Part shown: one piece after another, positions 1 through 64,000 of the stretch
How the letters are laid out: every line of letters begins with the position of its first letter
Position numbering within the stretch: the first letter of the stretch is position 1
Assembly (NCBI GenBank): GCA_963696395.1
Contig: CAVOJZ010000002.1
Coordinates: 656,344-720,343, forward strand
Length of the DNA stretch: 64,000 nt
Reading direction: 5' to 3'
Source: an uncultured bacterium
GTDB taxonomy: Bacteria > Patescibacteriota > Minisyncoccia > UBA6257 > 2-01-FULL-56-20
Notes under the pieces: model-generated
The model's input: only the letters and a program-made list of their open reading frames with translations
Told to the model about the DNA's origin: nothing
Database searches by the model: none
Program-made: the position numbers and the translations under genes

Positions 1-240
1 GGCACCCGCGTATACGGATTTATCGTGCAGGAGCACGAATTATCGGCCGACCTTGCCGATGTCCAGGCAAAGCTTACGAAGGCACAAACCGACGCGGCAT
101 CGCTTCAGGAAGAGTCGCAGTATCTTGCGAACCCGTTGAACCTGGAAAAAGAATTACGCGCACGATTTAATTATAAAAAGCCCGGCGAGACAATGATCAT
201 TATTGTTCCCGAGCAAAGCTCAACTGCGAGTTCCACCTGA
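1..240 (+). CDS. Cell-division protein FtsB/DivIC-like, C-terminal part (5' end outside window)
   Basis: The frame is open from base 1. The coiled-coil C-terminus ends ...NYKKPGETMIIIVPEQ, typical of septum formation initiator proteins. A terminator follows. Confidence 0.45.
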   Translation, partial: GTRVYGFIVQEHELSADLADVQAKLTKAQTDAASLQEESQYLANPLNLEKELRARFNYKKPGETMIIIVPEQSSTASST

Positions 241-244
241 AGAG

Positions 245-280
245 GAAAAAAAGAGGCGTCGTTTTGACGCCTCCGTTTTC
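245..280. terminator. Bidirectional intrinsic terminator (A-tract, gaggcgtc/gacgcctc stem, T-tract)
   Basis: Perfect 8-bp stem with a 5-nt loop, flanked by AAAAAA upstream and TTTTC downstream. It lies between convergent ORFs. Confidence 0.6.
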
Positions 281-314
281 GAGGCTGAGCGCACGACAAC
301 CATAGAGAATTCAC

Positions 315-596
315 TTATGGTGCGACGCTGCTTGGCGGTAGCGATGTAAAGTACCAAATAAAAAGTGCGATGAGCGTGGCAGCGATGGCTATCCAAATCA
401 AAAAGCGGCGCACGGTAATCTGCTCGGGTGCAATGCGCCCCCACCGTCCAGTATTCTCAGCTCTTTTCATGACTGTTTCATCGGGCGAAGAACGTGCTCC
501 AATAATCGCAAGGACGATGCCAAGAGCGCAGGTTACAAGCCCGAGAGCGCTAAAAGCCACATCGCTTCGCACGCCGATAAAAACGAAGATTATCAT
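315..596 (-). CDS. Small hypothetical membrane protein (93 aa, 2-3 predicted TM segments)
   Basis: The ORF has hydrophobic segments. It lies downstream of the tRNA-Gly and the long hairpin on the minus strand, with no competing credible ORF. Confidence 0.35.
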   Translation of the reverse strand: MIIFVFIGVRSDVAFSALGLVTCALGIVLAIIGARSSPDETVMKRAENTGRWGRIAPEQITVRRFLIWIAIAATLIALFIWYFTSLPPSSVAP

Positions 597-793
597 TACG
601 AGAGGCCGACGATGAGTCCAGAAAACAATCCCCGTAAAACGCCAGCGAGATTAAATGTCCTGTCGAACAATGATTGAGTACGACCCTTTGTCATATATTA
701 ATGATAACACAGAGCATGCATCCTCCCATCGGTATGAACGAAAATGTTTCCCCTCCGACCCACCCCTCTGTTCCATTCCCTTATCGGAACCAT

Positions 794-913
794 CTTTCTC
801 TTTCTTGTATTCCTTTTTGAGGACTCTCGGAAGCACGTAGGTGCTGAGAGGTGAGGTGCGTGCGCAGCAGCGCACGACACCGTGCCTCAAAAAGGAATAC
901 AAGAAAGAGAAAG
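794..913. repeat. Perfect 29-bp inverted repeat (794-822 / 885-913) enclosing a 62-nt, internally hairpin-rich spacer; abuts the tRNA-Gly 3' end
   Basis: ctttctctttcttgtattcctttttgagg is exactly reverse-complementary to cctcaaaaaggaatacaagaaagagaaag. The spacer contains nested stems (gcac/gtgc, gtgcg/cgcac, cacg/cgtg). Confidence 0.8.
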
Positions 914-987
914 TGGAGCGGGTAACGGGAATCGAACCCGTATCTCAACCTTGGGAAGGTCGCGTTCTACCACTGAACCATACCCGC
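914..987 (-). tRNA. tRNA-Gly (anticodon CCC), CCA encoded
   Basis: The reverse complement GCGGGTATGGTTCAGTGGTAGAACGCGACCTTCCCAAGGTTGAGATACGGGTTCGATTCCCGTTACCCGCTCCA folds as a cloverleaf: acceptor GCGGGTA/TACCCGC, anticodon loop TTCCCAA, T-loop GGTTCGATTCC. Confidence 0.85.
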
Positions 988-1339
988 GCGAAAACACCGC
1001 GCAGAAAAATAGTACCTTAATCTTTTTTCTTCAGCAAACTGAGGCAGAAAAATGCGGCGGCTATCATGACGACGGTGGGGCCGGGGTCGAGTCCGTACGC
1101 GTGAGCGATGAGGAATCCACCGGTCAGGCAATAAGTGCCCGTTGAAATTGTCCACCCGAGTCTATCGTTTGTTTAATAACGTACCAACGCGCCGGACTGT
1201 ACAGAATGGGTTGCATTTATAACGAATTTGTGGTAAAAATGCGCCAGTAGGTCTGTTTTTAATTGCACCTTAACAAAAGATTTTTTGGGCTCTTTTACAT
1301 TTTTACTAAAGAGTCGCAAAAAATAAATATAAGATTTTT

Positions 1340-4300
1340 ATGGTTAGTTCAAAACGAAAGATAGCCGCGGTGGGTGTGCTTGCGGTAGGGTTTTTCCTCG
1401 CAGGCGCCATCCTCCGTACGGCGTACGCGGATTCAAGTTCCAGCACGGCAATCTCGAGTTCTTCATTTGCTTCGAGCGAAAGCTACGGATCGAATGCCAC
1501 CTCGAGCGCAACGGCAACTTCAAGCGTTGACGGAAGCTCGGTCTCGGCTTCGGCCTCGAGCGAGAGCGGCAACGATCAAGGACCGGAGTGCGATTGCGGC
1601 GATGGACACGAGCACTCCTGCGCACACCTTAAAGTCTACGTGAATGTCGTGAATGCCGGAGGCGGCACAGCGACGTCATCCGACTTTACGGTTGATGTGA
1701 CCGGGAACAATCCCGATCCGTCTCAATTTCAAGGATCAGCAGCCGGGACCAAAGTGCAACTCGGAAATGGAACGTATAACGCGACGGAGCCGTCTCCGCT
1801 CGTAAATTATTCGGCTTCATATTCCAACGATTGTTCAGGCATCATGGCGAACGGTGATTCGAAAGACTGCAATATCACCGACACCTACGTTCCGTCTTCT
1901 CCCGTTGCTGATATATCGGTTACCAAAGTGGTTGATAATTCGAAACCGAGCGAAGGGGACTTCGTGCATTACACAATAACGGCGACCGACCTCGGCCCGG
2001 CAACTTCAACAGGAGTTGTCGCGTCGGACACGCTGCCTGCAGGAGTCACTTTTGTGAGCGACACCGCATCGCAAGGATCGTACGATCCTGCGACAGGCTT
2101 GTGGAATGTGGGAACGCTTTCGGCGAACTCTTCGGCATCGGTTCAGATCACCGCTACGGTAAATGCCGGGACAGCCGGCGAGACGATCACGAATACCGTG
2201 ACGATCGGTGAATCGTCAACCGAGATCGATCCGGTAACGAGCAACAACACTGCAAGTGCATCGATTACAGTCCAAGGTTGTGGCTGCAACGGCGCGCACA
2301 TCAGGGTGGTTGTGGATGTTATCGGCGGCACAGCGACGTCATCCGACTTTACGGTTGATGTGACCGGAAATAATCCGATCCCTTCACAGTTCCAGGGTTC
2401 CTTGGTTGGAACCGATGTTGCTCTTGGCGCAGGTGCGTATAACGTGACGGAGCCAGCTCCGTTGCCAAACTATACGGCTACCTATGCGAAGGCATGTTCC
2501 GGAACTATTCAGAATGGCGATGATAAGCGTTGTGTCATAACTGACACGTATGCATCATTGCCCTTGGCTGATATTGAAGTCGGGAAGACCGTTGATAATG
2601 CGAATCCGAATGTCGGTGACCCGATCCAATACACGATCACGGCAACCGATCTCGGACCAGCGACATCAACAGGAGTTGTCGCGTCGGATACGTTGCCCTC
2701 GGGAGTCACATATGTGAGCAACACTGCTTCACAGGGATCGTATGATCCTGCGAGCGGTTTGTGGAATGTGGGAACACTTTCCGCAAGCTCGTCGGCATCG
2801 CTCGTCATCAATGTGACGGTTAACGCCGGAACAGCCGGTACGACGATCACAAATACCGCAACGATCGGCGAATCAGCCAGTGAAACCGATCCGAACCCTG
2901 CCAACAATTCTTCGTCAGTCAGCATCCTGGTCCAGGGTGGCGGCGGCGGAGGTAGTACGGCTGACATCGGCATCCTGAAGACGGTCAGCAATGCGAATCC
3001 GGCACCCAACACCACCATCAATTACACTTTGACGGCAATGGCAGCGGGTCCGGCGACTTCGACAGGAGTCGTGGCAACGGATACGTTGCCTGCGGGAGTC
3101 ACGTTTGTTTCCGCAACATCATCCGAAGGTACTTATTCAAGCTCTACGGGAAGTTGGCAGATCGGCGATATGTCGGTCAGCTCTACCGCTCAGCTTGTGA
3201 TAACGGCTTCGGTTGATGCAGCTTCAGCGGGACAGACGATCACGAACACCGCAACGATCGGGGAATCAGCCAGTGAAACCGATCCGAATCCTGCCAACAA
3301 TTCTTCGTCAGTCCAGATTAACGTCCAGGGCGGCGGAGGTGGAGGCAGTACGGCTGACATCCAGATTGAGAAAACCGTTGACAATGCAAATCCGGCGCCG
3401 GGCGCAACCGTGACGTACACGATTGCCGTAACCGACAACGGACCGGACGCGTCTCAAATCGTTGATGCGCAAGACGTTTTGCCGACCGGTCTCAGCATCA
3501 TTTCCGCAACCACGTCACAGGGAACGTTCACCGATGGTGGCACCCTCGACTGGAACATCGGAACGGTTGCTCCGAACGCAACGGCAACGTTGGTTCTCGT
3601 GACTTCCGTCGGTTCCAATACAGCGGGACAGACGATCACGAACACTGCAACGGTAACGCAGTTGAGTTCCATCAACGATCCGAACCTTGCCAACAATTCT
3701 TCGTCAGTCAGCATCCTGGTCCAGGGTGGTGGCGGAGGGGGAGGTGGTGGCGGTGGTGGCGGCGGAACGCCGACCGCGGAAATTGCGATTGCAAAATCCG
3801 TGGACAATGCGAATCCGAGCGTGGGAGCCACGATCCATTACGGTGTCACGGTTTCCGCACTTGGCCCTTCGGCATCGTTGGGAGTTAATGCAACGGATAC
3901 GTTGCCTGCCGGACTCACGTTTGTTTCCGCAACCACATCGGCCGGAATCTATAACGCGAGCTCGGGTTCCTGGAGTCTCGGGACGATCGTTAATGGGACG
4001 CATGCAACGCTTACCATTACCGCTCTTGTCACGGGCACGCCCGGGGAAACAATCACGAACACGGCGACCGTTGGCGAATCGAATGCGGTGAACGATCCGA
4101 ACACGCAGAATAATACTGCGAGTGTATCGCTTACCGTTGCCGGCGGAAGCAGTGGTGGCGGCGGAGGCGGTGGCGGGGAAGTGCTTGGAACAAGCACGAG
4201 CACCGGCCAGGTCCTCGGCGCCAGCTGCGGATTGTATCTGAATGAGTACATTCACCCGATCCGCAAGAACTTGAACGATCCGATGGAGGTGGAAAAACTG

Positions 4301-4543
4301 CAAACGTTCCTGAACCAGAATCTCGGGTTGGACCTTCCGGTCACCGGGTACTATGGTTCAAAGACGATTGCCGCAGTTGACCAGTTCCAGGTGAAATACC
4401 ACTCGGAAGTTCTCGCACCATGGTTACACTTCGGTCTTCCGACCGAATTCACACCAACGGATTACGTGTACAAGACGACGCAGCGCTGGATCAACCTGAT
4501 CATGTGCCCGCCGTTGAATCTCGCAATCCCGCAATTGCCTTAG
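1340..4543 (+). CDS. Cell-surface protein: signal peptide, 2 long tandem units plus 4 further DUF11/CARDB-like repeats separated by poly-Gly linkers, C-terminal peptidoglycan-binding-like domain
   Basis: N-terminal hydrophobic signal. Repeated motif ...TITATDLGPATSTGVVASDTLPAGVTFVS...DPNPANNSSS (conserved repeat domain, DUF11 type). GGGGGG linkers. C-terminus L..DPMEVEKLQTFLNQNLG...TGYYGSKTIAAVDQFQ resembles PG_binding_1. Confidence 0.8.
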   Translation: MVSSKRKIAAVGVLAVGFFLAGAILRTAYADSSSSTAISSSSFASSESYGSNATSSATATSSVDGSSVSASASSESGNDQGPECDCGDGHEHSCAHLKVYVNVVNAGGGTATSSDFTVDVTGNNPDPSQFQGSAAGTKVQLGNGTYNATEPSPLVNYSASYSNDCSGIMANGDSKDCNITDTYVPSSPVADISVTKVVDNSKPSEGDFVHYTITATDLGPATSTGVVASDTLPAGVTFVSDTASQGSYDPATGLWNVGTLSANSSASVQITATVNAGTAGETITNTVTIGESSTEIDPVTSNNTASASITVQGCGCNGAHIRVVVDVIGGTATSSDFTVDVTGNNPIPSQFQGSLVGTDVALGAGAYNVTEPAPLPNYTATYAKACSGTIQNGDDKRCVITDTYASLPLADIEVGKTVDNANPNVGDPIQYTITATDLGPATSTGVVASDTLPSGVTYVSNTASQGSYDPASGLWNVGTLSASSSASLVINVTVNAGTAGTTITNTATIGESASETDPNPANNSSSVSILVQGGGGGGSTADIGILKTVSNANPAPNTTINYTLTAMAAGPATSTGVVATDTLPAGVTFVSATSSEGTYSSSTGSWQIGDMSVSSTAQLVITASVDAASAGQTITNTATIGESASETDPNPANNSSSVQINVQGGGGGGSTADIQIEKTVDNANPAPGATVTYTIAVTDNGPDASQIVDAQDVLPTGLSIISATTSQGTFTDGGTLDWNIGTVAPNATATLVLVTSVGSNTAGQTITNTATVTQLSSINDPNLANNSSSVSILVQGGGGGGGGGGGGGGTPTAEIAIAKSVDNANPSVGATIHYGVTVSALGPSASLGVNATDTLPAGLTFVSATTSAGIYNASSGSWSLGTIVNGTHATLTITALVTGTPGETITNTATVGESNAVNDPNTQNNTASVSLTVAGGSSGGGGGGGGEVLGTSTSTGQVLGASCGLYLNEYIHPIRKNLNDPMEVEKLQTFLNQNLGLDLPVTGYYGSKTIAAVDQFQVKYHSEVLAPWLHFGLPTEFTPTDYVYKTTQRWINLIMCPPLNLAIPQLP

Positions 4544-4562
4544 AGGCCTCTTCGGCAATGCA

Positions 4563-4600
4563 AAAACAAAAACCCCGATCATGACGGGGTTTTTGTTTTT
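4563..4600. terminator. Intrinsic terminator (ccccg/cgggg stem, T-tract; A-tract upstream)
   Basis: aaaaaccccgatcatgacggggtttttgttttt. Confidence 0.7.
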
Positions 4601-4646
4601 GTGCGGATAGTAAATTGATATACTGAAGATGCCGTTCAATTGATCC

Positions 4647-7600
4647 ATGAGGTATTCGTATAAATTTTTTTTTATCACAACCGTTGCACTCTGTGGGGTT
4701 TTTATTATCAATCCAACCGCGAAAGCCGCCCTTTGGAGTGGGATCGTTGATCCTTCGAGAGCGGTTGATTGGAGCCAGGCGGGAGCCACGATTTCGATAA
4801 CCCGAACACAATGCTTCACAACGCAGTGCAATGTGGTTTCAAATGGGACCACCGTTACCGCGGCCTCGATCAACGCGGCACTTGCTTCAGCGCCCGCAAA
4901 CACTTACGTGCTCATTCCCGCCGGATCGTTCACGATGTCGGCCGGACTCAACTTCGATAACAAGAGCAATATAACATTGAGAGGTGCGGGGTCTAACGGC
5001 ACATTTTTGACATTTACCGGTTCTGGCAATGCAGGGAATTGCAACGGAAATGATGTGTGTGCTTCGAGTGCCGACACGAATTATTGGGGCGGTCCATCAA
5101 ACATAGCGACATGGAGTGGCACAAACGGCATGAACGGAAGCTATAGCAAGGGCGCCACATCGATAATATTAAATTCAGTTAACAATCTTTCTGTCGGGAT
5201 GCCGGTGGTACTTGATCAAATTGACGATCAAGCTGATAATGGCGGTCTTTATGTTGGATGTGAATACGGAAGTAGCAACAGCGGTGGAGATGTCTCGACC
5301 GCCTGTTACCCGGGCGGTTATCCAAGCGGCTTCCAGCGTGGCGAAGGTTCACTTTCCACCATCCGTGGCCAACAGCAGATTGTGAACGTCACGAGTATTT
5401 CAGGTTCCGGTCCGTACAACGTGGGAATCTCGCCCGGTATTTATGCGGACAATTTTAAAACGAGCCATTCGCCTGGCGCATGGTGGGCGACCAGTCCGAT
5501 ATATAATGATGCCGTTGAAAATATTTCACTCGATCATACGAATGGCGGAGACGGTATCGACTTCTTTAATTGCACCGGTTGCTGGGTTAAAGGTGTTCGT
5601 GGCGTTCGTGCAAGTGTCACGGGTACCGGATGGGCGAACGTCACGCTTTCGCTTTGCAACCACTGTACCGTGCGGGATTCATATTTCTATGGTTATGACG
5701 GAGATTCATACGGGATAGCGGTTGATCTTGCGAGCGACGTGCTGATTGAAAACAATATAACGCAACGGCCAGAGGTAGTATCATTCTTTAATTCGGATTG
5801 CGAGGGGTGTGTAGCCGATTACAACTTTGGCACCAATGATGTGTTCACGAATTCTTCCAATTGGCTTTCCCAAAGCAGCTACTATCATAGTGTCGATTTA
5901 TTCAGTCTTCTTGAAGGGAATATCGGATCGGGGATTTATGCGGACAGCTTTCACGGAACAAAGGGGTTGAATACGCAGTTCCGGAATCGCTTCGACGGAA
6001 GGGAGGAAAACAATGGAAACGCCACTTACTCTGGAACCGTAGCGTTGCGTCTTAATCCTGGTGCGCGTTACAACAACGCGATCGGAAACATTCTTGGCAC
6101 GCCAGGATATCACACGGTATACGAAAGCACCCCTGCGAGTTACGGTAGTCTTTACAATTCAGTTATTGACGCTGGCGCATACGGAGAAACCGGCACGATG
6201 GATGCTTTGGTTGCCCCGACTTCGATGTTTTGGGGAAACTGGGATGTCGTTTCGAATGCGAGCCGCTGGTGTGGTAATGCTTCCGACCCGGGATGGTCAA
6301 CGACGTGCGCAAGCGTTTCCGAAGTGCCAACGGGGCTGAGTAACTATGCGAACGCCGTTCCACTCACTACGACACTGCCTCCATCTTTTATCTATTCAGC
6401 GAAGCCTTCGTGGTGGCCGGCGAACAAAGCTTGGCCTCCAATTGGACCTGACGTTTCCGGCGGAAATGTAGGGCAATGCTCGGGAGGAATCTACGACAGT
6501 TCCGAGGCGATTTCTTCGGCGGAATGTTCGGGCGGGAGTTTTTCTCCTGTTGCGGGCGGGATGGTGAACAGCATCCCGGCGATGGATTGTTACTTCAATA
6601 TCATGGGAGGAGTTCCAAACGGAACCGGAAACGCCTTGTCGTTTGATCCCTCTCTCTGTTATGCCAGCGGAGGAGGCGGAGACACTCAACCCCCAACGGT
6701 TTCTATCACCAACCCAATAAATGGAGCAACAGTTTCGTCTACGGTTATTATCAGCGCGAATGCCTCCGATAACGTAGCAGTAGCTTCTGTTCAGTTTTTT
6801 GTGGATGGGGCCGCAATTGGCACGGATGGAGCGCCTCCTTATACATTTTCATGGGATTCAACGTCTGTTTCGAATGGAACCCATACGATCACAGCTAAAG
6901 CGACCGATACGTCTGGCAACGCTGCGTCTGCGTCAATCACTGTTACCGTGATGAATATCGGCAACGGTGGGGGAGGATTGGGACAAGTAATACAGACTTG
7001 CGGCAACCAGGCGTACGCAAATAAAAATGTTGCTTGCACGTTCGGAAATGCCATCCAGGCTGGAAACGTTATCGTAGTATACGGGTCGGGGAGTATCGGC
7101 TCTTCTACTGGATCGATTTCTGGGTGTGGGCTCACGTGGACCTATCTCAAGCAGGACGCCGCCACTGGATATGTCTCTGCTTACGCCCCTGTGACAAATA
7201 CGAGCGGTTGCACATTAACGATGAGCGAGAGCAACAGTCCAAGCGATGAATCATATGTGAACGCCATTGAAGTTTCGGGGATTACAACAACGGTGGACGG
7301 AAATTCTTATTCCTACAACACGAATCCCGGTCAATCGTCATATGCGACACCAGACATTATTACTACGTCTGGCAATGACTTCGTAATCGGTTCTTGGCTC
7401 GTCCTTTCGAATAATCAATATGGGAGTCCAACGGTTAACTCTCCTTTTGCTCCGTTGTCATTTTCAGCCGGGAATAATGGGCTTATCACATACGACAATC
7501 AATCCACGCCTGGATCAATATTCGCAACAATTAATACAAACAATTATAGCAACCAAGGATTGCAAACCGTCGCATTCAAAACTTCCGGCTCCGGCGGCGG

Positions 7601-8585
7601 TGGCGACACCCAGGCCCCCACGGTCTCCATCACCGCTCCCTCTTCCGGCTCCACCGTCTCAAGCACCATCTCCGTCCAGGCCTCAGCCTCAGATAATGTA
7701 GGGGTCACCGAAGTCCAGTTCCTCCTCGATGGATCAGTTTCCGCCACCGATCTCTCTTCCCCCTACACCTGGAGCTGGAACACGGCATCATCAAGCAATG
7801 GCCCCCATACCCTCAGTGCCAAAGCCTACGATGCCGCAGGGAACGTGGGTACCGCAACGAATGTCGGTATTACCGTGGCAAATACCTCAGGCACCGAGAC
7901 TTCCACCCCCAGCATTGCTTCCTTCTCCGCCAACCCCGGCACGATAGCCGGAGGACAGGCATCCACCCTCTCCTGGGTCGTATCCGGGAATCCTGCTCCT
8001 ACAATCGGCATCACTCCCGGCATCGGTCAGGTGAGTGGATCATCCGTATCCGTCTCTCCCTCAGAAACCACGGCATATACCCTCACGGCACAAAACAGTC
8101 TCGGAATCGCAACCGCACAAACGACCGTGACGGTAGAGACGAGTGGCGGCGGAGGAGGTGGTGGATCTGGAGGAGGCGGCGGAGGAGGAGGCGGCGGAGG
8201 CTCCGGCTCCGGCTCAGGTAGTAGTTCTGGCTCTGGCTCTGGCTCTTCTTCAGATTCTTCCCCCTCTGCTCTCCAGGCTCTTCTCCAATCCCTCTTGGCA
8301 GAGCTTGAGTCCTTGATCAACGAGCTCAACACCCAGCTTGTAGCCAGCTTTACCCGAAATCTCACGATCGGATCATCAGGACAAGACGTCAAAAACCTCC
8401 AGATCTTCCTGAATGACAACGGCTACACCGTATCCCTATCAGGAGCCGGATCTCCCGGACATGAAGGGACTACCTTTGGGGCAAAAACGGCACAGGCACT
8501 CATGAAATTCCAGGCGAAGCATCAACTCAAAGCCACCGGTTTCTTTGGACCGGCAACGAGGGCATTTATGGAGGGGAAGTGGTGA
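4647..8585 (+). CDS. Giant surface protein paralog (1312 aa): signal peptide, right-handed beta-helix (pectate-lyase-like) domain, Ig-like (Big) domains, Gly/Ser linker, C-terminal PG-binding module
   Basis: Signal peptide MRYSYKFFFITTVALCGVF. Beta-helix-like region with repeated G/N-rich turns. Two DTQ(A/P)PTVSIT...Ig-like domains. GGGGGSGGGG...SGSGS linker. C-terminus LNDNGY...GHEGTTFGAKTAQALMKFQ. Confidence 0.8.
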   Translation: MRYSYKFFFITTVALCGVFIINPTAKAALWSGIVDPSRAVDWSQAGATISITRTQCFTTQCNVVSNGTTVTAASINAALASAPANTYVLIPAGSFTMSAGLNFDNKSNITLRGAGSNGTFLTFTGSGNAGNCNGNDVCASSADTNYWGGPSNIATWSGTNGMNGSYSKGATSIILNSVNNLSVGMPVVLDQIDDQADNGGLYVGCEYGSSNSGGDVSTACYPGGYPSGFQRGEGSLSTIRGQQQIVNVTSISGSGPYNVGISPGIYADNFKTSHSPGAWWATSPIYNDAVENISLDHTNGGDGIDFFNCTGCWVKGVRGVRASVTGTGWANVTLSLCNHCTVRDSYFYGYDGDSYGIAVDLASDVLIENNITQRPEVVSFFNSDCEGCVADYNFGTNDVFTNSSNWLSQSSYYHSVDLFSLLEGNIGSGIYADSFHGTKGLNTQFRNRFDGREENNGNATYSGTVALRLNPGARYNNAIGNILGTPGYHTVYESTPASYGSLYNSVIDAGAYGETGTMDALVAPTSMFWGNWDVVSNASRWCGNASDPGWSTTCASVSEVPTGLSNYANAVPLTTTLPPSFIYSAKPSWWPANKAWPPIGPDVSGGNVGQCSGGIYDSSEAISSAECSGGSFSPVAGGMVNSIPAMDCYFNIMGGVPNGTGNALSFDPSLCYASGGGGDTQPPTVSITNPINGATVSSTVIISANASDNVAVASVQFFVDGAAIGTDGAPPYTFSWDSTSVSNGTHTITAKATDTSGNAASASITVTVMNIGNGGGGLGQVIQTCGNQAYANKNVACTFGNAIQAGNVIVVYGSGSIGSSTGSISGCGLTWTYLKQDAATGYVSAYAPVTNTSGCTLTMSESNSPSDESYVNAIEVSGITTTVDGNSYSYNTNPGQSSYATPDIITTSGNDFVIGSWLVLSNNQYGSPTVNSPFAPLSFSAGNNGLITYDNQSTPGSIFATINTNNYSNQGLQTVAFKTSGSGGGGDTQAPTVSITAPSSGSTVSSTISVQASASDNVGVTEVQFLLDGSVSATDLSSPYTWSWNTASSSNGPHTLSAKAYDAAGNVGTATNVGITVANTSGTETSTPSIASFSANPGTIAGGQASTLSWVVSGNPAPTIGITPGIGQVSGSSVSVSPSETTAYTLTAQNSLGIATAQTTVTVETSGGGGGGGSGGGGGGGGGGGSGSGSGSSSGSGSGSSSDSSPSALQALLQSLLAELESLINELNTQLVASFTRNLTIGSSGQDVKNLQIFLNDNGYTVSLSGAGSPGHEGTTFGAKTAQALMKFQAKHQLKATGFFGPATRAFMEGKW

Positions 8586-8632
8586 GGGAAAATGATTTGC
8601 AATTTTAACCGGTACATGATATAATATTTTTA

Positions 8633-9673
8633 ATGAAAAAGCGGTTAAAAAAGTACCTAATTCCCCATAAGGAGAACGATTATAAACCGCATTTGCTTCG
8701 CCCGAAATTTGTGGCGTTGGTTTGTCTCGTTGTTATCGTCGCTGAATCCGCGCTTCTTTTAGGGTCGCACTATCTTGTGCCCCGATCGAAGTTGTTCGGC
8801 ATTATCGTGACGAACGCATTGATCGATGAGACCAACGAGAGCAGGACGGCAAACAACCTGCCGACGCTCCACGAAAATTCATTGCTCGACGCGGCTGCGC
8901 AGGAAAAAGCCAACGATATGGCGACGAATAATTATTTTGCGCATACAAGCCCAACGGGACTCACGCCGTGGTATTGGTTCAACCAGGTCGGCTATAACTT
9001 TGCCTACGCGGGCGAAAATCTTGCCGTGAATTTTTCCGACTCGCAGGACGTGACAAACGCATGGATGAATTCGCCGGAGCATCGCGCGAATATTTTGGAT
9101 GCCAATTATAGCGACATCGGGATGGCCGCCGCGCAGGGAACCTTCCAGGGCCATCCGGCGACGTATGTCGTCGAGCTTTTCGGATCGCTTGCGCCCACGC
9201 CGGTCGCCGTGAATTCGATTCCGGGAATCGCATCGGCACAGGCGGCTCCGAAGCCTGTTGCTCCGGCCGCTCCGGCCGCAAAGCCAAAGCCAGCTTCCAA
9301 ACCGGCCCCGGCCGTCGCAAAGCCGACGTCGAGCCAGGTCTCCATTTCCATGCAGGACATCGCGACGCAAACTCCTTCGGCTACCGCGCATGCAACGAGT
9401 GTCGTGCTTGGTTTCGTTTCTTCGGATAATAATGGACCGGCGATTCGGCAGACAAACGCCATTCAGGAGGCGCTTTCGGATCCGAAGACGCTTGCCAACG
9501 ACTTTTATCTTTTCTTAATGATTCTTTTTACCGTCGCCCTTGTGCTTAATGTCTTCATTAATATCCGCATGCAATATCCCAAGCTCATTTTCGGGGGTTT
9601 GCTTGTCATCGTTGTTGCCGGGCTCGCGATACTCCTCAACCAGAGCGCCTTGGTTCACGCGGCAATCCTCTAA
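8633..9673 (+). CDS. CAP/SCP (cysteine-rich secretory protein family) domain protein with N- and C-terminal TM segments and an Ala/Pro/Lys-rich linker
   Basis: Motifs ...YFAHTSPTG...NAWMNSPEHRANIL are typical of the CAP superfamily. The start may be leaderless: TGATATAAT lies 7 nt upstream of the ATG. Confidence 0.65.
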   Translation: MKKRLKKYLIPHKENDYKPHLLRPKFVALVCLVVIVAESALLLGSHYLVPRSKLFGIIVTNALIDETNESRTANNLPTLHENSLLDAAAQEKANDMATNNYFAHTSPTGLTPWYWFNQVGYNFAYAGENLAVNFSDSQDVTNAWMNSPEHRANILDANYSDIGMAAAQGTFQGHPATYVVELFGSLAPTPVAVNSIPGIASAQAAPKPVAPAAPAAKPKPASKPAPAVAKPTSSQVSISMQDIATQTPSATAHATSVVLGFVSSDNNGPAIRQTNAIQEALSDPKTLANDFYLFLMILFTVALVLNVFINIRMQYPKLIFGGLLVIVVAGLAILLNQSALVHAAIL

Positions 9674-9714
9674 AAATTGCGAAGCACCCTCCGAAGGCAT
9701 AGAATGGTAAGCAA

Positions 9715-11418
9715 ATGCCTTCTTCGACGACAGAACTCATAAAGAGCAAGCTCGACGTTGTTGATTTTCTGCGCGGCTATTTAACGCTCACGCCGGCCGG
9801 CAGGAACTTTAAGGCGCTGTGCCCGTTCCATCACGAAAAATCGCCTTCCTTTATGGTATCGCCCGACCGGCAGTCGTGGCATTGTTTTGGCTGCAGTTTA
9901 GGCGGCGACATTTTCACTTTTATTATGCGGTATGAAAATTTGGAATTCGGTGAAGCCATGCGGATGCTTGCCGAGAAAGCCGGCGTGGAGTTGCGCCATG
10001 AGAATCCCGCAGAGTACCGCTATAGCGGATTGCTCTACGACCTGAATGAGCAGGCGAAAAATTATTATCGCAAAGCGCTCGCCGCTGCACCTGTGGCAAA
10101 AAAATATTTGGATGAGCGTGGATTAAAACCGGAGACGATTGAAACGTTTGAAATCGGCTGGGCCCCGAACGAGCCCGAAGGCCTTTCAATGTTCCTGCTT
10201 AATTCCGGCAACGCGCCGCAGGACCTTATCCAGGCCGGCCTCTCTATTAAAACCGAGCGGGGATTGATGCTCGATCGGTTCCGCGGGCGCATCATGTTCC
10301 CGATTCACAATCATCTTGGCAAGGTGGTCGGATTTACGGGACGCATCCTGCCCCAGCTCGACCGCGGCGATATGGGCAAATATGTAAACAGCCCCGAAAC
10401 CGCGATTTTCCAAAAATCAAAACTGCTCTACGGTTTTTGGAAAAGCAAAGATTCCATCCGTGAGGCGAAGACCGCAGTCCTCATGGAAGGGCAGATGGAT
10501 TTTTTAATGAGTTACCAATCGGGGCTTACGAATGTCGTTGCGAGTTCCGGAACGGCGCTCACGGGCGACCATCTGCGCGTTATTCATCGGCTCGCCGAAG
10601 AAATCGTTTTGTGTTTCGACAGTGATGTTGCCGGAGCCGACGCGGCGGAACGGGCGATTGACCTTGCCGAAGCGAACGATTTCAGCGTGAAGATTGCAAC
10701 ATTCAAAGATTTTAAAGATGCCGCCGACGCGGCGAAAGCCGATCCTGAAAATGTGAAGAAAACGATTTCCGCCGCAGTGCAGGCGCCGTTATTTTATTTT
10801 GCAAAATATTTGCCCGAAGACGTTGCGGAGCTCAAGACGCGCGAAGGCCTCCACAAACTTCGGGCCGTACTTGGCAAGCTGAAGATCATTGCAAGCCCCG
10901 TCGAACGCGGCTTTTGGTTCGCCGATCTTGCAAGGCGCACCGGCATCAACGAAAGGACGCTTCAGGAGGAAGCCGAAAAAGCTGCGGTTATGGGAATCCC
11001 CGTGAACGCCCGGAAAGAAGAGGAAGTTGCCAAGCGCCAGATTTCGCGCCAGGATCGGTTGTGCGAACAGCTGCTCGTTGCGGCATTTGCAAAAAATAAT
11101 TTTGATCTCATCGAAGATTGCGTGCCCTATTTTAAGCCGGCGCAGAAAGAGGTGTATCGCATCCTAAAGGACGGCAAGAAGCGGAGCGAGGATCCATCGC
11201 TTGATGAAGTGGTCGGGCTTGTGGTCCTCGGTGCATCAAGCGAAATGAGCGACGAGGAAATCGCCGCGCTCAAGGCTGAGCTTGCGAAAGAGTATTATAA
11301 AGACCGCCGACAGATCCTCGCGATGGCCATCAAAAATGCCGAAGCCAAGGGAAACGAGCCGGAGTTAAAAGCCGCTCTCATGGAACTGAACGACCTGCCA
11401 TTCACTCCTGAAGGGTAG
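9715..11418 (+). CDS. dnaG: DNA primase
   Basis: CHC2 zinc finger CPFHHEKSPSFMVSPDRQSWHCFGCSLGGDIFTF, TOPRIM region, and operon position before rpoD. Confidence 0.9.
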   Translation: MPSSTTELIKSKLDVVDFLRGYLTLTPAGRNFKALCPFHHEKSPSFMVSPDRQSWHCFGCSLGGDIFTFIMRYENLEFGEAMRMLAEKAGVELRHENPAEYRYSGLLYDLNEQAKNYYRKALAAAPVAKKYLDERGLKPETIETFEIGWAPNEPEGLSMFLLNSGNAPQDLIQAGLSIKTERGLMLDRFRGRIMFPIHNHLGKVVGFTGRILPQLDRGDMGKYVNSPETAIFQKSKLLYGFWKSKDSIREAKTAVLMEGQMDFLMSYQSGLTNVVASSGTALTGDHLRVIHRLAEEIVLCFDSDVAGADAAERAIDLAEANDFSVKIATFKDFKDAADAAKADPENVKKTISAAVQAPLFYFAKYLPEDVAELKTREGLHKLRAVLGKLKIIASPVERGFWFADLARRTGINERTLQEEAEKAAVMGIPVNARKEEEVAKRQISRQDRLCEQLLVAAFAKNNFDLIEDCVPYFKPAQKEVYRILKDGKKRSEDPSLDEVVGLVVLGASSEMSDEEIAALKAELAKEYYKDRRQILAMAIKNAEAKGNEPELKAALMELNDLPFTPEG

Positions 11419-11451
11419 GTATACTTGCGTTTTTGTAAGAAATAAAGAATA

Positions 11452-12702
11452 ATGAGGTATCAATTAATGTCCCCGAAAGCGCGCAAAGCGAAGGCCAAAC
11501 GTTCTCCTCGCATGAATCGAAAAACTTTGAAAAAGAAGTCGGGTAAAGTCCGCGTAAAAAAAGTTGCGCGGGTTAAGGCTGCAAAGAAGAAGGTAAAGCC
11601 GCTTTCGAAGCTCGATAAAAGCATCAAAGTTCATGCCGGGGAAATCAATGAGCTCATTGAACGCGGCCGCCCGCGCGGCTTCGTGACCGACAACGAGATC
11701 CTCTATTATTTCCCGAAGATCGAAGACAACGTCGGCCTCCTGGATGAAATTTATGACCGTCTCGAAAAGGCGGGTATTAAGGTTATCGAAACGAGCGCCC
11801 TCATCGATTTTTCCAAGGACGACGACAGTCGGAACATGGACGACTCCATGGCATTCGAAGGCGATGTGCCCGACGCCGTACAGATGTACTTAAAAGAGAT
11901 TGGTAAAACGCCGCTCCTCTCAAAAGACGAAGAGCGAGAGCTCGCGAAGCGTGCCGAGAAAGGCGATGAAGAAGCGCGCCAGCGTTTGATGAAGGCTAAC
12001 CTTCGTCTCGTGGTTTCGATTGCGAAGCGATATGTAAACCGAACGCCGCATCTTTCAATTCTCGATTTAATTCAGGAAGGGAACATCGGCCTTTCGCGTG
12101 CCGTCGAAAAATTCGACTACCGCCGCGGTTTCAAGTTTTCAACATACGCCACGTGGTGGATCAGGCAGGCGATCACGCGTGCCCTGGCGGACCAGTCGCG
12201 CACAGTGCGCATCCCGGTGCACATGGTGGAAACCATTTCAAAGTATACGCAGGTCCGCCGTCAGCTCATCCAGGAACTCGGTCGCGACCCGCTCGCAGAA
12301 GAGCTTGCCGCCGAGATGGGTATTGATGTTGATAAGGTGCGCCACATCCAAAAGATTTCACAGGAGGTGTTGTCTATTGAAACGCCGATCGGCGACGAAG
12401 AGGATTCAACCCTGTCCGATTTTATTCCCGACGAAAAGAACGCAACGCCATCCCAGCTCACGGCCCGTGCCATGCTTCGCGACCTCATTAAAGAGATCAT
12501 GATTGACCTCACCGAGCGCGAACAGCAGATTTTGAAAATGCGCTTTGGCCTCGATGACGGCATCAGCCATACGCTCGAAGAAGTAGGCAAAGCATTTGGC
12601 GTCACGCGCGAACGTATCCGCCAGATCGAAGCAAAGGCGCTCGAGAAAATTCGCGAACACGGTAAAGCGGCAGCGCTCGAAGGTTTTGAGAATCTGGCAT
12701 AG
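11452..12702 (+). CDS. rpoD: RNA polymerase sigma-70 factor
   Basis: Regions 1.2 through 4 are present ([16 protein letters not shown]...[14 protein letters not shown]...[20 protein letters not shown]), and it follows dnaG. Confidence 0.9.
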
Positions 12703-12748
12703 CACGTGGATAAAAAAATCTGCCGCGCCAGTTGGTAGCTTGGCAGAT

Positions 12749-12988
12749 TTAGGCTTGCGGAAGGCGGGGGACGATTTTGCGGGACTTCACAAAATCCCTA
12801 TCCAGGACCTCGAAAAGCAATTCCCAGAAAGCCACCTCTCTTTTGCATGTTCCACATGTTTTGACATGCTCTCCGATAGATTTTGACAGTTCCGGAGGCA
12901 GCCGCTTGGTGGCATAGTCTATCAGAAAATCTTCGAGCGCCGCACACGAACTGTAGTCGTCGCGGCATTCCATCGGGTCTTCGGACAT
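12749..12988 (-). CDS. Small zinc-finger protein, zf-HC2 anti-sigma-factor-like (79 aa, no TM)
   Basis: H-x3-C-x2-C motif (EHVKTCGTCKRE) plus an N-terminal Cys pair. It is convergent with rpoD. Confidence 0.35.
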   Translation of the reverse strand: MSEDPMECRDDYSSCAALEDFLIDYATKRLPPELSKSIGEHVKTCGTCKREVAFWELLFEVLDRDFVKSRKIVPRLPQA

Positions 12989-13088
12989 CGGATCCTCCTT
13001 GTGCTTCCCTTGTTGTACACCGCTATGGCATTTGAGTCAATTGGAAAAAACCCGGTACCTCGCGTAGTATAAATAGTGATAAATTATC

Positions 13089-14891
13089 ATGTCTTCAGAA
13101 GAGATCCGAAAAAAATTCCTCGAATTTTTCGCCAGCTACGGCCATGCGGTCGTGCCGTCCTCGTCTTTGATCCCCGACGATCCGTCGGTGCTTTTGACGA
13201 CCGCCGGCATGCAGCAGTTCAAAAAATATTATACCGGCGAATTGAACGCGCTTGCGGATTTTAAAGATAACAAGGGAAAGCCGACCCTGAGTACGGCCTC
13301 GGTGCAGAAATCATTCCGGACATCGGACATTGATGAAGTGGGGGATGAAACCCACCTCACTTTCTTTGAGATGCTCGGAAATTTTTCGTTTGGCGGATAT
13401 TGGAAAGAAGAAGCAATCAGATACGCCTACGAATTTATCACAAGCCCAAAGTGGATGGGGCTTGAAATTTCATATGTGACCGTATTCCAAGGTTCGGACG
13501 TTGTCCCGAAGGACGAGGAATCAAAGTATATTTGGAAATCGCTCGATCCGAACCTCATTATTAAAGAGGAGGGTATGGAAGATGTTTTTTGGGGACCAAC
13601 CGGAACGTCCGGTCCGTGCGGGCCGACGACCGAGATTTATTGCAAAAATGCAGCTGGTAAAGACGTGGAAATTTGGAATATCGTCTTCAATGAATTTTTG
13701 TGCAGCGGGTCACGGGAAGAACTGCTTTCCGGTACGGCAAAACTTACGCCCCTCAAAACAAAAGGCATCGATACAGGTATGGGCCTCGAGCGGCTTGCGA
13801 TGATTGCGCAAAAAAAGAAAAATATTTTCGAAACGGATTTGTTTGAGCCCCTTATCACGAGGATTCCAGATCGCTATACGGGGAAAGATGGAATAATGCA
13901 ATTACAGCAGCAGAGGGTTTTCGCCGATCACGTCAGAGCAATTTCATTTTTAATTTCTGATGGAATCCAGCCATCCAATAAGGGCGCCGGCTATGTACTG
14001 AGAAGGCTTATGAGGCGGCTCATGGCCTATGAAGAGATGTATAAGATATCGCCCGATGTTTTTGCTTCACTTGTCGCCGAAACGGTAGATAGATATGGAA
14101 GTTTTTATAACGGGCTAAATAATAGCCTGGACACTATTAACACGACTACGTATGAAGAGCGGAAAAAGTTCAAAGAAACACTCGGACGCGGGATGAAAGA
14201 AATGAGTAAGATGCCAGCAGTTACTTCGAGTGATGCTTTCATGCTCTATCAAACATATGGCATGCCTTTTGAGGTAATAAAGGAGCTCGACCCCCATAAA
14301 TCAAAAAATCTCACGCGTGCCGATTTCGATGCCGAATTCAAGAAGCACCAGGAGCTTTCCCGCGCCGGAGCCGAAAAGAAGTTTGGCGGACACGGGCTCA
14401 TCCTCGACACGGGAGAATTGAAAGCCGCCAATCAGGAGGAATTAAATAAAGTTTTGCAGCTCCACACTTCCACGCATCTGCTCCAGCAGGCGCTTCGGGA
14501 GGTGCTTGGTCCGGATGTGCACCAGGCCGGATCGGACATTACCCCCGAGCGGACGCGATTCGATTTTTCATTCGAGCGCAAGCTGACGTCCGAGGAAATC
14601 AGGAAAGTTGAGGATTTGGTTAACGAAAAGATAAAAGAAGACCTGCCGATGCAATTCAAAGAAATGCCGAAAGATGAAGCGGAAAAAATCGGCGCGCTGC
14701 ATTTCTTTAAAGAGCGATACCCTGATCCGGTTAAGGTTTATTTTGTCGGGAAAGATCTGAAAAGCGCATGGAGTAAAGAATTCTGCGGCGGCCCGCACGT
14801 GACACGCACGGGGGAAATCGGGCATTTTAAGATTGCGAAAGAGGAGGCGGTGGGTGCCGGTGTCCGCCGCATCCGTGGGATCGTGGAGTAG
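13089..14891 (+). CDS. alaS: Alanine--tRNA ligase, compact form (catalytic + editing domains, lacks C-Ala domain)
   Basis: N-terminus FFASYGHAVVPSSSLIPDDPSVLLTTAGMQQF. Catalytic motif 3 region GPCGPTTEIY...IDTGMGLERLA. Editing motifs HTSTHLL...CGGPHV. Only 600 aa. Confidence 0.8.
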   Translation: MSSEEIRKKFLEFFASYGHAVVPSSSLIPDDPSVLLTTAGMQQFKKYYTGELNALADFKDNKGKPTLSTASVQKSFRTSDIDEVGDETHLTFFEMLGNFSFGGYWKEEAIRYAYEFITSPKWMGLEISYVTVFQGSDVVPKDEESKYIWKSLDPNLIIKEEGMEDVFWGPTGTSGPCGPTTEIYCKNAAGKDVEIWNIVFNEFLCSGSREELLSGTAKLTPLKTKGIDTGMGLERLAMIAQKKKNIFETDLFEPLITRIPDRYTGKDGIMQLQQQRVFADHVRAISFLISDGIQPSNKGAGYVLRRLMRRLMAYEEMYKISPDVFASLVAETVDRYGSFYNGLNNSLDTINTTTYEERKKFKETLGRGMKEMSKMPAVTSSDAFMLYQTYGMPFEVIKELDPHKSKNLTRADFDAEFKKHQELSRAGAEKKFGGHGLILDTGELKAANQEELNKVLQLHTSTHLLQQALREVLGPDVHQAGSDITPERTRFDFSFERKLTSEEIRKVEDLVNEKIKEDLPMQFKEMPKDEAEKIGALHFFKERYPDPVKVYFVGKDLKSAWSKEFCGGPHVTRTGEIGHFKIAKEEAVGAGVRRIRGIVE

Positions 14892-14925
14892 GCTCCGGCG
14901 GATTTTAATGTGTTAGAATTGGAGA

Positions 14926-16083
14926 GTGAAGAAGGAAAAATTCCTCATCCTTGAGATACTGCCCAGCGGTGCGAATGGATTATTTTTGACCGTGCGCGAA
15001 GACCGCACGATCGAACTCGAAAAATTTGTCGGCAATATCAACCTGAAGAAATTTTTGCGGACGCCCCTGCGGCGCGTTACGCAAAAAGCGTGGGAAGGGG
15101 AATACCTTTTTAAATCGCATCGCAAAGTGATTGCGACCGCCGACTCCAAGCTTGCAACCACGATACCTCTGCCGCTCGACCTTCCGAGGGAACGAGCCGA
15201 TGTAAAATTTGAAATAACCCTCCCTGAACTTGAAAACCTCATCGCGCAGGCGATGGGGAAAATTTTTAACCAGTGCCGGAGCGAAGCGGCAAAGCGGCTG
15301 AATATCCATGAGCTCGATACCATTCTTGTCGGCGCCAAAGCGAGGAACTTTAAGGTTGACGGAAAGTCGGTGGTGAACCCTGCGGGCTTCACCGGAAAAA
15401 AGATATCGCTCGTGCTCGAGATGCGGTTCACGACCCGGGCGATGTTTGAAGACCTCAAACCTTTCTTTAATGCCCCCGACGATTTCTTTTTCACCGAGGG
15501 GCCACAAACCAGGCTCTTTTCGATAGCCCGGACACGGAAATTGCCGCTCAATCTTATCATCGCCGAAGAAGGCGACGCGGCGGTGTATGTTTTGCAGGAT
15601 ACAAAAGACGGCCACCCCGTGCTCTATCGCGAGAAACTTGGTTGGGATTTTCACAATCTTATCCGTAATATCGCGACCGAACTGCACGTGAGCACGAGCG
15701 TCGCCCATGATTTATATGAACAATATCGGGCCCGGACGATGTCAGAATCGGCGGCGCGGGCTTTCAAGAAGATTCTTGATCCCGCGGTCGACGATTTTTT
15801 TGAGGCTCTGGCGAAGAAAAACATACGCGGATTTGTATATATAGATGCGGATCATGATCTGCCGTTTGAGCTCCCGCACCGGGTGCATGGCGCGACGGTT
15901 GAAGCGATGCCGATCGGGGAGATACTCGAAGCTTTGGATTTTCCCCGGGAGGCCGCCGACAGCCGCCTGTCGCAGAGAATTCTTTCGCGGCACCTCCTGC
16001 CGTTTCTCGAAGCTTATTTCGATAAGAGCAACTCCGACATCAACCAAAAACTGCGGCGGCGCCTGCATTGGCTCTTAAACTAG
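14926..16083 (+). CDS. Hypothetical protein (385 aa), possibly actin-fold FtsA/PilM-like
   Basis: Long ORF in the operon orientation between alaS and infA. The N-terminus LILEILPSGANGLFLTV resembles an FtsA/PilM start. No firm motif. Confidence 0.35.
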   Translation: MKKEKFLILEILPSGANGLFLTVREDRTIELEKFVGNINLKKFLRTPLRRVTQKAWEGEYLFKSHRKVIATADSKLATTIPLPLDLPRERADVKFEITLPELENLIAQAMGKIFNQCRSEAAKRLNIHELDTILVGAKARNFKVDGKSVVNPAGFTGKKISLVLEMRFTTRAMFEDLKPFFNAPDDFFFTEGPQTRLFSIARTRKLPLNLIIAEEGDAAVYVLQDTKDGHPVLYREKLGWDFHNLIRNIATELHVSTSVAHDLYEQYRARTMSESAARAFKKILDPAVDDFFEALAKKNIRGFVYIDADHDLPFELPHRVHGATVEAMPIGEILEALDFPREAADSRLSQRILSRHLLPFLEAYFDKSNSDINQKLRRRLHWLLN

Positions 16084-16101
16084 TGTGTTATAATTTTATA
16101 G

Positions 16102-17793
16102 ATGAAAAAAATCGTTGTTGATAAATCAGAAGATATCGCCGAAGTCATCGACCGCATTTTGGGTGAATCGGATGATGACATCACGCTCGTAATCCCCAAA
16201 AGTTCCGCACTCGGTAAATCGGTGCGGAATTTCAATCTTTTGAAGCGCGAAATGGAAAGCGCGGACAAGACGATCGTCATTGAATCGGTTGACGACACCA
16301 TCCTCGCTTTTGCAAAACAGGCGGGCGTCGAAGCAAGCCATCCGCTATGGAAGAGCGTTCGGGGCAGCGGCGGTTTTTCCGATATAGTACCCAAGAGCGA
16401 AGCCGTGAGCGAAGAAGCAGACGAAGAGCCCGTAAAGAAACCGTCGCGCTCAAAGAAAACCGAATCGGAACCGATCAAGCTGAAGATTCACGAAGAAGAG
16501 GTAGTTGAGGCGAGTGTCACATCCGATGAGGGCGAAACCAAAGAAGAGATCGCCGCGGAGACTTCGATCGAGCAAAACCGTTTTTTCAAAAAGACTTCGT
16601 TCGAGCGTGCAGAAAGCGACGATGAAGACGATGACGAGGATAATAGAAGCCGCATCCCCGCGAAAGCATGGTGGACTATCGTCGCGATTCTTGCTGCCGT
16701 GGGCATCGTTGTCTACGTCCTCACGGTTTTCTGGAATCGGGCCGATATAACCATCGACTTTAAACAGACACCGTGGACCTATCAGAGCAATTTCGTAGCC
16801 GACAAATCAGTTTCGGCGATCGACGCCGTGAACAACACCATTCCGGCGCAGATTTTCACATCAAACAAGAACATAACCGAAACCTTCGCCGCTTCATCGT
16901 TCCAAAATGTTTCACAGAAAGCGCAGGGGATCATAACCATTTATAACGCGTACAATTCTTCGCCGCAGGAGCTCGTGGCAACCACGCGCTTCGTAACGCC
17001 GGACGGAAAAATATTCCGGCTCACAAACACGATAACCGTGCCGGGAGCCAAAGTGGTGAACGGGCAGATAACGCCTTCCACGATCGACGCTCCGATCGTA
17101 GCTGACCAGCCCGGTCCGGATTATAACGTCGGTCCCGTCGCGCATCTTTCCGTCCCCGGATTCCAAAAAGACGCCGCGCGGTACAACGGCTTCTACGGAT
17201 CTATTGCCAGCTCAACTTCGGGTGGCTACATTGGCAAGAAAGCGGTTCCAACAGCGGCTGACATAACCGCTGCGAAGGCTTCGACGACGGCCATCCTGCA
17301 GGCCGGGCTTGCGAGCGGATTCACAACTACCTACCCAGGCAATTTCAAGATTTTGGACGGCGCAACAACCTATCAGATTTCAAAAATGATAGTCAGCACG
17401 ACAACGGACGCCAACGGAAACTTCACGGTCTTCGGCCAGGCGACGATGGAGGCAATCGGGTTCGACGAGGGAGCATTAAAAAATTATTTACTATCGCTTG
17501 CGCAAACAGAGGAAAGCAATTCGGTTTTTTCCTCTCTGAATATCGATTACGCGAGCGTTCAGGCGAATTTCACGGCGGGTCAGGTTAAATTCTCGCTCAC
17601 CGGCCAGGGCGAGCTTGAACCGGCATTTTCACCGACCGAATTCACCGCAAGTATCATCGGTAAAAGTATCGCCGACGCCCGTAGTACCATCCTTGGATTG
17701 CCGAATTTATCCGATGGCAAGATCTCCGTTTGGCCGCTCTGGCTCTGGAGTATCCCCTCGGACCCCAATAAAGTGCACGTTACCGCCCATTAG
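16102..17793 (+). CDS. Hypothetical membrane protein (563 aa; cytoplasmic acidic N-domain, one TM, large extracytoplasmic domain)
   Basis: TM segment WWTIVAILAAVGIVVYVLTVFW. Long ORF co-oriented with its neighbours. Confidence 0.5.
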   Translation: MKKIVVDKSEDIAEVIDRILGESDDDITLVIPKSSALGKSVRNFNLLKREMESADKTIVIESVDDTILAFAKQAGVEASHPLWKSVRGSGGFSDIVPKSEAVSEEADEEPVKKPSRSKKTESEPIKLKIHEEEVVEASVTSDEGETKEEIAAETSIEQNRFFKKTSFERAESDDEDDDEDNRSRIPAKAWWTIVAILAAVGIVVYVLTVFWNRADITIDFKQTPWTYQSNFVADKSVSAIDAVNNTIPAQIFTSNKNITETFAASSFQNVSQKAQGIITIYNAYNSSPQELVATTRFVTPDGKIFRLTNTITVPGAKVVNGQITPSTIDAPIVADQPGPDYNVGPVAHLSVPGFQKDAARYNGFYGSIASSTSGGYIGKKAVPTAADITAAKASTTAILQAGLASGFTTTYPGNFKILDGATTYQISKMIVSTTTDANGNFTVFGQATMEAIGFDEGALKNYLLSLAQTEESNSVFSSLNIDYASVQANFTAGQVKFSLTGQGELEPAFSPTEFTASIIGKSIADARSTILGLPNLSDGKISVWPLWLWSIPSDPNKVHVTAH

Positions 17794-17878
17794 TTGACAA
17801 AAAACGGGGGTTCGGCTTATAATCTCCTTACCGCATCAAATCGCCTTATTCGCACTTAATGAACGAGCAACTCAGCTA

Positions 17879-18088
17879 ATGGAGAAAGAAGCGGCGAAAG
17901 GAGGTCGGGTGATCGAGGCCCTGCCGGGCTTGATGTTTCGGGTCACAATGAATGAAACGGGAACGGAGATTCTCGCTCATTTGGCGGGTAAAATGAAGAT
18001 CAACAACATTCGAGTTTTGCCCGGCGACCAGGTACTCGTGGAACTTTCCCCGGACGGTGCGCGGGGAAGAATCGTTCGTCGGTTGTAA
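17879..18088 (+). CDS. infA: Translation initiation factor IF-1
   Basis: S1-like fold sequence [61 protein letters not shown]. Confidence 0.9.
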
Positions 18089-18104
18089 GCCATGATTCAC
18101 TATT

Positions 18105-18218
18105 ATGAAAGTACGAAGCTCCATCAAAAAGATGTGTGCCAGCTGCCAAATCGTCAAACGAAAGGGCAAGCTTTACGTACGCTGTAAAAATCCCAAACAT
18201 AAACAACGGCAAGGATAA
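18105..18218 (+). CDS. rpmJ: 50S ribosomal protein L36
   Basis: [37 protein letters not shown] (37 aa). It is below the ORF-track length cutoff and was found by reading the sequence. Confidence 0.9.
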
Positions 18219-18224
18219 GAAACC

Positions 18225-18608
18225 ATGCGTATCTTCGGCGTAAACATTCCTGACAATAAGAGAATTGAAGTGGCGCTCACCTATCTTTATGGCGTCGGCG
18301 ATTCCGTGAGCAAGAAAGCGCTCACAGCCGCGAAAGTTGATTTCGATAAACGGGCGAAGGATCTCACTGCCGATGAAATTTTGCATATCCAGAACTTCCT
18401 CGAAAAAAGTTTTCCGGTGGAAGGAGAGTTGCGCCAGCTCATCAAGCGCAACATTAATAGACTGAAAGAGCTGCAGACGTATCGGGGCATGCGCCATGCG
18501 CGGCGCCTTCCGGTGCGCGGCCAGCGGACCCGGACCAATTCACGCACGGTGCGCGGCAACGTCCGCAAGACGGCGGGCAGCGGCAAACGGAAAGTTGACC
18601 TCAAATAA
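18225..18608 (+). CDS. rpsM: 30S ribosomal protein S13
   Basis: MRIFGVNIPDNKRIEVALTYLYGVG... Confidence 0.9.
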   Translation: MRIFGVNIPDNKRIEVALTYLYGVGDSVSKKALTAAKVDFDKRAKDLTADEILHIQNFLEKSFPVEGELRQLIKRNINRLKELQTYRGMRHARRLPVRGQRTRTNSRTVRGNVRKTAGSGKRKVDLK

Positions 18609-18614
18609 ATAACC

Positions 18615-19073
18615 ATGGGAAAGAAAAAAGTCACAACTCAATCAGGGGATGCACCGGCGAAAGACGCGAAGGCCGTAGAAACGGCGGCTGCAAAGCCGGC
18701 GGTTTCGGCTGGCCGCAAGTCGCGCCGCGTCCAGGAAGGCAAAGTGTACGTGAACGCCTCCTATAACAACACCGTTGTGACGGTCACCGATACCACGGGC
18801 AACGTTCTCGCCTGGGCTTCGGCCGGTTCGCTCGGATTCGGCGGCCCAAAGAAAGCCACGCCATTTGCGTCATCCAAGGTGATCGCCGCGATTGCGGAGA
18901 AATTGCAAAATAACGGCCCGCAGGATATCGTTGTTATCGTAAAAGGCATCGGCAGCGGCCGCGATTCGGCGATCCGCTCGCTCATCAACCACGGTTTCAA
19001 CATTCTCTCTATTAAAGACCAGACACCGATTCCCCATAACGGCCCGCGACCGCCGAAAGTCCGCCGCGTTTAA
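18615..19073 (+). CDS. rpsK: 30S ribosomal protein S11
   Basis: ...GKVYVNASYNNTVVTVTDTTGNVLAWASAGSLGFGGPKKATPFAS... Confidence 0.9.
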   Translation: MGKKKVTTQSGDAPAKDAKAVETAAAKPAVSAGRKSRRVQEGKVYVNASYNNTVVTVTDTTGNVLAWASAGSLGFGGPKKATPFASSKVIAAIAEKLQNNGPQDIVVIVKGIGSGRDSAIRSLINHGFNILSIKDQTPIPHNGPRPPKVRRV

Positions 19074-19087
19074 CCTATTTTATTATC

Positions 19088-19705
19088 ATGCACGGACCTA
19101 AAGAAAAACGAGAACGAGCATTGGGCGTACGCCTTGGTTTGAAGGGCGACCGTGCCATGTCTCCAAAATCATCGGTCGTACGCAAGCCCTATAAGCCGGG
19201 CGTACATGGTCCGCGCTCACGACAGCGCGCGCTTTCCGAATTCGGCCTTCAGCTCCGCGAGAAGAGCAAGTTCAAGATCAGCTACGGCGTGAACGACGGC
19301 AACCTGAAACGGTTGTTCGAAAAGGCGCAGATTGCAAAAGGCGCGACCGGAGCGAAGATGCTCGAGTTTTTGGAACGCCGTCTCGACAACGTTGTCTTCC
19401 AGCTCGGCTTCACGGTTTCCCGTGCCGCCGCCCGCCAGCTCGTTGTTCAGGGACACATCGCCGTAAATAAAAAGAATGTGAAATCACCGGGCTACGAAGT
19501 GCGCAAGGGTGACATAATCGCCATCCGCAAAACATCGCTCGCAAAAGCCGGCCTTGGCAAGCGCAAAGAATTTCTCATGAAATATGAAGCCCCATCCTGG
19601 CTTCGGGTCGATGCCGAGAAAATGGAAGGGGAAGTGCTTTCGCTCCCAACGGATACCAACCCGCCTTTCGAAATCAATTTATTGGTCGAATCATTCTCTA
19701 AATAA
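19088..19705 (+). CDS. rpsD: 30S ribosomal protein S4
   Basis: Has the S4 domain (LERRLDNVVFQLGFTVSRAAARQLVVQGHIAVNKKNV) and sits at the expected operon position. Confidence 0.85.
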   Translation: MHGPKEKRERALGVRLGLKGDRAMSPKSSVVRKPYKPGVHGPRSRQRALSEFGLQLREKSKFKISYGVNDGNLKRLFEKAQIAKGATGAKMLEFLERRLDNVVFQLGFTVSRAAARQLVVQGHIAVNKKNVKSPGYEVRKGDIIAIRKTSLAKAGLGKRKEFLMKYEAPSWLRVDAEKMEGEVLSLPTDTNPPFEINLLVESFSK

Positions 19706-19723
19706 TTATTAAAAATTTATATC

Positions 19724-20491
19724 ATGGAATTTGCCCACGTCAGCTCAAGTGTTTCCATAAAAACCGTTTCCGAGGATGCGCACAACGGCGTATTCGAGAT
19801 CGAAGGATTATATAAAGGCTACGGTCAGACCGTCGGCACCGCACTCCGCCGGGCTCTTTTGTCATCGCTCCCGGGCGCAGCCGTTACCGAAATCAAGATC
19901 AAGAATGTCCCGCACGAGTTTTCAACCCTGCCGGGTCTAAAAGAGGACATTGTCGAATTGATGCTCAACTTTAAGCGTCTTCGTTTTCGTTTGCACGTGG
20001 ATGAGCCGCAGGTGCTTGCGTTGAAGTCAAAAGGAGAAGGCGTTGTCACCGGGGGAGATATCGAGCTCAACTCCAGCGTTGAGATCATCAACCCGGAGGA
20101 AGTCCTCGGTACGCTCACCGCAAAAGATGCCGACCTCGACATAGAAGTGAAAGTGGAACGCGGCCTCGGCTATGTTCCGGTTGAAGCCCGCAAGACGGAA
20201 GGCCGCCTTCCAATCGGGACGATCGCCATTGATGCGGACTTTTCGCCGATCCGCGCGGTCAATTTCACCATCGAAGATATGCGCGTTGGCGACCGGACCG
20301 ACTACAACCGTCTTCACCTCGATATTAAAACCGACGGCTCGATCAGCCCGTCGTCCGCACTTCACAAGGCCACAAACATTTTGAAGGATCACTTCGAGAA
20401 GGTTTCCGTGGTGGAGGTAAAAGAATTCGACGCTCCGAAAGCCGAAGGTTCCGCGAAACCGAAAAAGAAAGCGGCAAAGAAAGAAGCATAA
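19724..20491 (+). CDS. rpoA: DNA-directed RNA polymerase alpha subunit, short form (NTD only, Lys-rich tail, no alpha-CTD)
   Basis: Alpha NTD motifs (GYGQTVGTALRRALLSSLPGAAVTEIKI). It ends at 255 aa with KAEGSAKPKKKAAKKEA, about 75 aa shorter than typical RpoA. Confidence 0.85.
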   Translation: MEFAHVSSSVSIKTVSEDAHNGVFEIEGLYKGYGQTVGTALRRALLSSLPGAAVTEIKIKNVPHEFSTLPGLKEDIVELMLNFKRLRFRLHVDEPQVLALKSKGEGVVTGGDIELNSSVEIINPEEVLGTLTAKDADLDIEVKVERGLGYVPVEARKTEGRLPIGTIAIDADFSPIRAVNFTIEDMRVGDRTDYNRLHLDIKTDGSISPSSALHKATNILKDHFEKVSVVEVKEFDAPKAEGSAKPKKKAAKKEA

Positions 20492-20506
20492 AATAACCAC
20501 GAAGCC

Positions 20507-20860
20507 ATGCGTCACGGAAAAGCAGGTAAAAAATTCAGTCGGTTGCGCGGTGCGCGGATTTCATTCCTGCGCAATTTGAGCAACGATTTGATCCGCACGG
20601 GCAAAATTGAAACCACCGAGGCGCGCGCGAAAGCGATCCGCCCGGCGGTTGAGAAGCTCGTCACCTTTGCCAAAAAGCAGACGCTCGCTTCGCGCCGCAT
20701 CATCGTGAGCCGCGTGCATAATCAGAAGATTGCTGATAAGCTGTACATCGAGCTTGGACCACGGTATGCCGACCGAAAGGGAGGCTATCTCCGCATCACA
20801 AAGCTTGGCAAGAGCCGCAAGCGTGACGGAGCGGGGCTCGCCCGCATAGAATTTGTCTAA
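20507..20860 (+). CDS. rplQ: 50S ribosomal protein L17
   Basis: MRHGKAGKKFSRLRGARISFLRNLSNDLIRTGKIETTEARAKAIRP... Confidence 0.9.
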   Translation: MRHGKAGKKFSRLRGARISFLRNLSNDLIRTGKIETTEARAKAIRPAVEKLVTFAKKQTLASRRIIVSRVHNQKIADKLYIELGPRYADRKGGYLRITKLGKSRKRDGAGLARIEFV

Positions 20861-20864
20861 TTAT

Positions 20865-21221
20865 ATGGCTATGGATTATCACATTGATGCAAAAAATAAA
20901 GTGTTGGGACGCGTCGCGACTGAAATCTCGCTGATTTTGCAAGGCAAGAAATCGGCTGCGTATGCCCGCAACCGCGTTGCCGAAGACAAGGTTTATGTAA
21001 AAAATGTTGCCGGCATTATCGTCACCGGAAAGAAGACAACCGACAAGGTTTACCGCCAGCACACCGGTTACGTGGGCCACGTGAAGGAAAAGACATTTGA
21101 AGAGGCGATGACGAAAGATCCAAAGTGGGTTTTGCGCCACGCGGTTCGCAAAATGCTTCCGCAAAATTTTCTCACCCAGAAGCGCATCAAGAATTTAATA
21201 TTCGTTGAATCAGAGAAATAA
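20865..21221 (+). CDS. rplM: 50S ribosomal protein L13 (the ORF-track start at 20853 is TTG; ATG at 20865 preferred)
   Basis: ...DYHIDAKNKVLGRVATEISLILQGKKSAAY... Confidence 0.85.
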   Translation: MAMDYHIDAKNKVLGRVATEISLILQGKKSAAYARNRVAEDKVYVKNVAGIIVTGKKTTDKVYRQHTGYVGHVKEKTFEEAMTKDPKWVLRHAVRKMLPQNFLTQKRIKNLIFVESEK

Positions 21222-21222
21222 C

Positions 21223-21660
21223 ATGGCAACCACACCAATAACAAAACATCCCGCGCCGGCACATGCCCACAAGCCCGGCCGCTACACCGAAGCTGTCGGC
21301 CGCCGCAAAACGGCGATCGCCCGCGTCCGCTTGATGAAAGGGGACGGCAAGGTGACAGTGAATGGCAAGGAGCTCAAGCATTATTTTGTCCTTTCGCGCC
21401 ACGCCATTGCGGCGCGCTCTCCGCTCGATCAGCTCAAGCTTGTTGACTTCGATGTGACCGCGCATGTTTCCGGTGGTGGCATTCATGCCCAGGCCGAAGC
21501 CATTCGCCTCGGACTCTCCCGCGCGATCGTTCTCAAAGATCCCGAATGGAAACCGCGCCTCCGCGCGATCGGTTTCATGACCCGCGATTCCCGCATGGTT
21601 GAGCGCAAAAAGTACGGCAAGAAGAAAGCCCGACGCAGTCCCCAGTGGGCGAAAAGGTAA
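21223..21660 (+). CDS. rpsI: 30S ribosomal protein S9 (ATG at 21223 immediately after the rplM stop; track start 21205 overlaps rplM)
   Basis: ...GRRKTAIARVRLMKGDGKVTVNGK...SGGGIHAQAEAIRLGLSRAI...RDSRMVERKKYGKKKARRSPQWAKR. Confidence 0.85.
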   Translation: MATTPITKHPAPAHAHKPGRYTEAVGRRKTAIARVRLMKGDGKVTVNGKELKHYFVLSRHAIAARSPLDQLKLVDFDVTAHVSGGGIHAQAEAIRLGLSRAIVLKDPEWKPRLRAIGFMTRDSRMVERKKYGKKKARRSPQWAKR

Positions 21661-21680
21661 AGATACAGAAATTGCACATG

Positions 21681-21790
21681 CAAAAACACCCCAGAGAATA
21701 TCTGGGGTGTAGTGTATGTGTTCAGAAAATGAATTGATGATTTTTTGTCGCCTTGTGTTCGGAAAATGAATAGAGAACTTTTCCGCCATC
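21681..21790. repeat. Copy 1 of a ~100-nt repeated intergenic element: 9-bp hairpin (acaccccag/ctggggtgt), which acts as a minus-strand terminator, followed by two direct repeats GTGTTC(A/G)GAAAATGAAT
   Basis: About 80% identical to 40208-40310. On the minus strand the hairpin is followed by TTTTTG. Confidence 0.6.
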
Positions 21791-21867
21791 TATGAGCGGA
21801 TCGTGCGGCAGGCGCGCGCATAGAAAAACGGGACCCTTTTCAGAGTCCCGCTGGTAAAAACGAATCA

Positions 21868-22725
21868 TCAGCGTGAGGCGAAGAAAGGATGGAGATCGGT
21901 TATCTCCAGCATCCCTTCTGGATAGAGGCCAACCAAGTCCAATGTTTCTTGGTCAATGCCCTTCCCCGTTTCATATTCGAGCGTCATTGTCGATGGCAGT
22001 TCGGCCAATTTCCGATGCTGTACCACCTCGACAAGTCGAGCTTCGAGGGCACGTTTGCCACCATCTTGGATGGTAGTCGCCGGATCAGCGCTCGCGTTGG
22101 CAACTCGGAGGATCGTTTGTTTGTCATTCACTTTGAACATGAATCTCATAGCGATCGACCCTTGCACCTTGATGCCGTCTGCGGTAATTGCCGTTGCGGT
22201 AGTCTTCACGTTGTAACCGTTTCTGAACGTCTTGATCGTTTGCACAAACGGTACACCAATGGCGGTATCAGACTTGATCGCTGGTTTCGATCCAATTACC
22301 CAAATGTCCGCCGTACCCTTCGCAGTGAAGATGAAAGCGGAAGCGAACAGGGGCAAAGAGATGGCAACGAATTGGAGCAGGTCGCCAACGGGCATCGGTG
22401 AATCATCTTCCGACGACAAACGATAGGAAGGTTTGGGGAGATAGGTCCGACGGGCAGTGTCTCGGTCAACTCCGTGACGCAGCCAAGCCCAGAGAAACTG
22501 GAAGCGCTCCTTGATCCGAAACACATACCAGCAACCCACAAGGATAAATAGGATCACTGAGCCAAGAGCTCCCAGAAGCACGACAGGGTTCTGTGTGTGA
22601 ATACCAGCGATGACTGAGAAAAGCACCATCGTCGAGAGAATCAGTTTGACGAGCAACCGGACAGTGAAACGCTTTGCTACTTCGGTTGCCGCCCTTGAAA
22701 TCGTTGGTGTCGTAACTGTGGGCAT
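21868..22725 (-). CDS. Membrane protein, SPFH/band-7-like (285 aa)
   Basis: Two N-terminal TM segments, then a region with weak SPFH-like character. It is longer and more coherent than the overlapping plus-strand ORFs. The repeat-element hairpin downstream could terminate it. Confidence 0.4.
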   Translation of the reverse strand: MPTVTTPTISRAATEVAKRFTVRLLVKLILSTMVLFSVIAGIHTQNPVVLLGALGSVILFILVGCWYVFRIKERFQFLWAWLRHGVDRDTARRTYLPKPSYRLSSEDDSPMPVGDLLQFVAISLPLFASAFIFTAKGTADIWVIGSKPAIKSDTAIGVPFVQTIKTFRNGYNVKTTATAITADGIKVQGSIAMRFMFKVNDKQTILRVANASADPATTIQDGGKRALEARLVEVVQHRKLAELPSTMTLEYETGKGIDQETLDLVGLYPEGMLEITDLHPFFASR

Positions 22726-22773
22726 AGCGCCCTCCTTTGCGAAATTTGATCCGATAAGATCTGCGGACTACCT

Positions 22774-23833
22774 GAATTCTAGTTTGAATCGCAACGACCA
22801 TTGAACACCTCTCGTGGAGTGAGATAGCCGAGCCGTTTTCTCGGACGGTCATTGAGCAGTCGGACGACTCGGTCGATATCGGATTGTTTCACGATAGCAA
22901 AATCCATACCTTTTGGAAAGAATTGCCGGAGCAGGCCGTTCCAATTCTCATTCGATCCGCGTTCCCAAGAGTGATAGGGCGTCGCGCGGTAGACGGTAAT
23001 ATCAATATCTTTTTCAAGCAAACGATCGTAATCGCCGAACTCAGGACCGTTGTCACGTGTCATGGTGTGCCGCTTTTTCTTCGGGATCTTTTTGAACCGA
23101 TCGCGCGTGATCGCATGTACGTTCTCCGCAGTGACTTTTTCGACTTTGTCCGCCGCACCAAAACCACTCGCCCGATCGACGTGGGTGAGCATCCGTTGCT
23201 TTTTGGTGCGGTCAAGAATCGTATCGCCTTCCCAGTCGCCGATTCGCCTGCGCTCCTCAACCACCGGTGGGCGTTCTTCGATTCGCCTGATTTTCAATGC
23301 GTTCCGCTTGGCTTTCCTCGTGTTCGTGCCACGCCTCCTGCGCCACTTTCCCTTTTGATACCGCAGATATTTTTTGAGGTCCGACCGGTCGCGGTATACG
23401 AACTGGTAAATCGTCTCATGGGAGACGACGGTGTGTTTCGTCATTCGCTGCAAACGTCCCGCGATCTGTTCGGGCGACCAATAGTGCTTGAGTTTTCGCA
23501 TGACATGGCGGCGGAGCGTTCGATCATGCTTCAATTTCTGCGACGGTTCTTTGGCAGCAAACCTTCGGTATTGTGTCTTGTGATGGGCGCTGCCGCCGCG
23601 ATATACGCCGTCATCATCACGGTTCCTCCTGATCTCCCGACTGATTGTACCCGGACTCTTGCCAAGCCGGTCCGCGATCCATGACTGTGTTTTGCCCACC
23701 AAGAGCAGGTGGGCTAGCGCGACACGGTCGTCGCGCGTAAAATGCGAGTGCGACATCTCCGTTATGTGGGTTTTTGGTATTCGACGTACCGATATTCTCA
23801 CCCGCGGAGATGTTGCATTTCAAGATTGAATTC
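22774..23833 (-). mobile_element. IS30-family insertion sequence (~1.06 kb) with imperfect terminal inverted repeats sharing a GAATTC core
   Basis: Contains the IS30-type transposase gene. Left end tgaattctagtttgaatcgcaacg and right end (reverse complement) cgaattcaatcttgaaatgcaaca share about 18 of 26 positions. The transposase stop codon lies inside the terminal repeat. Confidence 0.7.
22779..23801 (-). CDS. IS30-family DDE transposase (likely ATG start at 23756, MSHSHF...; the track start at 23801 is GTG)
   Basis: HTH ...SWIADRLGKSPGTISREIRRN. C-terminus ...ERGSNENWNGLLRQFFPKGMDF...LNDRPRKRLGYLTPREVF matches the IS30 transposase C-terminal signature (GTNENTNGLIRQYFPK...NNRPRK). Confidence 0.85.
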   Translation of the reverse strand: MRISVRRIPKTHITEMSHSHFTRDDRVALAHLLLVGKTQSWIADRLGKSPGTISREIRRNRDDDGVYRGGSAHHKTQYRRFAAKEPSQKLKHDRTLRRHVMRKLKHYWSPEQIAGRLQRMTKHTVVSHETIYQFVYRDRSDLKKYLRYQKGKWRRRRGTNTRKAKRNALKIRRIEERPPVVEERRRIGDWEGDTILDRTKKQRMLTHVDRASGFGAADKVEKVTAENVHAITRDRFKKIPKKKRHTMTRDNGPEFGDYDRLLEKDIDITVYRATPYHSWERGSNENWNGLLRQFFPKGMDFAIVKQSDIDRVVRLLNDRPRKRLGYLTPREVFNGRCDSN

Positions 23834-23948
23834 GCGCCCTCTACAATGACGTTTTGCGCAAGCAATTGCCCAAAAAAGAAAAGGGAGAGGAAGAGAAGCC
23901 AAAAGCTGAATCCACAACGCAAGCGACCACATAAGAACGTGGTCAACT

Positions 23949-23978
23949 CCGCCGGACTTCTCGTCCGGCGGTTTCTTT
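23949..23978 (+). terminator. Orphan intrinsic terminator (ccgccggac/gtccggcgg stem + TTTCTTT)
   Basis: Perfect 9-bp stem with a U-tract on the plus strand and no upstream plus-strand gene. It may be a remnant or an insulator between the IS and the R-M operon. Confidence 0.5.
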
Positions 23979-24117
23979 ATGTTGGTGGATAACCAAACGT
24001 ATTTTGTGTCTCGCACTGCCTTGGATGAGGGGGCCTTGTGAGGACAAAACGGGGTTGTGTACGTCCCCCTTGATGGAAATGGCAAGAGGGAAAACGTCGA
24101 CAATTCTCGGCTAGACG

Positions 24118-24140
24118 CCGCTTAACGAGCGGTTTTTTTT
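24118..24140 (+). terminator. Orphan intrinsic terminator (ccgct/agcgg stem + T8)
   Basis: ccgcttaacgagcggtttttttt. Confidence 0.5.
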
Positions 24141-24389
24141 GTGATACATTGAAGTCACAACTGAATAGAAGTCGCCTAAACCTGTCAGAAATGGCGGGCA
24201 TGGCGCAAAGTCCGGTTAGACATAAAGAACCCATCATGTGGGATTGTCTAACCGGCCATATCGGGAAACCGATATGGAGGGCCAAAAACCCTCGCCTACG
24301 TGGTGGGCTTTTTATTAAAAAAGTTTTCTGCGTGGCGAGCTATATATCTTCAAGCCGGACGGAAGATATGGACGGAATCAGCCACGGTT

Positions 24390-26486
24390 ATGCCAAAAGA
24401 ACTACAAACGCAACTTTCCGATAACGAAAGACGAGACGTGATAAAGTATTTGGAAGCAGGGAAACCGCTTCCGGAAAAATATCGTTTTTTACTATTCAGT
24501 GAGGCTCAAGAGGTAGAGCTTCTTTGGAACGGTAAGACCAATGAGGTTACGAATGTCGTATTGCCGTTCCAAGTAATAGAGCAGATAGACGAACCAAGAA
24601 GCGATAAAAAGATTGGGCTGCAGGATTCTCTTTTCGATACTTCAGGCAGGCAGATAACGGGCTGGACGAATAAGCTGATCTGGGGCGATAACAAGCTTAT
24701 TCTTTCATCGCTCAATAATGGACCATTGCGAAAAGAAATAGAGGCGAATGGGGGCTTGAAATTGATTTACATCGATCCACCATTCGACGTTGGTGCCGAT
24801 TTTTCTATGGATATTAAAATCGGTGATGGCGATGATGAAGAAAGTTTTACAAAAAAACCATCAGTGATAGAAGAAATCGCTTATCGCGACACGTGGGGCA
24901 AGGGCGCTGACAGTTTTATTGCGATGGTGTATGAACGGTTAAAATTGATGCACGCCTTGTTAGCTGAAGACGGCAGTTTGTATGTTCATTGTGATTATCG
25001 TGTTAGTGGATATATGAGATTGGCTCTTGACGAAGTGTTTGGAAAAGATAACTTTAGAAATGAAATTGTATGGGGTTATAGGACGGGTGGTATCTCTAAG
25101 GAGTTTTTTGCTCGCAAACACGACATTGTGTTTTTCTATGCAAAGAATGCCGAGAAAGTAAAATTTAATACTCAATTTTATAAATCCTTCCAACAGAAAA
25201 AATATAATTTTAAAGGAGTTGAGGATTTATGGGATGAAGAAAAAGAGCAGTGGTACCATAACTCAGTTTGTCGGGACGTCTGGGAAGATGTGTTCCCAAT
25301 AGGAACCGAGAATAGCGAGCGCCTTGATTATCCGACACAAAAGCCAGTTGCGCTTCTCGACCGAATAATTAAAGCATCCTCAAATGAGGGCGACCTCATC
25401 GCCGATTTCTTCTGTGGTTCCGGGACAACACTTGCTGTTGCAGAAAAACTCGGTAGGAAATGGATTGGTTCCGATCTTGGAAAATTTGGCATTCATACGT
25501 CGCGCAAACGATTAGTCGGGACGCAGAGAGAACTCAAAAGGGAAGGCAAGAATTTTCGCGCCTTCGAGATTTTGAATGTCGGCAGATATGAAAGGGATAA
25601 TTTTCTCAAGTTGAATAACGATTTGCGTGCGGAGGAAAAAGCTAAGCAAGCAGAAAGAAAAGAGAAAGAATTCGTGCAACTAATCATTTCTGCATATAAA
25701 GCTGAACCAGTGGGGTCTTTTAAGACCCTGGTCGGGAAGAAACGCGATAGATTGGTTGCAGTTGGGCCAATCAATGCCCCGGTTTCCGAACGACTCGTTC
25801 AGCAGATCGTTGAGGAATGCGAGAAAATGAAGATAACTAAAGTGGACGTTCTGGGATTTGATTGGGAGATGGGCTTTGATCGACATGAATTCAGGGGGAG
25901 CGGCATTGATATCGCCTTTAAAGTAATTCCGAGAGAAGTGTTTGATAAGAAGGCAGTGGAAAAAGGCCAAGTCAAGTTTTACGATGTGGCATTCATTGAA
26001 GCGGAGCCGGTTATTAAAGGCAACGCCAACAATAAAGAACTTTCCATTGCACTTACAGATTTTTCCGTTTTTTATAACCAAGATGATTCCGGTGAGGTGG
26101 AGGAAGCCCTTCGACCTGGCGGCGTAAAAATTATCGTAGAAAATGGGCAGGTAGTGAAAATGTCAAAAGACAAAGCGACCGAACTCATTGAAAAGGAGAT
26201 ACTGACGAAGAAGTGGAGTGATTGGATTGACTATTGGGCAGTTGATTTTGATTTTTCGAGCCGAAAGGAGATTGTCAAAGTAATGGAAGGGGGCAAAGAG
26301 AATGAGGTCTGGACGGGGGATTACATTTTTGATAACGAATGGCAAAGCTTCCGGACAAAGAAGAACAGGAACCTTGAATTGACCTCCGCGCCCAAGGTAG
26401 TGCGAAAGGGGACGTATAAAGTCGCGGTTAAAGTCGTAGACATTTTCGGGAACGATACGACAAAGGTAATCGAGGTAAAAATATAA
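24390..26486 (+). CDS. mod: Type III restriction-modification DNA methyltransferase (Mod; beta-class N6A/N4C MTase); alternative GTG start at 24300
   Basis: ...[13 protein letters not shown]...[14 protein letters not shown] (motif IV DPPF) precedes motif [26 protein letters not shown]. The length and a C-terminal target-recognition-like region fit Mod. It is immediately followed by res. Confidence 0.8.
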
Positions 26487-26487
26487 T

Positions 26488-29181
26488 ATGGCCCTACCTA
26501 AAGATTTTCCCAAAGATCCCTATGCCATATTAGATCCGAGCATTCGATGGTTTCCTGCCGATGAAGATTTGCGCGAAAAAGGGTACGACAAACTTCTGCC
26601 TCCACTTGTCGCTGAATTACGCAAGAGAGTAAAGAAGTGGCGAGACGATCACTATGAAGGTGCAAGTGAAACCTCGCGAGCGCTTTTGAACTGGTGGTTT
26701 AATGAGGATCATATTTTGTACGACGAATATGGCGCATCGTCTCAGTTTAGATATTATTTTGCCCAAAGGGAGGCGTTAGAGACGGTTATCTGGTTATATG
26801 AGGTCGCAAAGGTCAAAGATAAGTACGACCTCATTCGATATAATTCGACCGGCGTGCTGAGTGCGGGGATGTTCACTGAAGACTGGTTGCGTTTTGTAAT
26901 CAAGATGGCAACGGGGTCGGGCAAAACCAAGGTGATGAGCCTTGTGGTGGCATGGGCATATTTCCATAAAAAATACGAATCAGATTCCAAATTGGCAAAG
27001 AATTTTCTCTTAATAACTCCTAATGTCATCGTCTTCGAAAGAATAAAGAACGATTTTGAGGGGTTGAAGATATTCTTTAGCGATCCCGTGTTACCGGAAA
27101 ATGGATATGAGGGTCAAAACTGGCAGGATGATTTTCAGATGACGCTTCACTTACAAGACGACTTGCGGAACGTCTCTGAAACGGGAAACATATTTCTAAC
27201 GAATATCCACCGAGTATATGAAAATGACGTAAGGGAAGCGAGTCCGGACGACGAGGATGCTTCTGCGTATTTCTTGGGCGAGAAGCCTGTTACGAAAACA
27301 AACGATTCTACGGTCGATTTAGGGATGATCGTCAGAGATATCGATGAGCTGATTGTCATCAACGATGAAGCGCATCATATACACGATGAAAAGATGGCGT
27401 GGTTCAAGTCGATTTTGGATATCGATAACAAATTGAAGCAAAAGGGGTCGGGTTTGGCTTTGCAGCTGGACGTGACAGCAACGCCAAAGAAAAGTGACGG
27501 GTCTATTTTTGTGCAAACCATTTCCGACTATCCACTTGTCGAAGCCATATACCAGAGAATCGTAAAAAATCCCGTTGTGCCGGATGCGGCGAGTAGGGGA
27601 AAACTGAAAGAAAATCAAAGTGCTTTGTTCAGTGAAAAATACAGGGATTACATAAACCTTGGCATTGAAGAATGGCGAAAAACGTACGAGACGCTCAAGC
27701 CCATGGGCAAGAAATCAATTCTTTTCATCATGACCGATGACACGAAGAACTGCGATGAGGTTGCTGAATATATCGAAACGAGCTACGCAGACTTGAAAGG
27801 GGCCGTCTTAACTATTCATACCAATAAGAGCGGTGAAATCTCGGAGAATGTTACCGGCAAGAACAAGGATGAATTGGATTTGCTGAGGAAACAGGCGAAC
27901 GATATAGATAGCTTGGAAAGCCGGTTTAAAGTAATCGTGTCGGTTATGATGCTCAAAGAAGGATGGGATGTCAAAAACGTCACCACAATCGTCGGGCTGA
28001 GGCCGTTTGCGGCAGATTCAAAGATATTGCCCGAACAAACCCTGGGGCGGGGTCTCCGAAGGATGTTCTTCGGCAGGGATGACGTTGAAGAATATGTGAG
28101 CGTCGTAGGCACACCGATGTTTATGGATTTCGTCGAATCCATCAAGGGCGAAGGTGTGATCCTTGAAAGGAAAGCGATGGGGAGTGGGTCAAAACCGATT
28201 ACGCCGATGGTCGTTGAAGTGGACAGGGAGAATCCCAAGAAAGATATTGAAAAGTTGGACATTGAAATACCGGTGATGTCTCCCAGGATACAAAGGGAGT
28301 ACAAGAATTTGGCGGAGTTAGATGTTTCCACTTTTGGGAATAAGAAGGTTAAAGTGAAAACTTTCTCCGAAGAGGAGAAAAGAGAAATAGTGTTCAAAGA
28401 CGTCGTCGATGAAAAGACGCATCATACGACCATATTGACCGGGGATATCGAGCCGGATTATCAAAGCGTTATCGGTTTTTTTGCTCAATCGGTGATGAGG
28501 GACCTTCGGCTGTTCGGCTGCTACGATATTTTATTCGGCAAGGTGAAGGAATTCGTGCAGCATCACCTGTTTGATAAGCCGGTGGATTTGTCGGATCTGA
28601 ATGTCTTGAGGAATTTATCGGAGATCGAATACATACGACTAATCAAAGAGTCCTTCAAAAAAGCCATCAACGAACTCACGGTGCAGGATAAAGGCGATGC
28701 CGAAATCAAGAACTATATTAAAATCAGTGAAGCGCGGCCATTCGTCGTCAATGATAAGTCCTACTTAATCCCTAAAAAATCAGTTTTCAATAGGATTGTC
28801 GGCGACAGCGATTTTGAACTCGTCTTCTCGGAGTTTATCGATAGGTGCGACGACATCATTTCTTTCTCAAAGAATTTTCAAAATAAGGAGACGAATGCTT
28901 TGAGGATTGAATATAAAAATTCGGAAGGTGTCATCGCTATGTACTATCCCGATTTCTTCGTTAAGAAAGATGATCGGACGGTCTATATTATTGAGACCAA
29001 GGGGAGAGAGGAGGAAGACGATAAATTGAAATTTGAACGATTACAAAAATGGTGCGAAGATGTTAATGAGAGACAGAGCAGAATGATGTATAAAGCTTTA
29101 TATATTAAGCAGGAGGAGTGGCAAAAAGAACGACTCAAGAATTTCGATGAGGTTATAAGGATGTTTGATAAAGAAAAATAG
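26488..29181 (+). CDS. res: Type III restriction enzyme Res subunit (SF2 helicase + C-terminal PD-(D/E)xK nuclease)
   Basis: Walker A IKMATGSGKTKVMS, DEAH-like VINDEAHHI, helicase motifs, and C-terminal YYPDFFV...IIETKG. The ATG is 1 nt after the mod stop, indicating translational coupling. Confidence 0.8.
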   Translation: MALPKDFPKDPYAILDPSIRWFPADEDLREKGYDKLLPPLVAELRKRVKKWRDDHYEGASETSRALLNWWFNEDHILYDEYGASSQFRYYFAQREALETVIWLYEVAKVKDKYDLIRYNSTGVLSAGMFTEDWLRFVIKMATGSGKTKVMSLVVAWAYFHKKYESDSKLAKNFLLITPNVIVFERIKNDFEGLKIFFSDPVLPENGYEGQNWQDDFQMTLHLQDDLRNVSETGNIFLTNIHRVYENDVREASPDDEDASAYFLGEKPVTKTNDSTVDLGMIVRDIDELIVINDEAHHIHDEKMAWFKSILDIDNKLKQKGSGLALQLDVTATPKKSDGSIFVQTISDYPLVEAIYQRIVKNPVVPDAASRGKLKENQSALFSEKYRDYINLGIEEWRKTYETLKPMGKKSILFIMTDDTKNCDEVAEYIETSYADLKGAVLTIHTNKSGEISENVTGKNKDELDLLRKQANDIDSLESRFKVIVSVMMLKEGWDVKNVTTIVGLRPFAADSKILPEQTLGRGLRRMFFGRDDVEEYVSVVGTPMFMDFVESIKGEGVILERKAMGSGSKPITPMVVEVDRENPKKDIEKLDIEIPVMSPRIQREYKNLAELDVSTFGNKKVKVKTFSEEEKREIVFKDVVDEKTHHTTILTGDIEPDYQSVIGFFAQSVMRDLRLFGCYDILFGKVKEFVQHHLFDKPVDLSDLNVLRNLSEIEYIRLIKESFKKAINELTVQDKGDAEIKNYIKISEARPFVVNDKSYLIPKKSVFNRIVGDSDFELVFSEFIDRCDDIISFSKNFQNKETNALRIEYKNSEGVIAMYYPDFFVKKDDRTVYIIETKGREEEDDKLKFERLQKWCEDVNERQSRMMYKALYIKQEEWQKERLKNFDEVIRMFDKEK

Positions 29182-29556
29182 ATGGACACGATCCACCTCG
29201 TCCATAATGGTTTCAAAGAGCCAACGAAGGAAGCCGCTGATTTGAAGGACGAGCTTAAGAAACGCGGTGTTAAGGTTTACGTGGAACTCAACGACGGATA
29301 TAAACATGTCGATCTGGCACTTCCCGATGCAAAGCTCAACGTTGAAGTGGATGGTGTTCACCACCTTACTAACCCGAAACAGATCGTAACAGACCTCAGT
29401 CGTGGATATTATTCGAACAAGTTAGGATATAGCACTATGCATATCCCAAACGAGATGATTCGTCTGCACCTAAAAGAAATAGCGGACGCGCTCGCCGAGG
29501 CATCGAAGATGCTCGAACAGAAGATACGAATTCACCTCACTGGGGACGATAAATAA
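29182..29556 (+). CDS. DUF559/Vsr-like endonuclease-fold protein (124 aa)
   Basis: VEVDGVHHL motif. The start abuts the res stop codon, so it is co-operonic with the R-M genes. Confidence 0.5.
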   Translation: MDTIHLVHNGFKEPTKEAADLKDELKKRGVKVYVELNDGYKHVDLALPDAKLNVEVDGVHHLTNPKQIVTDLSRGYYSNKLGYSTMHIPNEMIRLHLKEIADALAEASKMLEQKIRIHLTGDDK

Positions 29557-29567
29557 CAAAAGTTGCC

Positions 29568-29705
29568 ATGAACGCTTTCGTCAAATTAATAATAGGATTA
29601 GCGGCACTGATATTTATAACGTTTATGACGATGGCTTTCGGCATGGGCGGGTTCTTCTTTACACTCGGACTTTTTGCCGTAGTAGTGTGGGCTTTTGCGA
29701 AATAG
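29568..29705 (+). CDS. Small hydrophobic membrane protein (45 aa)
   Basis: MNAFVKLIIGLAALIFITFMTMAFGMGGFFFTLGLFAVVVWAFAK. It is not in the ORF track because it is under 60 aa. Confidence 0.3.
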   Translation: MNAFVKLIIGLAALIFITFMTMAFGMGGFFFTLGLFAVVVWAFAK

Positions 29706-29745
29706 CTGCGCATAATCAATCCATGGAGACAAGCAACCGAAAAAA

Positions 29746-29970
29746 ATGATCTCGCAAGAAGCATTGGAAGAATTTAAGGCAATCTATAAAAACCAGTTCG
29801 GCATCGAGCTATCGGACCAAGATGCCCTAGAAAAGGCCACGAAACTTCTCACGCTGATGAAGGCCGTTTATAAGCCCATAACAAAAGAGCAATACGATAC
29901 GGTCGAGAAGCGGCGCAAAGAGTTAGATAATGGGGCATGCGTGGGAAAGCCACGTATGAGGAGATGCTGA
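29746..29970 (+). CDS. Hypothetical small helical protein (74 aa)
   Basis: ORF only; co-oriented with its neighbours. Confidence 0.3.
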   Translation: MISQEALEEFKAIYKNQFGIELSDQDALEKATKLLTLMKAVYKPITKEQYDTVEKRRKELDNGACVGKPRMRRC

Positions 29971-29979
29971 TTTTAGGGC

Positions 29980-30195
29980 ATGAGCAGGAAAGCTGCTGAT
30001 GGAGGAGAATTGATTTTGTATAATGAAGGCATGAAAGAGAGAAGGGTTGTTGAGTTGCTCCATCATTTTTATTGCAAGAAGTGTAAGAAGTGGTGGTCGA
30101 TAGGTGATGCGCCGACAAACAGGCACGTCTGGTTTTGCCCATGGTGCGGAAGGGAAAATAATTACCGGCTCAAAAAAAGCAGGGCGAAGCGCTAA
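29980..30195 (+). CDS. Small zinc-ribbon protein, copy 1 (conserved 54-aa core MKERRVVELLHHFYCKKCKKWWSIGDAPTNRHVWFCPWCGRENNYRLKKSRAKR begins at ATG 30031)
   Basis: CxxC-x16-CxxC ribbon with a basic C-terminus. The core is about 90% nt-identical to 55905-56080. The conserved block starts at ttgtataatgaaggcATG, where TATAAT sits 6 nt before the ATG. Confidence 0.55.
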   Translation: MSRKAADGGELILYNEGMKERRVVELLHHFYCKKCKKWWSIGDAPTNRHVWFCPWCGRENNYRLKKSRAKR

Positions 30196-30320
30196 CCTCG
30201 CGCTTTCGACCTGGGATAGCAAAGATTTTAGCTCAACAAAGGTTGGGCTATTTTCTTAGTACCTTTATCCCCGCCTCTTCATTTTGCCCCCGGAACAAGG
30301 TAGAATAAAGGGTAAGACTC
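30177..30320 (+). repeat. Intergenic module copy: hairpin 1 (gaagcgc/gcgcttt), terminator hairpin (agctcaac/gttgggct + ATTTTCTT, 30230-30258), promoter-like segment with C5 tract, 5' leader
   Basis: Shared with 34540-34704, 51050-51131, 56081-56119 and, in part, 40160-40200, 44905-44965 and 57035-57113. Confidence 0.7.
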
Positions 30321-33300
30321 ATGGCAGGCAACCTTTATAAGAAATCCCTCTATATATTGATAGCTCTCGGGCTCATCTGTTTTGGGATGCAGGTGAAACT
30401 GGCGGAGGCGGTGATCTTTCAGGTTGAGGTTGCGAGCTCGACGGGAAACGCAGTCAATTCTAGTGCGACTACGAGTTTCGCTACCTCGACAACGGCAGGA
30501 GAGTTTATCGTTGTTCATGTGAGCCCGACGCTTGTGAATGGCAGTACCGGTACTAGTACGGTCACTGACAATAAAGGCGATGTTTATACCGAGCTGTGGG
30601 CCGTCCATCAGAATTTTAACTATAACAACGAGCTCTTCTACCTCGCCGATGCCCCGCAAGGAGTGACAACGATCAGTGTCACGTTCCCTACTGGAGTGAC
30701 CAGTGGGGGTGTCATTGCTGCCCATTACACGGGAGTGGTAACCGCGAATCCACTAGACGTCTATTCTGCACCCCCTACTGGCGGTGGTTATTCACTCACT
30801 CCGTGGTCGAGTGGTGCGGTTACAACGAGCTATGCAAACGAGCTTCTAATAGGAACCGACTTCGCCCTTGAGGACGCTGGCAGCTGTACCATCGCGCCAA
30901 GTGGCAGTTGGACGCAGGATGCGAGTATGGGCGACAGTAACGGATTCGACGGTCATAACGGCGATGCAATGTCTTACGCCCATCAAATAGTCTCTACCGT
31001 TCAGACAAACATTCAGAACACAGGGATCAATCCCATCGGAACCTGCTACAACTATCCCGGCATCGCAACGTTCAAAGGTTTAGCTGCCACTACATCCACT
31101 CCCTCCGTCGCCTGGGTTACTCCGACTCAGAACGCTACCGTCTCCTCTACGATTACGCTCACGGCATCATCCACCGACGAGATTGCCGTCGCAAACGTTG
31201 CTTTCTACGAATCTCCCTCCGGTGCGAACTTCGCAAGCAGCACGCTTATCGGATCGACCTCCACCGCCTCAGGGACCCTCTACTCCATACCTTGGAACAC
31301 AAAAAACGTATCAAACGGTTCAACCACCCTCTGGGCTTTAAGTACGGACACCTCAAATAACACATCCACCGCATCGACTACGGTGAATGTAGAAAATGTG
31401 CCCACCATCAATTCCTTCTCCGCTTCTGCCACCATCGTCCTCTCCGCAGGAACATCAACGTTGAGTTGGAACGTCACGAAAGCAAGTTCCGTCGCCATCA
31501 CCCCAGGAAGCTTCTCGACCAGCACCCTCATCGGAGCGACTACCGTGAATCCCACTTCAACAACGGTTTATACCCTCACCACAGCGAACAGCAATGGCAC
31601 GAGCACCGCATCAACTACGGTGACCGTCGACTCCGCCCCTCCCACGACCCCCACCGGCCTCACCGCAACATCAACGTCCTCCACGGCCGTCGAGCTCTCT
31701 TGGGCATCCTCAACCGACAGTGGCGGTCCTGGTCTCGCCGGATACAACATCTTCAGATGTATCGGATCATGTACCCCAGGTGCGCCCGCGATCGCTACTT
31801 CTTCCGGCGCTTCCTATGGCGACACCGGACTTAGCGCTTCCACCACCTACACCTATGCCGTCTCGGCCTATGACACACTGGGACTCACCTCCGCCACTTC
31901 GACTACGGCAAGCGCAACAACCCAAGTAGGCCGCACCTTTTATATCGCTGCGAATGGCAATGACTCCAGCAACGGCACCTCAACATCAACGCCCTGGGCA
32001 CATGCTCCTGGCATGCCCAACTGCACGTCGATCTGCGCTTCGACCACTCCTCAGCCAGGCGACCGATATATTTTCAGGGGCGGGGATACGTGGCATTTCG
32101 GAAATAGTAGTGCCACGCCTTATGTCGGCGGAACATGGAATTGGAGTTGGAGTGGGACGTCTACGAATTGTGATACTTCTGACGCACCGTCGCCCGTGAG
32201 AACCTCGTGCATTTATATTGGTGTCAACAAAACTTGGTATTCGGGAAGTTCGTGGGCGCGTCCCATTATGAATGGCGACAATCCAACAAGCACGACCGCA
32301 GTAGCGAGTTGCTTATACGGAAACGTAGGCCCTCAGAATCAGTTCTTGCTTGTAGACAATGAAGCATTTGCGTGGTTCGACAGTTTTGAGTGGACTGGTA
32401 TGTGTCACAGCACGCCTTCCTCTGCGGGTAATAACTACGGAAATAATTACGATCTCTACATCGCAGACCCCGGTGGGTCAAGTGAAATCACTCAAAATAT
32501 TTTCTCAAATAATTATTTCCATGGATGGACCCATGTCCCGTTGTCTTGTTCTGACGCGAGCGGAGAACCAGTTGGGCAATGTTTTTCTGACTCTGCGATC
32601 TCTGGTGGTCTTATGACCACGTTCGGGCCGGGAAATATATGCGACGGCTGGGATTCTGATCCGTCAGATGTGGGTTGTATATTGTTCGCTCCTGGTTATC
32701 TCGTATACGATAATGTGTTTGCAAATATGGCGCAGATTGTGGTAAACGCCTATCACGATTGGCACGACAATCTTTGGTTTAACTACTATCCAACCGACGA
32801 CGGGGTAGCTCATGGCAATTCGTTTGAGTCGAACGTCGATGCTCCGCAGCACGATGAAGATGGGTATTATCAGCCCAACGTACCCTTCAACGTTTTCTAC
32901 GATAATATTTTAGGGAACAATGCGAGCGGCACCGGAGGCGATGTGAAGCTTTGGTTTACGCCAAACAATACTGCCGCCGAATATTACTTCAATAATATTG
33001 TTTATGACCAGGGAAGTGGGAACAATTGGGACATTGATACTTCGCAAGGCGGCGCGGCGGGACAGTTTATGTTTAATAACACGCTTGATGTGCCCAATGC
33101 CGGATCGCTAAACTGCACATCGCATTTAACCGTAACCGGAAATCACGAGGTCGTTGATGGGGGGTCGGCCTTTGCGAACGGTTCTTGCTCAATTTCGAAC
33201 GAGATCCAAATGACCCATGCAACTGCAGTGGCGCAAGCTTATATGGCAACCGGAAGAGGCACGAGTGGATCGAACAACAACACAACCTGTGCAAATAGCT

Positions 33301-34508
33301 CGACTCCGTGTGCGCCAACCGCATCGAGCAATGCCACCGTTGGAGCCGGAGCTAATTTGCAGAATTATTGCACCACCCTTCTTGGATCGGGTGACGGTGA
33401 AATTGTCCGAGCAGGAAGTGCTTGCGAATCCGGGACAACTGATGCTTGTGCCTACAACGCAGTCAACCACACGGTCTCATGCCCGGCGTTTACGCCGATC
33501 GCCCGCCCAATCTCCACGGCCTGGGACGCCGGCGCCTATGAATATCAGAATACATCAGGCACTCCTCCCACCATCTCCTCTTTCTCCTCCTCTCCTCTCT
33601 ACACCCAGCCAAGCGCCACCTCAACCCTCTCCTGGAACATCACGAACGCAAGTTCTGCTCTGATTGTTAACCTAACCACAGGTATACCCCTTCCGACAGG
33701 AACCGTCCTTGTCTATCCCACGTCTACCACCACCTACATCCTCTCTGCCTCAAACCCCAATGGCACCTCCACCGCAGCAACAACCATTACCGTGCAAAGC
33801 ATCCCTCCCTCAGTACCCCAGAATCTCTCGGCAGATCCCGTATCCACCTCGGAAATTGATCTCTCCTGGACGGCAAGCACAAGCACGATCCCCATATCCG
33901 GCTATGGCATATTTGAAAACAGCGTGCAGATCGCAACGACCTCGGCTACCAGTTACCAGAACACCGGTCTCTCAGAAGACACCACCTACACCTATGCGGT
34001 AGATGCCTTTGATGCCGCAGGGAATGTATCAGGACAAAGCTCATCCACAAGCGCAACCACGGAAACCCAGCAATCTGGAGGGGGCGGAGGTGGCGGCGGT
34101 GGCGGGGGAGGTGGAGGTGGTGGTTGCTACTACAACTGCAGCTATGGAGGTTCTTCCTTCACAAGCACCGCCTCAGGCACGAATGGGACCGGAAGCTCTT
34201 CTCTCCTTGCAACACTTCTCGCGGAGCTTGAAACCTTGATCAAAGTATTGAATACCCAATTAGTCACGTCTTTCACACGAAACCTCACCCTGGGGAGCCG
34301 GGGAGCTGACGTAGAAAACCTCCAGATCTTCCTCAATGACAATGGCTACCCCATAGCACAGACGGGAGCAGGATCCCTCGGACATGAATCAATCTACTTT
34401 GGGACCAAGACGGCACAGGCTCTGGCCAAATGGCAGAAGGCCAACGGACTTCCGGCTACCGGTTACTTTGGGGGACTGACGAGGAGATTACTCAACAAGC
34501 TGTATTAG
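30321..34508 (+). CDS. Giant surface protein paralog (1395 aa): signal peptide, Ig-like and FN3 domains, beta-helix domain, Ig-like/FN3, poly-Gly, C-terminal PG-binding module
   Basis: Signal peptide LYKKSLYILIALGLICFGMQ. FN3-like PTTPTGLTATSTSSTAVELSWASSTDSGG. Beta-helix region FYIAANGNDSSNGTSTSTPWAHAPGMPNCTS shared with the 41049 gene. C-terminus LNDNGYPIAQTGAGSLGHESIYFGTKTAQALAKWQ. Confidence 0.8.
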   Translation: MAGNLYKKSLYILIALGLICFGMQVKLAEAVIFQVEVASSTGNAVNSSATTSFATSTTAGEFIVVHVSPTLVNGSTGTSTVTDNKGDVYTELWAVHQNFNYNNELFYLADAPQGVTTISVTFPTGVTSGGVIAAHYTGVVTANPLDVYSAPPTGGGYSLTPWSSGAVTTSYANELLIGTDFALEDAGSCTIAPSGSWTQDASMGDSNGFDGHNGDAMSYAHQIVSTVQTNIQNTGINPIGTCYNYPGIATFKGLAATTSTPSVAWVTPTQNATVSSTITLTASSTDEIAVANVAFYESPSGANFASSTLIGSTSTASGTLYSIPWNTKNVSNGSTTLWALSTDTSNNTSTASTTVNVENVPTINSFSASATIVLSAGTSTLSWNVTKASSVAITPGSFSTSTLIGATTVNPTSTTVYTLTTANSNGTSTASTTVTVDSAPPTTPTGLTATSTSSTAVELSWASSTDSGGPGLAGYNIFRCIGSCTPGAPAIATSSGASYGDTGLSASTTYTYAVSAYDTLGLTSATSTTASATTQVGRTFYIAANGNDSSNGTSTSTPWAHAPGMPNCTSICASTTPQPGDRYIFRGGDTWHFGNSSATPYVGGTWNWSWSGTSTNCDTSDAPSPVRTSCIYIGVNKTWYSGSSWARPIMNGDNPTSTTAVASCLYGNVGPQNQFLLVDNEAFAWFDSFEWTGMCHSTPSSAGNNYGNNYDLYIADPGGSSEITQNIFSNNYFHGWTHVPLSCSDASGEPVGQCFSDSAISGGLMTTFGPGNICDGWDSDPSDVGCILFAPGYLVYDNVFANMAQIVVNAYHDWHDNLWFNYYPTDDGVAHGNSFESNVDAPQHDEDGYYQPNVPFNVFYDNILGNNASGTGGDVKLWFTPNNTAAEYYFNNIVYDQGSGNNWDIDTSQGGAAGQFMFNNTLDVPNAGSLNCTSHLTVTGNHEVVDGGSAFANGSCSISNEIQMTHATAVAQAYMATGRGTSGSNNNTTCANSSTPCAPTASSNATVGAGANLQNYCTTLLGSGDGEIVRAGSACESGTTDACAYNAVNHTVSCPAFTPIARPISTAWDAGAYEYQNTSGTPPTISSFSSSPLYTQPSATSTLSWNITNASSALIVNLTTGIPLPTGTVLVYPTSTTTYILSASNPNGTSTAATTITVQSIPPSVPQNLSADPVSTSEIDLSWTASTSTIPISGYGIFENSVQIATTSATSYQNTGLSEDTTYTYAVDAFDAAGNVSGQSSSTSATTETQQSGGGGGGGGGGGGGGGGCYYNCSYGGSSFTSTASGTNGTGSSSLLATLLAELETLIKVLNTQLVTSFTRNLTLGSRGADVENLQIFLNDNGYPIAQTGAGSLGHESIYFGTKTAQALAKWQKANGLPATGYFGGLTRRLLNKLY

Positions 34509-34539
34509 AAGAGAGGACAAAAAGAAATTTCCTAAAGTC

Positions 34540-34704
34540 CATCATGCACCGGAGCATTGCAGTGGGCGAAGCGCTAACCTGACGCTTCGGACCTGGTATA
34601 ACAAAGATTTTAGCTCGACAAAGGTTGAGCTATTTTCTTATATACTTATCCCCACCTCCTCATTTTGCCCCCCCCAGAACACGGTAAACTGATAAGTAAG
34701 CTCT
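34540..34704 (+). repeat. Intergenic module copy: hairpin 1 (cgaagcg/cgcttcg), terminator hairpin 34611-34639, promoter-like segment with poly-C8 (~34667-34674), leader
   Basis: See 30177-30320. There is no intact zinc-ribbon gene upstream; only its 3' tail (gggcgaagcgctaa) remains. Confidence 0.7.
34667..34674 (+). promoter_or_regulatory. Poly-C8 homopolymer in the putative -35/-10 spacer (TTTTGC-C8-AGAACACGG-TAAACT) upstream of the 34705 gene
   Basis: Homopolymeric tract between -35-like and -10-like hexamers about 30 nt upstream of the ATG. Coordinates +/-1. Confidence 0.4.
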
Positions 34705-37700
34705 ATGATAGGCACCCTTCATAAGAAATCCCTCTATATATTGATAGCCCTTGGGCTGTTCTGTTTTTTTGGCTTTATTCCTCAGGTTCATGCTGCTCCA
34801 GCCGTTGTGCAAAGCTGCAATGATATGGAATATACCGCCAAGGCGACGTGCACATTGCCGGGCAACATGGGGCCAAACCATACGATTATTGCTACGGCAT
34901 ATTCATCAGCCGCTAGTGATACGTTTTCAATCACAGGATGCGGGGGTAGTTGGAACAACCTTTATGCCTATAACGCGGCAAACTTTTCATGGAATGTCTG
35001 GACGACGACATCAACGAATGGCCTATCGTGCACCGCTTCGACAACGCTTAACCCCAATAACAACTATAACTTTCTTGATCTCATGGAAGTTTCGGGTGTC
35101 GGAGCGTCCGACGTAGCTCCCGCGGTCAATAATCCTTCCTATTGTTCAAGCTGTTCCAGTGCGCCGATAACAACCGCGACCAATGGCGACCTTGTCCTTC
35201 TTTTGAATTTCGACCCGAGTACTTATGAAGCCTATAGCAACTTCACTAACAGTTTTTCGATTTTTGCGCAGGGAACTTCAACGGTGCACGGTCAAGGTAC
35301 CGGATCCTATGCCATATCAAATCTTTTGCAATCTCTCGCGGGAAATATTTCAAGTACATGGACTGCTTCAGTGGCGTCGTCATATGAGGACAGCCTCATC
35401 ATGGCGTTCAAGCCGGGTCAGTCTTTTCCTGCAATCTCTTCCTTCTCCGCTTCCCCCTCGGAAGTCCTTCCCGGAGGAACATCGACACTAAGCTGGAATG
35501 TTTCCAACGCCTCTTCGGTCGCTATCACCCCAGGTTCTTTCAGTACGAGCACGCTCATCGCATCTACGACGGTAAATCCCACCTCGACGACGATGTATAC
35601 TCTGATCGCCACGAACAGCAACGGGACGAGTACAGCGACGACGACGGTGAGTATCGATTCATCGACTCCAACCACGCCGACCAATCTTGTCGCAACCTCT
35701 CTCTCTGCCTCGCAAATATCCCTCGCCTGGACTTCGTCCACGGATAGCGGGGGGTCGGGCATCGCCGACTACAACATCTTTAGGTGTCTGGGATCCTGTA
35801 CTCCCACCACGACAGTCGCCACTTCATCAGGTGCTTCCTATATCGACAGCAACCTCACTGCCTCAACGACCTACACCTATGCTGTCCAGGCCGTGAACGG
35901 CGTAGGAACCCTAAGCGCTACAAGTACAAGCGTGAGTACGATGACGCAGGCGAGTGGCGGCACCGACCCATGGGCTGGCATCATTGCGCCCTCCCGGGCC
36001 ATGAATTGGAAGGAAGAGGCTGGCCTTACCCAAACATTTCCTGATGGCGAAACAACGCTGAATGCGTGGACTCCGCCAACCCGAGCAACCGTTTGCGCCA
36101 CCGTAGCGCCAGAAGGGACGGCAGCATCGCCAGTCGCCTTTGCCAGTTCGAACCTCGAGATAGCCGAGGCGTCCTGCCCCGCAGGCGAAGTGGTGCAGCT
36201 TGAAACTGGGAGCTACTACTACAGTACCAATCCCCAGATCGCTTCGATTTCCTACCCAAACACCATCAATAACATAACGGTGCGCGGCGCGGGCGCAGAT
36301 CAGACTAAAATCTATGCGCCGGGCTTTGGTCTCACAGGTAGTGATGTGTACGCTTCTGAGGCGTACAGCAATGCATGGTCGGGACCGTATGCTCAGGGCT
36401 CGCTCACCACCACCTTTTCCGGTCTCTCAGTAGGTGACTTGCTTAACTTATCCCAATGTGCCACCGGGTTTAGTGGGTCAAACCCGTGTACGAATCCAAC
36501 GAACTCAGAGATCGATAATGGTGGAGAGTTTGTTACCAGTCTGGATAATCCTTGGTATCACATAAATGGAACCAACGTTCAGGGAGGGCAGCTCGAGTTC
36601 CAGGTCGTACGGGTCAACTCAATAGTAGGCTCAACGGTGACGTTTTCTGACCCGGTGCAACCCGACAATTTTTCCAGCGCAGAAACACCGTCTTTTGAGC
36701 GCATATATTCTGGGACTAATGGGGTTCCGAATGGTATTGGTCTTGAGGATTTATCTCTTGATGCGACCTTCGATTCTGGAACCGGAGGACTCGGTATAAC
36801 ATTCTGCTACGACTGCTGGGTTAAAGGCGTAAGACTCATCACCACAACTCAAAACTACAACGGCGACGTAGGTGTGGACGGCTCAGATCATGTATTGATA
36901 GCGAATAACTATTTCTCCTTCGGGAACTCCGGCAATTATGGGATCTCGATTGGGAGTTCAGATGGCGTAAGTAACGCTCTCGTGCTAAATAATATCGTTA
37001 CTGGTTCCGGTTTTATCAGCGGTGACGGAGCAACGGGGGTGGTAATTGCTGATAATTATGTGGCACCGTCCGAGCTTGACGAGATTGATTCGCATAGCCC
37101 CTGGAGGGATTATACGCTGGTCGAAGGCAATGTCGCTTGTTCATACGAAGACGATCCCGACCATGGTGGTGCGGCCGATTTCACGACGTTGTTCAGAAAT
37201 CGTCTTGGCACGAATCAGACCTGCCTATCTGCAGCGTCAACAATCAGCGAGGGGGCTGGGAGTCGGTACACTAATATTGTTGACAACGTTTTGGGATTGC
37301 CGGGTTTTACCACAGCCTATCAAGACTTTGATTATTCGGCGAGTAGTCCGGCTGTATATCAATTTGGTGCCAATGCAGTAACTGGTAGCGCAGGTATTCC
37401 CTGGGACCCTCTGAGTTTAAATACATCATTCCGGTGGGGTAATTGGGATGACGTAAACGGCGGCGTACAGGAGAATGACTCTGAAGTACCTAGCTCACTG
37501 GATGCAGCAGTAGGCTATCAGCAGGCACTCAGTGGTAGCAGCACAACGTGGTCGGGAACCCTCGCTCATCTTCCGGGGATTTCGCCGGATAGCGCCGTGT
37601 ATGTTCCGGCAACAGTCACGAGTTCCCCCCAGCTTTTCGCATTTGATAACGGCTCGGGTACATTGACATACAACGGTACGGGAACCATCAATTATTCCAC

Positions 37701-40116
37701 GGGAGCAGTGTCGGTCACTTTCCCGGATTCAGTGCCGAGCGGCGACGCCGTTTATGTCAACTATCTCCAGCAAACATCAACGACAAGCCCATATCAAAAC
37801 CCGATCCCGAGTGGTCCGTTCCCACCAAGTTTCTTCATTCCGATCTCAGCACATCCAAACGGCGGCACTGGTTTGTCCTGGTGGGGAGCCTGCACTGGAT
37901 GGAGCGGTACCACCTTCCACTCGACATGTGCGTCAACATACAGGCCGCCTTGGCCCGCAATCGGAGGAGATGTGACCGGTGCCTCAGATGTGACGGGGCA
38001 TGCGTATAACATACCAGCGCAAGAATCCTATGCGGAATTGTCGGATGATCTGAACTATGGGACGGCATACACCGTTACTGGCGCGAATTGGAATAATGGC
38101 ATCGCGACCATCACGATTTCAGGCTCATTCAATGCGGGTGAGTATGGGCCGTATGGAGAGGTAACGATCACTGGGATTTCACCATCAGCTTACGACTGCA
38201 CGGATTGCGCGATCACAAGCAACAGCTCGGGGCAGATTAGCTATCAATTGGCAAGCAATCCAGGCACATTTGTTTCGGGAGGCAGCGCGAAGTGGCCGAT
38301 AATCAAGCAATTCAACGAGGACATCTACCAGGCCGATCCGAGTTCTTCCTCCACCCCCACCATCTCCTCTTTCTCCTCCTCTCCCTCTTCCATCACCCTC
38401 GGTTCATCCTCTGTCTTGTCCTGGAATGTCTCAAATGCATCTTCTGTCCTTCTCACAGGCAACAACCTCAATCTTTCAACCAGCACCGCTTCAGGAACAG
38501 TCTCCGTCACTCCGAATGCCACAGGAACCCTCATCTATACCCTTGCCGCCAACAACTCGAATGGAACCTCGACCGCAACGACAAGCATCATGGTAGCCGC
38601 GGGGAATACCACGTCTTCTCCTCCCCAGAATCTCTCGGCAACCCCCCACAACGCCTCGGTCTCTCTCTCCTGGCAAGCTCCTTCCTCCAACGGAGGATCA
38701 CCTCTCACGGAATATCTTGTGTATGACCGGTTCACGGGATCAAGCACCTTTGCCTTGTATGCAACAACGTCTCCCAGTCAAACAACGTCAACCGTCACTT
38801 CCCTCACGAATGGAACCAGCTATGACTTCGAGATCATCGCCCAAAACAGCGTAGGGACTTCAACCCCCAGCACTATTGCATCCAGTACCCCGTATACCGT
38901 CCCCGGAGCTCCGACCGGTGTCTCTGCCACCGCAGGCAATGCCGAAGCAACCATTTCGTTCACCGCTCCAGGATCCAACGGGGGATCAAGCATCCTCTTC
39001 TATACTGCCACCTCGAACCCGGGGAACATCCAAGCCTCATCCACCGCCTCTCCCATCTCGGTATCCGGTCTCACGAATGGTCAAAGCTACACCTTTGTCG
39101 TCACGGCTACCAATCTTGCGGGAACGGGTGCTTCTTCCTCTCCCTCAGGGAGCGTGACCCCCTCGGGAAATGCACCTCTCATCAATTCATTCTCCGCAAG
39201 TCCCCAATATACAGAACCCAGCGTCACCTCAACGCTCTCCTGGAATGTGAGCAATGCCTCTTCCGTGAGTATCACCCCAGGAGGATTCTCTACCTCAACC
39301 CTCATCGGCTCCTGGAATGTCGCTCCCACCTCGACGACGACATATACCCTTACGGCTTCATCCAATGGGAACGGCACGAGTACCGCCCAAACAACGATTA
39401 CCGTCCAAAGCATCCCTCCCTCAGTACCCCAGAATCTCTCCGCAGATCCCGTATCCACCTCAGAAATTGATCTTTCCTGGTCAGCAAGCACAAGCACGAT
39501 CCCCATATCCGGATATGGCGTATTTGAAAACAGCATACAGATTGCAACGACATCAAATACCTCATACCAAAACACCGGTCTCAATCAAGACACCACCTAC
39601 ACCTATGCGGTCGACGCTATTGATGCCGCAGGGAATGTATCAGGACAAAGTTCATCCACCTCGGCAACCACGGAAACCCAGCAATCCGGGGGAGGTGGCG
39701 GCGGCGGAGGCGGAGGCGGCGGTGGTGGTGGTTGCTACTACAACTGCAGTTATGGAGGTTCTTCCTCCACAAGCACACCCTCAAGCACAGGATCAGGAAG
39801 CTCATCTTCTCTCCTTGCAACCCTTCTCGCAGAACTGGAAGCCCTGATCAAAGCAATGAATACCCAATTAGTCACGTCTTTCACACGAAACCTCACCATT
39901 GGATCACGAGGAACCGATGTCCAAAACCTCCAGATCTTCCTGAATGACAATGGCTACCCGATCGCAAGCTCAGGAGCAGGATCAATCGGCAAAGAATCCA
40001 CCTACTTTGGCGCAAAGACACAAGAAGCCTTGGCCAAATGGCAGAAGGCAAACCATCTTCCTGCTACCGGATACTTTGGGGGACTGACGCGGGGGGAGAT
40101 GAACAAGCTGTATTAG
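34705..40116 (+). CDS. Giant surface protein paralog (1803 aa): signal peptide, N-terminal domain shared with the 57114 gene, Ig-like/FN3, large beta-helix domain, several Ig-like/FN3 domains, poly-Gly, C-terminal PG-binding module
   Basis: LHKKSLYILIALGLFCFFG signal. Beta-helix segment similar to the 57114 gene (APSRA..W...). Three FN3-like PPQNLSA...SWQAP domains. C-terminus LNDNGYPIASSGAGSIGKESTYFGAKTQEALAKWQ. Confidence 0.8.
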   Translation: MIGTLHKKSLYILIALGLFCFFGFIPQVHAAPAVVQSCNDMEYTAKATCTLPGNMGPNHTIIATAYSSAASDTFSITGCGGSWNNLYAYNAANFSWNVWTTTSTNGLSCTASTTLNPNNNYNFLDLMEVSGVGASDVAPAVNNPSYCSSCSSAPITTATNGDLVLLLNFDPSTYEAYSNFTNSFSIFAQGTSTVHGQGTGSYAISNLLQSLAGNISSTWTASVASSYEDSLIMAFKPGQSFPAISSFSASPSEVLPGGTSTLSWNVSNASSVAITPGSFSTSTLIASTTVNPTSTTMYTLIATNSNGTSTATTTVSIDSSTPTTPTNLVATSLSASQISLAWTSSTDSGGSGIADYNIFRCLGSCTPTTTVATSSGASYIDSNLTASTTYTYAVQAVNGVGTLSATSTSVSTMTQASGGTDPWAGIIAPSRAMNWKEEAGLTQTFPDGETTLNAWTPPTRATVCATVAPEGTAASPVAFASSNLEIAEASCPAGEVVQLETGSYYYSTNPQIASISYPNTINNITVRGAGADQTKIYAPGFGLTGSDVYASEAYSNAWSGPYAQGSLTTTFSGLSVGDLLNLSQCATGFSGSNPCTNPTNSEIDNGGEFVTSLDNPWYHINGTNVQGGQLEFQVVRVNSIVGSTVTFSDPVQPDNFSSAETPSFERIYSGTNGVPNGIGLEDLSLDATFDSGTGGLGITFCYDCWVKGVRLITTTQNYNGDVGVDGSDHVLIANNYFSFGNSGNYGISIGSSDGVSNALVLNNIVTGSGFISGDGATGVVIADNYVAPSELDEIDSHSPWRDYTLVEGNVACSYEDDPDHGGAADFTTLFRNRLGTNQTCLSAASTISEGAGSRYTNIVDNVLGLPGFTTAYQDFDYSASSPAVYQFGANAVTGSAGIPWDPLSLNTSFRWGNWDDVNGGVQENDSEVPSSLDAAVGYQQALSGSSTTWSGTLAHLPGISPDSAVYVPATVTSSPQLFAFDNGSGTLTYNGTGTINYSTGAVSVTFPDSVPSGDAVYVNYLQQTSTTSPYQNPIPSGPFPPSFFIPISAHPNGGTGLSWWGACTGWSGTTFHSTCASTYRPPWPAIGGDVTGASDVTGHAYNIPAQESYAELSDDLNYGTAYTVTGANWNNGIATITISGSFNAGEYGPYGEVTITGISPSAYDCTDCAITSNSSGQISYQLASNPGTFVSGGSAKWPIIKQFNEDIYQADPSSSSTPTISSFSSSPSSITLGSSSVLSWNVSNASSVLLTGNNLNLSTSTASGTVSVTPNATGTLIYTLAANNSNGTSTATTSIMVAAGNTTSSPPQNLSATPHNASVSLSWQAPSSNGGSPLTEYLVYDRFTGSSTFALYATTSPSQTTSTVTSLTNGTSYDFEIIAQNSVGTSTPSTIASSTPYTVPGAPTGVSATAGNAEATISFTAPGSNGGSSILFYTATSNPGNIQASSTASPISVSGLTNGQSYTFVVTATNLAGTGASSSPSGSVTPSGNAPLINSFSASPQYTEPSVTSTLSWNVSNASSVSITPGGFSTSTLIGSWNVAPTSTTTYTLTASSNGNGTSTAQTTITVQSIPPSVPQNLSADPVSTSEIDLSWSASTSTIPISGYGVFENSIQIATTSNTSYQNTGLNQDTTYTYAVDAIDAAGNVSGQSSSTSATTETQQSGGGGGGGGGGGGGGGCYYNCSYGGSSSTSTPSSTGSGSSSSLLATLLAELEALIKAMNTQLVTSFTRNLTIGSRGTDVQNLQIFLNDNGYPIASSGAGSIGKESTYFGAKTQEALAKWQKANHLPATGYFGGLTRGEMNKLY

Positions 40117-40207
40117 AAGGAGGCAGCAAAAAAGAAATTTCCTAAAGTCCACCGTGAACCAGGGCATTGCAGTGGGCGAAGCGGTGAGCGTTCAGGAATT
40201 GGATATA

Positions 40208-40310
40208 CGAAAACACCCCAGAGAAAATCTGGGGTGTTTGCTATGTGTTCAGAAATCGAATACGTCTTTTTCTTGTCGTGATGTATTCAGAAAATGGACA
40301 TGCGAATATT
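40208..40310. repeat. Copy 2 of the ~100-nt hairpin + direct-repeat element
   Basis: aaaacaccccagagaaaatctggggtgt...tatgtgttcagaaatcgaat...tcttgtcg...gtattcagaaaatgga aligns with 21681-21790. Confidence 0.6.
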
Positions 40311-40343
40311 GAGCAATGAACCTCAACGAGATAGAATTAACGT

Positions 40344-40877
40344 ATGGCAAATAACTCGGCTTTTATCGACAGCAACAATCTTTATAAGGCGATGGAAACA
40401 CTCGGCTGGAAATTGGACAATGCAAAATTTCGAACGTTTCTCTCGGATAAGTATGACGTTCAGAAAGCATATCTCTGCATCGGATACATTCCGCAAAATC
40501 AGGCGATGTACACCCGCCTCCAGCAACAAGGATTCATTCTTATTTTTAAGCCAGTCCTGACTCTGAAAGACGGCACGACCAAAGGCAATTGTGATGCTGA
40601 CCTCGTATTGAGGGCAATGGTAGAATATCCGAATTATGATAAGGCAGTCATCGTGACCGGAGACGGAGATTATTATTCTCTGGTCGATTATTTGAAATCG
40701 CAAAATAAGTTGGAGCAATTGCTGATCCCAGATGAAAACCGGTATTCAGCGTTGCTTAAAAAGGTTAACAATGAGCACCTGAAATATATTTCTTTTATAA
40801 GTAGGATGCGGAATAGAATGGAGTATTTCCCCAAAAGCCCTAAAAATGAAAAGGGCCCCAGAAGGACGGAACCTTAA
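40344..40877 (+). CDS. NYN-domain (LabA-like) predicted RNase
   Basis: FIDSNNLY...GNCDADLVLRAM...AVIVTGDGDYYSLVDYL are the conserved acidic residues and layout of PF01936. Confidence 0.7.
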   Translation: MANNSAFIDSNNLYKAMETLGWKLDNAKFRTFLSDKYDVQKAYLCIGYIPQNQAMYTRLQQQGFILIFKPVLTLKDGTTKGNCDADLVLRAMVEYPNYDKAVIVTGDGDYYSLVDYLKSQNKLEQLLIPDENRYSALLKKVNNEHLKYISFISRMRNRMEYFPKSPKNEKGPRRTEP

Positions 40878-40979
40878 GGGAGCCTTTTCGTGGTGATACC
40901 TTACTATACTACAAAATTGCTGTCAAAAGTCAACGGGTGGCCCGCGTACCGCAGTGCACGAAGGGATAAGATCAAGATC

Positions 40980-41048
40980 TGCCGCGTTATCCCCACCTCC
41001 TCATTTTGCCCCCCCCAGAACACGGTAAACTGATAAGTAAGACACTAC
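40980..41048 (+). repeat. Promoter/leader part of the intergenic module (identical to 34645-34704) including poly-C8 (~41009-41016)
   Basis: ttatccccacctcctcattttgccccccccagaacacggtaaactgataagtaag is repeated verbatim. Confidence 0.7.
41009..41016 (+). promoter_or_regulatory. Poly-C8 homopolymer in the putative promoter spacer upstream of the 41049 gene
   Basis: Same context as 34667-34674. Confidence 0.4.
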
Positions 41049-44000
41049 ATGGTTGGCTGTCGCAGATATAAAAAGTTCTTCTATATATTGATCGTCCTTG
41101 GGGTGGTCTTGTTTGGGATGCAGGGGAGGCAGGCAGGTGCGGCAATAAGTCGCGTGCAGTTCCGGACTGGCGAAGTCACGAGTGCCTCTAGTTCGTTCTC
41201 GTTGACCGTGGCCGTTTCTTCTACGCAGGTAGGGGATTTGGAAACTTTGTATGTCCAGACAGGGTTAAGTCCATCCAATATCATAGGGGTCCAGGACTCT
41301 TATGGCGACAACTTGAACCGGATTCTCTGCTTTACAACAACCTATAGTACCCCGAACTGTCTTTACTACTATCCTAGTGTTCCCCTCAACGTCACTTCTG
41401 TCACGATTACGGCAACGGGGACTCCCGGGAGTATCGTTGCCGGATTCGCCGAGTATTCTGGTATCGCGACATCAAGCCCCTTAGACGCGACAAGTTCGTT
41501 CGTGTATAACCCCGCCACGACTACGGTGTGGACAAGCGGCATTGCAACTACCACGCAGGCTGGTGAATTGTTTATCGGAGCAGCCGTGGACACAGATAAC
41601 AACTATACATTGACTCCGAATTCTCCCTGGAATAATGTCGGCGGAGGCACGATTGAACACGGACACGGAGCCGCCGATCTTTACCTGGATTATTTCCCCA
41701 CCGGAAATGATAGTGGATATGTCTCAACGGGAACATTGTCCCAAGCGGATCAGGTCGGTGCAGCCATAGCCTCGTTCAAAGCTACTCCTGCCGCTCCCAC
41801 AATTGCGTCTTTTTCCGCAAGCCCTACTCTTGTCAGTTCCGGCGCTTCGACTCTCAGCTGGAATGTAAGCAATGCTTCTTCGGTGGCTATCACTCCAGGA
41901 AACTTCAGTACGAGCACCCTGGTTGGTTCCACAGTTGTGGCCCCTACTTCAACCGTTGTATATACCTTGACCGCTGCAAACGCCATCGGAACGAGCACAG
42001 CGACAACGACGGTGAATTTCGACGATACCCCTCCCACCACTCCAACGAGTGTCATTATCACATCAGTCATGACGTCCACCATCTCGTTTTCATGGGCTAG
42101 TTCCACAGATCCAATAGTTGCTTCCGATACGACCTCTGGCGTTGGTGGGTATGACATTTATCGCAATGCGATCTTTGTCGCTTCGACGACCGCATCCTCA
42201 ACCACTTTTTCTGATACAGGCCTTACGGCCAGTACCACGTACACATACAACATCGCTGCATTCGATAATGCTGGCAATATAAGTGCCACGTCGACAGGTG
42301 TTCAAGGAACCACTCAGTCAAATACTCATGTTTTCTACATCGCCGCGGACGGGAACGATGCCAATCCGGGCACTTCAAAATCCGCCCCGTGGCTTCATGC
42401 TCCCGGTATGCCGAATTGCACTGGGACGTGTGCGGCATACACGCCTCAGCCGGGAGATCGGTTTATCTTCCGCGGAGGGGATACGTGGCATACGGCGAAC
42501 TCATCCGCAGCAGACGGGAATACGAATGCGTATACAGGGTACGGTCCCGATCCCATCGATAATCGCGCCACAAGTTCATGGAACTGGGATTGGAGCGGAT
42601 CGTCTACGACGTGTTCCTGGGTCGCTTGGCCGAATAGTGGCCTCCCAACCAATGATTCTGGGTGTATTTATATCGGAGTAGATAAATCCTGGTACAGTGG
42701 TGCCAATTGGACGAGGCCTGCATTCGATCTTGATAATCCGCTCAGCGCGTCATTTGTTTCCAGTTGCGCATACGACGAAACCAACGCGTTTCACGGAATT
42801 GACCTTGGGCAGTTCTACGGATATCCCGATGATGCGGTCCGCGGGATCATCTTTGATGGGTTTAATTTCTATGGGTACTGCAATTCTGCTCCACCTCTAC
42901 CAGGAGTTTCTTACGTAAATATTGTGGGGACCTATGTCGGAGTCATCAATTCTTACTTTCATGGATGGACGGAGACGGATAATCCTCAGCCGAACGGGCA
43001 AGCCCCCGAAGATCAATCACCGGCGGTCATAGATCATTACACGGATGCGATAGTTCCTAATGGTGCTACGCACAATGCGATCGCTTTCGACGTATTTGAC
43101 GGATCCGATGGTTACTGTCCAGGTCCCTCCGGCTATTGTTTGGGAGGGGGTCTAGGATTAGACTACGACGTTTCCCACAGTGTGTTTCGATACATGTCCA
43201 ATGGCATTGGCGGCCAAAATCAGAATGATGCTTACATACACGATAACCTGATCGAAAACTTGTATGAGAGTTTCGATCCGGCGGCACATGGCTCGGTTAT
43301 CGAACAGAATGGCAATGACCTTGCGCAACCGATGCAGTGGTACAACAATATCGTGCGAAATAATTCTATCGGAGAAACAGTGGCTCCGGACATAACAAAC
43401 AGTTCGACGTTGTATTATTTCAACAATGTGATGTTTAACAATGGCAATCCTACCAATTGCATGGAGTTTTCTTCCGGGAATAGCTCGTCCACCGATGACC
43501 AATCCTATCTTACTAATGACACCTTCGACGCACCTTGTAGTATACGATTAAATGCGGGAGGTAACGGTCCTCAGTATAAGGGGACGATCTATTTCCAGAA
43601 TAACCATGTGATCGGAACTGGAGCCACGTCAACTATGGCTTGGGTTGGTACACCGCCCTCGGGCATCACCATTACGGATAATGGCAACGAAGTTTTCCAA
43701 ACAGAATCAGCTGCCAACGCACAGGGATATGCGTCAAACACTAACTATGCCCCGACTTCAGAAACCGGAGCAACCGTTGGTGCGGGCGCGAACCTGACGA
43801 GTAACTGCTCAACATATTCATCAGATTCCGCGCTCTGTAGCGGCACGACCGCGGTTTCGTATGATGCTGCGGATTATGTCGCGCTTGCGGCAACATCTAC
43901 TGCTTCGCGCCCTTCGTCTGGCCCATGGGATTCGGGTGCCTACGAATATAGCCTGCCTCCTCCCGTGATATCTTCTTTCTCCGCTGCTCCTCTCTATGTT

Positions 44001-44897
44001 CAACCAAATGTTACATCGACCCTCAGTTGGAATGTGAGCAATGCCTCTTCCGTGAGTATCACCCCAGGAGGATTCTCCACCTCAACCCTCATCGGCTCCT
44101 GGAATGTAGCTCCCACCTCAACGACCACATATACCTTGACTGCTTCATCGAACGGCAATGGTACGAGTACCGCTCAGACGACGATTACCGTGCAAAGCAT
44201 CCCTCCTTCTATTCCACAGAACCTCTCAGCAACCCCCGTCTCTCCCTCAGAGATTGACCTCTCCTGGTCTGCCTCCACAAGCACCATCCCTGTAGCCGGA
44301 TACGATATCTATCAAAACAGCGTGAAGATCGCCACGACCTCCAATACGAGCTACGCCAACACTGGTCTTGCGCAAGCTACTACCTACACGTATACCGTGG
44401 ATGCTTTTGATGCTGCAGGGAATGTCTCCCCGCAGAGTTCTTCTACCTCAGCAACCACGGAAACCGAGCAATCTGGTGGTGGTGGAGGAGGAGGTGGCGG
44501 CGGGGGCGGGGGCGGGGGAGGCGGATATTACTACGAGCCTCCTGCGACGACCACAGCGTCAAGCACTCCAGGAACGGCAAGTGAGTCGTCACTCCTTGCC
44601 ACGCTTCTCGCGGAACTTGAAGCCCTCATCAAAGAACTCAATACCCAGCTCGTAGCATCCTTCACGAGAAACCTTACCATTGGATCACGGGGGACGGATG
44701 TCCAAAACCTCCAGGTCTTCCTGAATGACAACGGGTATCAGATAGCACCATCTGGCGTCGGATCTCTCGGACATGAGTCCACCTACTTTGGCTCAAAGAC
44801 CGCACAAGCCCTTGCCAAATGGCAGAAGGCGAATGGTCTTCCAAGTTCAGGCTACTTTGGGGCATTGACACGAGCGCTGCTCAACAAACTATATTAG
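41049..44897 (+). CDS. Giant surface protein paralog (1282 aa): signal peptide, Ig-like, FN3, beta-helix domain (shared type with the 30321 gene), Ig-like/FN3, poly-Gly, PG-binding module
   Basis: RYKKFFYILIVLGVVLFGMQ signal. FYIAADGNDANPGTSKSAPWLHAPGMPNCTG. C-terminus LNDNGYQIAPSGVGSLGHESTYFGSKTAQALAKWQ. Confidence 0.8.
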   Translation: MVGCRRYKKFFYILIVLGVVLFGMQGRQAGAAISRVQFRTGEVTSASSSFSLTVAVSSTQVGDLETLYVQTGLSPSNIIGVQDSYGDNLNRILCFTTTYSTPNCLYYYPSVPLNVTSVTITATGTPGSIVAGFAEYSGIATSSPLDATSSFVYNPATTTVWTSGIATTTQAGELFIGAAVDTDNNYTLTPNSPWNNVGGGTIEHGHGAADLYLDYFPTGNDSGYVSTGTLSQADQVGAAIASFKATPAAPTIASFSASPTLVSSGASTLSWNVSNASSVAITPGNFSTSTLVGSTVVAPTSTVVYTLTAANAIGTSTATTTVNFDDTPPTTPTSVIITSVMTSTISFSWASSTDPIVASDTTSGVGGYDIYRNAIFVASTTASSTTFSDTGLTASTTYTYNIAAFDNAGNISATSTGVQGTTQSNTHVFYIAADGNDANPGTSKSAPWLHAPGMPNCTGTCAAYTPQPGDRFIFRGGDTWHTANSSAADGNTNAYTGYGPDPIDNRATSSWNWDWSGSSTTCSWVAWPNSGLPTNDSGCIYIGVDKSWYSGANWTRPAFDLDNPLSASFVSSCAYDETNAFHGIDLGQFYGYPDDAVRGIIFDGFNFYGYCNSAPPLPGVSYVNIVGTYVGVINSYFHGWTETDNPQPNGQAPEDQSPAVIDHYTDAIVPNGATHNAIAFDVFDGSDGYCPGPSGYCLGGGLGLDYDVSHSVFRYMSNGIGGQNQNDAYIHDNLIENLYESFDPAAHGSVIEQNGNDLAQPMQWYNNIVRNNSIGETVAPDITNSSTLYYFNNVMFNNGNPTNCMEFSSGNSSSTDDQSYLTNDTFDAPCSIRLNAGGNGPQYKGTIYFQNNHVIGTGATSTMAWVGTPPSGITITDNGNEVFQTESAANAQGYASNTNYAPTSETGATVGAGANLTSNCSTYSSDSALCSGTTAVSYDAADYVALAATSTASRPSSGPWDSGAYEYSLPPPVISSFSAAPLYVQPNVTSTLSWNVSNASSVSITPGGFSTSTLIGSWNVAPTSTTTYTLTASSNGNGTSTAQTTITVQSIPPSIPQNLSATPVSPSEIDLSWSASTSTIPVAGYDIYQNSVKIATTSNTSYANTGLAQATTYTYTVDAFDAAGNVSPQSSSTSATTETEQSGGGGGGGGGGGGGGGGGYYYEPPATTTASSTPGTASESSLLATLLAELEALIKELNTQLVASFTRNLTIGSRGTDVQNLQVFLNDNGYQIAPSGVGSLGHESTYFGSKTAQALAKWQKANGLPSSGYFGALTRALLNKLY

Positions 44898-45096
44898 AGG
44901 AGAGGGCGAGAAGAAACTTCCGTGGGCGAAGTGTTAAAGCAGCACTTTCGTCCCAGTATTTCACTGAAAATGCTCTTGCTAAGTCAAGGGCATTTTGGGT
45001 TTTTAAAGAGCGGAGGGGAGAGGGTAAGAAGCTGGCGGGCAGGTATTTTGAAACTTTTTTCCCGTCTGGGTAGTACCTATAGATAAGAACATCGCT

Positions 45097-45684
45097 ATGC
45101 GAAAGAACTTTCTGGTGCTGTCGCTGTTTGCTGCCTCTATTTCAATGGCTCTTACCGCAGGGGTGGCGTTTGCGCAGTCAAACGGCGGCTACGGGGGAGC
45201 GGGCAGGGGCCAGTTTTCCGGCGTCTTCGGACAGGTAACTGCCATTAATGGGACAAGTATCACTATCAATGACACTCGCAATAGCACGACGTATACCGTT
45301 GATGCATCCAACGCGACCGTAGCAAAGAACGGCGCGGCAGGTTCCATTTCCGACATTGCCGTGGGCGATACTATCGTGGTTCAGGGTACGATGAGCGGCG
45401 ACTCCGTTACGGCAACGAGCATCATGGATGGGTTCGGCGGGCACGGCGGCTACCCGGGTGGGCATGGTTCAAGTACGCGACCATTTAACGCGAGCGGCAC
45501 GTATGGCCGTCCGTCCGGTACGCCGCCCTTCGCAAGCGGCACCTTCCTGGGCCACGATAATAACTTTCCTTCCTCAACACAAAATCCTGCACCTTCTTCG
45601 ACCCCGAACGTCATGGTGAACCAAGGATTTTTCGGCTCCATCATGGGCTTCTTCGCGAATATCTTCAGCTTCTTCAAGCTGTAA
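45097..45684 (+). CDS. Secreted Gly-rich protein, DUF5666-like (195 aa)
   Basis: Signal peptide MRKNFLVLSLFAASISMALTAGVAFA. Segment VTAINGTSITINDTRNSTTYTV...GDTIVVQGTMSGDSVTATSI. Confidence 0.45.
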   Translation: MRKNFLVLSLFAASISMALTAGVAFAQSNGGYGGAGRGQFSGVFGQVTAINGTSITINDTRNSTTYTVDASNATVAKNGAAGSISDIAVGDTIVVQGTMSGDSVTATSIMDGFGGHGGYPGGHGSSTRPFNASGTYGRPSGTPPFASGTFLGHDNNFPSSTQNPAPSSTPNVMVNQGFFGSIMGFFANIFSFFKL

Positions 45685-45715
45685 GAGTTTCGGCGTTGGA
45701 GAAAGGTCGAATCTT

Positions 45716-46066
45716 TTGAATATATATATTATGGAAGACCAATCAAATAATCAGCAGCATCCTGAAGGCTGCAAGTGCTGGAAGTGCCAGGGAGGACAGA
45801 TGGACTGTGGCTACTGCCGGAAGCATAACCCGTGGTACCATTTGGCTCGTTGGGCGCTTGCCATTCTTGTCATTGTCGTCGTGTTTTGGTTCGGCCTGTT
45901 CATCGGACGCTTGGAAGGACAGCTTGGCGGCGGACGAACGATGATGCGTCATTCATACTCCGGCGGCTACGGCCATGCGTATCCTATGATGCAGGGAGGT
46001 TACGGCAGCATGGGCACCCATTCGCAGGCGACCCAGTCCGCTCCGTCGGCAACGTCGAACCAGTAA
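45716..46066 (+). CDS. Cys-rich zinc-binding N-domain + single TM + Gly/Met/Tyr-rich tail protein (TTG start with GGAGAAAGG 8 nt upstream; alternative ATG at 45731)
   Basis: CKCWKCQGGQMDCGYCRKH, then WALAILVIVVVFWFGLFIG. The architecture is anti-sigma-factor-like. Confidence 0.4.
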   Translation: MNIYIMEDQSNNQQHPEGCKCWKCQGGQMDCGYCRKHNPWYHLARWALAILVIVVVFWFGLFIGRLEGQLGGGRTMMRHSYSGGYGHAYPMMQGGYGSMGTHSQATQSAPSATSNQ

Positions 46067-46149
46067 AGTTATCAAAGGAAGAAAATTCCTCAACGGGAAT
46101 TGCGTATAGTATTTACGCAAAGGTCGTGAGGGAAACAAATAACAACTAC

Positions 46150-47019
46150 ATGAAAAACAAACTTACCATTTTTGGAATCGTAGGGACGGCGGCCGGACTT
46201 CTTGCCCTTGCCTCGCTTGCGAGCGCCCAGGTGGCTCCTCTTGAGGTGACCTGCAACGCGGCAGTGTCCAACAACACTATCACGTGGACGGCAACCGCAC
46301 AGAATGGCGTTGCGCCCTACACCTATCTTTGGTCGGGCGACTCAAGCGTCGCGGGTAGCACAAGCACATCAATTGCGGCGACCTATCAGGCGAACGGGAC
46401 CTACGCCGCAGCCGTCACGGCGACCGACAGCTCTTCAAGCGTCGCAACCGCAAACTGCTCGGGGGTCATCAACTATTTTGTCGGGACGTCTCCGACGACG
46501 ACCGCTTCAAGCACGCCGACGCACGAGCAGGTCAACCTGCCTGCGGAGCTTCAGGTCGGGACGAACGGCAGTTTCCTCGCGCATGACCTTATCGTGCAAA
46601 GCGTAAGCGGCAATTCGTTCACGGGAACGGTGTGGGGAGTGACTTACACGGTGAACGTCGCGGCGTCCACGAATGGAAGTGTTCCGCAGTTCTACCTCCG
46701 CGGAGGCAATAGCGGCGGCTCATTCAATGTATCCGAGCTTCAGGACGGCGACCAGCTTGGGGTTTCCGGCTCCGTCGTCTCCAGTTCTCCGCTTGTTGTC
46801 AATGCGACAGTTGTCCGAGATTATAGTATTACCACGGCGCGTCCCATGGGACGGGGCGACTTTGGCAATATATCCTTCGGCAACGGCTCATTCGGGCAGG
46901 GCAACGGAAACAACAACGCAAGCTCCGGGAACGGCAATGCGCAGGGGCGGCTCAATCAGTTGCTCCAGCAGCTGCAAGGTTTGCAGAACATGTTCAGAAA
47001 TCGGTTCGGTGGAAGATAA
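46150..47019 (+). CDS. Secreted protein with Ig-like/PKD-like region (290 aa)
   Basis: The ATG at 46150 gives signal peptide MKNKLTIFGIVGTAAGLLALASLASA. The ORF-track start at 45832 lacks a credible start. Confidence 0.5.
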   Translation: MKNKLTIFGIVGTAAGLLALASLASAQVAPLEVTCNAAVSNNTITWTATAQNGVAPYTYLWSGDSSVAGSTSTSIAATYQANGTYAAAVTATDSSSSVATANCSGVINYFVGTSPTTTASSTPTHEQVNLPAELQVGTNGSFLAHDLIVQSVSGNSFTGTVWGVTYTVNVAASTNGSVPQFYLRGGNSGGSFNVSELQDGDQLGVSGSVVSSSPLVVNATVVRDYSITTARPMGRGDFGNISFGNGSFGQGNGNNNASSGNGNAQGRLNQLLQQLQGLQNMFRNRFGGR

Positions 47020-47191
47020 GTTGGAAAAAATATTTAAAGCAGCCCCTTCGCGTGGCTGTTTTAAATTGTTTGTGCGACACGATGGAGTCTGCGCGTCTCA
47101 ATATTGTCCCCTCATGATCTGTCTGGCGAGAAAGCGAACTATCCCTCACGTATCGGCATGATCCCCACGCAAGAGAGTATAATGAAAGCAT

Positions 47192-47980
47192 ATGATTCAG
47201 GTCGATAGCCTCGTGAAACAATATGGAGAGATCACCGCCGTCGACCATGTTTCGTTCGAGGTTGCCGACGGAGAGGTGTTTGCGTTTCTCGGTCCCAACG
47301 GCGCAGGAAAAACGACAACGGTGAAGATGTTGACGACCTTGCTTCATCCGACCTCGGGCACGATCCGGCTGAACGGCATTGACCCCGTGAGCGAACCGGA
47401 AGCGGCACGACGAACCTTCGGTATCGTGTTCCAGGATCCGAGTATCGACGATGATCTTACGGCGTGGGAAAACATGGATTTGCACGGTGTGCTGTATGAC
47501 GTGCCTGACGGGGAGCGATGGAAACGAAGCGAGGCCCTTCTTAAAGAAGTGGATCTTTGGGATCGCAAGAATAGTCCGGTCAAAGAGTTTTCCGGCGGTA
47601 TGAAACGGCGCCTGGAGATTGCGCGATCCCTCCTTCATGATCCCAAGATCCTATTCCTCGACGAGCCGACCGTCGGACTTGATCCCCAGACGAGGAACCT
47701 TATGTGGGACCGCATACAGGAGCTCAATAAGGCGGAAAAGATGACGATCTTTCTCACTACCCATTACATGGAGGAAGCGGACAGGATGGCGACGCGCATT
47801 GCTATTATTGACCACGGCAAAATTATCGAAACAGGAACCTCGGAAGAGCTGAAGAAAAAAACGAACACGCAATATCTGGAAGACGCCTTTCTTGCACTCA
47901 CGGGTAAAAGCATTCGAGAGGAAGATGCAGGGGGTACCGCGCATACGAAGCAAATGGGTCGGATGTTTGGACGGAGATAG
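47192..47980 (+). CDS. ABC transporter ATP-binding protein (ABC-2 exporter family)
   Basis: Walker A LGPNGAGKTT, signature FSGGMKRR, Walker B ILFLDEPT. Confidence 0.85.
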   Translation: MIQVDSLVKQYGEITAVDHVSFEVADGEVFAFLGPNGAGKTTTVKMLTTLLHPTSGTIRLNGIDPVSEPEAARRTFGIVFQDPSIDDDLTAWENMDLHGVLYDVPDGERWKRSEALLKEVDLWDRKNSPVKEFSGGMKRRLEIARSLLHDPKILFLDEPTVGLDPQTRNLMWDRIQELNKAEKMTIFLTTHYMEEADRMATRIAIIDHGKIIETGTSEELKKKTNTQYLEDAFLALTGKSIREEDAGGTAHTKQMGRMFGRR

Positions 47981-47989
47981 TGCAACACC

Positions 47990-48739
47990 ATGAAAAAGAT
48001 CTATTATCTTTGGCTCCGGCAAGTGAAGAAGTATCTGCGTTCAGGCCCGCGGCTCGTCGGCCTGCTTGCCCAGCCCATCATATTCCTCGTTATGTTCGGT
48101 TACGGTTTTGGTAATGTGTTTGCGGCAGGAGGAGGGAATTATCTCGACTATCTCGCGCCGGGCATTGTCGGCATGAGTATTATTTTCACCTCTATTTTTT
48201 CCGGCCTCGAGGTAATTTGGGATCGTCAGTTTGGCTTCCTTAAAGAAACGCTTGTGGCGCCCATGTCGCGCGCGGATGTTATGATAGGCCGTACGCTCGG
48301 AGCCGCGACCGCCGCCACCATACAGGGCTGCGTGGTGCTCATTATTTCATTCTTTTTTGGCTTCAGTCCGACGACCTGGGGCGGGCTCATTCCCGCAGTT
48401 TTTCTCATGTTTCTCATCTCTCTCGTGTTTTCTTCGATCGGTATGGTAATAGGGTCGCTTATCGACGACATGCAGGCATTCCCGCTCATCGTAAATTTCC
48501 TCATCATGCCACTCTTCTTCATCTCCGGAGCACTCTTTCCACTCCAGGGACTTCCGACGTGGCTTACCGACATCGCGCGCGTGGATCCTTTGACCTACGG
48601 TATTGATGGCCTGCGAATAGTTCTATCGGACATTGGTCATCACGACTTAAGTTTGGGCACGGACACATTTGTCCTCATGGTGATGGCACTCGCGTTTATC
48701 TGGTTGGGGAGCTACTTCTTCGAAAATATCAAAGCGTAG
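47990..48739 (+). CDS. ABC-2 type transporter permease
   Basis: Six predicted TM helices. It directly follows the ATPase. Confidence 0.7.
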   Translation: MKKIYYLWLRQVKKYLRSGPRLVGLLAQPIIFLVMFGYGFGNVFAAGGGNYLDYLAPGIVGMSIIFTSIFSGLEVIWDRQFGFLKETLVAPMSRADVMIGRTLGAATAATIQGCVVLIISFFFGFSPTTWGGLIPAVFLMFLISLVFSSIGMVIGSLIDDMQAFPLIVNFLIMPLFFISGALFPLQGLPTWLTDIARVDPLTYGIDGLRIVLSDIGHHDLSLGTDTFVLMVMALAFIWLGSYFFENIKA

Positions 48740-48779
48740 GATATAATTATCAGGAAAAGTTTTATATCCATATTTATCA

Positions 48780-50324
48780 ATGAAACGTTTCCTCGCTGTA
48801 CACATGAAAGCGGTTGCGTGGACGATGGTAGGGCTCATTGCAATAGGTGCTGTTTGGTACATTGTCGTAAACCGCGAGCCCATTCTCGGAACCTATATGG
48901 TGAGCAGTGGCAGTGTGGCGGGTTCGCTCAATGAGCCGGGAATCGTGACGGTTCAGAATGACGCGAGTCTTGCATTCCAGGAGTCCGGGCAGATTGCGCA
49001 CGTGTACGTACGTGAGGGCGATGCCGTCACCGCGGGTGAGGTACTTGCCGATCTTAACCTTTCCACCCTGCGAACAGGAGTCGCGCAAGCGAGCGCCGCG
49101 CTCGCAGCCGCGCAAGCAAAGCTCGCGGAATTGCAAACCGGCGCCACGACGCAACAGATCGCGGTGTCTCAGACCGCGCTTAATTCGGCGCAACAGGCGA
49201 TTGCGAACACGTATACCTCTATCCCAAATACCGCGAATGACGCATACGCCAAAGCGAACGACGCGGTGCGGAACCAACTCGCTCCGTTCTTCGCGAACGC
49301 CGAGCAGGATAATCCTCAGCTTACGTTCCAGATTACCGACGCAAACCTCCTTAACAGCCTCCAGAGTTCCAGGCTTGCCGCGAGCACAGAATTAAATGCT
49401 TGGCAGACGGAACTTGCGAGTACGACCGTTAACGCTTCAGACGCCACTCTCGACGGAGTTCTTGCAGATGCCGCGAAGCATCTCGGCGTGATTCAGAATC
49501 TCATGCAGCTTGTAAACGTGGCGCTCACAGAAGAAACCGGACTGAATGCCACTACGCTTGCGACATACAAGACCATGGCAACAATGGCGACAACCGAAAT
49601 CAATGAAGCTATTACGGAAGTGACCGGCGCGCAGCAGGCGATAGCTTCCGAAAATGCCGCGATCGCCCAGGCGCAGGCGGGCCTTGCTCTCACAACGGCG
49701 AGTTCGACGCCGCAAGAAATCGACGCCCAAGAAGCGACCGTTGCCCAGGCACAGGCCGCAGCGTCTGCGGCACAACTGGCGCTCGATAACGGTGCGCTCA
49801 CTGCGCCATTTTCGGGAACGGTGCAAAATCTCACTGCGCAGGTGGGACAGGTGGTTTCGCCTTCCGCACCTGTGGCGCAGGTAGTAAGTAATGGCGATTT
49901 TACCATCCAGGCGTATGTATCCGAACTCGATGTCGCGAAGGTAGCGGTAGGAGACAGCGCAAGCGTGACACTTGATGCGTTCGGTAATGGAACGGCTTTC
50001 CCCGCAACGGTGACTGCAATTGATAGCGCGCAAACTGCCGTGAACGGGGTGCCGTCCTATCTCGTCACGCTTCATTTTATAAACGCCGAGCCACAAGTAA
50101 CAGCAGGCATGACGGGGAACGTGAATATCGTTCTAACAGAGGCGAGTAATACCATTGCGATTCCTAGCCGTCTTATTCTGAATGATGGCAATCAGGATTT
50201 CGTACTTCTTAAGAAGGGTTCTGCCATCGTGCGGCAGCCCGTGCAGATCGGCATTGTAGGTGGCGATGGCATGACGGAGATCGAGTCGGGCCTCACGAAC
50301 GGCGACACGCTTGCGAATTACTAA
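48780..50324 (+). CDS. Membrane-fusion (HlyD/RND-adaptor family) protein with long coiled-coil
   Basis: N-terminal TM, biotinyl/lipoyl-like beta hairpin (...VREGDAVTAGEVLADL...LTAPFSGTV...), long Ala/Gln-rich coiled coil, C-terminal beta-barrel. Confidence 0.6.
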   Translation: MKRFLAVHMKAVAWTMVGLIAIGAVWYIVVNREPILGTYMVSSGSVAGSLNEPGIVTVQNDASLAFQESGQIAHVYVREGDAVTAGEVLADLNLSTLRTGVAQASAALAAAQAKLAELQTGATTQQIAVSQTALNSAQQAIANTYTSIPNTANDAYAKANDAVRNQLAPFFANAEQDNPQLTFQITDANLLNSLQSSRLAASTELNAWQTELASTTVNASDATLDGVLADAAKHLGVIQNLMQLVNVALTEETGLNATTLATYKTMATMATTEINEAITEVTGAQQAIASENAAIAQAQAGLALTTASSTPQEIDAQEATVAQAQAAASAAQLALDNGALTAPFSGTVQNLTAQVGQVVSPSAPVAQVVSNGDFTIQAYVSELDVAKVAVGDSASVTLDAFGNGTAFPATVTAIDSAQTAVNGVPSYLVTLHFINAEPQVTAGMTGNVNIVLTEASNTIAIPSRLILNDGNQDFVLLKKGSAIVRQPVQIGIVGGDGMTEIESGLTNGDTLANY

Positions 50325-50970
50325 TATGAATGAGGATATAACCACCAATCAGCAAAGGGCAAGACAAAATAGGCGAACCGTGATATGGGCGATTGTCGCG
50401 GCCCTTGCGATCGTGATCGGCGCATACTGGTACGTAGCGGCACAAACCGTCTATATCGATCTTTCGCAAGTGCAGGCACCCATTATCAGTCTTGCGCCAT
50501 CAATTTCCGGACAGCTTCAGGCAGTGTTCGTCAACGTGGGGAGTGCGGTGACCCCAAACCAACCCGTGGCGCGCGTCGGCGGTCAAATCGTTGAAGCACA
50601 AACCACCGGAGAAATAGTCTCGGTTGATGAAAATATCGGAGAATATGAGAATGCCATGACCGGCCAGGGTGCGGTTGCCACTATGATTGAACCGACTCAA
50701 CTTCGCGTCGTCGGCGAGATCGATGAAGATAAGGGCCTTTCGGCGATTAAAGTAGGCGATGTGGCGAAGTTTACCGTAGATGCATTCGGCTCGAAAGAAT
50801 ATTATGGCGTGGTGGACGAGATCGGTCAAATTTCCGCATCGAGTGTCACATCCAACGTCTTCGATCAGCGCCCAACGAACCGCTTTGATGTTTACGTTCG
50901 CTTTGATCCGTCACGCTATCCTGAACTTAAAGATGGCATGTCGGCACGAATTTGGGTATATACCCATTAG
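50311..50970 (+). CDS. Short HlyD-family membrane-fusion-like protein
   Basis: N-terminal TM and a beta-hairpin/barrel region (GQLQAVFVNVGSAVTPNQPVARV). It overlaps the upstream gene's stop. Confidence 0.45.
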   Translation: MRITNMNEDITTNQQRARQNRRTVIWAIVAALAIVIGAYWYVAAQTVYIDLSQVQAPIISLAPSISGQLQAVFVNVGSAVTPNQPVARVGGQIVEAQTTGEIVSVDENIGEYENAMTGQGAVATMIEPTQLRVVGEIDEDKGLSAIKVGDVAKFTVDAFGSKEYYGVVDEIGQISASSVTSNVFDQRPTNRFDVYVRFDPSRYPELKDGMSARIWVYTH

Positions 50971-51049
50971 AGTCATATCGGACCATCCCGGTTTCTGTGA
51001 AAACGCGGCCTTATCATTTATCTCCAAAGTCATATTGATCCATAGGGTT

Positions 51050-51131
51050 CTAGTGGGCGAAGCACTAAGCTGGCGCTTTGGACCTGGGATAGCAAAGATT
51101 CTAGCTCAACAAAGGTTGGGCTATTTTCTTA
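51050..51131 (+). repeat. Intergenic module copy (hairpin 1 degenerate; terminator hairpin 51103-51131 intact), then a unique leader
   Basis: agcaaagattctagctcaacaaaggttgggctattttctta. Confidence 0.65.
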
Positions 51132-51171
51132 TGGATCGAGAACAAACAAAGCAAAGTGGTAAAATGAAACA

Positions 51172-54100
51172 ATGGGCAAACGATTTTCTGGGCGGCGTCA
51201 CCTCTCCGTTATCTCGGTAATCATCGTTTGTGTTTCTGCTCTTGGCGGTTTAGGAATCGTGACTCACATTGCCCACGCTGATATCACGAGCAACTTATTG
51301 GCATATTGGAAGTTTGATGATGGCAGTGGCACGATCGCCGCCGACAGCTCCGGTAATGGCTATACGGGAACGTTATATAACAATCCAACGTGGACCACGG
51401 GCGAGATCAATGGAGCGCTTTCCTTTAATGGGGCCAACCAGTACGTTCAGACCGGAAACAATCTGACGATTGGCGGCACCAATTTTACCGTGAGTGCATG
51501 GATCAAAGGAACAAATACCGTGATCTCACAGAGAGCAAGCGGAGCGGGTACCGCTCAATGGATCGTAGACATAGGGAACACCGTGAGCTTCTACAGCGAT
51601 AAAAATCCCTGGCTTTCCGGTACTATTCATCTTGTTTCGGGCCAATGGAACCAGGTTGTTGTCGTGGGAACCGCGACCAGTACTCAAATATATGTGAACG
51701 ACGTCCTCGACGTGACGGGTCCTCCTGCGTTTGACGCTTCCTCGCATCAAACCCCAACTAACAATGTTGTGATCGGCTATTCGTCGGGCACCGGCACATA
51801 CTTTTCCGGTGCGATCGACGACGTCCGCATCTATAATCGAACCCTCTTCGCGACGGACATCGCCCAGCTTTATTCTTACAACGGGGGATCGGTCGTCCCT
51901 CCTTCCGCGCCCGTCAATCTGGCCGCGACCGGCGTGACGTCGTCAACGGTCAGTTTATCTTGGAGCGCGAGCGTAGCCGGAACGTATCCGATCGCCGGAT
52001 ATAAAATATATCGGGGAGGACTGCAGGTTGGGACGACGTCGGCCACTTCGTACACCGACTCCGGCCTCCAGGCATCAACCACATATTCATATGGCGTCGC
52101 GGCCTATGATTCGCAAGGGGACATTTCGAACGAGTCGAATGTGGTGACGGTAACGACTTTGCAAGCGGACGGGGGAGGCGGCAGCAATATCGTCACGGCG
52201 GCATCGTGCAATCAAAGCGATGTCCAGGCGGCGCTCAGCGTTGTATCACCCGGCGGCACGGTAGTGATACCGGCCGGGACCTGCACATGGAATGTTGCAG
52301 TCACGGTCGGCACGTCGACGTGGCAGGGTTCCAACCAGATTTTCACCGGCCAGTCGGTTACGCTTCAGGGCGCGGGGATAGACCAGACGACGATCATAGA
52401 CAACACCGACAAGACTGGTCAGAACCCGAGCGTGATCCCGAACGCTCTGTGGATCGCCACCGATGCGTCGCATTCGGTGCGGCTCACGCAAATGACGTTC
52501 ACCGGTTCCGCGACGCCCGATCCGAACAACAAAGCCATGGTTTCCGTGAATGGTTCGGGCATCATTTGGCGCATCGACCACGTGCATTTCATTCCCGATC
52601 GCGATGCCGCTATCGCCGTCAATAATACGGTCCCAGGAGGCCTCATTGACCACAATTCATTCAATCCGACCGGTTGGTATGTCAGTTTATATGTTTTCAA
52701 TGGGGGGAGCCCATTCGGAGATCAATCATGGACCCAGCCAGCCAATTTTGGATCATCAAATTTCACTTTCATTGAAGATAACACCTTTTCTGCAAGCTCG
52801 TCGGTCTTTGGCATCGATGGATGGAGCGGCGAACGAGTCGTGATACGCCATAACACATTCATTAATATGAATTACGGCGATCATGGCACCGAAACGCCGG
52901 GGCGGTTACGCGGCGCTCGAGCTCTCGAGATATATGACAACAATACAACGTTCAACGTCCAACCGGTTGGGAGATTGGTCGATATCAGGTCTGGAACCAG
53001 CTTGATCTATAACAATACGTTCACACTCAACGGGCCATCATGGTGGGCGACCAATATCGGAAGTTACCAAAACTATCGCGACTTCGGCGTCGATATGCGG
53101 GAGTATTTCGGTCAATGCGACGGAACCGCCGGTTTTGATATGAATGACGGTGTGACATACGATGCGGGAACGGCTTCGGCGGCGAGCGTGATAAGTGGCA
53201 ATACGAGCGTGACGACATTTTCAGGAAAGAATTGGACATCCAATCAATGGGTCGGATATTCGATTTTCGATACCGCTACCGCCGGTCAATATCCTCCAGA
53301 CGGCGTGAGCTCGATCATTCTCTCGAATACCACAAACACGATCACGGCGTATTATGACACCACCCATGGGCCAGGATTGACGTTCAATGCCGGAGATGGC
53401 TTCCAGATTCTTCGGGCGACGACATGTTTGGACCAGGTCGGCCGTGGGGCGGGTAATCTCATTTCTGGTTGGCCGGCGACACCTGTCGCGTGGCCGAATC
53501 AGGCACCCGAGCCGTCGTATACCTGGAACAATACTTTGGATGGCTCGACATCCGACCTCATAAGCGAATCTCCGCATGTTGTCGAAGGAAGGGATTTTTT
53601 CAATGAAGTGCAGATGCCGGGGTATATCGCTTTCACTTATCCATTCCCTCTCGATTCAAACGGTTTCCCGAATCCGTCCGGTGGTTCCGGCGGTGGAGAC
53701 ACTCAAGCCCCAACGATATCAATCACTTCCCCCGCGAACAATGCTACGGTTTCCTCGACTATCTCTGTCCAGGCCACTGCCTCAGACAATGTCGGCGTGA
53801 CCGAAGTCCAGTTCCTCCTCGATGGCTCGGTCATCGCCACCGACCTTGCTTCCCCCTACACCTGGAGCTGGAACACAGCATCGTCTACCAATGGATCCCA
53901 TACCCTCTCTGCCAAAGCCTACGATGCCGCAGGGAACGTGGGTACCGCAACGAATGTCGGTATTACCGTGGCAAATACCTCAGGCACTGAGACTTCCACC
54001 CCAAGCATTGCTTCCTTCTCCGCCAACCCCGGCACCATTACTCAAGGACAGGCATCCACCCTCTCCTGGGTCGTATCCGGGAATCCGACCCCTACGATTG

Positions 54101-54651
54101 GCATCACCCCCAATATCGGTCAGGTAAGTGGTTCATCCGTATCCGTAACTCCAAACGAAACCACGGCATATACCCTCACAGCACAAAACAATCTGGGGAT
54201 CGCAACCGCACAAACGACCGTGACGGTAGAGACGAGTGGCGGCGGAGGAGGTGGTGGTTACTCCGGAGGCGGAACCGGCTCAGGTAGTAGTTCTGGCTCT
54301 GGCTCTGGCTCTTCTTCAGATTCTTCCCCCTCTGCTCTCCAGGCTCTTCTCCAATCCCTCTTGGCAGAGCTTGAGTCCTTGATCAACGAGCTCAACACCC
54401 AGCTCGTAGCCAGCTTTACCCGAAACCTCACGATTGGGAATTCGGGAGCGGACGCCAAAAACCTCCAGATCTTCCTCAATGACAACGGCTACACCGTATC
54501 CCTATCAGGAGCTGGATCCCTCGGACATGAATCAACCTACTTTGGCGCAAAGACACAAGAAGCCTTGGCCAAGTGGCAGAAGGCTAATCATCTTCCTGCT
54601 ACCGGATTCTTTGGAGGACTGACGCGGGGGGAGATGGAGAAGCTGTACTAG
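51172..54651 (+). CDS. Giant surface protein paralog (1159 aa): signal/TM, LamG (concanavalin-like lectin) domain, FN3, beta-helix domain, Ig-like (Big) domain, Gly/Ser linker, PG-binding module
   Basis: LamG_3-type motif LLAYWKFDDGSGTIAADSSGNGYTGTL...GALSFNGANQYV...DDVRIYNRTL. The 3' ~1 kb is nearly identical to 7600-8585. Confidence 0.8.
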   Translation: MGKRFSGRRHLSVISVIIVCVSALGGLGIVTHIAHADITSNLLAYWKFDDGSGTIAADSSGNGYTGTLYNNPTWTTGEINGALSFNGANQYVQTGNNLTIGGTNFTVSAWIKGTNTVISQRASGAGTAQWIVDIGNTVSFYSDKNPWLSGTIHLVSGQWNQVVVVGTATSTQIYVNDVLDVTGPPAFDASSHQTPTNNVVIGYSSGTGTYFSGAIDDVRIYNRTLFATDIAQLYSYNGGSVVPPSAPVNLAATGVTSSTVSLSWSASVAGTYPIAGYKIYRGGLQVGTTSATSYTDSGLQASTTYSYGVAAYDSQGDISNESNVVTVTTLQADGGGGSNIVTAASCNQSDVQAALSVVSPGGTVVIPAGTCTWNVAVTVGTSTWQGSNQIFTGQSVTLQGAGIDQTTIIDNTDKTGQNPSVIPNALWIATDASHSVRLTQMTFTGSATPDPNNKAMVSVNGSGIIWRIDHVHFIPDRDAAIAVNNTVPGGLIDHNSFNPTGWYVSLYVFNGGSPFGDQSWTQPANFGSSNFTFIEDNTFSASSSVFGIDGWSGERVVIRHNTFINMNYGDHGTETPGRLRGARALEIYDNNTTFNVQPVGRLVDIRSGTSLIYNNTFTLNGPSWWATNIGSYQNYRDFGVDMREYFGQCDGTAGFDMNDGVTYDAGTASAASVISGNTSVTTFSGKNWTSNQWVGYSIFDTATAGQYPPDGVSSIILSNTTNTITAYYDTTHGPGLTFNAGDGFQILRATTCLDQVGRGAGNLISGWPATPVAWPNQAPEPSYTWNNTLDGSTSDLISESPHVVEGRDFFNEVQMPGYIAFTYPFPLDSNGFPNPSGGSGGGDTQAPTISITSPANNATVSSTISVQATASDNVGVTEVQFLLDGSVIATDLASPYTWSWNTASSTNGSHTLSAKAYDAAGNVGTATNVGITVANTSGTETSTPSIASFSANPGTITQGQASTLSWVVSGNPTPTIGITPNIGQVSGSSVSVTPNETTAYTLTAQNNLGIATAQTTVTVETSGGGGGGGYSGGGTGSGSSSGSGSGSSSDSSPSALQALLQSLLAELESLINELNTQLVASFTRNLTIGNSGADAKNLQIFLNDNGYTVSLSGAGSLGHESTYFGAKTQEALAKWQKANHLPATGFFGGLTRGEMEKLY

Positions 54652-54734
54652 AAGGAGGCAGCAAAAAAGAAATTTCCTAAGATTTTTGCCTAAAGTTCAC
54701 CGTGCATTAGGATAGTACAAATGGCCACTCATCA

Positions 54735-55169
54735 ATGAAAAAGGTAGGGAATAAAACCAAAGTTTGCAGCAGGGGACATAAGTACTCGGGCAGTGGATTA
54801 TGCCCGGTTTGCTGGCCGTCGGGGGCTGTGGATGCTTACATCCGTAAGGCGCCAAAGGGAGCACGTTCAAAATTAATGGAAATGCGAAAGACAATACGAT
54901 CGGTCGCGCCAGATGCTCTGGAAGGTATAAGTTATAAGATGCCAGCATTCGACAACGGTCGCATAGCATGGTTCGCTAGTATGAGGGGTTATATCGGGCT
55001 GTATCTCCGCCCGCCGATTATTGAGATCCACAAGAAAAAATTGGCGCGATTTAAAACTACAAAGTCCGCCATCCATTTTCCCTTGGACGAGAAGCTCCCC
55101 ATCGCACTGATTAAAAAACTTATCAGGTCACGCATGAAAACACGGAGCAAATCAGACGCGCGATATTGA
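54735..55169 (+). CDS. DUF1801 (YdhG-like) domain protein with N-terminal Cys4 zinc ribbon
   Basis: CSRGHKYSGSGLCPVC; ...EGISYKMPAFDNGRIAWFASMRGYIGLY... Confidence 0.5.
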   Translation: MKKVGNKTKVCSRGHKYSGSGLCPVCWPSGAVDAYIRKAPKGARSKLMEMRKTIRSVAPDALEGISYKMPAFDNGRIAWFASMRGYIGLYLRPPIIEIHKKKLARFKTTKSAIHFPLDEKLPIALIKKLIRSRMKTRSKSDARY

Positions 55170-55187
55170 GGCAATCCGAAGTCCACC

Positions 55188-55718
55188 ATGAATGAGATCA
55201 AGCTCAATGTATGGAAAACGCTTACCTTGGATCGTTTTGATTCGGTAGATGCGATAGAAAAAGCTCTTACTCGGAAAAACATATCGGTCAGTAAATTTGC
55301 GCTGGAAGTCCTTCAAGGCATTCCGCTTGTGAAGGATCAGCAGAAGATTGAACTCATAAAGATTTCCCCAAGGTATTTGGGCTTCACAGTGAGAGATCAG
55401 GCCCAACGAGAAGTAATATTGGATCGTGCAAAGAAAATAGGGCTTCGACTCGTTCCACCGCAGGTGGGATCGCAGGTTTTACTTGAAGATCCTCAAGCTC
55501 CCAATGAGTGCGTTGAGGAAGGGATGTATATTGGCATGAATCCTGTTTCAACCGCTCGAGGAGAGTCCGGTATATTTGCAATTGAAGGGACGCTGCACGC
55601 TGAATATGACGGCGAAGGTAGGGGTCCCACCATAACGTCAGGCGTGCCCGTACTTTCGGCGAGTAGCGGTCTCGGAATTGGTTATGATCTAGATTCGGAA
55701 TGGATTTTCATGCGGTAA
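55188..55718 (+). CDS. Hypothetical protein (176 aa)
   Basis: ORF only. Confidence 0.3.
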   Translation: MNEIKLNVWKTLTLDRFDSVDAIEKALTRKNISVSKFALEVLQGIPLVKDQQKIELIKISPRYLGFTVRDQAQREVILDRAKKIGLRLVPPQVGSQVLLEDPQAPNECVEEGMYIGMNPVSTARGESGIFAIEGTLHAEYDGEGRGPTITSGVPVLSASSGLGIGYDLDSEWIFMR

Positions 55719-56080
55719 TTCGGCTTAAAGGAGTTTGCACACGGGCACTGCTCAATGCCGTTTCGCTCGCCGGGAACTTAGCAATGGAAAATAAATTTGA
55801 TGAGCAATTCCTCAAGCTCGCCGATGTTTGCTATGCCGACGCACTCAATTCGGCGGTGTACGCCAGGCAGGATGTGCGGCTTTTTTATAGCGGCAGGGCT
55901 TTGTATAATGAAGGCATGAAAGTGAGAAGGGTTGTTGAATTGCTCCATCATTTTTGTTGCAAGAAATGTAAGAAATGGTGGTCGATAGGTGATGCGCCGA
56001 TAAATAAGCACGTCTGGTTTTGCCCGTGGTGCGGAACGGAAAATAATTACCAATCCAAGAATGGAAGCGCGAAGCGGTAA
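55700..56080 (+). CDS. Small zinc-ribbon protein, copy 2 (conserved 54-aa core from ATG 55916: MKVRRVVELLHHFCCKKCKKWWSIGDAPINKHVWFCPWCGTENNYQSKNGSAKR; the in-frame upstream extension is unique to this copy)
   Basis: The core is about 90% nt-identical to 30020-30195 and is followed by the module's terminator hairpin. Confidence 0.5.
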   Translation: MDFHAVIRLKGVCTRALLNAVSLAGNLAMENKFDEQFLKLADVCYADALNSAVYARQDVRLFYSGRALYNEGMKVRRVVELLHHFCCKKCKKWWSIGDAPINKHVWFCPWCGTENNYQSKNGSAKR

Positions 56081-56090
56081 CGAAGATTTT

Positions 56091-56119
56091 AGCTCAACAA
56101 AGGTTGGGCTATTTTCTTG
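56091..56119 (+). terminator. Intrinsic terminator of the intergenic module (agctcaac/gttgggct + ATTTTCTT)
   Basis: 8-bp stem with wobble pairs and a 4-nt loop AAAG. The same hairpin occurs at 30230, 34611 and 51103 with compensatory substitutions. Confidence 0.7.
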
Positions 56120-56467
56120 GTGGAATGTTACAATACAGTCATGAATGAATCGTCGGCGAATTTTTATGAGCAATTGAAACGACAGATGAATGAAGAGCAG
56201 GACTCCAGGGAGAAAGATTTAGCTGAACTACAAAAAGAACTCGATGGTTCACGGCGGACGTTCAACTCAGTCCCAGAAAATCGCAAGCACGAGGCGGTAC
56301 AAAGGATGAAGGTAAAATTAGTGGAGATTGAAATATTGGAAAGACGGATTGAAGCATTCAAGAAAGATCCCTCTACCCGTCCCCTCCCTCTTTCTGAAGA
56401 AGAGGATCTGGCTATAAGAAAAAGGATTAGTGATATGACCGCTGAAGAAGTTTTGGCGGGAAAGTAG
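56117..56467 (+). CDS. Hypothetical coiled-coil protein (116 aa), likely leaderless (TGTTACAAT 6 nt before the ATG)
   Basis: Charged, helical ORF. Confidence 0.4.
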   Translation: MVECYNTVMNESSANFYEQLKRQMNEEQDSREKDLAELQKELDGSRRTFNSVPENRKHEAVQRMKVKLVEIEILERRIEAFKKDPSTRPLPLSEEEDLAIRKRISDMTAEEVLAGK

Positions 56468-56482
56468 CCATATATTAAAGGC

Positions 56483-57028
56483 ATGAACCTCAAAGAATTC
56501 ACCAAGTTCGTAGCGGCCATGCTGATCTCTGAAGCCGCTGGAGTTATCGGCTCGATTTATTCAATTCCAGCTATCACGACGTGGTATGTGGGACTCGCGA
56601 AAGCTCCTCTCGGTCCGCCAAATTATGTATTCGGTCCGGTTTGGATAACGCTCTACGCCCTGATTGGAATTGCACTCTATCTTGTGTGGCGGAATAGTTG
56701 GCATGTAAAGAACCACATTATCGAGGGAGATCGGCGAGCGTGGAATTCCATGTCGAAAAGATTTTGGACCGGAGATTTGCAAAAGCAAAACATTATGGCG
56801 CTCTTTGCGATTCAGTGGATTCTGAACGTGGCATGGTCGGTTATATTTTTCGGCCTGCATCAACCAGGGTGGGCCTTCTTCGAAATTATCGCGCTATGGG
56901 TTTCGATCATTTATCTTATGATCAATTTCTACCGGGTTTCAAAGTCAGCGGCATGGATTTTGGTGCCATATCTGGCATGGGTTAGCTTTGCGGCTTATTT
57001 GAATTGCTTCACCTGGATTAAAAATTAA
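56483..57028 (+). CDS. TspO/MBR (tryptophan-rich sensory protein) family membrane protein
   Basis: ...PPNYVFGPVWITLYALIGIALYLVWRN... Five TM helices and Trp-rich. Confidence 0.7.
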   Translation: MNLKEFTKFVAAMLISEAAGVIGSIYSIPAITTWYVGLAKAPLGPPNYVFGPVWITLYALIGIALYLVWRNSWHVKNHIIEGDRRAWNSMSKRFWTGDLQKQNIMALFAIQWILNVAWSVIFFGLHQPGWAFFEIIALWVSIIYLMINFYRVSKSAAWILVPYLAWVSFAAYLNCFTWIKN

Positions 57029-57034
57029 AGCGGG

Positions 57035-57113
57035 GGCGAAGCGCTAAAACAGCGCTTATCCCCAAGTATTATTTCGCTCTAAAGAGGGTCGGGTAAACTG
57101 ATAGGTAAGCTAT
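57035..57113 (+). repeat. Partial intergenic module (hairpin 1 aagcgct/agcgctt; leader ggtaaactgataggtaag), no poly-C
   Basis: gggcgaagcgctaaaacagcgctt...ggtaaactgataggtaagctatATG. Confidence 0.6.
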
Positions 57114-60100
57114 ATGGTAGGAAAACTTCACAAGAAATCTCTCTATATATTGCTGGTTCTCGGGCTTGTTTGTTTTGGGATGCGGGCAGGATACGCGCAC
57201 GCCGATAACCCAACGATTCTTCAAAGTTGTACAAGCGGACACTATAGCGCAACCGCAACGTGTACTCTTACGAATACATTAACAGCCGGAACGACCCTGG
57301 TTGCGGTTGGCTATAGCGGAGCATCTGGCGCGACGTTGTCAACGTCAGGTTGTGGTCTCACATGGACGAAAGTGTTCAGCGATACCGCCTCCTCTAACTT
57401 TACGTGGGACGTTTGGACTGCGACGTCAACGACTGGAGTGTCATGTTCGCCGAGCCAGACCATTAATGTCGGAAACTACAATTTTTTAAATGTCCTTGAG
57501 GTATCGAACATCGGCGCGTTAAATATTTCTCCTGCCGATGAACACGCGGGGTGTGCGACGTCGTGTCAAAGCGGTTCGGTAATCACTACTGCTCCTGGCG
57601 ATTTGGCGTTGGTTGTGGGATTCGTGCCGGGTCAACAGTTAACCTATAGCAACTTTGCAGGCGGGTATACCGTTTTTCAGCAACAAACCTTTACGACCGA
57701 ATCGGGAGGTCTCGGATCGAATGTCGACGCATACTTGGTGCAGTCCGCCGCGGGATCGGCTTCCACCACCTACGACCTTAGCTCTGGCACCGGCTATGCG
57801 GATTCTATTCTCATTCCCTTCACCCAGACTTCATCACCACCTGCCATTTCCTCATTCACCGCCTATCCTATCTGGGTCCCTTCCGTGGGAACATCCACTC
57901 TTTCGTGGAATATATTGAATGCATCTTCTGTTGCCGTCACTCCGGGAAGTTTTAGTACCAGCACCCTCAATGGTTCGACAACGGTGTATCCCACCTCGAC
58001 GACAATCTTCACGCTCACTGCCACGAATGTCCACGGAACAAGCACGGCGACGAGCACTGTCAATGTTGATTCGTCAACGCCAACCACTCCGACGAACCTC
58101 GTCGCGACCGCTATCGATTTTTCACGGATATCTCTCGCGTGGTCATCGAGCACCGATTCGGGCGGGTCGGGTATCGCTGGCTACAATATTTTCAGATGCA
58201 CGGGATCGTGCACTCCCACAATAAAAATCGCGACCTCGTCGGGAGCTTCATATGCGGACAACAATCTCGCCGCCTCCACCACGTACACCTATATCGTTTC
58301 CGCCTTCAATGGAGCGGGGACTTTTTCCCCCACGAGTGCGGCGATGAGCACAACAACTTCGAACAGTAGCGTGAGCGGTCCGTGGACAAGCATTCTCGCG
58401 CCCAGTCGTGCGACCGATTGGACTCAAGCGGGAATCCCGGGAGGCATTCCCAGTCGTGCAACCGTCTGCGCCACTATTACGTCCGGCGCGTCTACTGCAA
58501 ATATTCAGACCGCGATCAATAACTGTCCTGCGAATCAAGTGGTGCTCTTCGGTGCCGGCACTTTTAATCTTACTGCCTCCATCTATGCCAATAAAGGTAT
58601 CGTGTTGCGCGGGAGCGGTCCGACGAATACGACGATCAATCTCGCGACCGGAACCGACATCTATATGGGTTTGAACGGGACTGGTGGATTAGGAAGCGAA
58701 TTCCCGTCCTCGGCGCTTGGTTCCACCAATTGGACGGGCGGACTTGGACAGGGTAGCACGGTCTTGACTTTAGCCAGCACGTCGGGAATTTCTGCAGGCC
58801 AAAATATCGTGCTGGACCAGGACAATGCGCCATGGGTCAACACGACGGGTATTGCGGGTCCATGCACCTCCGGCAACAGCTGTGGTCGAAACGACGACCC
58901 GTTAGGGTTTAGCGGTTCTTCAAACCGAGCACAGGAAGAAATTGTGCACGTGGTGAGCGTGGACAGTCCCACGCAAATTACCATCGCGGCTCCTGGCGTT
59001 TCATTTGATCACAGTGCCAGTCTGTCTCCGCAAGCCTTCTTCTGGACGTGTAACTCGGCCTGCGTCGGCGGTCCCAATTCACCGGGAAATGTTCAGTACG
59101 CAGGCGTTGAAAATATAAGCATTAATGCTAACTCCAACAACTTTGCGGTGAGCATGCCCTATTGCGATTATTGCTGGGTTAAGAACGTAGCGATAACTAA
59201 CCTTGCCCGCTCGGGAGTATTTTTCTGGTGGGGGTATCGAGACGAAGTGCGCGATAGTTATTTTTCCGCATCAAACACTTCCGGCGCCCCAACGGAATAT
59301 GGAATAGAGGTCGAAAATTCGACATTTACCAAAGTCGAAAATAACATACTGTTTGGCATCACTGCGGATTTGCTTCCGGAGGGCTCGTACGGACTTGTTG
59401 CGGGATACAACTATGCGCTAAACACGGCTCCGGGGGCGGAGTTCAGCAGTTTTGAAACGCACTTGTCTCACAATTTCCTTCAACTCTACGAAGGCAATGT
59501 CGTAGCGGGGATAGGATACGATGACGTTTGGGGATCGTCATCGCAAAATACGGATTTTCGCAATTATGTTTCGGGGAATAGTCCGAATAAGAATAATTAC
59601 CGCTATCCAATCGCCATTGATGCGGAGAACGAGTATATGAATATGGTGGGGAATGTTTTGGGCGATGCCTCATTCCACAGGGTATATGTGTGCGATGAAG
59701 CCGACCCCTATATTAGCGACGATTATATTTATGACTTGGGCTTTTCGGATGGTTGTGGGGCCGGTATCACAGATTCTTATCCGTACGATCCTCTGGTCGA
59801 AAGCAGTTTGATGCGCTGGGGAAATTGGGATCCGGCGACATGGATCGCTAACGGTAATACCAATGGTGTGCGTTATTGCACCGGCGCCGGCGCGGGAAAT
59901 CCCGCATGCACTGTTTCTGAAACAGCGAGTACGGATCCAACGTTCCCCGGCCTCGCAAGTCCAACCACAACACTTCCGAATTCTTTCTATTTAGGCAGCA
60001 AGCCATCATGGTTTAACAACGTGAATGGCGTTACTAATGTGCCATGGCCCACTATCGGTCCTGATGTTAACTGCACCACAAACTGTATCGCTAACGCTGC

Positions 60101-61181
60101 TAGTCACGCCGTCATGATTCCCGCAGAGTTGTGTTATGCGAATACGGCAAAAGATGGAAATGGATTTTTGACAGCATTCGACGCGTCGACATGTTATTCC
60201 GGAGAGTATCTCGTTTCTTCCACTCCTCCCTCGATCGCTTCCTTCTCTGCCGCCCCTCAGTATACAGAACCAAGCGTCACCTCAACCCTCTCCTGGAGTG
60301 TGAGTAACGCCTCTTCCGTCTCCATCTCCCCGGGCAGTTTTTCGACCTCAACCCTCATCGGCTCCGTCACCGTGAATCCCACCTCAACCACGACCTACAC
60401 CCTCACGGCTTCTTCGAATGGCAACGGCACAAGTACCGCCCAGACCACCGTGACCGTGCAAAGCATCCCTCCTTCCGTACCCCAGAATCTCTCCGCAACC
60501 CCGGTCTCTCCCTCCGAGATCGATCTCTCCTGGAGTGCCTCCACAAGTTCCATCCCCGTAGCCGGGTATGGCATCTTCCAAGACAGCGTGGAGATTGCAA
60601 CGACCAGTGCTACCAGTTACCAGAATACCGGGCTCAATCAGGACAGCCTCTACGCATATACCGTGGATGCCTTTGACGCCGCAGGGAATGTCTCCGGACA
60701 AAGCTCATCCACAAGCGCAACCACGGAAACCCAGCAATCCGGCGGCGGTGGTGGTGGAGGCGGTGGAGGCGGCGGAGGTGGAGGCGGCGGAGGTGGAGGC
60801 GGCGGCTACTATATCCCTCCCGCATCAACCTCAACCACAACCGGCACGGGGACCGGAACCAGCGGCAACTCCGCACTTCTCCAAACCCTCCTTACCGAAC
60901 TCCTCTCCCTCGTGAAGCAGCTGAATACCCAGCTTGTCGCAACCTTTACGAGAAATCTCACCGTGGGGTCACGGGGGACGGATGTCCAAAACCTCCAGGT
61001 CTTCCTGAATGACAACGGCTACCCGATATCCGAGACGGGAGCAGGATCTCTCGGACACGAATCAACCTACTTTGGCGCCAAGACGGCACAGGCCCTGGCC
61101 AAGTGGCAGAAGGCAAACGGGATCAAGGGGACCGGATTCTTTGGACCGGCAACAAGGGCATTTATGGAGAAGTTGTATTAG
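57114..61181 (+). CDS. Giant surface protein paralog (1355 aa): signal peptide, N-terminal domain shared with the 34705 gene, Ig-like/FN3, beta-helix domain, Ig-like/FN3, long poly-Gly, PG-binding module
   Basis: LHKKSLYILLVLGLVCFGMR signal. C-terminus LNDNGYPISETGAGSLGHESTYFGAKTAQALAKWQKANG. Confidence 0.8.
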   Translation: MVGKLHKKSLYILLVLGLVCFGMRAGYAHADNPTILQSCTSGHYSATATCTLTNTLTAGTTLVAVGYSGASGATLSTSGCGLTWTKVFSDTASSNFTWDVWTATSTTGVSCSPSQTINVGNYNFLNVLEVSNIGALNISPADEHAGCATSCQSGSVITTAPGDLALVVGFVPGQQLTYSNFAGGYTVFQQQTFTTESGGLGSNVDAYLVQSAAGSASTTYDLSSGTGYADSILIPFTQTSSPPAISSFTAYPIWVPSVGTSTLSWNILNASSVAVTPGSFSTSTLNGSTTVYPTSTTIFTLTATNVHGTSTATSTVNVDSSTPTTPTNLVATAIDFSRISLAWSSSTDSGGSGIAGYNIFRCTGSCTPTIKIATSSGASYADNNLAASTTYTYIVSAFNGAGTFSPTSAAMSTTTSNSSVSGPWTSILAPSRATDWTQAGIPGGIPSRATVCATITSGASTANIQTAINNCPANQVVLFGAGTFNLTASIYANKGIVLRGSGPTNTTINLATGTDIYMGLNGTGGLGSEFPSSALGSTNWTGGLGQGSTVLTLASTSGISAGQNIVLDQDNAPWVNTTGIAGPCTSGNSCGRNDDPLGFSGSSNRAQEEIVHVVSVDSPTQITIAAPGVSFDHSASLSPQAFFWTCNSACVGGPNSPGNVQYAGVENISINANSNNFAVSMPYCDYCWVKNVAITNLARSGVFFWWGYRDEVRDSYFSASNTSGAPTEYGIEVENSTFTKVENNILFGITADLLPEGSYGLVAGYNYALNTAPGAEFSSFETHLSHNFLQLYEGNVVAGIGYDDVWGSSSQNTDFRNYVSGNSPNKNNYRYPIAIDAENEYMNMVGNVLGDASFHRVYVCDEADPYISDDYIYDLGFSDGCGAGITDSYPYDPLVESSLMRWGNWDPATWIANGNTNGVRYCTGAGAGNPACTVSETASTDPTFPGLASPTTTLPNSFYLGSKPSWFNNVNGVTNVPWPTIGPDVNCTTNCIANAASHAVMIPAELCYANTAKDGNGFLTAFDASTCYSGEYLVSSTPPSIASFSAAPQYTEPSVTSTLSWSVSNASSVSISPGSFSTSTLIGSVTVNPTSTTTYTLTASSNGNGTSTAQTTVTVQSIPPSVPQNLSATPVSPSEIDLSWSASTSSIPVAGYGIFQDSVEIATTSATSYQNTGLNQDSLYAYTVDAFDAAGNVSGQSSSTSATTETQQSGGGGGGGGGGGGGGGGGGGGGGYYIPPASTSTTTGTGTGTSGNSALLQTLLTELLSLVKQLNTQLVATFTRNLTVGSRGTDVQNLQVFLNDNGYPISETGAGSLGHESTYFGAKTAQALAKWQKANGIKGTGFFGPATRAFMEKLY

Positions 61182-61245
61182 GAAAGAACGCGGGAAAGAT
61201 TTTGTATAATGTATAAACAGTCGAAAATTAACCAATAATAAACAC

Positions 61246-61644
61246 ATGAACAACAGACCGATACATTTCGAGATTCAGGCTGACGATGCGGAGCGGGCTA
61301 AAAAGTTTTATGAAAATGCATTGGGGTGGAAGATCGACAAATCAACCATGCCGGGCGTTGGTATGGATTATTGGATGGTGATGACAGGGACGGGACCGGG
61401 CATCGACGGTGGTCTTTATAAACGATCCGACAGCCCGCGGAAAGTCACGGCGTTTGATTGCACGATTCAGGTTGAAGACATAGATAAGGTTATCGCCGCC
61501 ATCAAGGCAAACGGCGGCCAGGTGCAGCCTTGGGAAGGAAAAGAAAAATGGGAAATGAAAGGGCTTGGATGGTTTTCCCGGGCGGTAGATCCGGAAGGGA
61601 ATATATTTGGGCTTCTGCAACCCACGGAGTGGCAGGCAAAATAA
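61246..61644 (+). CDS. VOC/glyoxalase-family protein
   Basis: IHFEIQADDAERAKKFYENALGWKI...; size about 130 aa. Confidence 0.6.
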   Translation: MNNRPIHFEIQADDAERAKKFYENALGWKIDKSTMPGVGMDYWMVMTGTGPGIDGGLYKRSDSPRKVTAFDCTIQVEDIDKVIAAIKANGGQVQPWEGKEKWEMKGLGWFSRAVDPEGNIFGLLQPTEWQAK

Positions 61645-61653
61645 GAAATTAAA

Positions 61654-61690
61654 AAAAGAAAAGGCGCATCACATGATGCGCCTTTTTTTG
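61654..61690. terminator. Bidirectional intrinsic terminator (ggcgcatc/gatgcgcc stem, A-tract upstream, T7 downstream)
   Basis: aaaaaaagaaaaggcgcatcacatgatgcgccttttttt. Confidence 0.75.
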
Positions 61691-61823
61691 TTGTGTACGC
61701 GGTCGGATCAGTACTCCGTGCCACCAACCAATAACTGCAAGCAATCCTAACAATGACTCCGCCGCCGCCAGCGTTCTTGCCTTTGGGGCAGCGAATGATT
61801 TTCCGCCAAAACCCAACCAGCTT

Positions 61824-62648
61824 GTGAACGACTATGCTTCGATGTTGTCTTTGGAAGATCGTGCGAAGATTGAGGGTCGCCTTCGACAATACGAAGCACA
61901 AACATCCATTGATCTCACGGTGGTCACTGTGCCGTCGTTGAACGGGATGCCTATCGAGGACTATTCCGTGGAACTTTTCAAGCAATGGGGCATCGGCAAG
62001 AAAGGAAAGGACAACGGGGTTCTCCTGCTTTTTGCTCCCAGCGAAAGAAAGGTAAGGATTGAGGCTGGGTACGGGATTGAACCGTATCTTACCGACGGTG
62101 CCGCTGGAGACATAATTCGAAACAAAATTGTCCCAGCGTATCGCGCCGGAAAGATTGCGGATAGCGTCTCGGGAGGCGTCGAGGGAATCATCGCGCATCT
62201 CGGCGATAAGCCCTACGGAGATCGTGCTTCTCGTAAGCAAGATCAAGACGATAACGCTGTCTTTGTGGCAATAATTGTTCTCGGAACCCTCGTAGTGGGA
62301 GTCGTGATAATCTTATTTTTCGGTTTCAGAAAAAAAGAATCAAAAACCGAGGAAGAGGAAGGTGATTGTAGGCTATGTCCGACTATGACGTTTCCTTCTC
62401 CAACGCAGGAGCGGGGTTCGTCGAGGCGGTCGCCGAGGGTGCATTTGGAACGGGAAAAGGAATCGGAAAGGCATATTGGGGCCTCTCCCTCAGATGAAGA
62501 AACCACGCGTTCGTCTGCATGGGTCAACTCCGATCCCGATCCGACTCCAGATACGACGTCGTCACAACCAGAGCCAGAGTCCCAACCCGAACCCTTTGAG
62601 TTTGGAGGAGGAGCGTCTGGAGGTGCCGGGGCAACAGGAGATTTGTAG
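61824..62648 (+). CDS. TPM-domain (YgcG/TLP18.3-like) protein with C-terminal TM and Gly-rich tail; GTG start, N-terminal signal peptide apparently missing
   Basis: PPKPNQLVNDYASMLSLEDRAKIEGRLRQYEAQTSIDLTVVTV...GVLLLFAPSERKVRIEAGYGIEPYLTD is the TPM signature. Confidence 0.6.
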   Translation: MNDYASMLSLEDRAKIEGRLRQYEAQTSIDLTVVTVPSLNGMPIEDYSVELFKQWGIGKKGKDNGVLLLFAPSERKVRIEAGYGIEPYLTDGAAGDIIRNKIVPAYRAGKIADSVSGGVEGIIAHLGDKPYGDRASRKQDQDDNAVFVAIIVLGTLVVGVVIILFFGFRKKESKTEEEEGDCRLCPTMTFPSPTQERGSSRRSPRVHLEREKESERHIGASPSDEETTRSSAWVNSDPDPTPDTTSSQPEPESQPEPFEFGGGASGGAGATGDL

Positions 62649-62718
62649 AACATTGGCGAGCTTTTTCCCGAAGCTCGCCGTTTTTTTATTTCTTGTGCGG
62701 GTTTGATACAATAGCACC

Positions 62719-62982
62719 ATGGCAGAAAAAATTTGCAGCCATAGGGACCAAATAAGGGACGTCCATCCGAAAGACATTACGGTTTGTGAAGACTGCATCA
62801 AAATCGGGGACACGTGGGTGAATTTAAGGATGTGCCTCATTTGCGGGCACGTCGGTTGTTGTGATAGCTCAAAGAATAAGCACGCGACCAAACATTTTAA
62901 AGCGACCGGCCACCCGATCATGAAATCAGTTTCGCCGGGCGAGGAATTTACGTGGTGCTATGTTGACGCCATGTATCTCTAA
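62719..62982 (+). CDS. zf-UBP-type zinc-finger protein (87 aa)
   Basis: C/H-rich CSHRDQ...CEDC...CLICGHVGCC...HATKHFKATGH. Confidence 0.45.
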   Translation: MAEKICSHRDQIRDVHPKDITVCEDCIKIGDTWVNLRMCLICGHVGCCDSSKNKHATKHFKATGHPIMKSVSPGEEFTWCYVDAMYL

Positions 62983-62993
62983 CCCTGGGGAAG

Positions 62994-63935
62994 TCAGTTG
63001 AAAAACGAAATCAAATACTGGTTGATGTCGCGTTGGCTCATGTTGTAGAAATATTCATCGTTCGAATGAAGGAATGTAGCGAGCGACACACCAACGTATC
63101 GCCAGTGCCAGGGTTCAAATTCGTAATAAATGTTTTGCGGCGGATACGAGAGGATAAATCCAAATTGGTAAGCGTTGCCTACGAGCCATGCATACCCGGT
63201 TGAAGATGCAAACTGAGCACGAAGATTTGCTGCTCCCGGAACCCCAAAGTCCACGGCGGTTCCGAGCTGGTGTTCGGAATATCCCTGGTCGGCCGAAAAC
63301 TGGTTAGCGCCTGAGCCGTAAGTATTTGTGTAGTCGAGTTTTAACGTGCCTTGCTGATAGAATGATCGGTAGGCGGAAATGATTTTCAAAGACACTCCGG
63401 CGCGGTCTGCACTTGCGAGGAGAGCTTCAAGTTTCGGGAGCGCTCCCGAAAGGAAAAGTTGTGGCGTGCTGGAATTAAAAAGATATTGCGTATCGATGGG
63501 GGAAAGCGAAGCGGGCACATAATTGTCGCTCAAAAAATACACCTTCGAATATTTCTCAAGAAGCTGGGGGTCAATGGACGCGAGTGTCTGGAGCGACGTC
63601 ACGGTTCCCGAAAGCTGATTAATCTGCGGCTCTAAAGCCGCATTTTCATTTTGCGCAACAGCAAGCGATTGGCTCGTCGAAGCCAGCTGAACGCTCGTTG
63701 ACGCAAGCGCCTGCGAAAGTTCGTCAACCTGAGATTCAAGGTCGGACATATTTCCTTGCAGGGCGGCATTCGCAGTATTCAATTCGCGATAATAGGTATA
63801 AGCCTTATATGATGCCGCGAGCAAGGCAGCCAGAATGATGATAAAACCGATGGCGAAATAGGCGATACGCTTTGGCTTGCTTGTCATGATGATTAGTATA
63901 CACTGCCCCTTAAACCCTGGACAAAAATGCCACAA
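62994..63935 (-). CDS. Peptidase M15 (VanY-like D-alanyl-D-alanine carboxypeptidase) with N-terminal TM and coiled-coil
   Basis: ...LKIISAYRSFYQQ...SEHQLGTAVDF...EPWHWRYVG matches the M15B zinc-binding motifs. Confidence 0.7.
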   Translation of the reverse strand: MWHFCPGFKGQCILIIMTSKPKRIAYFAIGFIIILAALLAASYKAYTYYRELNTANAALQGNMSDLESQVDELSQALASTSVQLASTSQSLAVAQNENAALEPQINQLSGTVTSLQTLASIDPQLLEKYSKVYFLSDNYVPASLSPIDTQYLFNSSTPQLFLSGALPKLEALLASADRAGVSLKIISAYRSFYQQGTLKLDYTNTYGSGANQFSADQGYSEHQLGTAVDFGVPGAANLRAQFASSTGYAWLVGNAYQFGFILSYPPQNIYYEFEPWHWRYVGVSLATFLHSNDEYFYNMSQRDINQYLISFFN

Positions 63936-64000
63936 ATGTGCCTTATAAAAATCAGTAGACAGGCATTCGGGATTGGCTATACTTTATAAAAGGTCGATAA

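Follow-up and report, generated by a model that had tools for sequence, protein, structure and literature searches.

The perfect inverted repeat that abuts tRNA-Gly(CCC) in the 64-kb stretch of DNA analyzed here (hereafter the window) is one copy of a dispersed family of small (∼120–180 bp), palindromic, structured elements in Candidatus Paceibacterota (Parcubacteria, Patescibacteria), the group in which the organism is placed by loci based on lepA. Each copy of the family is built in three layers, namely a GC-rich core of two hairpins, an inner stem that is common to the whole family, and an outer stem whose sequence is specific to the locus. The family is apparently undescribed: we found no description of such elements in Paceibacterota in the literature, which is not proof of absence.

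The Inverted Repeat beside tRNA-Gly(CCC)

A repeat search of the window identified two arms, at positions 794–822 and 885–913, that are complementary at 29 of 29 positions and enclose a spacer of 62 nt. This is by far the longest of the close inverted repeats in the window, and the chance expectation for a 29-mer, with three mismatches tolerated, is 0 (100 dinucleotide shuffles). The neighboring tRNA-Gly(CCC) gene lies at 914–987 on the minus strand with its CCA encoded at 916–914 (ARAGORN and Rfam), and the right arm begins at the base that directly follows the 3′ end of the tRNA, the gap being 0 nt. The preliminary description of this DNA, which reported a perfect 29-bp repeat with a 62-nt spacer in contact with the tRNA, is thus borne out, and its view of the repeat as nonrandom, distinct from an ordinary terminator, and possibly a structured or mobility-linked element was right in outline. 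The stem can be extended beyond the repeat, in that TGG at 914–916 pairs with CCA at 790–792 with a one-base bulge between. An independent short-read assembly (L002) has the identical sequence, and so, homopolymer errors aside, does a long-read assembly (L001), which excludes an assembly artifact.

The spacer had been described as containing three or four small hairpins, but folding gives two, at 824–850 and 855–881, which form a three-way junction with the long stem. On either strand, the folding energy of the element is about −80 to −83 kcal/mol (z = −10.6 to −13). The stem of this copy is 29 bp long and AT-rich, and a comparison of arms across the family divides its left arm into an inner ∼15 nt (TATTCCTTTTTGAGG) that are common to the family and an outer ∼14 nt that are locus-specific. 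Between the arms lies the conserved GC-rich core of 62 nt (823–884), for which the plus strand of the window is taken as the forward orientation. The core consists of a junction A, hairpin A, a purine linker GUGA, hairpin B, and a junction GUG. Read on the plus strand, hairpin A (824–850) is composed of CUCUC, a GGA bulge, AGCAC, a GUAG loop, GUGCU, and GAGAG, and hairpin B (855–881) is composed of GGUG-CGUGCGC, an AGCA loop, GCGCACG, an A bulge, and CACC.

In the window, the 29-mer occurs as these two arms and nowhere else, and the window holds a single copy of the family. In JGI metagenome contigs and IMG/VR, an exact 21-mer of the arm was matched by chance only, one arm at a time and within unrelated coding sequence. 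The arm sequence is not a multi-copy repeat in these metagenome and viral collections. A 20-mer from the core gave one chance match in IMG/VR, in a high-GC coding region, and blastn of the element against phage and plasmid collections returned nothing. At the Rfam gathering threshold, the window gives only tRNA and LOOT, and at E values up to 10 the only models that the element matches are microRNA precursors, to which any long hairpin bears a generic likeness, with scores far below the threshold.

A Conserved Core on Locus-Specific Stems

Copies of the family were gathered from ∼1.13 Mb of related Paceibacterota DNA by blastn and nhmmer searches, by scanning for perfect inverted repeats, and with a covariance model. 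When positions 780–920 were compared with the loci of relatives by blastn, the spacer matched an intergenic site in L020 that has no tRNA nearby and at which a stem of ∼33 bp of other sequence carries a similar core with compensatory changes. The covariance model (R1) gave 11 matches in the 1.13 Mb, two of which (L025 and L108) are the same sequence, and the window core scores 88.4 bits against it (E = 9e-28). Altogether, the family comprises 10 distinct copies in nine genomes, that is, the window copy and nine further copies in eight other genomes (L020a, L021, L034a, L034b, L097, L101 [= L102], L104, L025 [= L108], and L074). The copy in L025/L108 is a variant with a longer hairpin A, the copy in L074 comes from Harrisonbacteria, and an additional variant copy, L020b, was found by the repeat scan and missed by the covariance model. 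These loci are of five or more kinds, and most have no adjacent tRNA. At 10 distinct copies, the sample is small.

In the model alignment, 93.4% of the cells are paired, compared with 66.8% in shuffles, and two-sided changes are seen in 18 of the 25 pairs. These changes affect both hairpins, with 6 of 8 pairs in hairpin A (helices 2 and 3) and 9 of 10 pairs in hairpin B (helices 4 and 5). The covariation score is 0.692 against 0.197 in shuffles, none of 500 shuffles reaches the observed values, and controls in which the alignment was slid are only 37–64% paired with a covariation score of at most 0.23. The base pairs of the core are supported by compensatory changes in excess of these controls, as would be expected of a conserved structured RNA motif. 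The conserved unpaired features, as read on the plus strand of the window, are a GGA bulge, a GNAG loop, a C-AGCA-G loop, a purine bulge, and a GUA junction. The GGA bulge and the GNAG loop of hairpin A are conserved family-wide, and each of the eight standard-core copies has the C-AGCA-G loop in hairpin B, another loop being found in the variant cores of L025/L108 and L074.

Beneath the core, the inner ∼15 bp of the stem are conserved family-wide (about TATTnTTTTGAGG paired with CCUCAAAAnAATA). The outer stems, at 21–40 bp, are perfect or nearly so and have a different sequence at every locus. G-U pairs are nearly absent from the stems overall and are evenly distributed between the two strands (17 vs. 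15). Of the 11 element sequences that were folded, nine fold more stably as the forward strand. Copies within one genome are diverged from each other, as seen for L034a and L034b and for L020a and L020b.

Position at Gene Ends and Relationship to Terminators

The copies sit at the 3′ ends of genes, which is the usual place of terminator hairpins. Outside of tRNA sites, they are found after lepA, between convergent genes, and at other positions. Five copies abut or overlap the end of an upstream protein-coding gene, with gaps of −18 to +4 nt, and together with the window copy at its tRNA these six gene-abutting copies have one orientation relative to the gene. The copies in L021 and L074, which lie 119 and 28 nt from the upstream gene, respectively, have the opposite orientation to the other six.

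A comparison of the lepA terminator among relatives is informative in this regard. In L015 and L035, this terminator is a plain hairpin, CACAAGACGG-CACG-CCGTCTTGTG, followed by GTTTCTTTTT (a U-tract). L025/L108 have this outer stem and U-tract as well, but with AGTAAGGGTTTT-core-AAAACCCTTACT in the loop. Given that the terminator is empty in the former and filled in the latter, the element can be seated at the tip of an intrinsic terminator that was there before it.

Many relatives share the gene order lepA–divIC–...–tRNA-Gly(CCC), with the orientation of the tRNA varying. In many of them, tRNA-Gly(CCC) is directly followed by a hairpin, often of the classic bidirectional terminator type that has both an A-tract and a T-tract, and in L026, L042, and L049 a perfect stem of 26–28 bp of unrelated sequence stands right after the tRNA. 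In the window, the element stands where a terminator would follow tRNA-Gly(CCC), with the tRNA on one side and, on the other, the relic of a convergent element, X, which is treated below.

A U-rich tract follows the stem in only 2 of the 10 copies. At the window copy there are 2–3 T in the 10 nt past the stem in either direction, and a stem that lacks a U-tract in this way does not on its own make a classical intrinsic terminator. A terminator scan gave no match at 794–913, and with a 29-bp AT-rich stem as well, a canonical intrinsic terminator is ruled out for the window copy. The sole terminator-like site that the scan gave in 200–1400 is a canonical terminator at 274–252 on the minus strand, where it follows an orphan ORF (315–596, minus strand) that encodes a predicted membrane protein of 93 aa. 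The suggestion that the repeat is an attenuator for this ORF found no support, as the ORF is an orphan that lies 197 nt off and no such gene is found at the other copies. Among 5.8 billion proteins, the 93-aa product has no homolog but itself, and the ORF may not be a real gene.

Origin and Concerted Evolution of the Arms

As judged from comparison with relatives, the outer arms are built from neighboring sequence, and the gene-distal arm can be an inverted copy of a coding end. In L034b, the gene-proximal arm includes the last 17 nt of lepA, where the coding sequence is conserved in relatives, and the distal arm is an inverted copy of this lepA end. The L034a copy is located between two convergent genes that in relatives overlap by about 10 nt and have no spacer, and the final 18 nt of the left gene's coding sequence recur in inverted form as its distal arm. 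Because the genes overlap at the corresponding site in relatives, the distal arm of L034a was newly made. In L034a as in L034b, the stop codon and the coding end before it both lie within the stem.

The window copy and those of L101, L097, and L104 are orthologs that share the arrangement X–element–tRNA or pseudo-tRNA. The window and L101 are 71% identical in their arms and 68% identical in their cores, yet the arms pair at 29 of 29 positions in the window, at 31 of 31 positions in L097, and throughout, save for a 3-nt slip, in L101. Given that the arms are ∼30% diverged between orthologs and are nevertheless self-complementary, the two arms of a copy evolve in concert. Independent drift would leave several mismatches per stem, and we therefore infer that the arms undergo homogenization and extension. 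Intrastrand template switching, that is, correction and extension of the palindrome, would both homogenize and lengthen the arms. The hairpin stems in the cores of orthologous copies differ by compensatory changes; as these cores keep their structure in this manner, selection appears to act on the resident copies, which argues against pure junk.

Integration at the tRNA-Gly(CCC) Site

Element X is ∼160 nt long, forms four hairpins, and always lies beside tRNA-Gly(CCC) or a fragment of the tRNA. Its closing helix is GGGAATC/GATTCCC, the outer strand of which is the displaced 3′ end of tRNA-Gly and therefore constitutes a direct repeat. X is intact in L097 (12078–12238), L101 (4858–5022), L026 (6362–6512, minus strand), and L062 (10499–10640, minus strand), and in relatives it adjoins either the repeat element or the terminator hairpin of tRNA-Gly. 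Comparison with these relatives indicates that the window keeps only the 3′ third of X, as a relic at 737–793 on the plus strand. Among the four sequences, 7 of 35 predicted pairs of X covary, and X has no match in Rfam at gathering or relaxed thresholds.

The direct repeats of the tRNA 3′ end in relatives surround X and not the repeat element. Directly beyond the element copy in L101, the region 5511–11295 contains a Replic_Relax gene and two genes for TraG/VirD4-like coupling proteins; DivIC is 88% identical in L101, and the contig has no intact tRNA-Gly. This region is probably a conjugative or mobilizable element integrated at tRNA-Gly(CCC). In L097, 2 kb separate the element copy from the intact tRNA. 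Based on the displaced tRNA 3′ ends, the mobility genes of L101, and the 2-kb cargo of L097, the tRNA-Gly(CCC) site is an integration hot spot in relatives. The idea that the 3′ end of this tRNA serves as an integration target is therefore partly borne out, for the site in relatives, but as a scar the inverted repeat itself finds no support.

Two further features of this site were noted. The tRNA-Gly(CCC) of the window encodes its CCA (914–916), and the 96–97% identical tRNAs of L018, L021, L022, and L023 do not. In L026, tRNA-Gly is followed at 6279–6358 by a 26-bp perfect hairpin in which the inner stem ends with CATATTTT and the loop contains CGGAGCC. It resembles the inner stem of the family plus the 5′ half of hairpin A and may be a derivative from which most of the core has been deleted.

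Possible Function and Alternative Explanations

We favor the hypothesis that the likeliest role of the element is that of an orientation-tolerant RNA 3′-end or insulator hairpin, to which we assign a probability of about 0.5. A transcript entering from either side would fold into a very stable three-way-junction hairpin (about −80 kcal/mol), and this hairpin would define or protect RNA 3′ ends. In the window, its effect would be to shield the tRNA from transcription that converges on it or reads through, and a host factor would bind at the conserved purine bulges and loops. The genomes of candidate phyla radiation bacteria are tiny, their intergenic regions are very short, and a multi-copy noncoding structure under clear structural selection is therefore unlikely to be junk. 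Several points stand against a 3′-end role. U-rich tails are confined to the two copies mentioned above, the G-U pairs show no strand signal (17 vs. 15), and the near-absence of such pairs fits constraint or correction at the DNA level better than plain selection at the RNA level. Perfect duplex stems of 25–40 bp are, moreover, ideal substrates for RNase III, and cutting at L034a or L034b, with the stop codon and coding end in the stem, would damage the mRNA.

A DNA-level constraint would be expected if the family were instead a selfish mobile element that acts as single-stranded or cruciform DNA and has no host function, which is the main rival explanation and which we regard as possible but doubtful. 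Under this hypothesis, a transposase or HUH-type nuclease from another locus would recognize the two-hairpin core, insertion would take place into single-stranded hairpin loops such as those of terminators, and the long perfect arms would be by-products of hairpin-primed copying. Consistent with this, the element is found at many unrelated loci, the lepA terminator loop contains the element in one species but not in two others, the arms are almost wholly Watson–Crick with G-U pairs that have no strand bias, and they contain inverted copies of flanking coding sequence. Furthermore, all six gene-abutting copies are co-oriented with the gene, as strand-specific insertion of ssDNA would yield, and the Replic_Relax gene of L101 is 364 nt from the copy there. 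However, no gene for a transposase or HUH nuclease is consistently near the copies, the ends of the IS30-like gene in the window are unrelated, target-site duplications are absent, and the terminal sequence that the copies have in common is the inner stem only. Copies in the same genome (L034a vs. L034b, L020a vs. L020b) are diverged, and compensatory changes in place imply that selection acts on resident copies and not solely on a mobile master copy. With one copy in the 64-kb window and no near-identical pair within a genome, recent mobility appears unsupported. In another alternative, the core would be a multi-copy small RNA gene of about 65–100 nt with the long stem as its RNase III processing stalk. 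A small structured noncoding RNA or a processing structure would fit the strong covariation in both hairpins best, the conserved unpaired bases of the forward strand are purine-rich (the GGA bulge, the GNAG and AGCA loops, the A bulge, and the GUA junction) as is typical of functional RNAs, the forward strand is the more stable one in 9 of 11 sequences, and the perfect stems of 25–40 bp suit RNase III. We nonetheless consider such a gene improbable, because a promoter-like site is absent near the window copy, the orientation relative to neighboring genes varies, the stems overlap coding ends that cleavage would destroy, and no Rfam family matches. More broadly, the family might represent a novel type of bacterial element in which the branched core nucleates the outward growth of perfect palindromes, with adjacent DNA and even coding ends as the template, and which spreads into the loops of other hairpins; or else the core might be a multi-copy small RNA released from stalks. 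We view this broader proposal as unlikely.

Two explanations based on site-specific recombination also need to be weighed. The preliminary description raised the possibility that the repeat is the scar or attachment site of an element that integrated into, or was excised from, the 3′ end of tRNA-Gly. The element does touch this 3′ end, a direct repeat of it bounds the adjacent X in relatives, the L101 copy lies beside Replic_Relax and TraG/VirD4-like genes on a contig that lacks an intact tRNA, and cargo is found between copy and intact tRNA in L097. On the other hand, the majority of family members are located away from tRNAs, with homologous elements after lepA and between convergent genes, and integration gives direct, not inverted, repeats. 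The window contains no second tRNA fragment, an integrase gene is missing from the vicinity of the element, selection acts on the structure of the core, and phage, plasmid, and viral collections gave chance matches only for the element or its arm. We therefore judge a scar to be very unlikely, and for the repeat itself this reading is already largely refuted; a tRNA-targeted attL/attR pair was likewise rejected, as the window has no second tRNA 3′ end and there is 0 nt of cargo between the tRNA and the element. A short segment flanked by perfect inverted repeats is also what one would see in an invertible switch, in which a site-specific invertase would flip the 62-bp segment between the 29-bp repeats. 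This hardly deserves credence: the core has one orientation in three of three independent assemblies of the organism and within each orthologous set (window/L101/L097/L104, L020a/L034a, and L034b/L108), so an inverton was rejected, 62 bp is very short for invertase looping, and the core has hairpin covariation rather than promoter features.

Comparison with Known Elements

The family is best classed with the small palindromic intergenic elements of bacteria, among which it stands out by combining a conserved apex with perfect arms that are particular to each locus. Correia/CREE elements of Neisseria, ERIC/IRU elements of enterobacteria, RPE elements of Rickettsia, and RUP/BOX elements of pneumococcus are likewise 100–180 bp in length, dispersed, noncoding, and located at gene ends, and they too form a long hairpin in transcripts of either strand, with a presumed role in termination or in RNA stability or processing. 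In those families the whole element is conserved, including the terminal inverted repeats, and many have target-site duplications. In contrast, conservation in the present family is limited to the apical core and ∼15 bp of the inner stem, its outer 10–27 bp are locus-specific, copied from the flank, and kept perfectly paired, and no target-site duplication is seen. REP/BIME sequences, which are associated with RAYT transposases, are similar in being structured extragenic palindromes at gene 3′ ends that are recognized as hairpins and tolerate compensatory changes. REPs are, however, single hairpins of 20–40 bp that have a conserved tag (GTAG or CGTC) on one side and are often clustered, whereas the family described here forms a three-way junction on a stem of 25–40 bp, occurs as single copies, and has no RAYT gene that we could see.

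Bidirectional Rho-independent terminators occupy the same position after a stop codon or tRNA end, and the L108 element is nested in one, but the stem of the family is three to four times longer, its branched apex is conserved, and most copies lack a U-tract. The RNase III stalks that flank 16S and 23S rRNA are a further parallel, as they too are long, near-perfect duplexes formed from distant flanks around a conserved structured RNA; the RNA enclosed here would be only about 62–90 nt, and the stems may include the coding ends of mRNAs. Correction of quasipalindromes by template switching, as in the Ripley/Lovett model, would explain the perfect arms, their concerted evolution, and the inverted coding copies. 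That model describes a mutational mechanism at short quasipalindromes of Escherichia coli and is not known as the routine mode of an element family.

Other classes of element were also considered. The dispersal of 10 distinct copies and the presence/absence variation at the lepA terminator, filled in some genomes and empty in others, are features of a MITE. A classical MITE was rejected given that the outer arms are unrelated between loci and only the inner ∼15 bp are common to the copies, and no flanking direct repeat that could be a target-site duplication is present at the window (AACCAT/TGGAGC), L020a, L034a, L034b, or L097. The element is also not a MITE of the IS30-like element at 22779–23801, with which it has no sequence in common. 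The attC site of integrons is an imperfect palindrome with conserved R and L boxes at its ends, extrahelical bases, a variable center, and an adjacent cassette array. The architecture of the present element is the reverse, with a conserved center, variable perfect ends, and no extrahelical bases in the stem, and there is neither a cassette array nor an integrase near it. The hammerhead ribozyme core (CUGAUGA, GAAA), compared by eye in both orientations, does not match. A retron, with its a1/a2 repeats flanking msr-msd, was rejected because no reverse transcriptase gene is nearby and the spacer is too short. Patescibacteria have been reported to carry a group I intron within a tRNA (PMC13011429); the tRNA-Gly of the window is intact, and neither the element nor X matches intron models, so this identity was rejected as well.

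The family provides a new candidate RNA or DNA motif for uncultured Paceibacterota and marks the ends of transcription units in genomes that are hard to annotate. It offers a case in which the arm of a long palindrome was made from neighboring coding sequence and then kept perfect, a process that is usually discussed for short quasipalindromes only, and the surrounding locus flags tRNA-Gly(CCC) as an integration hot spot of the lineage. If the proposal of palindrome growth or of a small RNA released from stalks were true, it would add a type of structured noncoding element that is specific to genome-reduced CPR bacteria, and it would be a case from nature in which templated palindrome extension operates routinely in evolution.

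Additional Observations

Elsewhere in the window, a LOOT RNA (RF03000, 89.9 bits) is located at 24173–24293 on the plus strand, 7 nt upstream of a type III restriction-modification pair that consists of N6_N4_Mtase followed by ResIII (ORFs 24300–26486 and 26488–29181). The LOOT RNA and this pair lie within an island at 24–30 kb that has a low GC content (0.44) and a strong skew of G over C, and the IS30-like transposase gene (HTH_38 + rve; 22779–23801, minus strand) adjoins it. Just upstream of a gene for a 1067-aa surface protein, a stretch of ∼75 nt (1259–1335) is 73–84% identical to sequences elsewhere in L049, L022, L042, L026, L033, and L025, and may be a common promoter or 5′ leader of surface-protein genes. 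The repeat scan also returned other long perfect inverted repeats of 18–22 bp, with spacers of 17–134 nt of different sequence, in L015 (12078–12134), L035 (3763–3923), L024 (315–486), L088 (10854–10957), and L053 (5546–5687). The arms of the L015 and L035 repeats have the same start, GAACCCATCT, and these five repeats suggest that there are further families of the same general design.

Follow-up and report, generated by a model that had tools for sequence, protein, structure and literature searches.

Six large genes, named here B–G, most probably encode a family of wall-tethered surface proteins which carry independently captured heads of the pectin-lyase fold between ends touched by gene conversion, and which would form a repertoire for binding or cleaving polysaccharide. 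We assign this reading a probability of about 0.6. The genes lie in the window, i.e., the whole stretch of 64,000 nucleotides analysed here. The sequences support the view that B–G are a paralogous, modular family of secreted proteins with a PG-binding domain in a CPR-type genome. Gene A, on the other hand, is an outlier having only the general plan in common with B–G; jointly with the scheme for B–G, it is best explained as a separate DUF11/isopeptide-type adhesin-like protein that would follow a related anchoring principle.

Architecture and proposed anchoring of the seven proteins

The seven ORFs (1067–1803 aa) are all on the + strand, to which every coordinate given below refers; they begin exactly where a preliminary description had placed them and cover 44% of the window. 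These large secreted proteins represent ~3% of a tiny CPR/Paceibacterota-like genome: protein B is recorded on a 913,682-bp contig, and the relatives belong to Patescibacteria/Paceibacterota MAGs whose chromosomes measure ~828 kb, in line with the reduced-genome, CPR-like bacterium proposed earlier. The genomic neighbours are dnaG, rpoD, alaS, ribosomal protein and ABC transporter genes. Read from the sequence, all seven N-termini display basic residues, then a hydrophobic segment and an AxA-like site, consistent with the signal peptide previously suggested for each. The KKSLYIL.. motif described as near-identical in four of them is found as such in C, D, and G, while E has two deviations.

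In the proposed common plan, B–G would be a lineage-specific family, secreted by the Sec pathway and tethered non-covalently to the cell wall. The signal peptide is followed by a "stalk" of Ig-like, fn3 and Big_7 domains, often with a ~210-aa module, by a beta-helix "head" and by more stalk; in the C-terminal part, a poly-Gly hinge leads to an amphipathic helix and on to the PG_binding_1 anchor. Pfam profiles agree with the DUF11, LamG, FN3 and Big domains named earlier (DUF11 in A; Laminin_G_3 in F; fn3 in C–G; Big_7 in B, C, and F), and the poly-Gly and Gly/Ser linkers are likewise apparent. The reported richness in N-x-S/T sequons turned out to be a composition effect, since their number (19–37 per protein) equals that of composition-preserving shuffles (z −1.1 to +1.8).

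Gene A (1340–4543; 1067 aa) encodes a signal peptide, a Ser-rich stretch and five DUF11 repeats, together with fimbrial domains of the isopeptide type and poly-Gly linkers (DUF11, 521 bits; TIGR04226, 82 bits). In gene B (4647–8585; 1312 aa) the signal peptide is followed by a type-1 beta-helix head (4728–6686), Big_7, an uncharacterised ~210-aa module (6969–7601), Big_7, an Ig-like domain, a Gly/Ser linker, the helix and PG_binding_1 (8262–8582). Gene C (30321–34508; 1395 aa) comprises a signal peptide, an N-domain (30405–31085), Big_7, Ig-like and fn3 domains, a type-2 head (31923–33575), Ig-like and fn3 domains, poly-Gly, the helix and PG_binding_1 (34194–34505); gene E (41049–44897; 1282 aa) has the same architecture (N-domain 41139–41792, type-2 head 42321–43958, anchor 44583–44894). 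The longest protein is encoded by gene D (34705–40116; 1803 aa), with a signal peptide, an N-domain (34792–35424), Ig-like and fn3 domains, a type-1 head plus C-terminal extension (35956–38334), then Ig-like, two fn3, Ig-like and fn3 domains, poly-Gly, the helix and PG_binding_1 (39802–40113). Gene G (57114–61181; 1355 aa) is built as D minus the extra insert of one Ig-like and two fn3 domains (N-domain 57201–57839, type-1 head 58365–60218, anchor 60867–61178). Finally, gene F (51172–54651; 1159 aa) encodes a signal peptide, Laminin_G_3 (51427–51864), fn3, a type-3 head (52174–53685), Big_7, an Ig-like domain, a Gly/Ser linker, the helix and PG_binding_1 (54337–54648), its 3′ end being a mosaic of B and D.

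All seven proteins score above the Pfam gathering score of PG_binding_1 (PF01471; 23 bits). The match reaches 38–47 bits in B–G and is full-length in B, C, E, and G (1–57/57) and near-full-length in D and F (1–54/57). The claim of a common C-terminal block in all seven therefore holds for this domain and fails for the helix block, which A does not have; its PG_binding_1 (aa 983–1020) is divergent and only partially matched (25.3 bits, 4–41/57). Within A–G, the combination of poly-Gly, helix and PG_binding_1 is specific to B–G. The helix plus PG_binding_1 module is rare: it has 5 matches among 5.8 billion clusters, 7 loci across 185,579 species genomes (each of them from Patescibacteria/Paceibacterota or unclassified ~828-kb MAGs), and 10 metagenome loci. 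In the relatives and the metagenome loci, this anchor and stalk accompany different heads and a different order of domains, and the module could serve to mark such surface proteins in related genomes. PG_binding_1 forms the C-terminus in all of A–G, where LPXTG, a hydrophobic stretch and a basic tail are all lacking, and the Pfam profile search gave no SLH match in any of them; sortase (LPXTG) or SLH anchoring is ruled out by C-termini devoid of either signal.

Fold, origin and likely function of the heads

The heads fall into three families, with type 1 in B, D, and G, type 2 in C and E, and type 3 only in F. The two types, each in a pair of genes, of the preliminary description thus became three, of which only type 2 forms a pair. 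AF2 models of two of the six heads (pLDDT 91.4 and 87.2) showed a predicted right-handed parallel beta-helix (pectin-lyase fold), to which we assign the three families. The top structural matches are enzymes, and head identity to the structural neighbours is 7–19%. No head of B–G passes the gathering score of Pfam Beta_helix or Pectate_lyase; only G gives sub-threshold matches (Beta_helix, 17.7 bits vs. 25.9; Pect-lyase_RHGA_epim, 21.2 vs. 27), and for F, 8 of 46 homologs match Beta_helix. The CAZy-type models do not recognise the heads, which yielded no CAZy-family active-site signature and no PDB sequence match. Conserved Asp/Glu/His/Arg columns are retained: the family-conserved charged/His residues are kept at 19/20 positions in B, 16/17 in both C and E, and 19/21 in F, and at 13/20 in D and 14/20 in G, the last two having lost about a third of the charged ones.

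The heads resemble foreign stand-alone proteins more than one another. The head of B is 72% identical to P0008/P0247 vs. ~32% to its paralogs D and G; that of C is 72% identical to P0126 and that of E 61% to P0163, vs. 38% between C and E. Overall, in-genome paralogs share 32–42% of their head residues. The named relatives of the B head are all Terriglobia (Acidobacteriota), among which it nests in an NJ tree computed, like all trees of this analysis, without bootstrap support, and the D head groups with a CPR protein of L002. Since each head has its own nearest foreign relative, each would have been acquired from other bacteria in a separate capture or exchange and then joined to a scaffold common to the family. 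In the 5 contexts examined, stand-alone homologs of the heads always lie inside exopolysaccharide (EPS) biosynthesis clusters of other bacteria, next to GTs, Wzy, Wzx, UDP-Glc dehydrogenase and deacetylases.

Most likely, B–G function as wall-tethered enzymes that bind or cleave polysaccharide. The cell would display a repertoire of such enzymes, probably cleaving as well as binding, and by analogy with phage tailspike depolymerases, RbmB and WceF the target may be the EPS or capsule that surrounds neighbouring bacteria, hosts possibly among them. A bolder version, less probable and tentative, takes the proteins for an arsenal of tailspike-like EPS depolymerases with heads derived from the EPS clusters of the hosts (for B, Terriglobia/Acidobacteriota), each opening one host capsule. 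The set of heads would then be a record of host range, and the leader and anchor, whose similarity conversion maintains, would act as landing pads for new heads. If the heads are indeed active depolymerases from host EPS clusters, hosts could be predicted from sequence, the candidate here being Terriglobia, and an epibiont would have a concrete mechanism for passing through the capsule of its host, parallel to that of phage tailspikes. To our knowledge, hosts and mechanisms of attachment have been established for hardly any CPR bacteria of soils and sediments.

Rather unlikely is the reading of these proteins as non-catalytic adhesins or a structural coat, in which the beta-helix and Ig/fn3 domains would be only a binding or spacer scaffold for attachment to hosts or particles. 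The enzymes at the top of the structural matches argue against it, as do the stand-alone homologs, which belong to EPS biosynthesis clusters and there have the role of processing the polymer, and the retention in B, C, E, and F of nearly all the conserved charged/His residues.

CPR bacteria are fermenters dependent on external sugars, which would suit nutrient scavenging, with environmental polysaccharides broken down for food, or trimming of the own capsule, without any host role. This explanation shares its folds and homologs with the preferred reading of B–G as polysaccharide-binding or -cleaving enzymes, and, judging from cluster context, the homologs in donor-type genomes act on the EPS of their own cell. 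However, no EPS biosynthesis, sugar-uptake or sugar-catabolism genes lie beside any of A–G in the 64-kb window, and several foreign head origins fit several foreign substrates better than one self polymer, so that we consider this explanation improbable. It differs from the preferred reading only in the purpose of the activity.

Gene conversion in the conserved ends

Gene conversion between the paralogs was demonstrated, and only in the conserved ends. In gene F, tract 1 (54262–54531) matches B 8196–8465 with 93.8% identity over 257 nt, including a 130-nt exact match, the longest between any paralogs; tract 2 (54529–54680) matches D 39994–40145 with 92–97% identity and extends past the stop codon to include part of the 3′ flank. 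The informative sites switch from B-like (101:7) to D-like (5:68; p ≤ 2e-4), and pS is 0.17 in tract 1 vs. 0.66 beyond the breakpoint, and 0.22 in tract 2 vs. 0.68 before it. The maximum chi-squared test gave p ≤ 2e-4 for F, D, B, and C, and junctions were located also in D and B. In the anchor trees, the 5′ part clusters by genome and the 3′ part is incongruent; a second genome displays the same contrast, with 88% identity at the 3′ end and 65% in the heads. Mosaic junctions, tracts of lowered pS and paralogs that cluster by genome together indicate concerted evolution.

At the other end of the genes, a C-rich 5′ leader directly upstream of D (34646–34700) is 100% identical over 55 nt to that upstream of E (40987–41041). 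Both contain a C8 run, the only ones in the window, and related copies precede C (30265–30320) and G (57092–57113). A second repeated element, intergenic and made of two hairpins (30176–30262), has copies at 34558–34644 and 51049–51135, a partial copy at 56078–56118 and degenerate copies at 40170–40296, ~44915 and 57030; z values of −4.6, −4.3, and −2.5 were obtained for the element. Its second hairpin precedes a U-run and is therefore terminator-like, and the element separates the transcription units; terminator-like hairpins were found in all 3 downstream regions scanned (those of a Zn-ribbon ORF, C, and D).

Exchange tracts were found only in anchor, stalk and leader, while the central domains have saturated dS between paralogs and share no tracts. 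Between anchors, dS is 0.6–2.3 (about 1) and dN/dS 0.07–0.38, and the blocks shared by paralogs are overall 68–85% identical by self-BLAST. Indeed, the block at 33790–34080, earlier called nearly identical to its three copies, is 88.6%, 75.1%, and 82.1% identical to them, which makes that wording an overstatement. Most of the anchor similarity is old paralogy under purifying selection, as the preliminary description had allowed as an alternative. The block exchange that it had put forward is borne out by the sharp 3′ anchor junctions and the identical D/E leader, but not as a system diversifying a repertoire: the detected conversion is occasional and homogenises the conserved ends, and the leader/signal and anchor ends would from time to time be made alike in this way. 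As for the heads, saturated synonymous divergence and grouping with different foreign stand-alone proteins point to a diversity that arose over long periods from domains captured independently and shuffled. Whatever the function, two evolutionary modes would coexist in one gene family of a 0.9-Mb genome, the functional module being captured from foreign sources and the anchoring and regulatory ends evolving in concert.

Programmed antigenic or phase variation, with the paralogs as often-recombined cassettes like pilE/pilS, vlsE and MgPa, could draw on the mosaic junctions, on conserved 5′ and 3′ ends able to guide recombination and on a C8 run that could change length, but is very unlikely. 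The exchanged tracts occupy the constant ends and spare the variable heads, and they are 92–97% rather than 100% identical and hence not very recent; no recombinase, invertase or reverse transcriptase gene flanks A–G (domain scan of window ORFs). Moreover, full-length copies with start codon and signal peptide (7/7), leader motifs preceding C, D, E, and G, and hairpins of terminator type downstream where scanned leave no expression-site/silent-donor layout and no silent donor cassettes.

Comparison with known systems

Cassette-type antigenic variation (pilE/pilS, vlsE, tprK, MgPa) does not describe the locus: promoter-less truncated donors are absent, all seven ORFs being complete, and the heads, without shared tracts, reveal no segmental exchange in the variable region. 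A diversity-generating retroelement was discarded as well, with no RT domain in the scanned ORFs of at least 150 aa and no TR/VR-like repeat pair by self-BLAST.

The outer-membrane beta-barrel adhesins Hop/Bab of Helicobacter pylori, in which conversion swaps the functional middle, resemble B–G in their conserved ends, divergent middles and conversion-made mosaic junctions; however, they are non-homologous, and the tracts detected in B–G are confined to anchor and leader. With Gram-positive multidomain glycanases and adhesins bound non-covalently to the wall (PG_binding_1, LysM, SLH, CWB), the window proteins share the signal peptide, catalytic or binding modules, the Ig/fn3 spacers and a wall-binding module, but differ in the very rare helix plus PG_binding_1 module and in heads not recognised by Pfam or CAZy-type models. 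Phage tailspike and capsule depolymerases (LKA1 gp49, Klebsiella K1/K21/K64), together with the beta-helix enzymes RbmB (Vibrio) and WceF (Pantoea) of EPS clusters, are only 7–16% identical to the window proteins, which unlike them have a C-terminal PG_binding_1 tether and Ig/fn3 stalks. Tailspikes occur in a phage context and have an N-terminal particle-binding domain, whereas the window genes are chromosomal and the proteins have Sec signal peptides instead; housekeeping neighbours and the lack of a virion-attachment N-terminus rule out that these are tailspike depolymerases themselves.

The extracellular Giant1–5 proteins of Apilactobacillus kunkeei have 3000–8000 aa and an N-terminal beta-solenoid (PMC12863079). 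They resemble the window proteins in being very large, clustered surface proteins to which a small genome devotes several percent of its length, in having beta-solenoid binding domains, and in showing exchange between distant taxa and short tracts of intragenic recombination between paralogs (PMC12863079). Phylum, domains and anchors differ: the window proteins have 1100–1800 aa, carry pectin-lyase-fold heads of three families in a central position and end in a PG_binding_1 tail.

A rare family of modular, predicted surface proteins

Seven long ORFs, all on the + strand, begin exactly at the starts given in the preliminary description: gene A (1340-4543), B (4647-8585), C (30321-34508), D (34705-40116), E (41049-44897), F (51172-54651) and G (57114-61181). 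All are complete genes, and their summed length is 28,140 nt, corresponding to 44% of the window and to ~3% of the contig (913,682 bp) that carries the database record of protein B. As claimed, the seven N-termini read as signal peptides, in which basic and hydrophobic stretches are followed by an AxA-like site; the KKSLYIL... motif attributed to four of them is found in C, D and G, and in E with two deviations. At the opposite end, Pfam supports PG_binding_1 in 7/7 proteins (38-47 bits in B-G; 25 bits, with a partial match, in A). The helix said to precede it in every protein is present in B-G but not in A, so that only B-G share the unit made up of poly-Gly, helix (LLAELE.LI..LNTQLV) and PG_binding_1, hereafter the anchor. 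Gene A is an outlier, carrying five DUF11 repeats (Pfam) and isopeptide-type fimbrial domains (NCBIfam).

Of the remaining domain assignments, Pfam also upheld DUF11, Big_7 (genes B, C and F), fn3 (C-G) and Laminin_G_3 (F). On the other hand, the reported richness in N-x-S/T sequons disappears upon comparison with composition-preserving shuffles, which give equal counts (z -1.1 to +1.8). An additional module of ~210 aa (N-domain), for which Pfam and PDB sequence searches returned no match, is present in five of the seven proteins and in relatives. Its position is mostly N-terminal, as in C (30405-31085), D (34792-35424), E (41139-41792) and G (57201-57839), while it lies mid-protein in B (6969-7601); at related loci it occurs at 2146-2790 of L002, at 6245-6880 of L004 and, internally, at 8306-8935 of L005.

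The anchor module is very rare: a search of 5.8 billion protein clusters yielded five fragmentary matches, and one of 185,579 species genomes yielded seven loci, to which ten further metagenome loci are added. Since the seven loci belong to genomes labelled Patescibacteria group or Candidatus Paceibacterota, or to unclassified closed chromosomes of 827-829 kb, the proposed CPR-type origin is supported. In the relatives and metagenome loci the same anchor and stalk of Ig-like/fn3/Big_7 modules are combined with different domain orders and different central domains (heads), some of them unidentified. B-G are thereby shown, at the level of sequence, to be a rare, lineage-specific family of predicted secreted proteins with a PG_binding_1 tail and a modular Ig/fn3 stalk; our literature searches found no account of this CPR protein family.

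Fold and origin of the heads

The central domains were not recognised by sequence searches of Pfam and PDB. Isolated central and N-terminal segments gave nothing in Pfam at E<=10 except sub-threshold matches in G, and PDB sequence/profile searches with segments of the three head types defined below and of the N-domain gave no meaningful match. Profile searches with the head sequences, however, retrieved hundreds of homologs, and AlphaFold2 models were built from the resulting alignments for the heads of B (pLDDT 91.4, pTM 0.93) and E (pLDDT 87.2, pTM 0.91). The F head falls in another large family, the third, with 3,884 representatives; of 46 members sampled, 8 match Pfam Beta_helix. Aligned to the type-1 profile with hhalign, the F head matched over only 53 columns, at the N-terminal cap. 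Given the confident B and E models and the placement of the F head in a separate Beta_helix-matching family, we assign the heads to three beta-helix families, with B, D and G carrying type 1, C and E type 2, and F alone type 3. The earlier view that more than one beta-helix type is shared among the genes is thus correct, but the types do not fall into two pairs. Charged and His residues conserved within each family are kept at 19/20 positions in B, 16/17 in both C and E, and 19/21 in F, as compared to 13/20 in D and 14/20 in G. E396, D406 and D492 of the B segment are among the conserved acidic residues, and the heads occupy aa 28-680 of B, 536-1085 of C, 425-970 of E and 335-838 of F. The type-1 head of D has an extra C-terminal extension of ~110 aa (YNIPA...KQFNE.IYQ; 38000-38334, D aa ~1100-1210), which is present in CPR proteins of loci L002 and L007 and absent from B and G.

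Judging from pairwise identities, the heads of B, C and E are nearer to foreign stand-alone proteins than to their in-genome paralogs. The B head is 72% identical to the stand-alone homologs P0008/P0247 vs ~32% to D and G; the C head shares 72% with P0126 and the E head 61% with P0163, as against 38% between C and E. All B-head relatives with taxon names are Terriglobia (Sulfotelmatobacter, Terriglobales, Acidobacteriaceae, Telmatobacter, Terracidiphilus). In a neighbour-joining tree of type-1 heads, B is nested among the Terriglobia sequences, D joins a protein encoded in a related CPR genome, and G stands alone on its branch. In the type-2 tree, C and E occupy distant clades, and another CPR genome contributes copies that make up a third. 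These results show that the pectin-lyase-fold heads have several independent origins, one of them nested among Terriglobia proteins. An assembly chimera is an unlikely explanation, because a single ORF holds both the foreign-type head and, in frame with it, the CPR-specific anchor, and the two have similar GC content. In each of the five genomic neighbourhoods examined, the stand-alone homologs are found inside polysaccharide biosynthesis clusters, which encode glycosyltransferases, Wzy, Wzx-type flippases, UDP-glucose dehydrogenase, deacetylases and acyltransferases.

Exchange between paralogs and the genomic setting

Nucleotide blocks shared by the paralogs had been called nearly identical; their actual identity is 68-85%, and the three copies of the block at 33790-34080 match it at 88.6%, 75.1% and 82.1% identity. 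The longest exact matches between paralogs are of 130 and 78 nt (both B/F), 55 nt (D/E) and 50 nt (E/G). An alignment of the 3' ends (final 420 nt and 80 nt of flanking sequence) reveals that F is 95-100% identical to B over linker and helix and then 92-97% identical to D, the D-like stretch continuing beyond the stop codon into the 3' flank. The breakpoint lies at ~54,532, where informative sites change from 101:7 to 5:68 (maximum-chi-squared permutation test, p<=2e-4); junctions are also found in D, B and C. Inside the tracts the synonymous differences are 0.17 (B-F) and 0.22 (D-F), while the same pairs reach 0.66-0.68 on the other side of the breakpoint. In agreement, the six window copies group together in the tree of the anchor 5' half, as do both copies of the related genome OY970126.1, and the tree of the 3' half is incongruent with it. 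The two giants of OY970126.1 are 88% identical over the last 1.36 kb vs ~65% in the heads. Gene conversion between paralogs has therefore occurred in the shared ends.

Ancient paralogy under purifying selection accounts for most of the similarity, since most anchor pairs show dS of 0.6-2.3 with dN/dS of 0.07-0.38 and the head dS is saturated; as the sole explanation it fails for the tracts, with their mosaic junctions and low internal synonymous difference. Sporadic conversion tracts overlie this old paralogy and are limited to the constant ends. The postulated exchange of blocks is retained in this form, but not as a programmed cassette system: the genes are complete and followed in part by terminator-like hairpins, and a scan of the ORFs around A-G found no flanking recombinase, invertase or reverse transcriptase, so that silent cassettes, DGR and recombinase were rejected.

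D and E are immediately preceded by a C-rich leader of 55 nt that is 100% identical in the two; C and G have related leaders. The motif is not conserved 5' of the relatives' genes and is therefore genome-specific; scanning the leaders for a sigma-70 consensus gave no promoter, and site numbers did not exceed those in shuffles. The D and E leaders contain the only C8 runs of the 64-kb window (34668-34675 and 41009-41016), where the C leader has C5. If variable in length, this tract could switch expression.

Terminator-like hairpins lie 3' of C, D and a 54-aa zinc-ribbon-like ORF (CxxC...CPWC), and related hairpin elements stand between the other units. The ORF is found in two + strand copies, upstream of C (30031-30195) and ~1 kb upstream of G (55916-56080), 93% identical over 152 nt and each followed by the element. 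This two-hairpin element, GGGCGAAGCGC...GCGCTTCG, then TAGCTCAACAAAGGTTGGGCTA, then TTTTCTT, occurs at 30176-30262, 34558-34644, 51049-51135 and 56078-56118, with degenerate copies at 40170-40296, ~44915, 57030 and 21643-21768. Its folding is much stronger than that of shuffled sequence, and it resembles a REP-like/terminator module; its first-hairpin motif occurs twice in L005, and an Rfam search returned no family for it.

The neighbouring genes are of an ordinary chromosomal kind (dnaG, rpoD, alaS of 600 aa, rpsK, rpsD, rpoA, ABC/HlyD transport, VanY). A type III R-M island at ~24000-30000 has lower GC (44%) and is strongly GC-skewed; a full-length LOOT RNA (RF03000; 24173-24293, +; 89.9 bits vs a gathering score of 46.4) immediately precedes its methylase gene (24300-26486). 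The island is adjoined by an IS30-like transposase (22779-23801, - strand; HTH_38 and a weak rve match), which is adjacent to none of A-G. Directly downstream of B lies a probable secreted CAP/SCP-domain protein (8633-9673, +). Downstream of E are a DUF5666 protein (45097-45684) and a probable secreted N/S/T/G-rich ORF with a weak PKD match (45832-47019, +). On a related metagenome contig (L001), a DUF5666 protein (304-1212) likewise comes after a fragment of an anchor-bearing gene, which suggests conserved local synteny.

Possible function and known analogues

Considering the fold neighbours, the exopolysaccharide (EPS)-cluster context of the homologs and the retained conserved residues, we infer that the heads bind, and probably cleave, extracellular polysaccharide. 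The bacterium, with its small genome, is probably epibiotic. The most economical reading is that the proteins would form a displayed repertoire of capsule/EPS-active proteins, aimed at neighbour or host cells in the manner of phage tailspikes. Alternatively, the heads may serve non-catalytic adhesion or nutrient scavenging, or may process a polymer made by the bacterium itself. If the displayed heads are indeed host-derived depolymerases, host range could be read from them.

The closest functional analogues are the phage tailspike depolymerases, RbmB and WceF, which have their fold in common with the heads; RbmB and WceF also share the EPS-cluster setting of the stand-alone homologs. However, the window heads are no more than 7-16% identical to these proteins, lie outside any phage context and are attached differently. 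In evolutionary terms, the closest analogues are the Apilactobacillus kunkeei surface proteins Giant1-5 and the H. pylori adhesin paralogs; the A. kunkeei Giant proteins are reported to have beta-solenoid domains, exchange between genera and short recombination tracts (PMC12863079).

Follow-up and report, generated by a model that had tools for sequence, protein, structure and literature searches.

Probable ectopic gene conversion among the anchor-coding 3' ends of six giant secreted-protein genes in an uncultured Patescibacteria-like bacterium

Background

Pairs of paralogs within one genome that join differing exposed domains to a near-identical C-terminal cell-wall anchor are exemplified by the S-layer genes slpA/slpB of L. 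acidophilus and by the pneumococcal choline-binding proteins PspA/PspC. The genes slpA and slpB are inverted, and inversion switches their expression; teichoic acid is the ligand of choline-binding repeats.

Concerted evolution of 3' segments by RecA-dependent gene conversion is described for babA/babB/babC and homA/homB of H. pylori (Pride & Blaser 2002, as summarized in PMC3960876). Chimeric adhesin paralogs in this species arise via non-reciprocal intragenomic recombination, and the conversion has been shown experimentally and alters the adhesion phenotype (PMC3960876). Among the genes for the giant extracellular proteins Giant1-5 of Apilactobacillus kunkeei, divergence is highly heterogeneous along each gene and has been ascribed to many short recombination tracts (PMC12863079).

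Here we describe a six-gene family, G2 to G7, of giant Sec-secreted proteins, all encoded on the + strand of the 64-kb stretch of DNA that was analysed (the window; Table 1). Unlike slpA/slpB these genes all lie on one strand, every one with a start codon and signal peptide of its own, and no switching is indicated. Their anchors are like the PG_binding_1 (PF01471) domains that other secreted enzymes carry at the C-terminus, to which they add a conserved coiled-coil segment before the domain. Like bab/hom they are dispersed surface-protein paralogs with similar 3' anchoring segments and differing ligand-binding parts, but the H. pylori proteins have an outer-membrane beta-barrel anchor and homologous 5' ends, whereas G2-G7 combine unrelated heads with an Ig/linker/coiled coil/PG_binding_1 arrangement (PMC3960876). 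The main tract common to G2 and G6 is also older (dS about 0.3) than the H. pylori case, and is known here from sequence. The A. kunkeei (Firmicutes) proteins have an SH3b-like anchor and recombine chiefly between strains at positional homologues, whereas G2-G7 have PG_binding_1 and are paralogs in one genome (PMC12863079).

Table 1. Positions in the window of the family genes, exchanged tracts and flanking features
Feature	Position	Partner	Strand	Description
G2	4647..8585		+	ORF; 1312 aa, secreted
G3	30321..34508		+	Module: Ig-like, FN3, linker, coiled coil, PG_binding_1
G4	34705..40116		+	Family member; 1803 aa
G5	41049..44897		+	Family member; 1282 aa
G6	51172..54651		+	ORF; 1159 aa, secreted
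G7	57114..61181		+	Family member; 1355 aa
G2 5' flank of block	7605..7667	53698-53760	+	First 21 codons of C-terminal Big_7
Low-divergence block, G2 copy	7668..8465		+	From likelihood change-point segmentation
Low-divergence block, G6 copy	53761..54531		+	27 nt shorter in Gly linker
78-nt identical run	7817..7894	53910-53987	+	Within Big_7
Zero-difference 130-nt tract, G2 copy	8209..8338		+	Ser/Gly linker end and coiled-coil start
Zero-difference 130-nt tract, G6 copy	54275..54404		+	
G2 tail	8466..8582		+	Last 39 codons of PG_binding_1, ending ...GPATRAFMEGKW
G6 tail and 3' flank	54532..54715		+	Last 39 codons (...GEMEKLY) plus ~55-65 nt flank
G4 tail and 3' flank	39997..40170		+	Partner of G6 tail
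Antisense ORF	8027..8419	54258-54485	-	130 aa vs 75 aa, P/E-rich; not regarded as genes

Results and Discussion

Unrelated heads on a common anchor

Beginning from its N-terminus, G2 contains a signal peptide, a beta-helix head (aa 1-682), a Big_7 domain, a lectin-like middle domain and the anchor module, itself composed of a further Big_7, an Ig-like domain, a Gly/Ser linker, a predicted coiled coil and PG_binding_1. G6 carries a signal peptide, LamG, FN3, a putative beta-helix head and an anchor module of like design, with Pfam matches to Laminin_G_3, fn3, Big_7 and PG_binding_1. Big_7 (PF17957) scores 138.8 bits in G2 (two copies) and 79.4 bits in G6 (gathering cutoff 24.1), and PF01471 exceeds its gathering score (cutoff 23) in the final ~60 residues of all six proteins, at 47.4 bits in G2, 38.1 in G6 and 42-43 in the rest. 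Peptidoglycan binding by these anchors is predicted from family membership, and the coiled coil and the anchoring function are likewise predictions.

The preliminary description had drawn attention to G2 and G6 as distant paralogs sharing a near-identical ~1-kb 3' segment through recent gene conversion. Both open reading frames are present as described, and BLASTP finds their upstream parts unrelated, bar one generic Ig/FN3 match. Outside the module 'distant paralogs' is a misnomer, the heads being unrelated; the G2 head is instead homologous to an internal beta-helix domain of G7, where the G2 head and middle domain recur in changed order. The pectate-lyase-like beta-helix proposed for the G2 head is borne out by a confident AF2 model (pLDDT 87.1, pTM 0.90; right-handed beta-helix), for which the top Foldseek hits in the PDB include phage tailspikes/depolymerases and, at E 7e-12, the K1 capsule lyase 7w1c; the beta-helix head has no sequence match in Pfam or PDB. 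For G6, Pfam agrees with the LamG assignment (with FN3), and its proposed beta-helix is suggested by a low-confidence model (pLDDT 56.5) with weak PL6 lyase matches (E about 3e-4).

Signal peptides can be read directly in G2, G3, G6 and G7, and in G4 and G5 are deduced from alignment of the leader/signal-peptide region that G3, G4, G5 and G7 have in common. All six genes are complete open reading frames with an ATG start, and programmed cassette-based antigenic variation of the pilE/pilS or vlsE type, which requires a single expression site fed by silent cassettes that are truncated or lack promoters, was rejected on this ground; self-BLAST of the window revealed no truncated cassettes.

A low-divergence block common to G2 and G6

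The 3' segment common to G2 and G6 is real, though both smaller and less similar than had been stated. Across the ranges originally compared (7600-8585 and 53690-54651), 84.4% of ungapped columns match, or 81.4% once gapped columns are counted as well, and BLASTN aligns G2 7665-8485 with G6 53758-54551 at 87.2% over 822 nt. Likelihood segmentation (LR = 100) delimits a block of ~0.8 kb in which 771 ungapped columns are 90.1% identical and the linker carries a 27-nt indel, so that the 95% first reported is reached neither across the full ranges nor within the block, and the last ~120 nt (55% identity) fall outside it. Starting at codon ~21 of Big_7, the block takes in the Ig-like domain, the linker and the coiled coil, and stops ~2/3 of the way through PG_binding_1.

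Identical runs within the block are likewise shorter than described: 78 nt where more than 90 nt had been given, and 130 nt across the linker and coiled-coil start where ~140 nt had been given. Chance would not produce such similarity by a wide margin. The 74-mer quoted earlier does sit in both genes (7818-7891 and 53911-53984), a coincidence seen in 0 of 100 shuffles. When the observed differences were permuted 20,000 times, no run reached the length of the 130-nt tract (all sites, p<5e-5; third positions, p=2.5e-4). This tract has a likelihood ratio of 29.7 within the block, and we interpret it as a younger conversion event nested in the G2/G6 block.

Synonymous divergence between G2 and G6 in the block is 0.24-0.33, whereas all other block comparisons, with paralogs or with the nearest foreign homologues (L001, L002, L072), give no dS below 0.83, and most of the values exceed 1.2 or are saturated. 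The block thus lies 3-5 times below any other family member or nearest foreign homologue, a result at odds with the divergence expected if G2 and G6 were simply two members among others. The dN/dS ratio of about 0.17 indicates that the anchor module is functional.

Low dS could in principle reflect constraint at the nucleotide level, by which codon bias or an overlapping element (RNA structure, antisense gene) would freeze synonymous sites; antisense ORFs do overlap the block, and its most identical tract lies on a repetitive linker. We judge this explanation highly improbable. G3, G4, G5 and G7 encode the same coiled-coil/PG_binding_1 residues at dS >1 relative to G2/G6, which argues against any general synonymous constraint; Rfam gave no match in the block; and the two antisense ORFs are low-complexity, of unequal length, and amount to a reverse reading of the Gly/Ser linker. 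They resemble each other because the sense-strand block is common to G2 and G6, a by-product as the preliminary description had recognized.

Block edges within domains and a chimeric G6

Both breakpoints of the block fall in alignable homologous sequence (Big_7, 60%; PG_binding_1, 55%), with third positions in the flanks close to saturation. On the 5' side the divergent flank is just 63 nt long and homologous at the protein level, with 14 differences among the 20 third positions of 7605-7664; because this flank is homologous but outside the block, the 5' edge lies inside Big_7. On the 3' side, the G2 tail is 55% identical to that of G6, is 89% identical to G7 over its final ~45 nt, and resembles the ...GKW tails of giant proteins in other Paceibacteria-like genomes. 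As both flanks are homologous within domains, G2 and G6 already carried Big_7 and PG_binding_1 before the exchange.

The G6 tail is not G2-like; it matches the G4 tail at 92% identity (dS 0.26), in a likeness that runs ~55 nt beyond the stop codon in the flank alignment; BLASTN aligns G4 39878-40145 with G6 54414-54680 at 86.7%. Maximum chi-square analysis places a breakpoint in G6 at ~54532, with 49 of 53 informative sites G2-like before it and 49 of 54 G4-like after it (G2 then G4; maximum chi-square = 74, p<2e-4). It is statistically clear that G6 is a chimera of G2-like and G4-like sequence.

These edges bear on module duplication or domain shuffling without conversion, in which the whole G2 anchor was copied onto another head at a fairly recent date and the block is younger by descent. 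Such a history would suit the unrelated heads, the clear shuffling of domain order between G2 and G7, the Gly-rich linker immediately upstream of the block, and the occurrence of C-terminal PG_binding_1 anchors on thousands of differing large proteins. It predicts uniform dS module-wide, whereas the first 21 Big_7 codons and the last 39 PG_binding_1 codons stand at background divergence, the G6 tail and 3' flank match G4, and the zero-difference 130-nt tract requires a second event. Given the edge divergence, the G4-like tail and this tract, duplication would still call for a minimum of two additional homologous exchanges, and we regard it as unlikely.

Mosaicism across the family and in other genomes

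The pattern is not peculiar to G2 and G6. The PHI test on the six family sequences is significant (p<5e-4), and maximum chi-square analysis finds that G4 changes from G3-like to G6-like at ~39970 (p<2e-4), G7 from G5-like to G3-like (p=2e-4), and G2 from G6-like to G7-like (p<2e-4). The G7 anchor is a patchwork (G2/G5/G3/G2-like), the 3' 806 nt of G3 are 84.5% identical to G4, and along the family anchor alignment the nearest paralog alternates every 30-60 nt. All six members are patchworks of one another. Since G3-G4, the G4-G6 tail and other pairs match in pattern, the special status first implied for the G2/G6 pair dissolves into one case of family-wide mosaicism.

Close orthologues of G2 or G6 were absent from the databases searched, in which the best matches reached 67% over the head only (G2) and 38-47% (G6). 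Foreign modules are at most 79% identical to window modules at the nucleotide level, as against 87-90% for G2-G6, and modules cluster by genome (window; L016); both comparisons involve non-orthologues and are suggestive only. Another Patescibacteria MAG, L016, has three giants on one contig with unrelated heads and ~520-nt 3' ends at 76-83%, and L071 and L073, which come from the same metagenome as L070 and are perhaps not one genome, have 358 nt in common at 84%. A profile of the coiled coil and PG_binding_1 matched, at E<=1e-10, 7118 cluster representatives; in many the match is C-terminal in a protein of 1000-4700 aa. Of the best 150, only about a dozen match the coiled-coil segment (...LLAELE.LI..LNTQLV.SFTRNLT...) end to end, and this segment is seen mainly among Patescibacteria-labelled proteins.

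Similar modules in other Paceibacteria-like genomes raise the alternative that G6 (or G2) acquired the block from outside, through homologous recombination with the DNA of a related strain or species, for which a diverged relative's G2 orthologue would be a fitting donor at dS about 0.3. This we consider quite unlikely: no external sequence exceeds the 79% limit to either copy, while the copies are 90% alike, and a patchwork across six co-resident genes is more simply produced by intragenomic exchange.

Assembly or polishing could also generate chimeric consensus sequence from reads cross-mapped between paralogous 3' ends, a concern for a metagenome-assembled genome of an uncultured organism, and one sharpened by identical tracts (130, 78 and 59 nt) of k-mer or short-read scale. 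Reads nonetheless map uniquely at ~88% background identity; reading frames are intact under the low dN/dS, with differences scattered across the block; and comparable mosaics occur in independent assemblies (L016, L071/L073). The 8% differences in the G4-like tail of G6 further indicate that no polisher copied it. An artefact is therefore very improbable.

Probable repeated exchange among anchor-coding 3' ends

The explanation we consider probable is family-wide ectopic gene conversion of multiple ages among the anchor-coding 3' ends of G2-G7: G2 and G6 would have an anchor segment in common because genes of the family repeatedly swapped pieces by recombination. Different polysaccharide-lyase-like or lectin-like heads are each fused to one common C-terminal anchor, whose most likely role is to keep the enzymes attached, without a covalent bond, to peptidoglycan of the cell itself or of a host. 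Long and similar enough to serve as substrates for homologous recombination, presumably of the RecA type, the 3' ends that encode it would have traded short to medium tracts repeatedly by non-reciprocal ectopic events. The ~0.8-kb block most likely passed from a G2-type donor to G6, a direction suggested, from a single genome, by the presence of G2-type modules ending ...GKW in other genomes and by the grouping of the G6 flanks (upstream hairpin element, 3' flank, ...KLY tail) with G3 and G4. The younger ~130-nt tract would have been transferred later, inside this block, and the last 39 codons of G6 with their 3' flank would derive from a separate exchange with G4.

The earlier proposal of recent gene conversion thus keeps its mechanism, to which low dS, edges inside domains and the G6 chimera all point, and loses its date, save for the 130-nt tract. 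A dS of about 0.3 is substantial, so the main G2/G6 exchange appears not to have been recent; the block, now ~10% diverged, may recombine poorly.

We also entertained, as a rather improbable extension, that the gene ends (the 5' leader/signal peptide of G3, G4, G5 and G7; the 3' anchor of all six) act as recombination handles in a head-swapping system that diversifies a surface glycan-degrading arsenal. If so, a Patescibacteria cell, ultra-small and presumably dependent on a host, would re-assort enzymatic heads and anchor variants as a matter of routine, as opposed to undergoing passive homogenization.

Conclusions

Ectopic gene conversion of this kind is known already (compare babA/babB of H. 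pylori), and the novelty would lie in its occurrence in a Patescibacteria-like lineage; because the mechanism is textbook, a known bacterial process is extended to a little-studied lineage and no concept is changed. Intragenomic recombination would be active, or have been repeatedly active in the past, in a streamlined genome of ~0.9 Mb, in which about 25 kb of the 64-kb window is given to predicted wall-anchored, polysaccharide-lyase-like giants of a single anchor design. Annotators should beware that the 3' ends of G2-G7 carry no orthology signal and may lead gene trees, read mapping or binning astray. For Patescibacteria, the family points to a modular surface-enzyme toolkit whose heads diversify on an anchor that stays uniform.

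A family of giant genes with a common anchor

Six giant secreted-protein genes of the window (G2-G7) share a C-terminal anchor and are all complete ORFs (6/6), with leaders or signal peptides read directly in G2, G3, G6 and G7 and inferred from a shared-leader alignment in G4 and G5; cassette-type antigenic variation was rejected on these grounds. In G2 and G6 the C-terminal order is Big_7, Ig-like, Gly/Ser linker, heptad-patterned helix and PG_binding_1, and in G3, G4, G5 and G7 it is Ig-like, FN3, Gly linker, the same helix and PG_binding_1; Big_7, fn3 and PG_binding_1 exceed the Pfam gathering cut-offs. Judged by its Pfam domains and its layout, the module is most plausibly a spacer, linker, oligomerisation and wall-binding anchor that would display glycan-degrading heads on the cell surface.

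Coordinates of genes, G2/G6 segments and other features in the window
Feature	Coordinates	Strand	Remarks
G1	1340-4543	+	1067 aa; DUF11 gene
G2	4647-8585	+	1312 aa; signal peptide evident
G3	30321-34508		large gene, same C-terminal design
G4	34705-40116		large gene, same C-terminal design
G5	41049-44897		large gene, same C-terminal design
G6	51172-54651	+	1159 aa; signal peptide evident
G7	57114-61181		large gene, same C-terminal design
5' segment	7605-7667		60% identical, G2 vs G6; likelihood segmentation
Block	7668-8465 = 53761-54531		90.1% over 771 ungapped columns plus 27-nt Gly-linker indel; likelihood segmentation
3' segment	8466-8582		55% identical, G2 vs G6; likelihood segmentation
5' shared leader/hairpin regions	30182-30383, 34564-34767, 40987-41114, 57092-57183; also 51052-51132
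CAP/SCP-domain secreted protein gene	8633-9673	+	adjoins G2
LOOT RNA, full-length	24173-24293	+	Rfam RF03000, 89.9 bits, E 9e-16
N6_N4_Mtase DNA methylase and ResIII helicase pair	24300-29181		immediately 3' of LOOT RNA
Zinc-ribbon small ORF, two copies	29980-30195, 55700-56080	+	~130 nt upstream of G3, ~1 kb upstream of G7
126-nt direct repeat	21643-21768, 40170-40296		77%; second copy just 3' of G4
Perfect-stem inverted repeat	4561-4601		between G1 and G2; likely terminator
Inverted repeat	770-822, 885-937		beside tRNA-Gly(CCC)
tRNA-Gly(CCC)	914-987

The two genes singled out in the preliminary description, G2 and G6, are present as it described them, and their upstream parts, which it considered unrelated, show no relatedness by BLASTP. 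Its guesses at the heads also held up. Residues 1-682 of G2 are confidently modelled as a right-handed beta-helix (pLDDT 87, pTM 0.90) whose best PDB structure matches are the Klebsiella K1 capsule lyase 7w1c (E 7e-12) and phage tailspike depolymerases; G6 carries LamG and FN3 domains together with a further head domain, whose weak match to PL6-type beta-helix lyases can be taken only as indicative because the model is of low confidence (pLDDT 56). Neither head was matched in PDB sequence searches or permissive Pfam scans. The G2 head (aa 30-686; 4734-6704) has its homologue in an internal domain of G7 (aa 424-1042; 58383-60239; 29%, E 4e-43), and the lectin-like middle domain of G2 (aa 781-879) in the G7 N-terminus (aa 35-133; 31%, E 6e-9). 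Because these domains recur in G7 in another order, domain order has been shuffled in this family, and the homologies mean that the deeper paralog of G2 is G7, not G6.

Extent and age of the G2/G6 block

A recent gene conversion of ~1 kb at ~95% identity had been proposed between the 3' ends of G2 and G6. The shared segment is real and far beyond chance, yet it amounts to ~0.8 kb at 90%, since likelihood segmentation of the G2/G6 mismatch series resolves three segments (likelihood ratio 100) and leaves the last ~120 nt outside the block. BLASTN aligns 822 nt (7665-8485 vs 53758-54551) at 87.2% identity, and a global alignment of the full range originally proposed (7600-8585 vs 53690-54651) gives 84.4% of ungapped columns and 81.4% of all columns. 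The 74-mer quoted in the preliminary description occurs in both genes, within an identical run of 78 nt (7817-7894) rather than one of >90 nt, and the longest run is 130 nt (8209-8338 = 54275-54404) rather than ~140 nt. Antisense ORFs at 8027-8419 and 54258-54485 are, as had been supposed, a by-product of the shared sequence, namely low-complexity mirror readings of the linker; given the low complexity and the unequal lengths, a real antisense gene was rejected. Neither shared block yielded a match to an Rfam RNA family, and promoter and terminator scans of both 3' ends were uninformative except that the CAP gene downstream has a promoter-like site.

Synonymous divergence between G2 and G6 was estimated segment by segment (Nei-Gojobori), with dS of 0.33 for the Big_7 core, 0.32 for the Ig-like domain and 0.24 for the coiled coil plus the 5' part of PG_binding_1, and dN of 0.05-0.06. 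Against every other paralog and the closest foreign genes (L001, L002, L072), the same segments have dS of at least 0.83, with most values >1.2 or saturated. The block really is younger than the family as a whole, and divergence comparable to that of other members, the pattern that the preliminary description had set against its own proposal, was not found. The other paralogs, with their saturated dS, contradict constraint at the nucleotide level as another source of low dS; G3, G4, G5 and G7 use different codons for the same residues, and there is therefore no general synonymous constraint. Codon-bias constraint was likewise rejected, given that these codons are saturated in the other paralogs. 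The ~88% background identity, the intact frames and the same pattern in independent assemblies make an assembly or polishing artefact unlikely.

Mosaic structure of the anchors

Both edges of the block fall within homologous domains. Upstream, the first 21 Big_7 codons (the 5' segment) are conserved in protein, yet 14 of the first 20 third positions differ; downstream, dS between G2 and G6 exceeds 1.3 in the final 39 codons of PG_binding_1. Beyond the 3' edge G6 is 92% identical to G4 (dS 0.26). Left of ~54532, G6 matches G2 at 49 of 53 informative sites, and to the right it matches G4 at 49 of 54 (max-chi-square 74; 0 of 5000 permutations as large), the likeness to G4 running ~55 nt past the stop codon in a flank that is common to G3 too. 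Within the block, the zero-difference 130-nt tract is longer than in all 20,000 permutations and 43 consecutive third positions are identical (p = 2.5e-4), therefore suggesting a younger exchange nested in an older one.

Pure duplication of the module, without conversion, leaves the divergence at the domain ends, the likeness of the tail to G4 and the nested identical tract unexplained. Ectopic gene conversion, not merely a younger duplicate, is thus supported in kind, as the preliminary description had it; it is not recent, contrary to that description, nor a single event, and one clean ~1-kb conversion was rejected given the heterogeneous divergence and the G4-like tail. Import of the block from another cell is the less parsimonious reading: no sequence from outside comes as near as the resident paralog, and foreign modules are at most 79% nt identical to any window module.

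The whole family is a patchwork, of whose family-wide process the G2/G6 pair is one example. For every family gene the nearest paralog shifts every few dozen nucleotides, and the PHI test is significant for the alignment of all six 3' ends (p<5e-4). Switches occur from G5-like to G3-like in G7 (p = 2e-4), from G3-like to G6-like in G4 (p<2e-4) and from G6-like to G7-like at ~8487 in G2 (p<2e-4), and the final ~45 nt of G7 is 89% identical to G2. The 3' ends of G3 and G4 (33779-34573 vs 39390-40183) are 84.5% identical along 806 nt, of which ~65 nt lie beyond the stops, with dS of ~0.3 in the FN3 part, as in the G2-G6 block; they form a second such block. G3, G4, G5 and G7 also have in common a 5' UTR and signal-peptide-coding leader (…TTATCCCCACCTCCTCATTTTGCCCCCCCCAGAACACGGTAAACTGAT…; 82-83%), and a terminator-like hairpin element (GGGCGAAGCGCTAA…TAGCTCAACAAAGGTTGAGCTATTTTCTT; 89-93%) lies upstream of G3, G4 and G6; G2 has neither. 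Homogenisation therefore affects both gene ends, not the 3' end alone, in most of the family.

Other features of the window

The neighbours are ordinary chromosomal genes (CAP-domain protein, DnaG, RpoD, AlaRS). A homolog of the CAP/SCP-domain gene (L001 1675-2577) adjoins a G2-type giant in a Paceibacterota MAG locus, and the two genes may form a conserved pair. G1 encodes five DUF11 repeats with poly-Gly linkers between them and a different PG_binding_1-like C-terminus; parts of its internal repeats that are nearly identical (2887-2946 vs 3676-3735 at 96.7%; 3074-3117 vs 3890-3933 at 95.5%) suggest intragenic homogenisation of the repeats. The zinc-ribbon ORF (CxxC...CxxC; ...VVELLHHF.CKKCKKWWSIGDAP.N.HVWFCPWCG.ENNY...) includes a repeat of 152 nt at 93% nt (30015-30166 = 55900-56051). 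The LOOT RNA precedes a type III restriction-modification-like unit, and an acquired island is suggested by the GC content of this region, which is much lower (0.44 vs ~0.52), and by its strongly positive GC skew (~0.2).

Relatives in other genomes

Full-length searches returned no close orthologues of G2 or G6; the best G2 match is 67% identical in the head only, and the best G6 matches reach 38-47% identity in the central domain and differ at their C-termini. The exact proteins of G2 and G6 are recorded from one contig of 913,682 bp. Paceibacterota/Patescibacteria MAGs contain the nearest relatives of the module. L016, a contig of another Patescibacteria MAG, contains three adjacent giants (130-3087, 3454-6282, 7407-10730) with unrelated heads (beta-helix; LamG plus an unknown domain; LamG plus beta-helix) and ~520-nt 3' ends at 76-83% nt identity that code for a Gly linker and two PG_binding_1 domains, so that this architecture and the 3' homogenisation recur in a different genome. 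Two genes from one soil metagenome (L071, L073), which may come from different genomes, differ in their heads and are 84% identical over 358 nt at their 3' ends. The PG_binding_1 part of the module is very common at the C-termini of large proteins, with 7118 cluster representatives matched at E<=1e-10; a profile search with coiled coil plus PG_binding_1 in a word-indexed database returned only proteins of <200 aa and missed the window's own giants. Literature searches turned up no description of gene conversion in Patescibacteria, nor of this protein family there.

Proposed mechanism and direction

The mosaic structure and dS pattern lead us to infer that dispersed direct repeats underwent RecA-type homologous recombination. 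A distance of 46 kb separates G2 from G6, which share one strand, and their perfect runs of 130, 78, 59 and 42 nt are adequate homology segments; heteroduplex repair or double-strand-break repair could then copy the anchor sequence of one paralog into another. Foreign giants bear G2-type modules ending in ...GPKTRAY(M/L)(Q/E)GKW, and G2 ends in ...GPATRAFMEGKW; G6 is grouped with G3 and G4 by its ...KLY tail, 3' flank and upstream hairpin element. On the simplest reading, made from one genome, the interior of the original G6 anchor would have been replaced by a G2-type tract.

The process is of a known type, and its interest is modest. Its closest analogue is found in Helicobacter pylori babA/babB and homA/homB, whose 3' segments undergo concerted evolution via RecA-dependent gene conversion (PMC3960876). 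A further parallel is the A. kunkeei Giant1-5 cluster of giant beta-solenoid surface proteins, which likewise share a small wall-binding domain at the C-terminus and show numerous short recombination tracts (PMC12863079). In the window family, homogenisation would maintain uniform anchors beneath diverging heads.

Follow-up and report, generated by a model that had tools for sequence, protein, structure and literature searches.

Members of the CPR/Patescibacteria have tiny genomes with few recognizable mobile elements, and as such the acquisition of accessory genes in these bacteria is poorly understood. The region downstream of the ribosomal protein gene rpsI in the 64-kb window (the whole stretch of DNA that was analysed) harbors two copies of one repeat, raising the question of what this repeat is and how its copies came to lie on either side of a block of accessory DNA. 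Both copies are present where the original prediction had placed them, as an element of ~100 nt at 21681-21790 and 40208-40310; the location stands, while the element itself is longer. Homology between the copies begins ~40 nt further to the left, inside rpsI, and a search with a hidden Markov model built from 12 module copies (nhmmer) returned exactly two full-length matches in the window, at 21643-21773 (E = 2e-35) and 40170-40303 (E = 4e-39), showing the repeat to be real. Copy 1 (21643-21775, plus strand) is attL-like and joined to intact rpsI, while copy 2 (40170-40303, plus strand), located 18.5 kb downstream, is attR-like and comprises a full module without rpsI upstream, the in-frame open stretch in front of it amounting to only nine codons. 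The mean column identity in a two-sequence alignment is 80%, in agreement with the ~80% first given; overall, the copies of this ~135-nt module are 76-80% identical, falling to 67-72% outside the hairpin. Both are the tail end of rpsI, in that the module consists of the last five codons and the stop codon of this gene, a GC hairpin of terminator type flanked by A/T-tracts, and three or four small palindromes of 17 bp.

The target gene, rpsI (21223-21660, plus strand), encodes ribosomal protein S9 (Pfam Ribosomal_S9; E = 3e-41) and is the last gene of the rplQ-rplM-rpsI block, copy 1 thus lying, as predicted, at the boundary between the ribosomal operon and the accessory region. Its protein product has an exact match on a second assembly (L001), while the best S9 matches in the species-representative genome set are 71-74% identical. 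The core of copy 1 (21643-21660, plus strand; CAG TGG GCG AAA AGG TAA) represents the left limit of all repeat copies, and its counterpart in copy 2 is an rpsI-end relic (40170-40187, plus strand; CAG TGG GCG AAG CGG TGA). These two stretches of 18 nt (CAGTGGGCGAAAAGGTAA and CAGTGGGCGAAGCGGTGA, respectively) both encode QWAKR followed by a stop, the three differences between them all being synonymous or stop-to-stop. Furthermore, (Q/E)WAKR and a stop are encoded by 15/15 module versions examined, in nine different nucleotide spellings, suggesting that the module sequences diverged while serving as real rpsI ends. Intact rpsI is nevertheless absent upstream in seven of these 15 versions (six clear; L093 provisional).

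The motif described as two direct repeats per copy is real, but its occurrences are imperfect 17-bp palindromes (TGTTCA-N5-TGAAYA / TGTTCA-N5-TGAACA), and there are three in each window copy, arranged around the GC hairpin. The third, motif 0, is situated between the stop codon and the hairpin, at 21662-21679 in copy 1 (degenerate TRTTCA-N5-TGRAYA, from an alignment of 14 modules) and at 40189-40205 in copy 2 (pattern search). Palindrome DR1 occupies 21718-21734 and 40245-40261, and DR2 occupies 21755-21771, where it forms the right edge of the module, and 40283-40299, all on the plus strand. With up to three mismatches allowed, the motif GTGTTCAGAAAATGAAT was found four times (0.24 expected), each time inside one of the two copies, while a pattern search allowing up to one mismatch found no palindrome elsewhere in the 64 kb. 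Because the window holds no other such sites, it seems unlikely from the sequence that the palindromes are LexA boxes. For the hairpin (AAACACCCCAGAGAA-N-ATCTGGGGTGT), exactly two occurrences were likewise found in the 64 kb, where 0 would be expected. In copy 1 (21686-21710, plus strand) it reads ACACCCCAG-AGAATAT-CTGGGGTGT, is preceded by an A-tract and followed by a T-rich tail, and resembles a bidirectional intrinsic terminator; the hairpin of copy 2 lies at 40213-40237 (plus strand). A GC-rich stem-loop followed by a U-tract is present in both copies, from which an intrinsic terminator is predicted, and a terminator scan placed the signal of copy 1 on the minus strand (21710-21686) and that of copy 2 on the plus strand (40211-40239), which supports the terminator-like character first ascribed to the hairpin. 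The stems measure 10-12 bp with folding z-scores of -4 to -5.4, and the stem is invariant in 11 aligned module copies.

The original prediction had raised the matter of further copies, and the module is indeed known from more than 15 metagenomic loci. It is located directly 3′ of intact rpsI in at least eight related metagenomic species (L004/L095, L082, L085, L089, L090, L096, L100, L103 and L104/L105), while rpsI-less relics with unrelated left flanks are represented by window copy 2 and by those of L084, L086, L088, L091, L093 and L100 (twice). All of the relics (at least eight) have their left edge within ~8 nt of one and the same CAG. On the right side of the module, a different gene is found in almost every genome, among them those for an opposite-strand membrane protein, a ParB-methylase, Fic, DUF3800, dTMP kinase and secreted proteins. 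The near-isogenic contigs L101/L102 and L103 agree at every position over 931 nt (100% identity) and diverge immediately after CAGTGGGC, while L100 has a 9-kb stretch with three modules in tandem. The rpsI-attached module of L090 shares 92% identity with copy 2, the rpsI coding regions sharing only 74%, and that of L082 matches copy 1 at 90% over 109 nt, the first ~100 nt containing two mismatches, where the r-protein genes are 75% identical. Judged from these alignments, the two window copies are not each other's closest relatives and are of different evolutionary origins.

We suggest, with a probability of about 0.68, that the two copies are attL/attR-like repeats derived through serial integration (accretion) of foreign DNA at the 3′ end of rpsI, and that this end constitutes a recurrent insertion hotspot in a Paceibacteria-like CPR clade. 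In the manner of att-type repeats, copy 1 completes rpsI and copy 2 repeats the last 18 nt of the gene together with ~115 nt of its flank. In L104/L105 (S9 91% identical), rpsI is followed by one module and then by the NYN gene, with nothing between, so that a single site is seen with the same left and right flanks; L104, with 79% nt identity across the r-protein operon, is of another species and does not serve as a strict empty-site control. An incoming DNA circle carrying its own version of the module would recombine with the resident module, whereby the rpsI reading frame would remain complete and the other module version would be placed on the far side of the insert, as a fragment without rpsI in front. 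Repeated rounds would give rise to a tandem array, in which older and shorter rpsI-end relics would mark older boundaries. The joining would be effected by site-specific recombination, with the palindromes as possible binding or crossover sites of a putative recombinase. This enzyme may act in trans or may have been lost, the island then representing a decayed, CIME-like element.

The position of the exchange is indicated differently by different loci. The relic edges and the comparison of L103 with L102 point to the CAGTGGGC core, while the L104/L105 module is a hybrid, copy-1-like up to DR2 and then of copy 2's right-flank type, which points to DR2. A single crossover at the CAG core was considered as an explanation of the whole similarity and rejected, as the L104 hybrid has a second junction at DR2. 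Mosaics in lineages other than L104 break at the hairpin, motif 0 and DR1. With breakpoints scattered in this way (core, DR2, hairpin, motif 0 and DR1), homologous exchange would also fit.

The DNA between the copies (21776-40169; ~18.4 kb) is considered inserted and accreted on the basis of its Pfam content, its GC profile and its absence between rpsI and NYN in L104/L105. It harbors genes for a 285-aa membrane protein, a Type III restriction-modification (R-M) system, a DUF559 endonuclease and two giant fn3/PG_binding surface proteins, as well as an IS30-family insertion sequence (IS) and a LOOT RNA. The R-M system (24300-29181, plus strand; mod 24300-26486, N6_N4_Mtase; res 26488-29181, ResIII) constitutes low-GC cargo, with a GC content of 0.42-0.45 at 24-30 kb against about 0.52 elsewhere. 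This cargo is typical accessory or defence DNA, and in other genomes Fic, ParB_N-methylase, DUF3800 and ASCH are found beside the modules. To the right of copy 2, a promoter-like site (TTGAGC-17-TAGAAT; 40309-40337) precedes a gene of the NYN/LabA family (40344-40877; the two together 40309-40877, plus strand). The right flank on this NYN side is common to L104/L105, with 96.1% nt identity to L104 over 492 nt. Across the Patescibacteria, NYN homologues are common, have other neighbours and are not accompanied by the module, suggesting that the rpsI-NYN adjacency is local to the lineage of the window. Outside the island there are paralogues of its surface-protein genes, and part of the array may as such have grown by local duplication.

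The IS30-family IS of the window (22768-23837, minus strand; HTH_38 and rve transposase by Pfam) has 22-bp imperfect terminal inverted repeats and is an independent passenger. Its transposase was considered as the integrase of the island and rejected, since it is part of a self-contained IS of 1.07 kb that has inverted repeats of its own and lies at another position in L100. The IS30 element has palindromic hot spots of 24 bp. In L100, an IS30-family IS related to the window copy sits exactly inside the module hairpin, which is reminiscent of the targeting of palindromes or terminators in this family, as exemplified by IS1630 (PMC2853133). The L100 IS is, however, a separate element of ~1.07 kb with its own inverted repeats, and such targeting leaves the 135-nt repeat unexplained. 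No tyrosine or serine recombinase gene was found in the 64-kb window, nor, by precomputed Pfam lists, in ~10 kb downstream of rpsI in eight related genomes, and Phage_integrase, Resolvase and Recombinase domains were absent by Pfam from 30 window ORFs, 10 L002 ORFs and 10 module neighbours. In the absence of an integrase nearby, the island is not an autonomous ICE or IME and would at best be a decayed or cis/trans-mobilised element. Scans of viral contigs with the hairpin and two variants of the 18-nt core gave chance matches only, with no module sequence downstream of them, and hence no free or viral module-bearing form.

Shorter relics of the rpsI end, here termed type II, are found on the plus strand within and beyond the inserted region. 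One at 30180-30291 (CAGGGCGAAGCGCTAA, a small hairpin and a terminator; repeat family D14) marks an internal boundary of that region, and another at 34560-34673 (CAGTGGGCGAAGCGCTAA, hairpin and terminator) lies between two surface-protein genes. Beyond copy 2, a degenerate relic at 44920-44990 combines CCGTGGGCGAAGTGTTAA with a hairpin carrying compensatory changes, that at 51051-51164 consists of TAGTGGGCGAAGCACTAA, a hairpin and a terminator (family D14), and that at 57033-57065 (GGGGCGAAGCGCTAA and hairpin) is situated just past the TspO gene. The core 14-mer at up to two mismatches has six matches in the window against 0.5 expected, and the core relics, six downstream of rpsI and none upstream, lie at gene-cassette boundaries; relics downstream of rpsI are also present in L002, L098 and L121.

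It is conceivable, if rather improbable, that the last codons of rpsI anchor an integron-like accretion of cassettes in CPR bacteria, catalysed by a recombinase encoded elsewhere or by a host enzyme of Xer type. Every newly arriving unit would carry an rpsI-end mimic of its own together with a terminator, the array would serve to assemble giant surface-protein genes, transporters and defence systems, and the TGTTCA-N5-TGAACA palindromes and hairpin would represent a new kind of multipartite recombination site. Read in this way, the window array comprises eight units over ~36 kb, each starting with a CAGTGGGCGAAGCG relic. Similar to integron arrays (attI/attC), growth is polar from one anchor, units are bounded by a hairpin-containing imperfect repeat, cassettes lack a recombinase of their own, and neighbouring sites have mosaic left and right halves. 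Unlike in integrons, there is no IntI-type integrase beside rpsI and no recognizable attC (R''-L''/L'-R') organisation, while the units are multi-gene and up to 8 kb in size and the anchor lies inside a ribosomal protein gene.

Insertion could also have proceeded without a dedicated recombinase, through RecA-type (Campbell-like or homology-facilitated) exchange within the ~135-nt module, following DNA uptake by these presumably competent cells or involving a circle that bears a module homologue. The lack of an integrase anywhere nearby, the spread of mosaic breakpoints across the whole module, and an insert of less than 20 kb carrying an R-M system would all agree with this, as integrase-less R-M insertions with long repeats over gene 3′ ends are known, mostly from naturally competent species (PMC2853133). 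Those insertions, which come with long target duplication, resemble the window in their size (below 20 kb), their R-M content, their repeats of more than 30 bp over the 3′ end of a gene and the lack of an integrase, their hosts being presumed competent, but they have repeats that are nearly perfect matches to one another and to the empty site, and boundaries that differ between cases (PMC2853133). A true target duplication would yield near-identical repeats, whereas the window repeats are diverged (76-80% identity), of different origins, each closer to the module of another species, and have a fixed left edge across many lineages. This common left edge of the relics and the abrupt change after CAGTGGGC in near-isogenic contigs point to a fixed site and not to crossovers at random, and the L104 junction falls at DR2 although the longest runs of identity lie in the hairpin. 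We consider RecA-type insertion unlikely, and a role primarily at the RNA level more doubtful still. The latter would make the module a portable 3′-UTR or terminator cassette, stabilising or processing mRNA or giving rise to a small RNA derived from the 3′-UTR or the minus strand, and spread because it is useful after other genes. Every relic indeed follows the stop of a plus-strand gene closely or is fused to it in frame, the hairpins are strong (z-scores of -4 to -5), paralogous type II hairpins show compensatory changes (GCG/CGC vs GTG/CAC), and the A-tract, which is the minus-strand U-tract, is kept in all copies. E-value Rfam scans of both copies and L121 furthermore gave weak sub-threshold matches (best 24 bits vs 175, and 20 bits vs 114), among them a Bacteroides sRNA over the rpsI end. 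At the gathering score, however, Rfam detected only the LOOT RNA and a tRNA in the window and four loci, and no minus-strand promoter was found by scan in either copy. RNAalifold on 11 modules gave no meaningful covariation outside the invariant terminator stem (covariation term -0.39 kcal/mol), the consensus fold beyond the stem consisting only of palindromes pairing with each other, and the small RNA first proposed thus gains no support. The movement of the copies, the synonymous 18 coding nt and the bracketing of foreign DNA are left unexplained by such a cassette, and a function at the RNA level is compatible with att-like repeats rather than an alternative to them.

The palindromes had also been proposed to be paired operators, and 17-bp palindromes with 6-bp half-sites are typical of the sites of a dimeric transcription factor. 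Those of copy 2 lie 10-100 nt upstream of the promoter-like NYN site, and DR2 of L089 overlaps a possible -35 element (sequence read by eye), so that the palindromes might control the right-hand gene, such as NYN, with their duplication incidental. That the right-hand gene differs in nearly every genome, that NYN homologues elsewhere have other neighbours and no module, and that no further sites exist in the 64 kb at up to one mismatch makes this explanation very improbable. The least probable is that the repeat is a non-autonomous transposon of MITE type, or that a local segmental duplication gave two copies which then diverged where they lay, an explanation that is largely refuted. It could draw on the discrete unit of ~135-180 nt with defined left and right edges in different flanks (L088, L091 and L092), and on the IS30-family transposase 1 kb away. 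The module ends (CAGTGGGC... and ...TGRAYA) are, however, not inverted repeats, no target-site duplication was detected in the flanks of eight relics, the left end always consists of rpsI's own codons, and the inverted repeats of the IS30-family IS, itself an independent insertion, are unrelated. Rather than being dispersed, the module has two copies in 64 kb, and in 1.5 Mb of loci all copies are at or downstream of rpsI. The segmental duplication, which the original prediction had named as the case that would overturn its proposals, does not apply either, since copy 2 shares 92% identity with the L090 module and only 76-80% with copy 1, and the two are not sister sequences.

Serial integration at the 3′ end of rpsI has precedents in other bacteria. 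This end is well established as a site where streptococcal IMEs and ICEs integrate (PMC5357655); the direct repeats there are long or short, elements are frequently accreted in tandem, and many of them are decayed (PMC5357655; Pavlovic 2004 and Bellanger 2011 cited there). The window locus shares with these ICE, IME and CIME-like elements the same end of the same target gene, direct repeats flanking the insert, one of which completes rpsI, and a tandem stacking of elements or remnants, among which decayed, integrase-less forms are common (PMC5357655). The streptococcal elements or their intact relatives, however, encode tyrosine integrases of defined families, none of which was seen at the window locus, and here the host is CPR/Paceibacteria-like and the repeat is ~135 nt in length, ~80% identical between copies and contains a terminator and three to four palindromes. 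A further resemblance is to tRNA-gene islands (Islander, PMC4383910) and the tycheposons of Prochlorococcus (bioRxiv 10.1101/2020.12.28.424599), in which the incoming element supplies a substitute for the 3′ portion of its target, the displaced fragment marks the distal end, and successive integrations push older material outward, leaving partial target copies and integrase-less cargo. The window differs from these in that its target is the end of a protein-coding gene (18 nt and the 3′ flank) and in that no integrase-bearing family member was found.

If the two copies are attL/attR-like repeats, this locus would represent a defined hotspot, formed by the final 18 nt of rpsI together with the flank that holds the terminator, at which foreign DNA has been stacked repeatedly in several species. 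The lack of a nearby integrase poses the testable question of which enzyme performs the joining. The signature (C)AGTGGGCGAA..G.TRA outside rpsI would furthermore delimit acquired units in CPR metagenome bins. Among the DNA stacked at this site are genes for restriction-modification, of toxin type and for giant surface proteins, and these are probably of importance to episymbiotic attachment and phage defence in these bacteria.

The original prediction of an approximately 100-nt element present twice was borne out by a sequence check (80% mean column identity in alignment), but the true left limit of the repeat lies about 40 nt further left than proposed, within the rpsI gene for ribosomal protein S9 (21223-21660). 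Copy 1 (21643-21775) starts with CAG TGG GCG AAA AGG TAA and copy 2 (40170-40303) with CAG TGG GCG AAG CGG TGA, both encoding QWAKR-stop, the end of rpsI (the core); no S9 gene is found upstream of copy 2, where just nine open codons precede the core. A profile HMM of the module formed by core, hairpin and downstream repeats, built from 12 copies, gives two full-length matches, at 21643-21773 and 40170-40303, and no other anywhere in the window. For the flanked hairpin (AAACACCCCAGAGAA-N-ATCTGGGGTGT), the window has exactly two occurrences (0 expected), and the 17-mer GTGTTCAGAAAATGAAT has four matches at up to three mismatches (0.24 expected), in the window only within the two copies. The predicted pair of direct repeats is indeed repeated, but these are imperfect 17-bp palindromes (TGTTCA-N5-TGAAYA), with a third copy between stop codon and hairpin; in some relatives they are perfect (e.g. 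GTGTTC-GGAAATT-GAACAC in locus L089). The module hairpins fold with z-scores of -4 to -5.4 relative to shuffled sequence, and the proposed minus-strand terminator is recovered by a terminator scan in copy 1, but copy 2 scans on the plus strand. The rpsI 3' end plus hairpin (21605-21715, plus strand) also shows a weak, sub-threshold Rfam match to the Bacteroides sRNA BTnc005 (23.9 bits; gathering score: 174.8). The probable cause is rpsI coding similarity, although the match is a hint that there may be sRNAs derived from rpsI 3' ends elsewhere.

Copy 1 marks the boundary between ribosomal operon and accessory DNA, as predicted: to its left lies a core block (infA, rpsM, rpsK, rpsD, rpoA, rplQ, rplM and rpsI, as read from L001, an identical second assembly), and to its right cargo. 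The nearest S9 proteins belong to Candidatus Paceibacterota/Patescibacteria bins. Between the copies follow a 285-aa membrane protein without a family match, an IS30-family insertion sequence (IS; 22768-23837; ~1.07 kb, imperfect 22-bp terminal inverted repeats), a LOOT RNA, Type III mod/res genes, a DUF559 endonuclease and two giant surface-protein genes with fn3/PG_binding domains, while a promoter-like site and a NYN/LabA-family gene lie 3' of copy 2. The LOOT RNA (RF03000; 24173-24293, plus strand; 89.9 bits; gathering score: 46.4) sits directly 5' of the Type III methyltransferase gene (24300-26486) in a low-GC block (0.42-0.45 at 24-30 kb versus ~0.52 in the surroundings). Some IS30-family members target hairpins or palindromes, and a 77%-identical copy of the IS in the related contig L100 (7331-8400) sits exactly in the hairpin of the rpsI-proximal module, which suggests such targeting by this element. 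A family of at least seven giant secreted paralogues (1067-1803 aa) is encoded within 1340-8585, 30321-44897 and 51172-61181; in those scanned, fn3/Big domains occur together with a Gly-rich linker and, at the C terminus, PG_binding_1. Many of them have 5' leaders, signal peptides and 3' ends in common (repeat families D1-D19).

The two copies have separate origins. Copy 2 shares 91.7% identity over 133 nt with the rpsI-attached module of L090 (96% in the part after the hairpin), although between the two organisms rpsI itself is only 73.7% identical in its coding region. Copy 1 is 90% identical over 109 nt to the module of L082, and the first ~100 nt contain two mismatches, while the r-protein genes are 75% identical. 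The copies themselves share 76-80% overall and 67-72% when the hairpin is excluded. As each is closer to the module of another lineage than to its partner, duplication in place followed by divergence is ruled out. Mosaic modules also occur: that of L089 resembles copy 2 up to the hairpin (93%) and copy 1 beyond it, the left half of L093 matches L085 and its right half L086, and two rpsI-less copies (relics) in L100 are the same in the middle and different at both ends.

Further copies beyond the window were found as anticipated, a hairpin-based metagenome scan yielding 12 related loci; longer contigs were obtained by look-up of close S9 homologues. An intact rpsI immediately precedes the module in L004/L095, L082, L085, L089, L090, L096, L103, L104/L105 and L100, whose copy is interrupted by an IS. 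It occurs without rpsI in L084, L086, L088, L091, L093 and, twice, L100; the L086 relic is joined in frame to a permease gene, whose product ends in ...SPQWAKR*. The left flanks of rpsI-less copies are mostly unrelated to one another, yet every module copy has its left edge within a few nt of the same CAG, and all HMM matches start at model position 1 or 2. All 15 module versions examined encode (Q/E)WAKR-stop, through nine nucleotide spellings, including the seven without intact rpsI upstream (six clear; L093 provisional, with 22 nt of upstream sequence). This pattern means that the sequences diverged while serving as the real rpsI end in different lineages, and is the signature of a gene-end fragment exchanged through integration.

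In L104 and L105 (S9 91% identical), rpsI, a single module and the NYN gene follow one another with nothing in between. This module resembles copy 1 from the core through the left half of the second downstream palindrome (DR2), and then continues into the right flank of copy 2 (~91%, hand count over ~70 nt of alignment), the NYN promoter and gene. Relative to L104, the window thus has an additional 18.4 kb, enclosed by the two module copies. The 3' two-thirds of the NYN gene with its downstream flank (40481-40972; L104 10387-10878) are 96.1% identical over 492 nt, while the r-protein operons share only 78.9%, which points to recent horizontal exchange of this segment; the L104 NYN gene has a ~100-nt internal deletion. 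A cleaner comparison is provided by L101/L102 and L103, whose sequences agree at 100% over 931 nt, spanning rplM and rpsI, and part directly after CAGTGGGC, beyond which the rpsI ends and flanks differ. Junctions recur at two positions, the CAGTGGGC core and the module right edge (DR2), either of which may be the primary crossover; the coding capacity kept by the relics and the L103/L102 pair favour the core.

Besides the copy 2 core at 40170, core-only relics are found at 30180, 34560, 44920, 51051 and 57033, with a degenerate copy at ~56070, all six on the plus strand, downstream of rpsI and intergenic. The core 14-mer has six matches at up to two mismatches (0.5 expected), and none in the 21 kb upstream in the window. 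Two upstream ORFs (window 29980-30195 and the L086 permease) end in frame inside a relic (...AKR*), and the giant secreted-protein genes are relic-bounded only where they lie downstream of rpsI. These shorter, type II relics, located at cassette boundaries, carry the signature (C)AGTGGGCGAAGCGCTAA, in which rpsI-derived GGGCGAAGCG pairs with an arm downstream of it to make the 5' side of a small hairpin; a second hairpin, of terminator type, comes next. In L098 (S9 92% identical), the genuine rpsI gene is flanked by this same architecture, and paralogous type II hairpins show compensatory changes. Relics lie 0.3-5.5 kb downstream of rpsI in L098 (type II at 10443-10515 and 11792), L002 (type II at 13949 and 15960) and L121; none were found in L106-L113. 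In L121 (S9 94% identical), the rpsI stop and the relic (AAGTGGGCGAAGCGCTCA) are separated by an insert of ~295 nt (1121-1415), GC-rich and strongly self-complementary, which begins with a 14-bp inverted repeat (AACCAAATACACAT...ATGTGTATTTGGTT) and has no Rfam match. Directly left of the core, CCTAAAGTCC-N21 is conserved at 34509-34559, 40117-40169 and in the unrelated metagenomic relic L091, with a degenerate form (CCAAAGTCA) at 51024, and may be part of the other arm of the recombination site. The window looks like a polar series of approximately eight units, each apparently starting with a former rpsI end, and local duplication may have expanded part of the array, namely the paralogous surface-protein units.

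The best-supported explanation, with a probability of roughly two in three, is that DNA integrated at the rpsI 3' end and accreted in tandem. Copies 1 and 2 would be the attL- and attR-like repeats that bound the most proximal block, and the hairpin would provide termination for rpsI and for whatever lies beyond. Since the direct repeats are palindromic, occur only in modules and coincide with module edges, they are putative recombinase or accessory-protein sites. What weakens this explanation is the lack of a nearby recombinase: tyrosine and serine recombinases are absent from the window and, in eight relatives, from the DNA up to ~10 kb from rpsI; the IS30-family transposase was rejected for this role because it belongs to an independent IS. 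The blocks may be decayed elements, mobilised in cis or trans like the accreted remnants at streptococcal rpsI, or the recombinase gene may be located elsewhere. A third option is that the units were joined by homologous recombination after DNA uptake, with which the scattered mosaic breakpoints agree but the fixed left edge of the copies does not. The original prediction was correct in linking the repeat to mobile DNA and to a boundary, but its specific suggestions of a small RNA, a MITE or operator sites are not supported.

Streptococcal IMEs and ICEs are documented to integrate at the rpsI 3' end, where integrases from three tyrosine families give rise to direct repeats, either long or short, and where tandem accretions and decayed elements are frequent (PMC5357655). 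The same logic, in which the target is regenerated, the fragment displaced and older material moved distally with scattered partial target copies, applies to tRNA-gene islands (PMC4383910) and to the tycheposon-seeded islands of Prochlorococcus. Restriction-modification 'insertion with long target duplication' (PMC2853133) likewise lacks an integrase and overlaps a gene 3' end, but needs near-identical repeats, unlike the copies here. Integron arrays share the polar, integrase-less cassette layout, but integron-defining parts are missing from this locus. It is therefore filed as a gene-3'-end integration hotspot with accretion in a CPR lineage, with a repeat that is unusually long, diverged and structured. 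The phenomenon is known in principle, no description for Patescibacteria was found in the literature searched, and the locus raises a concrete question, that of the missing recombinase.
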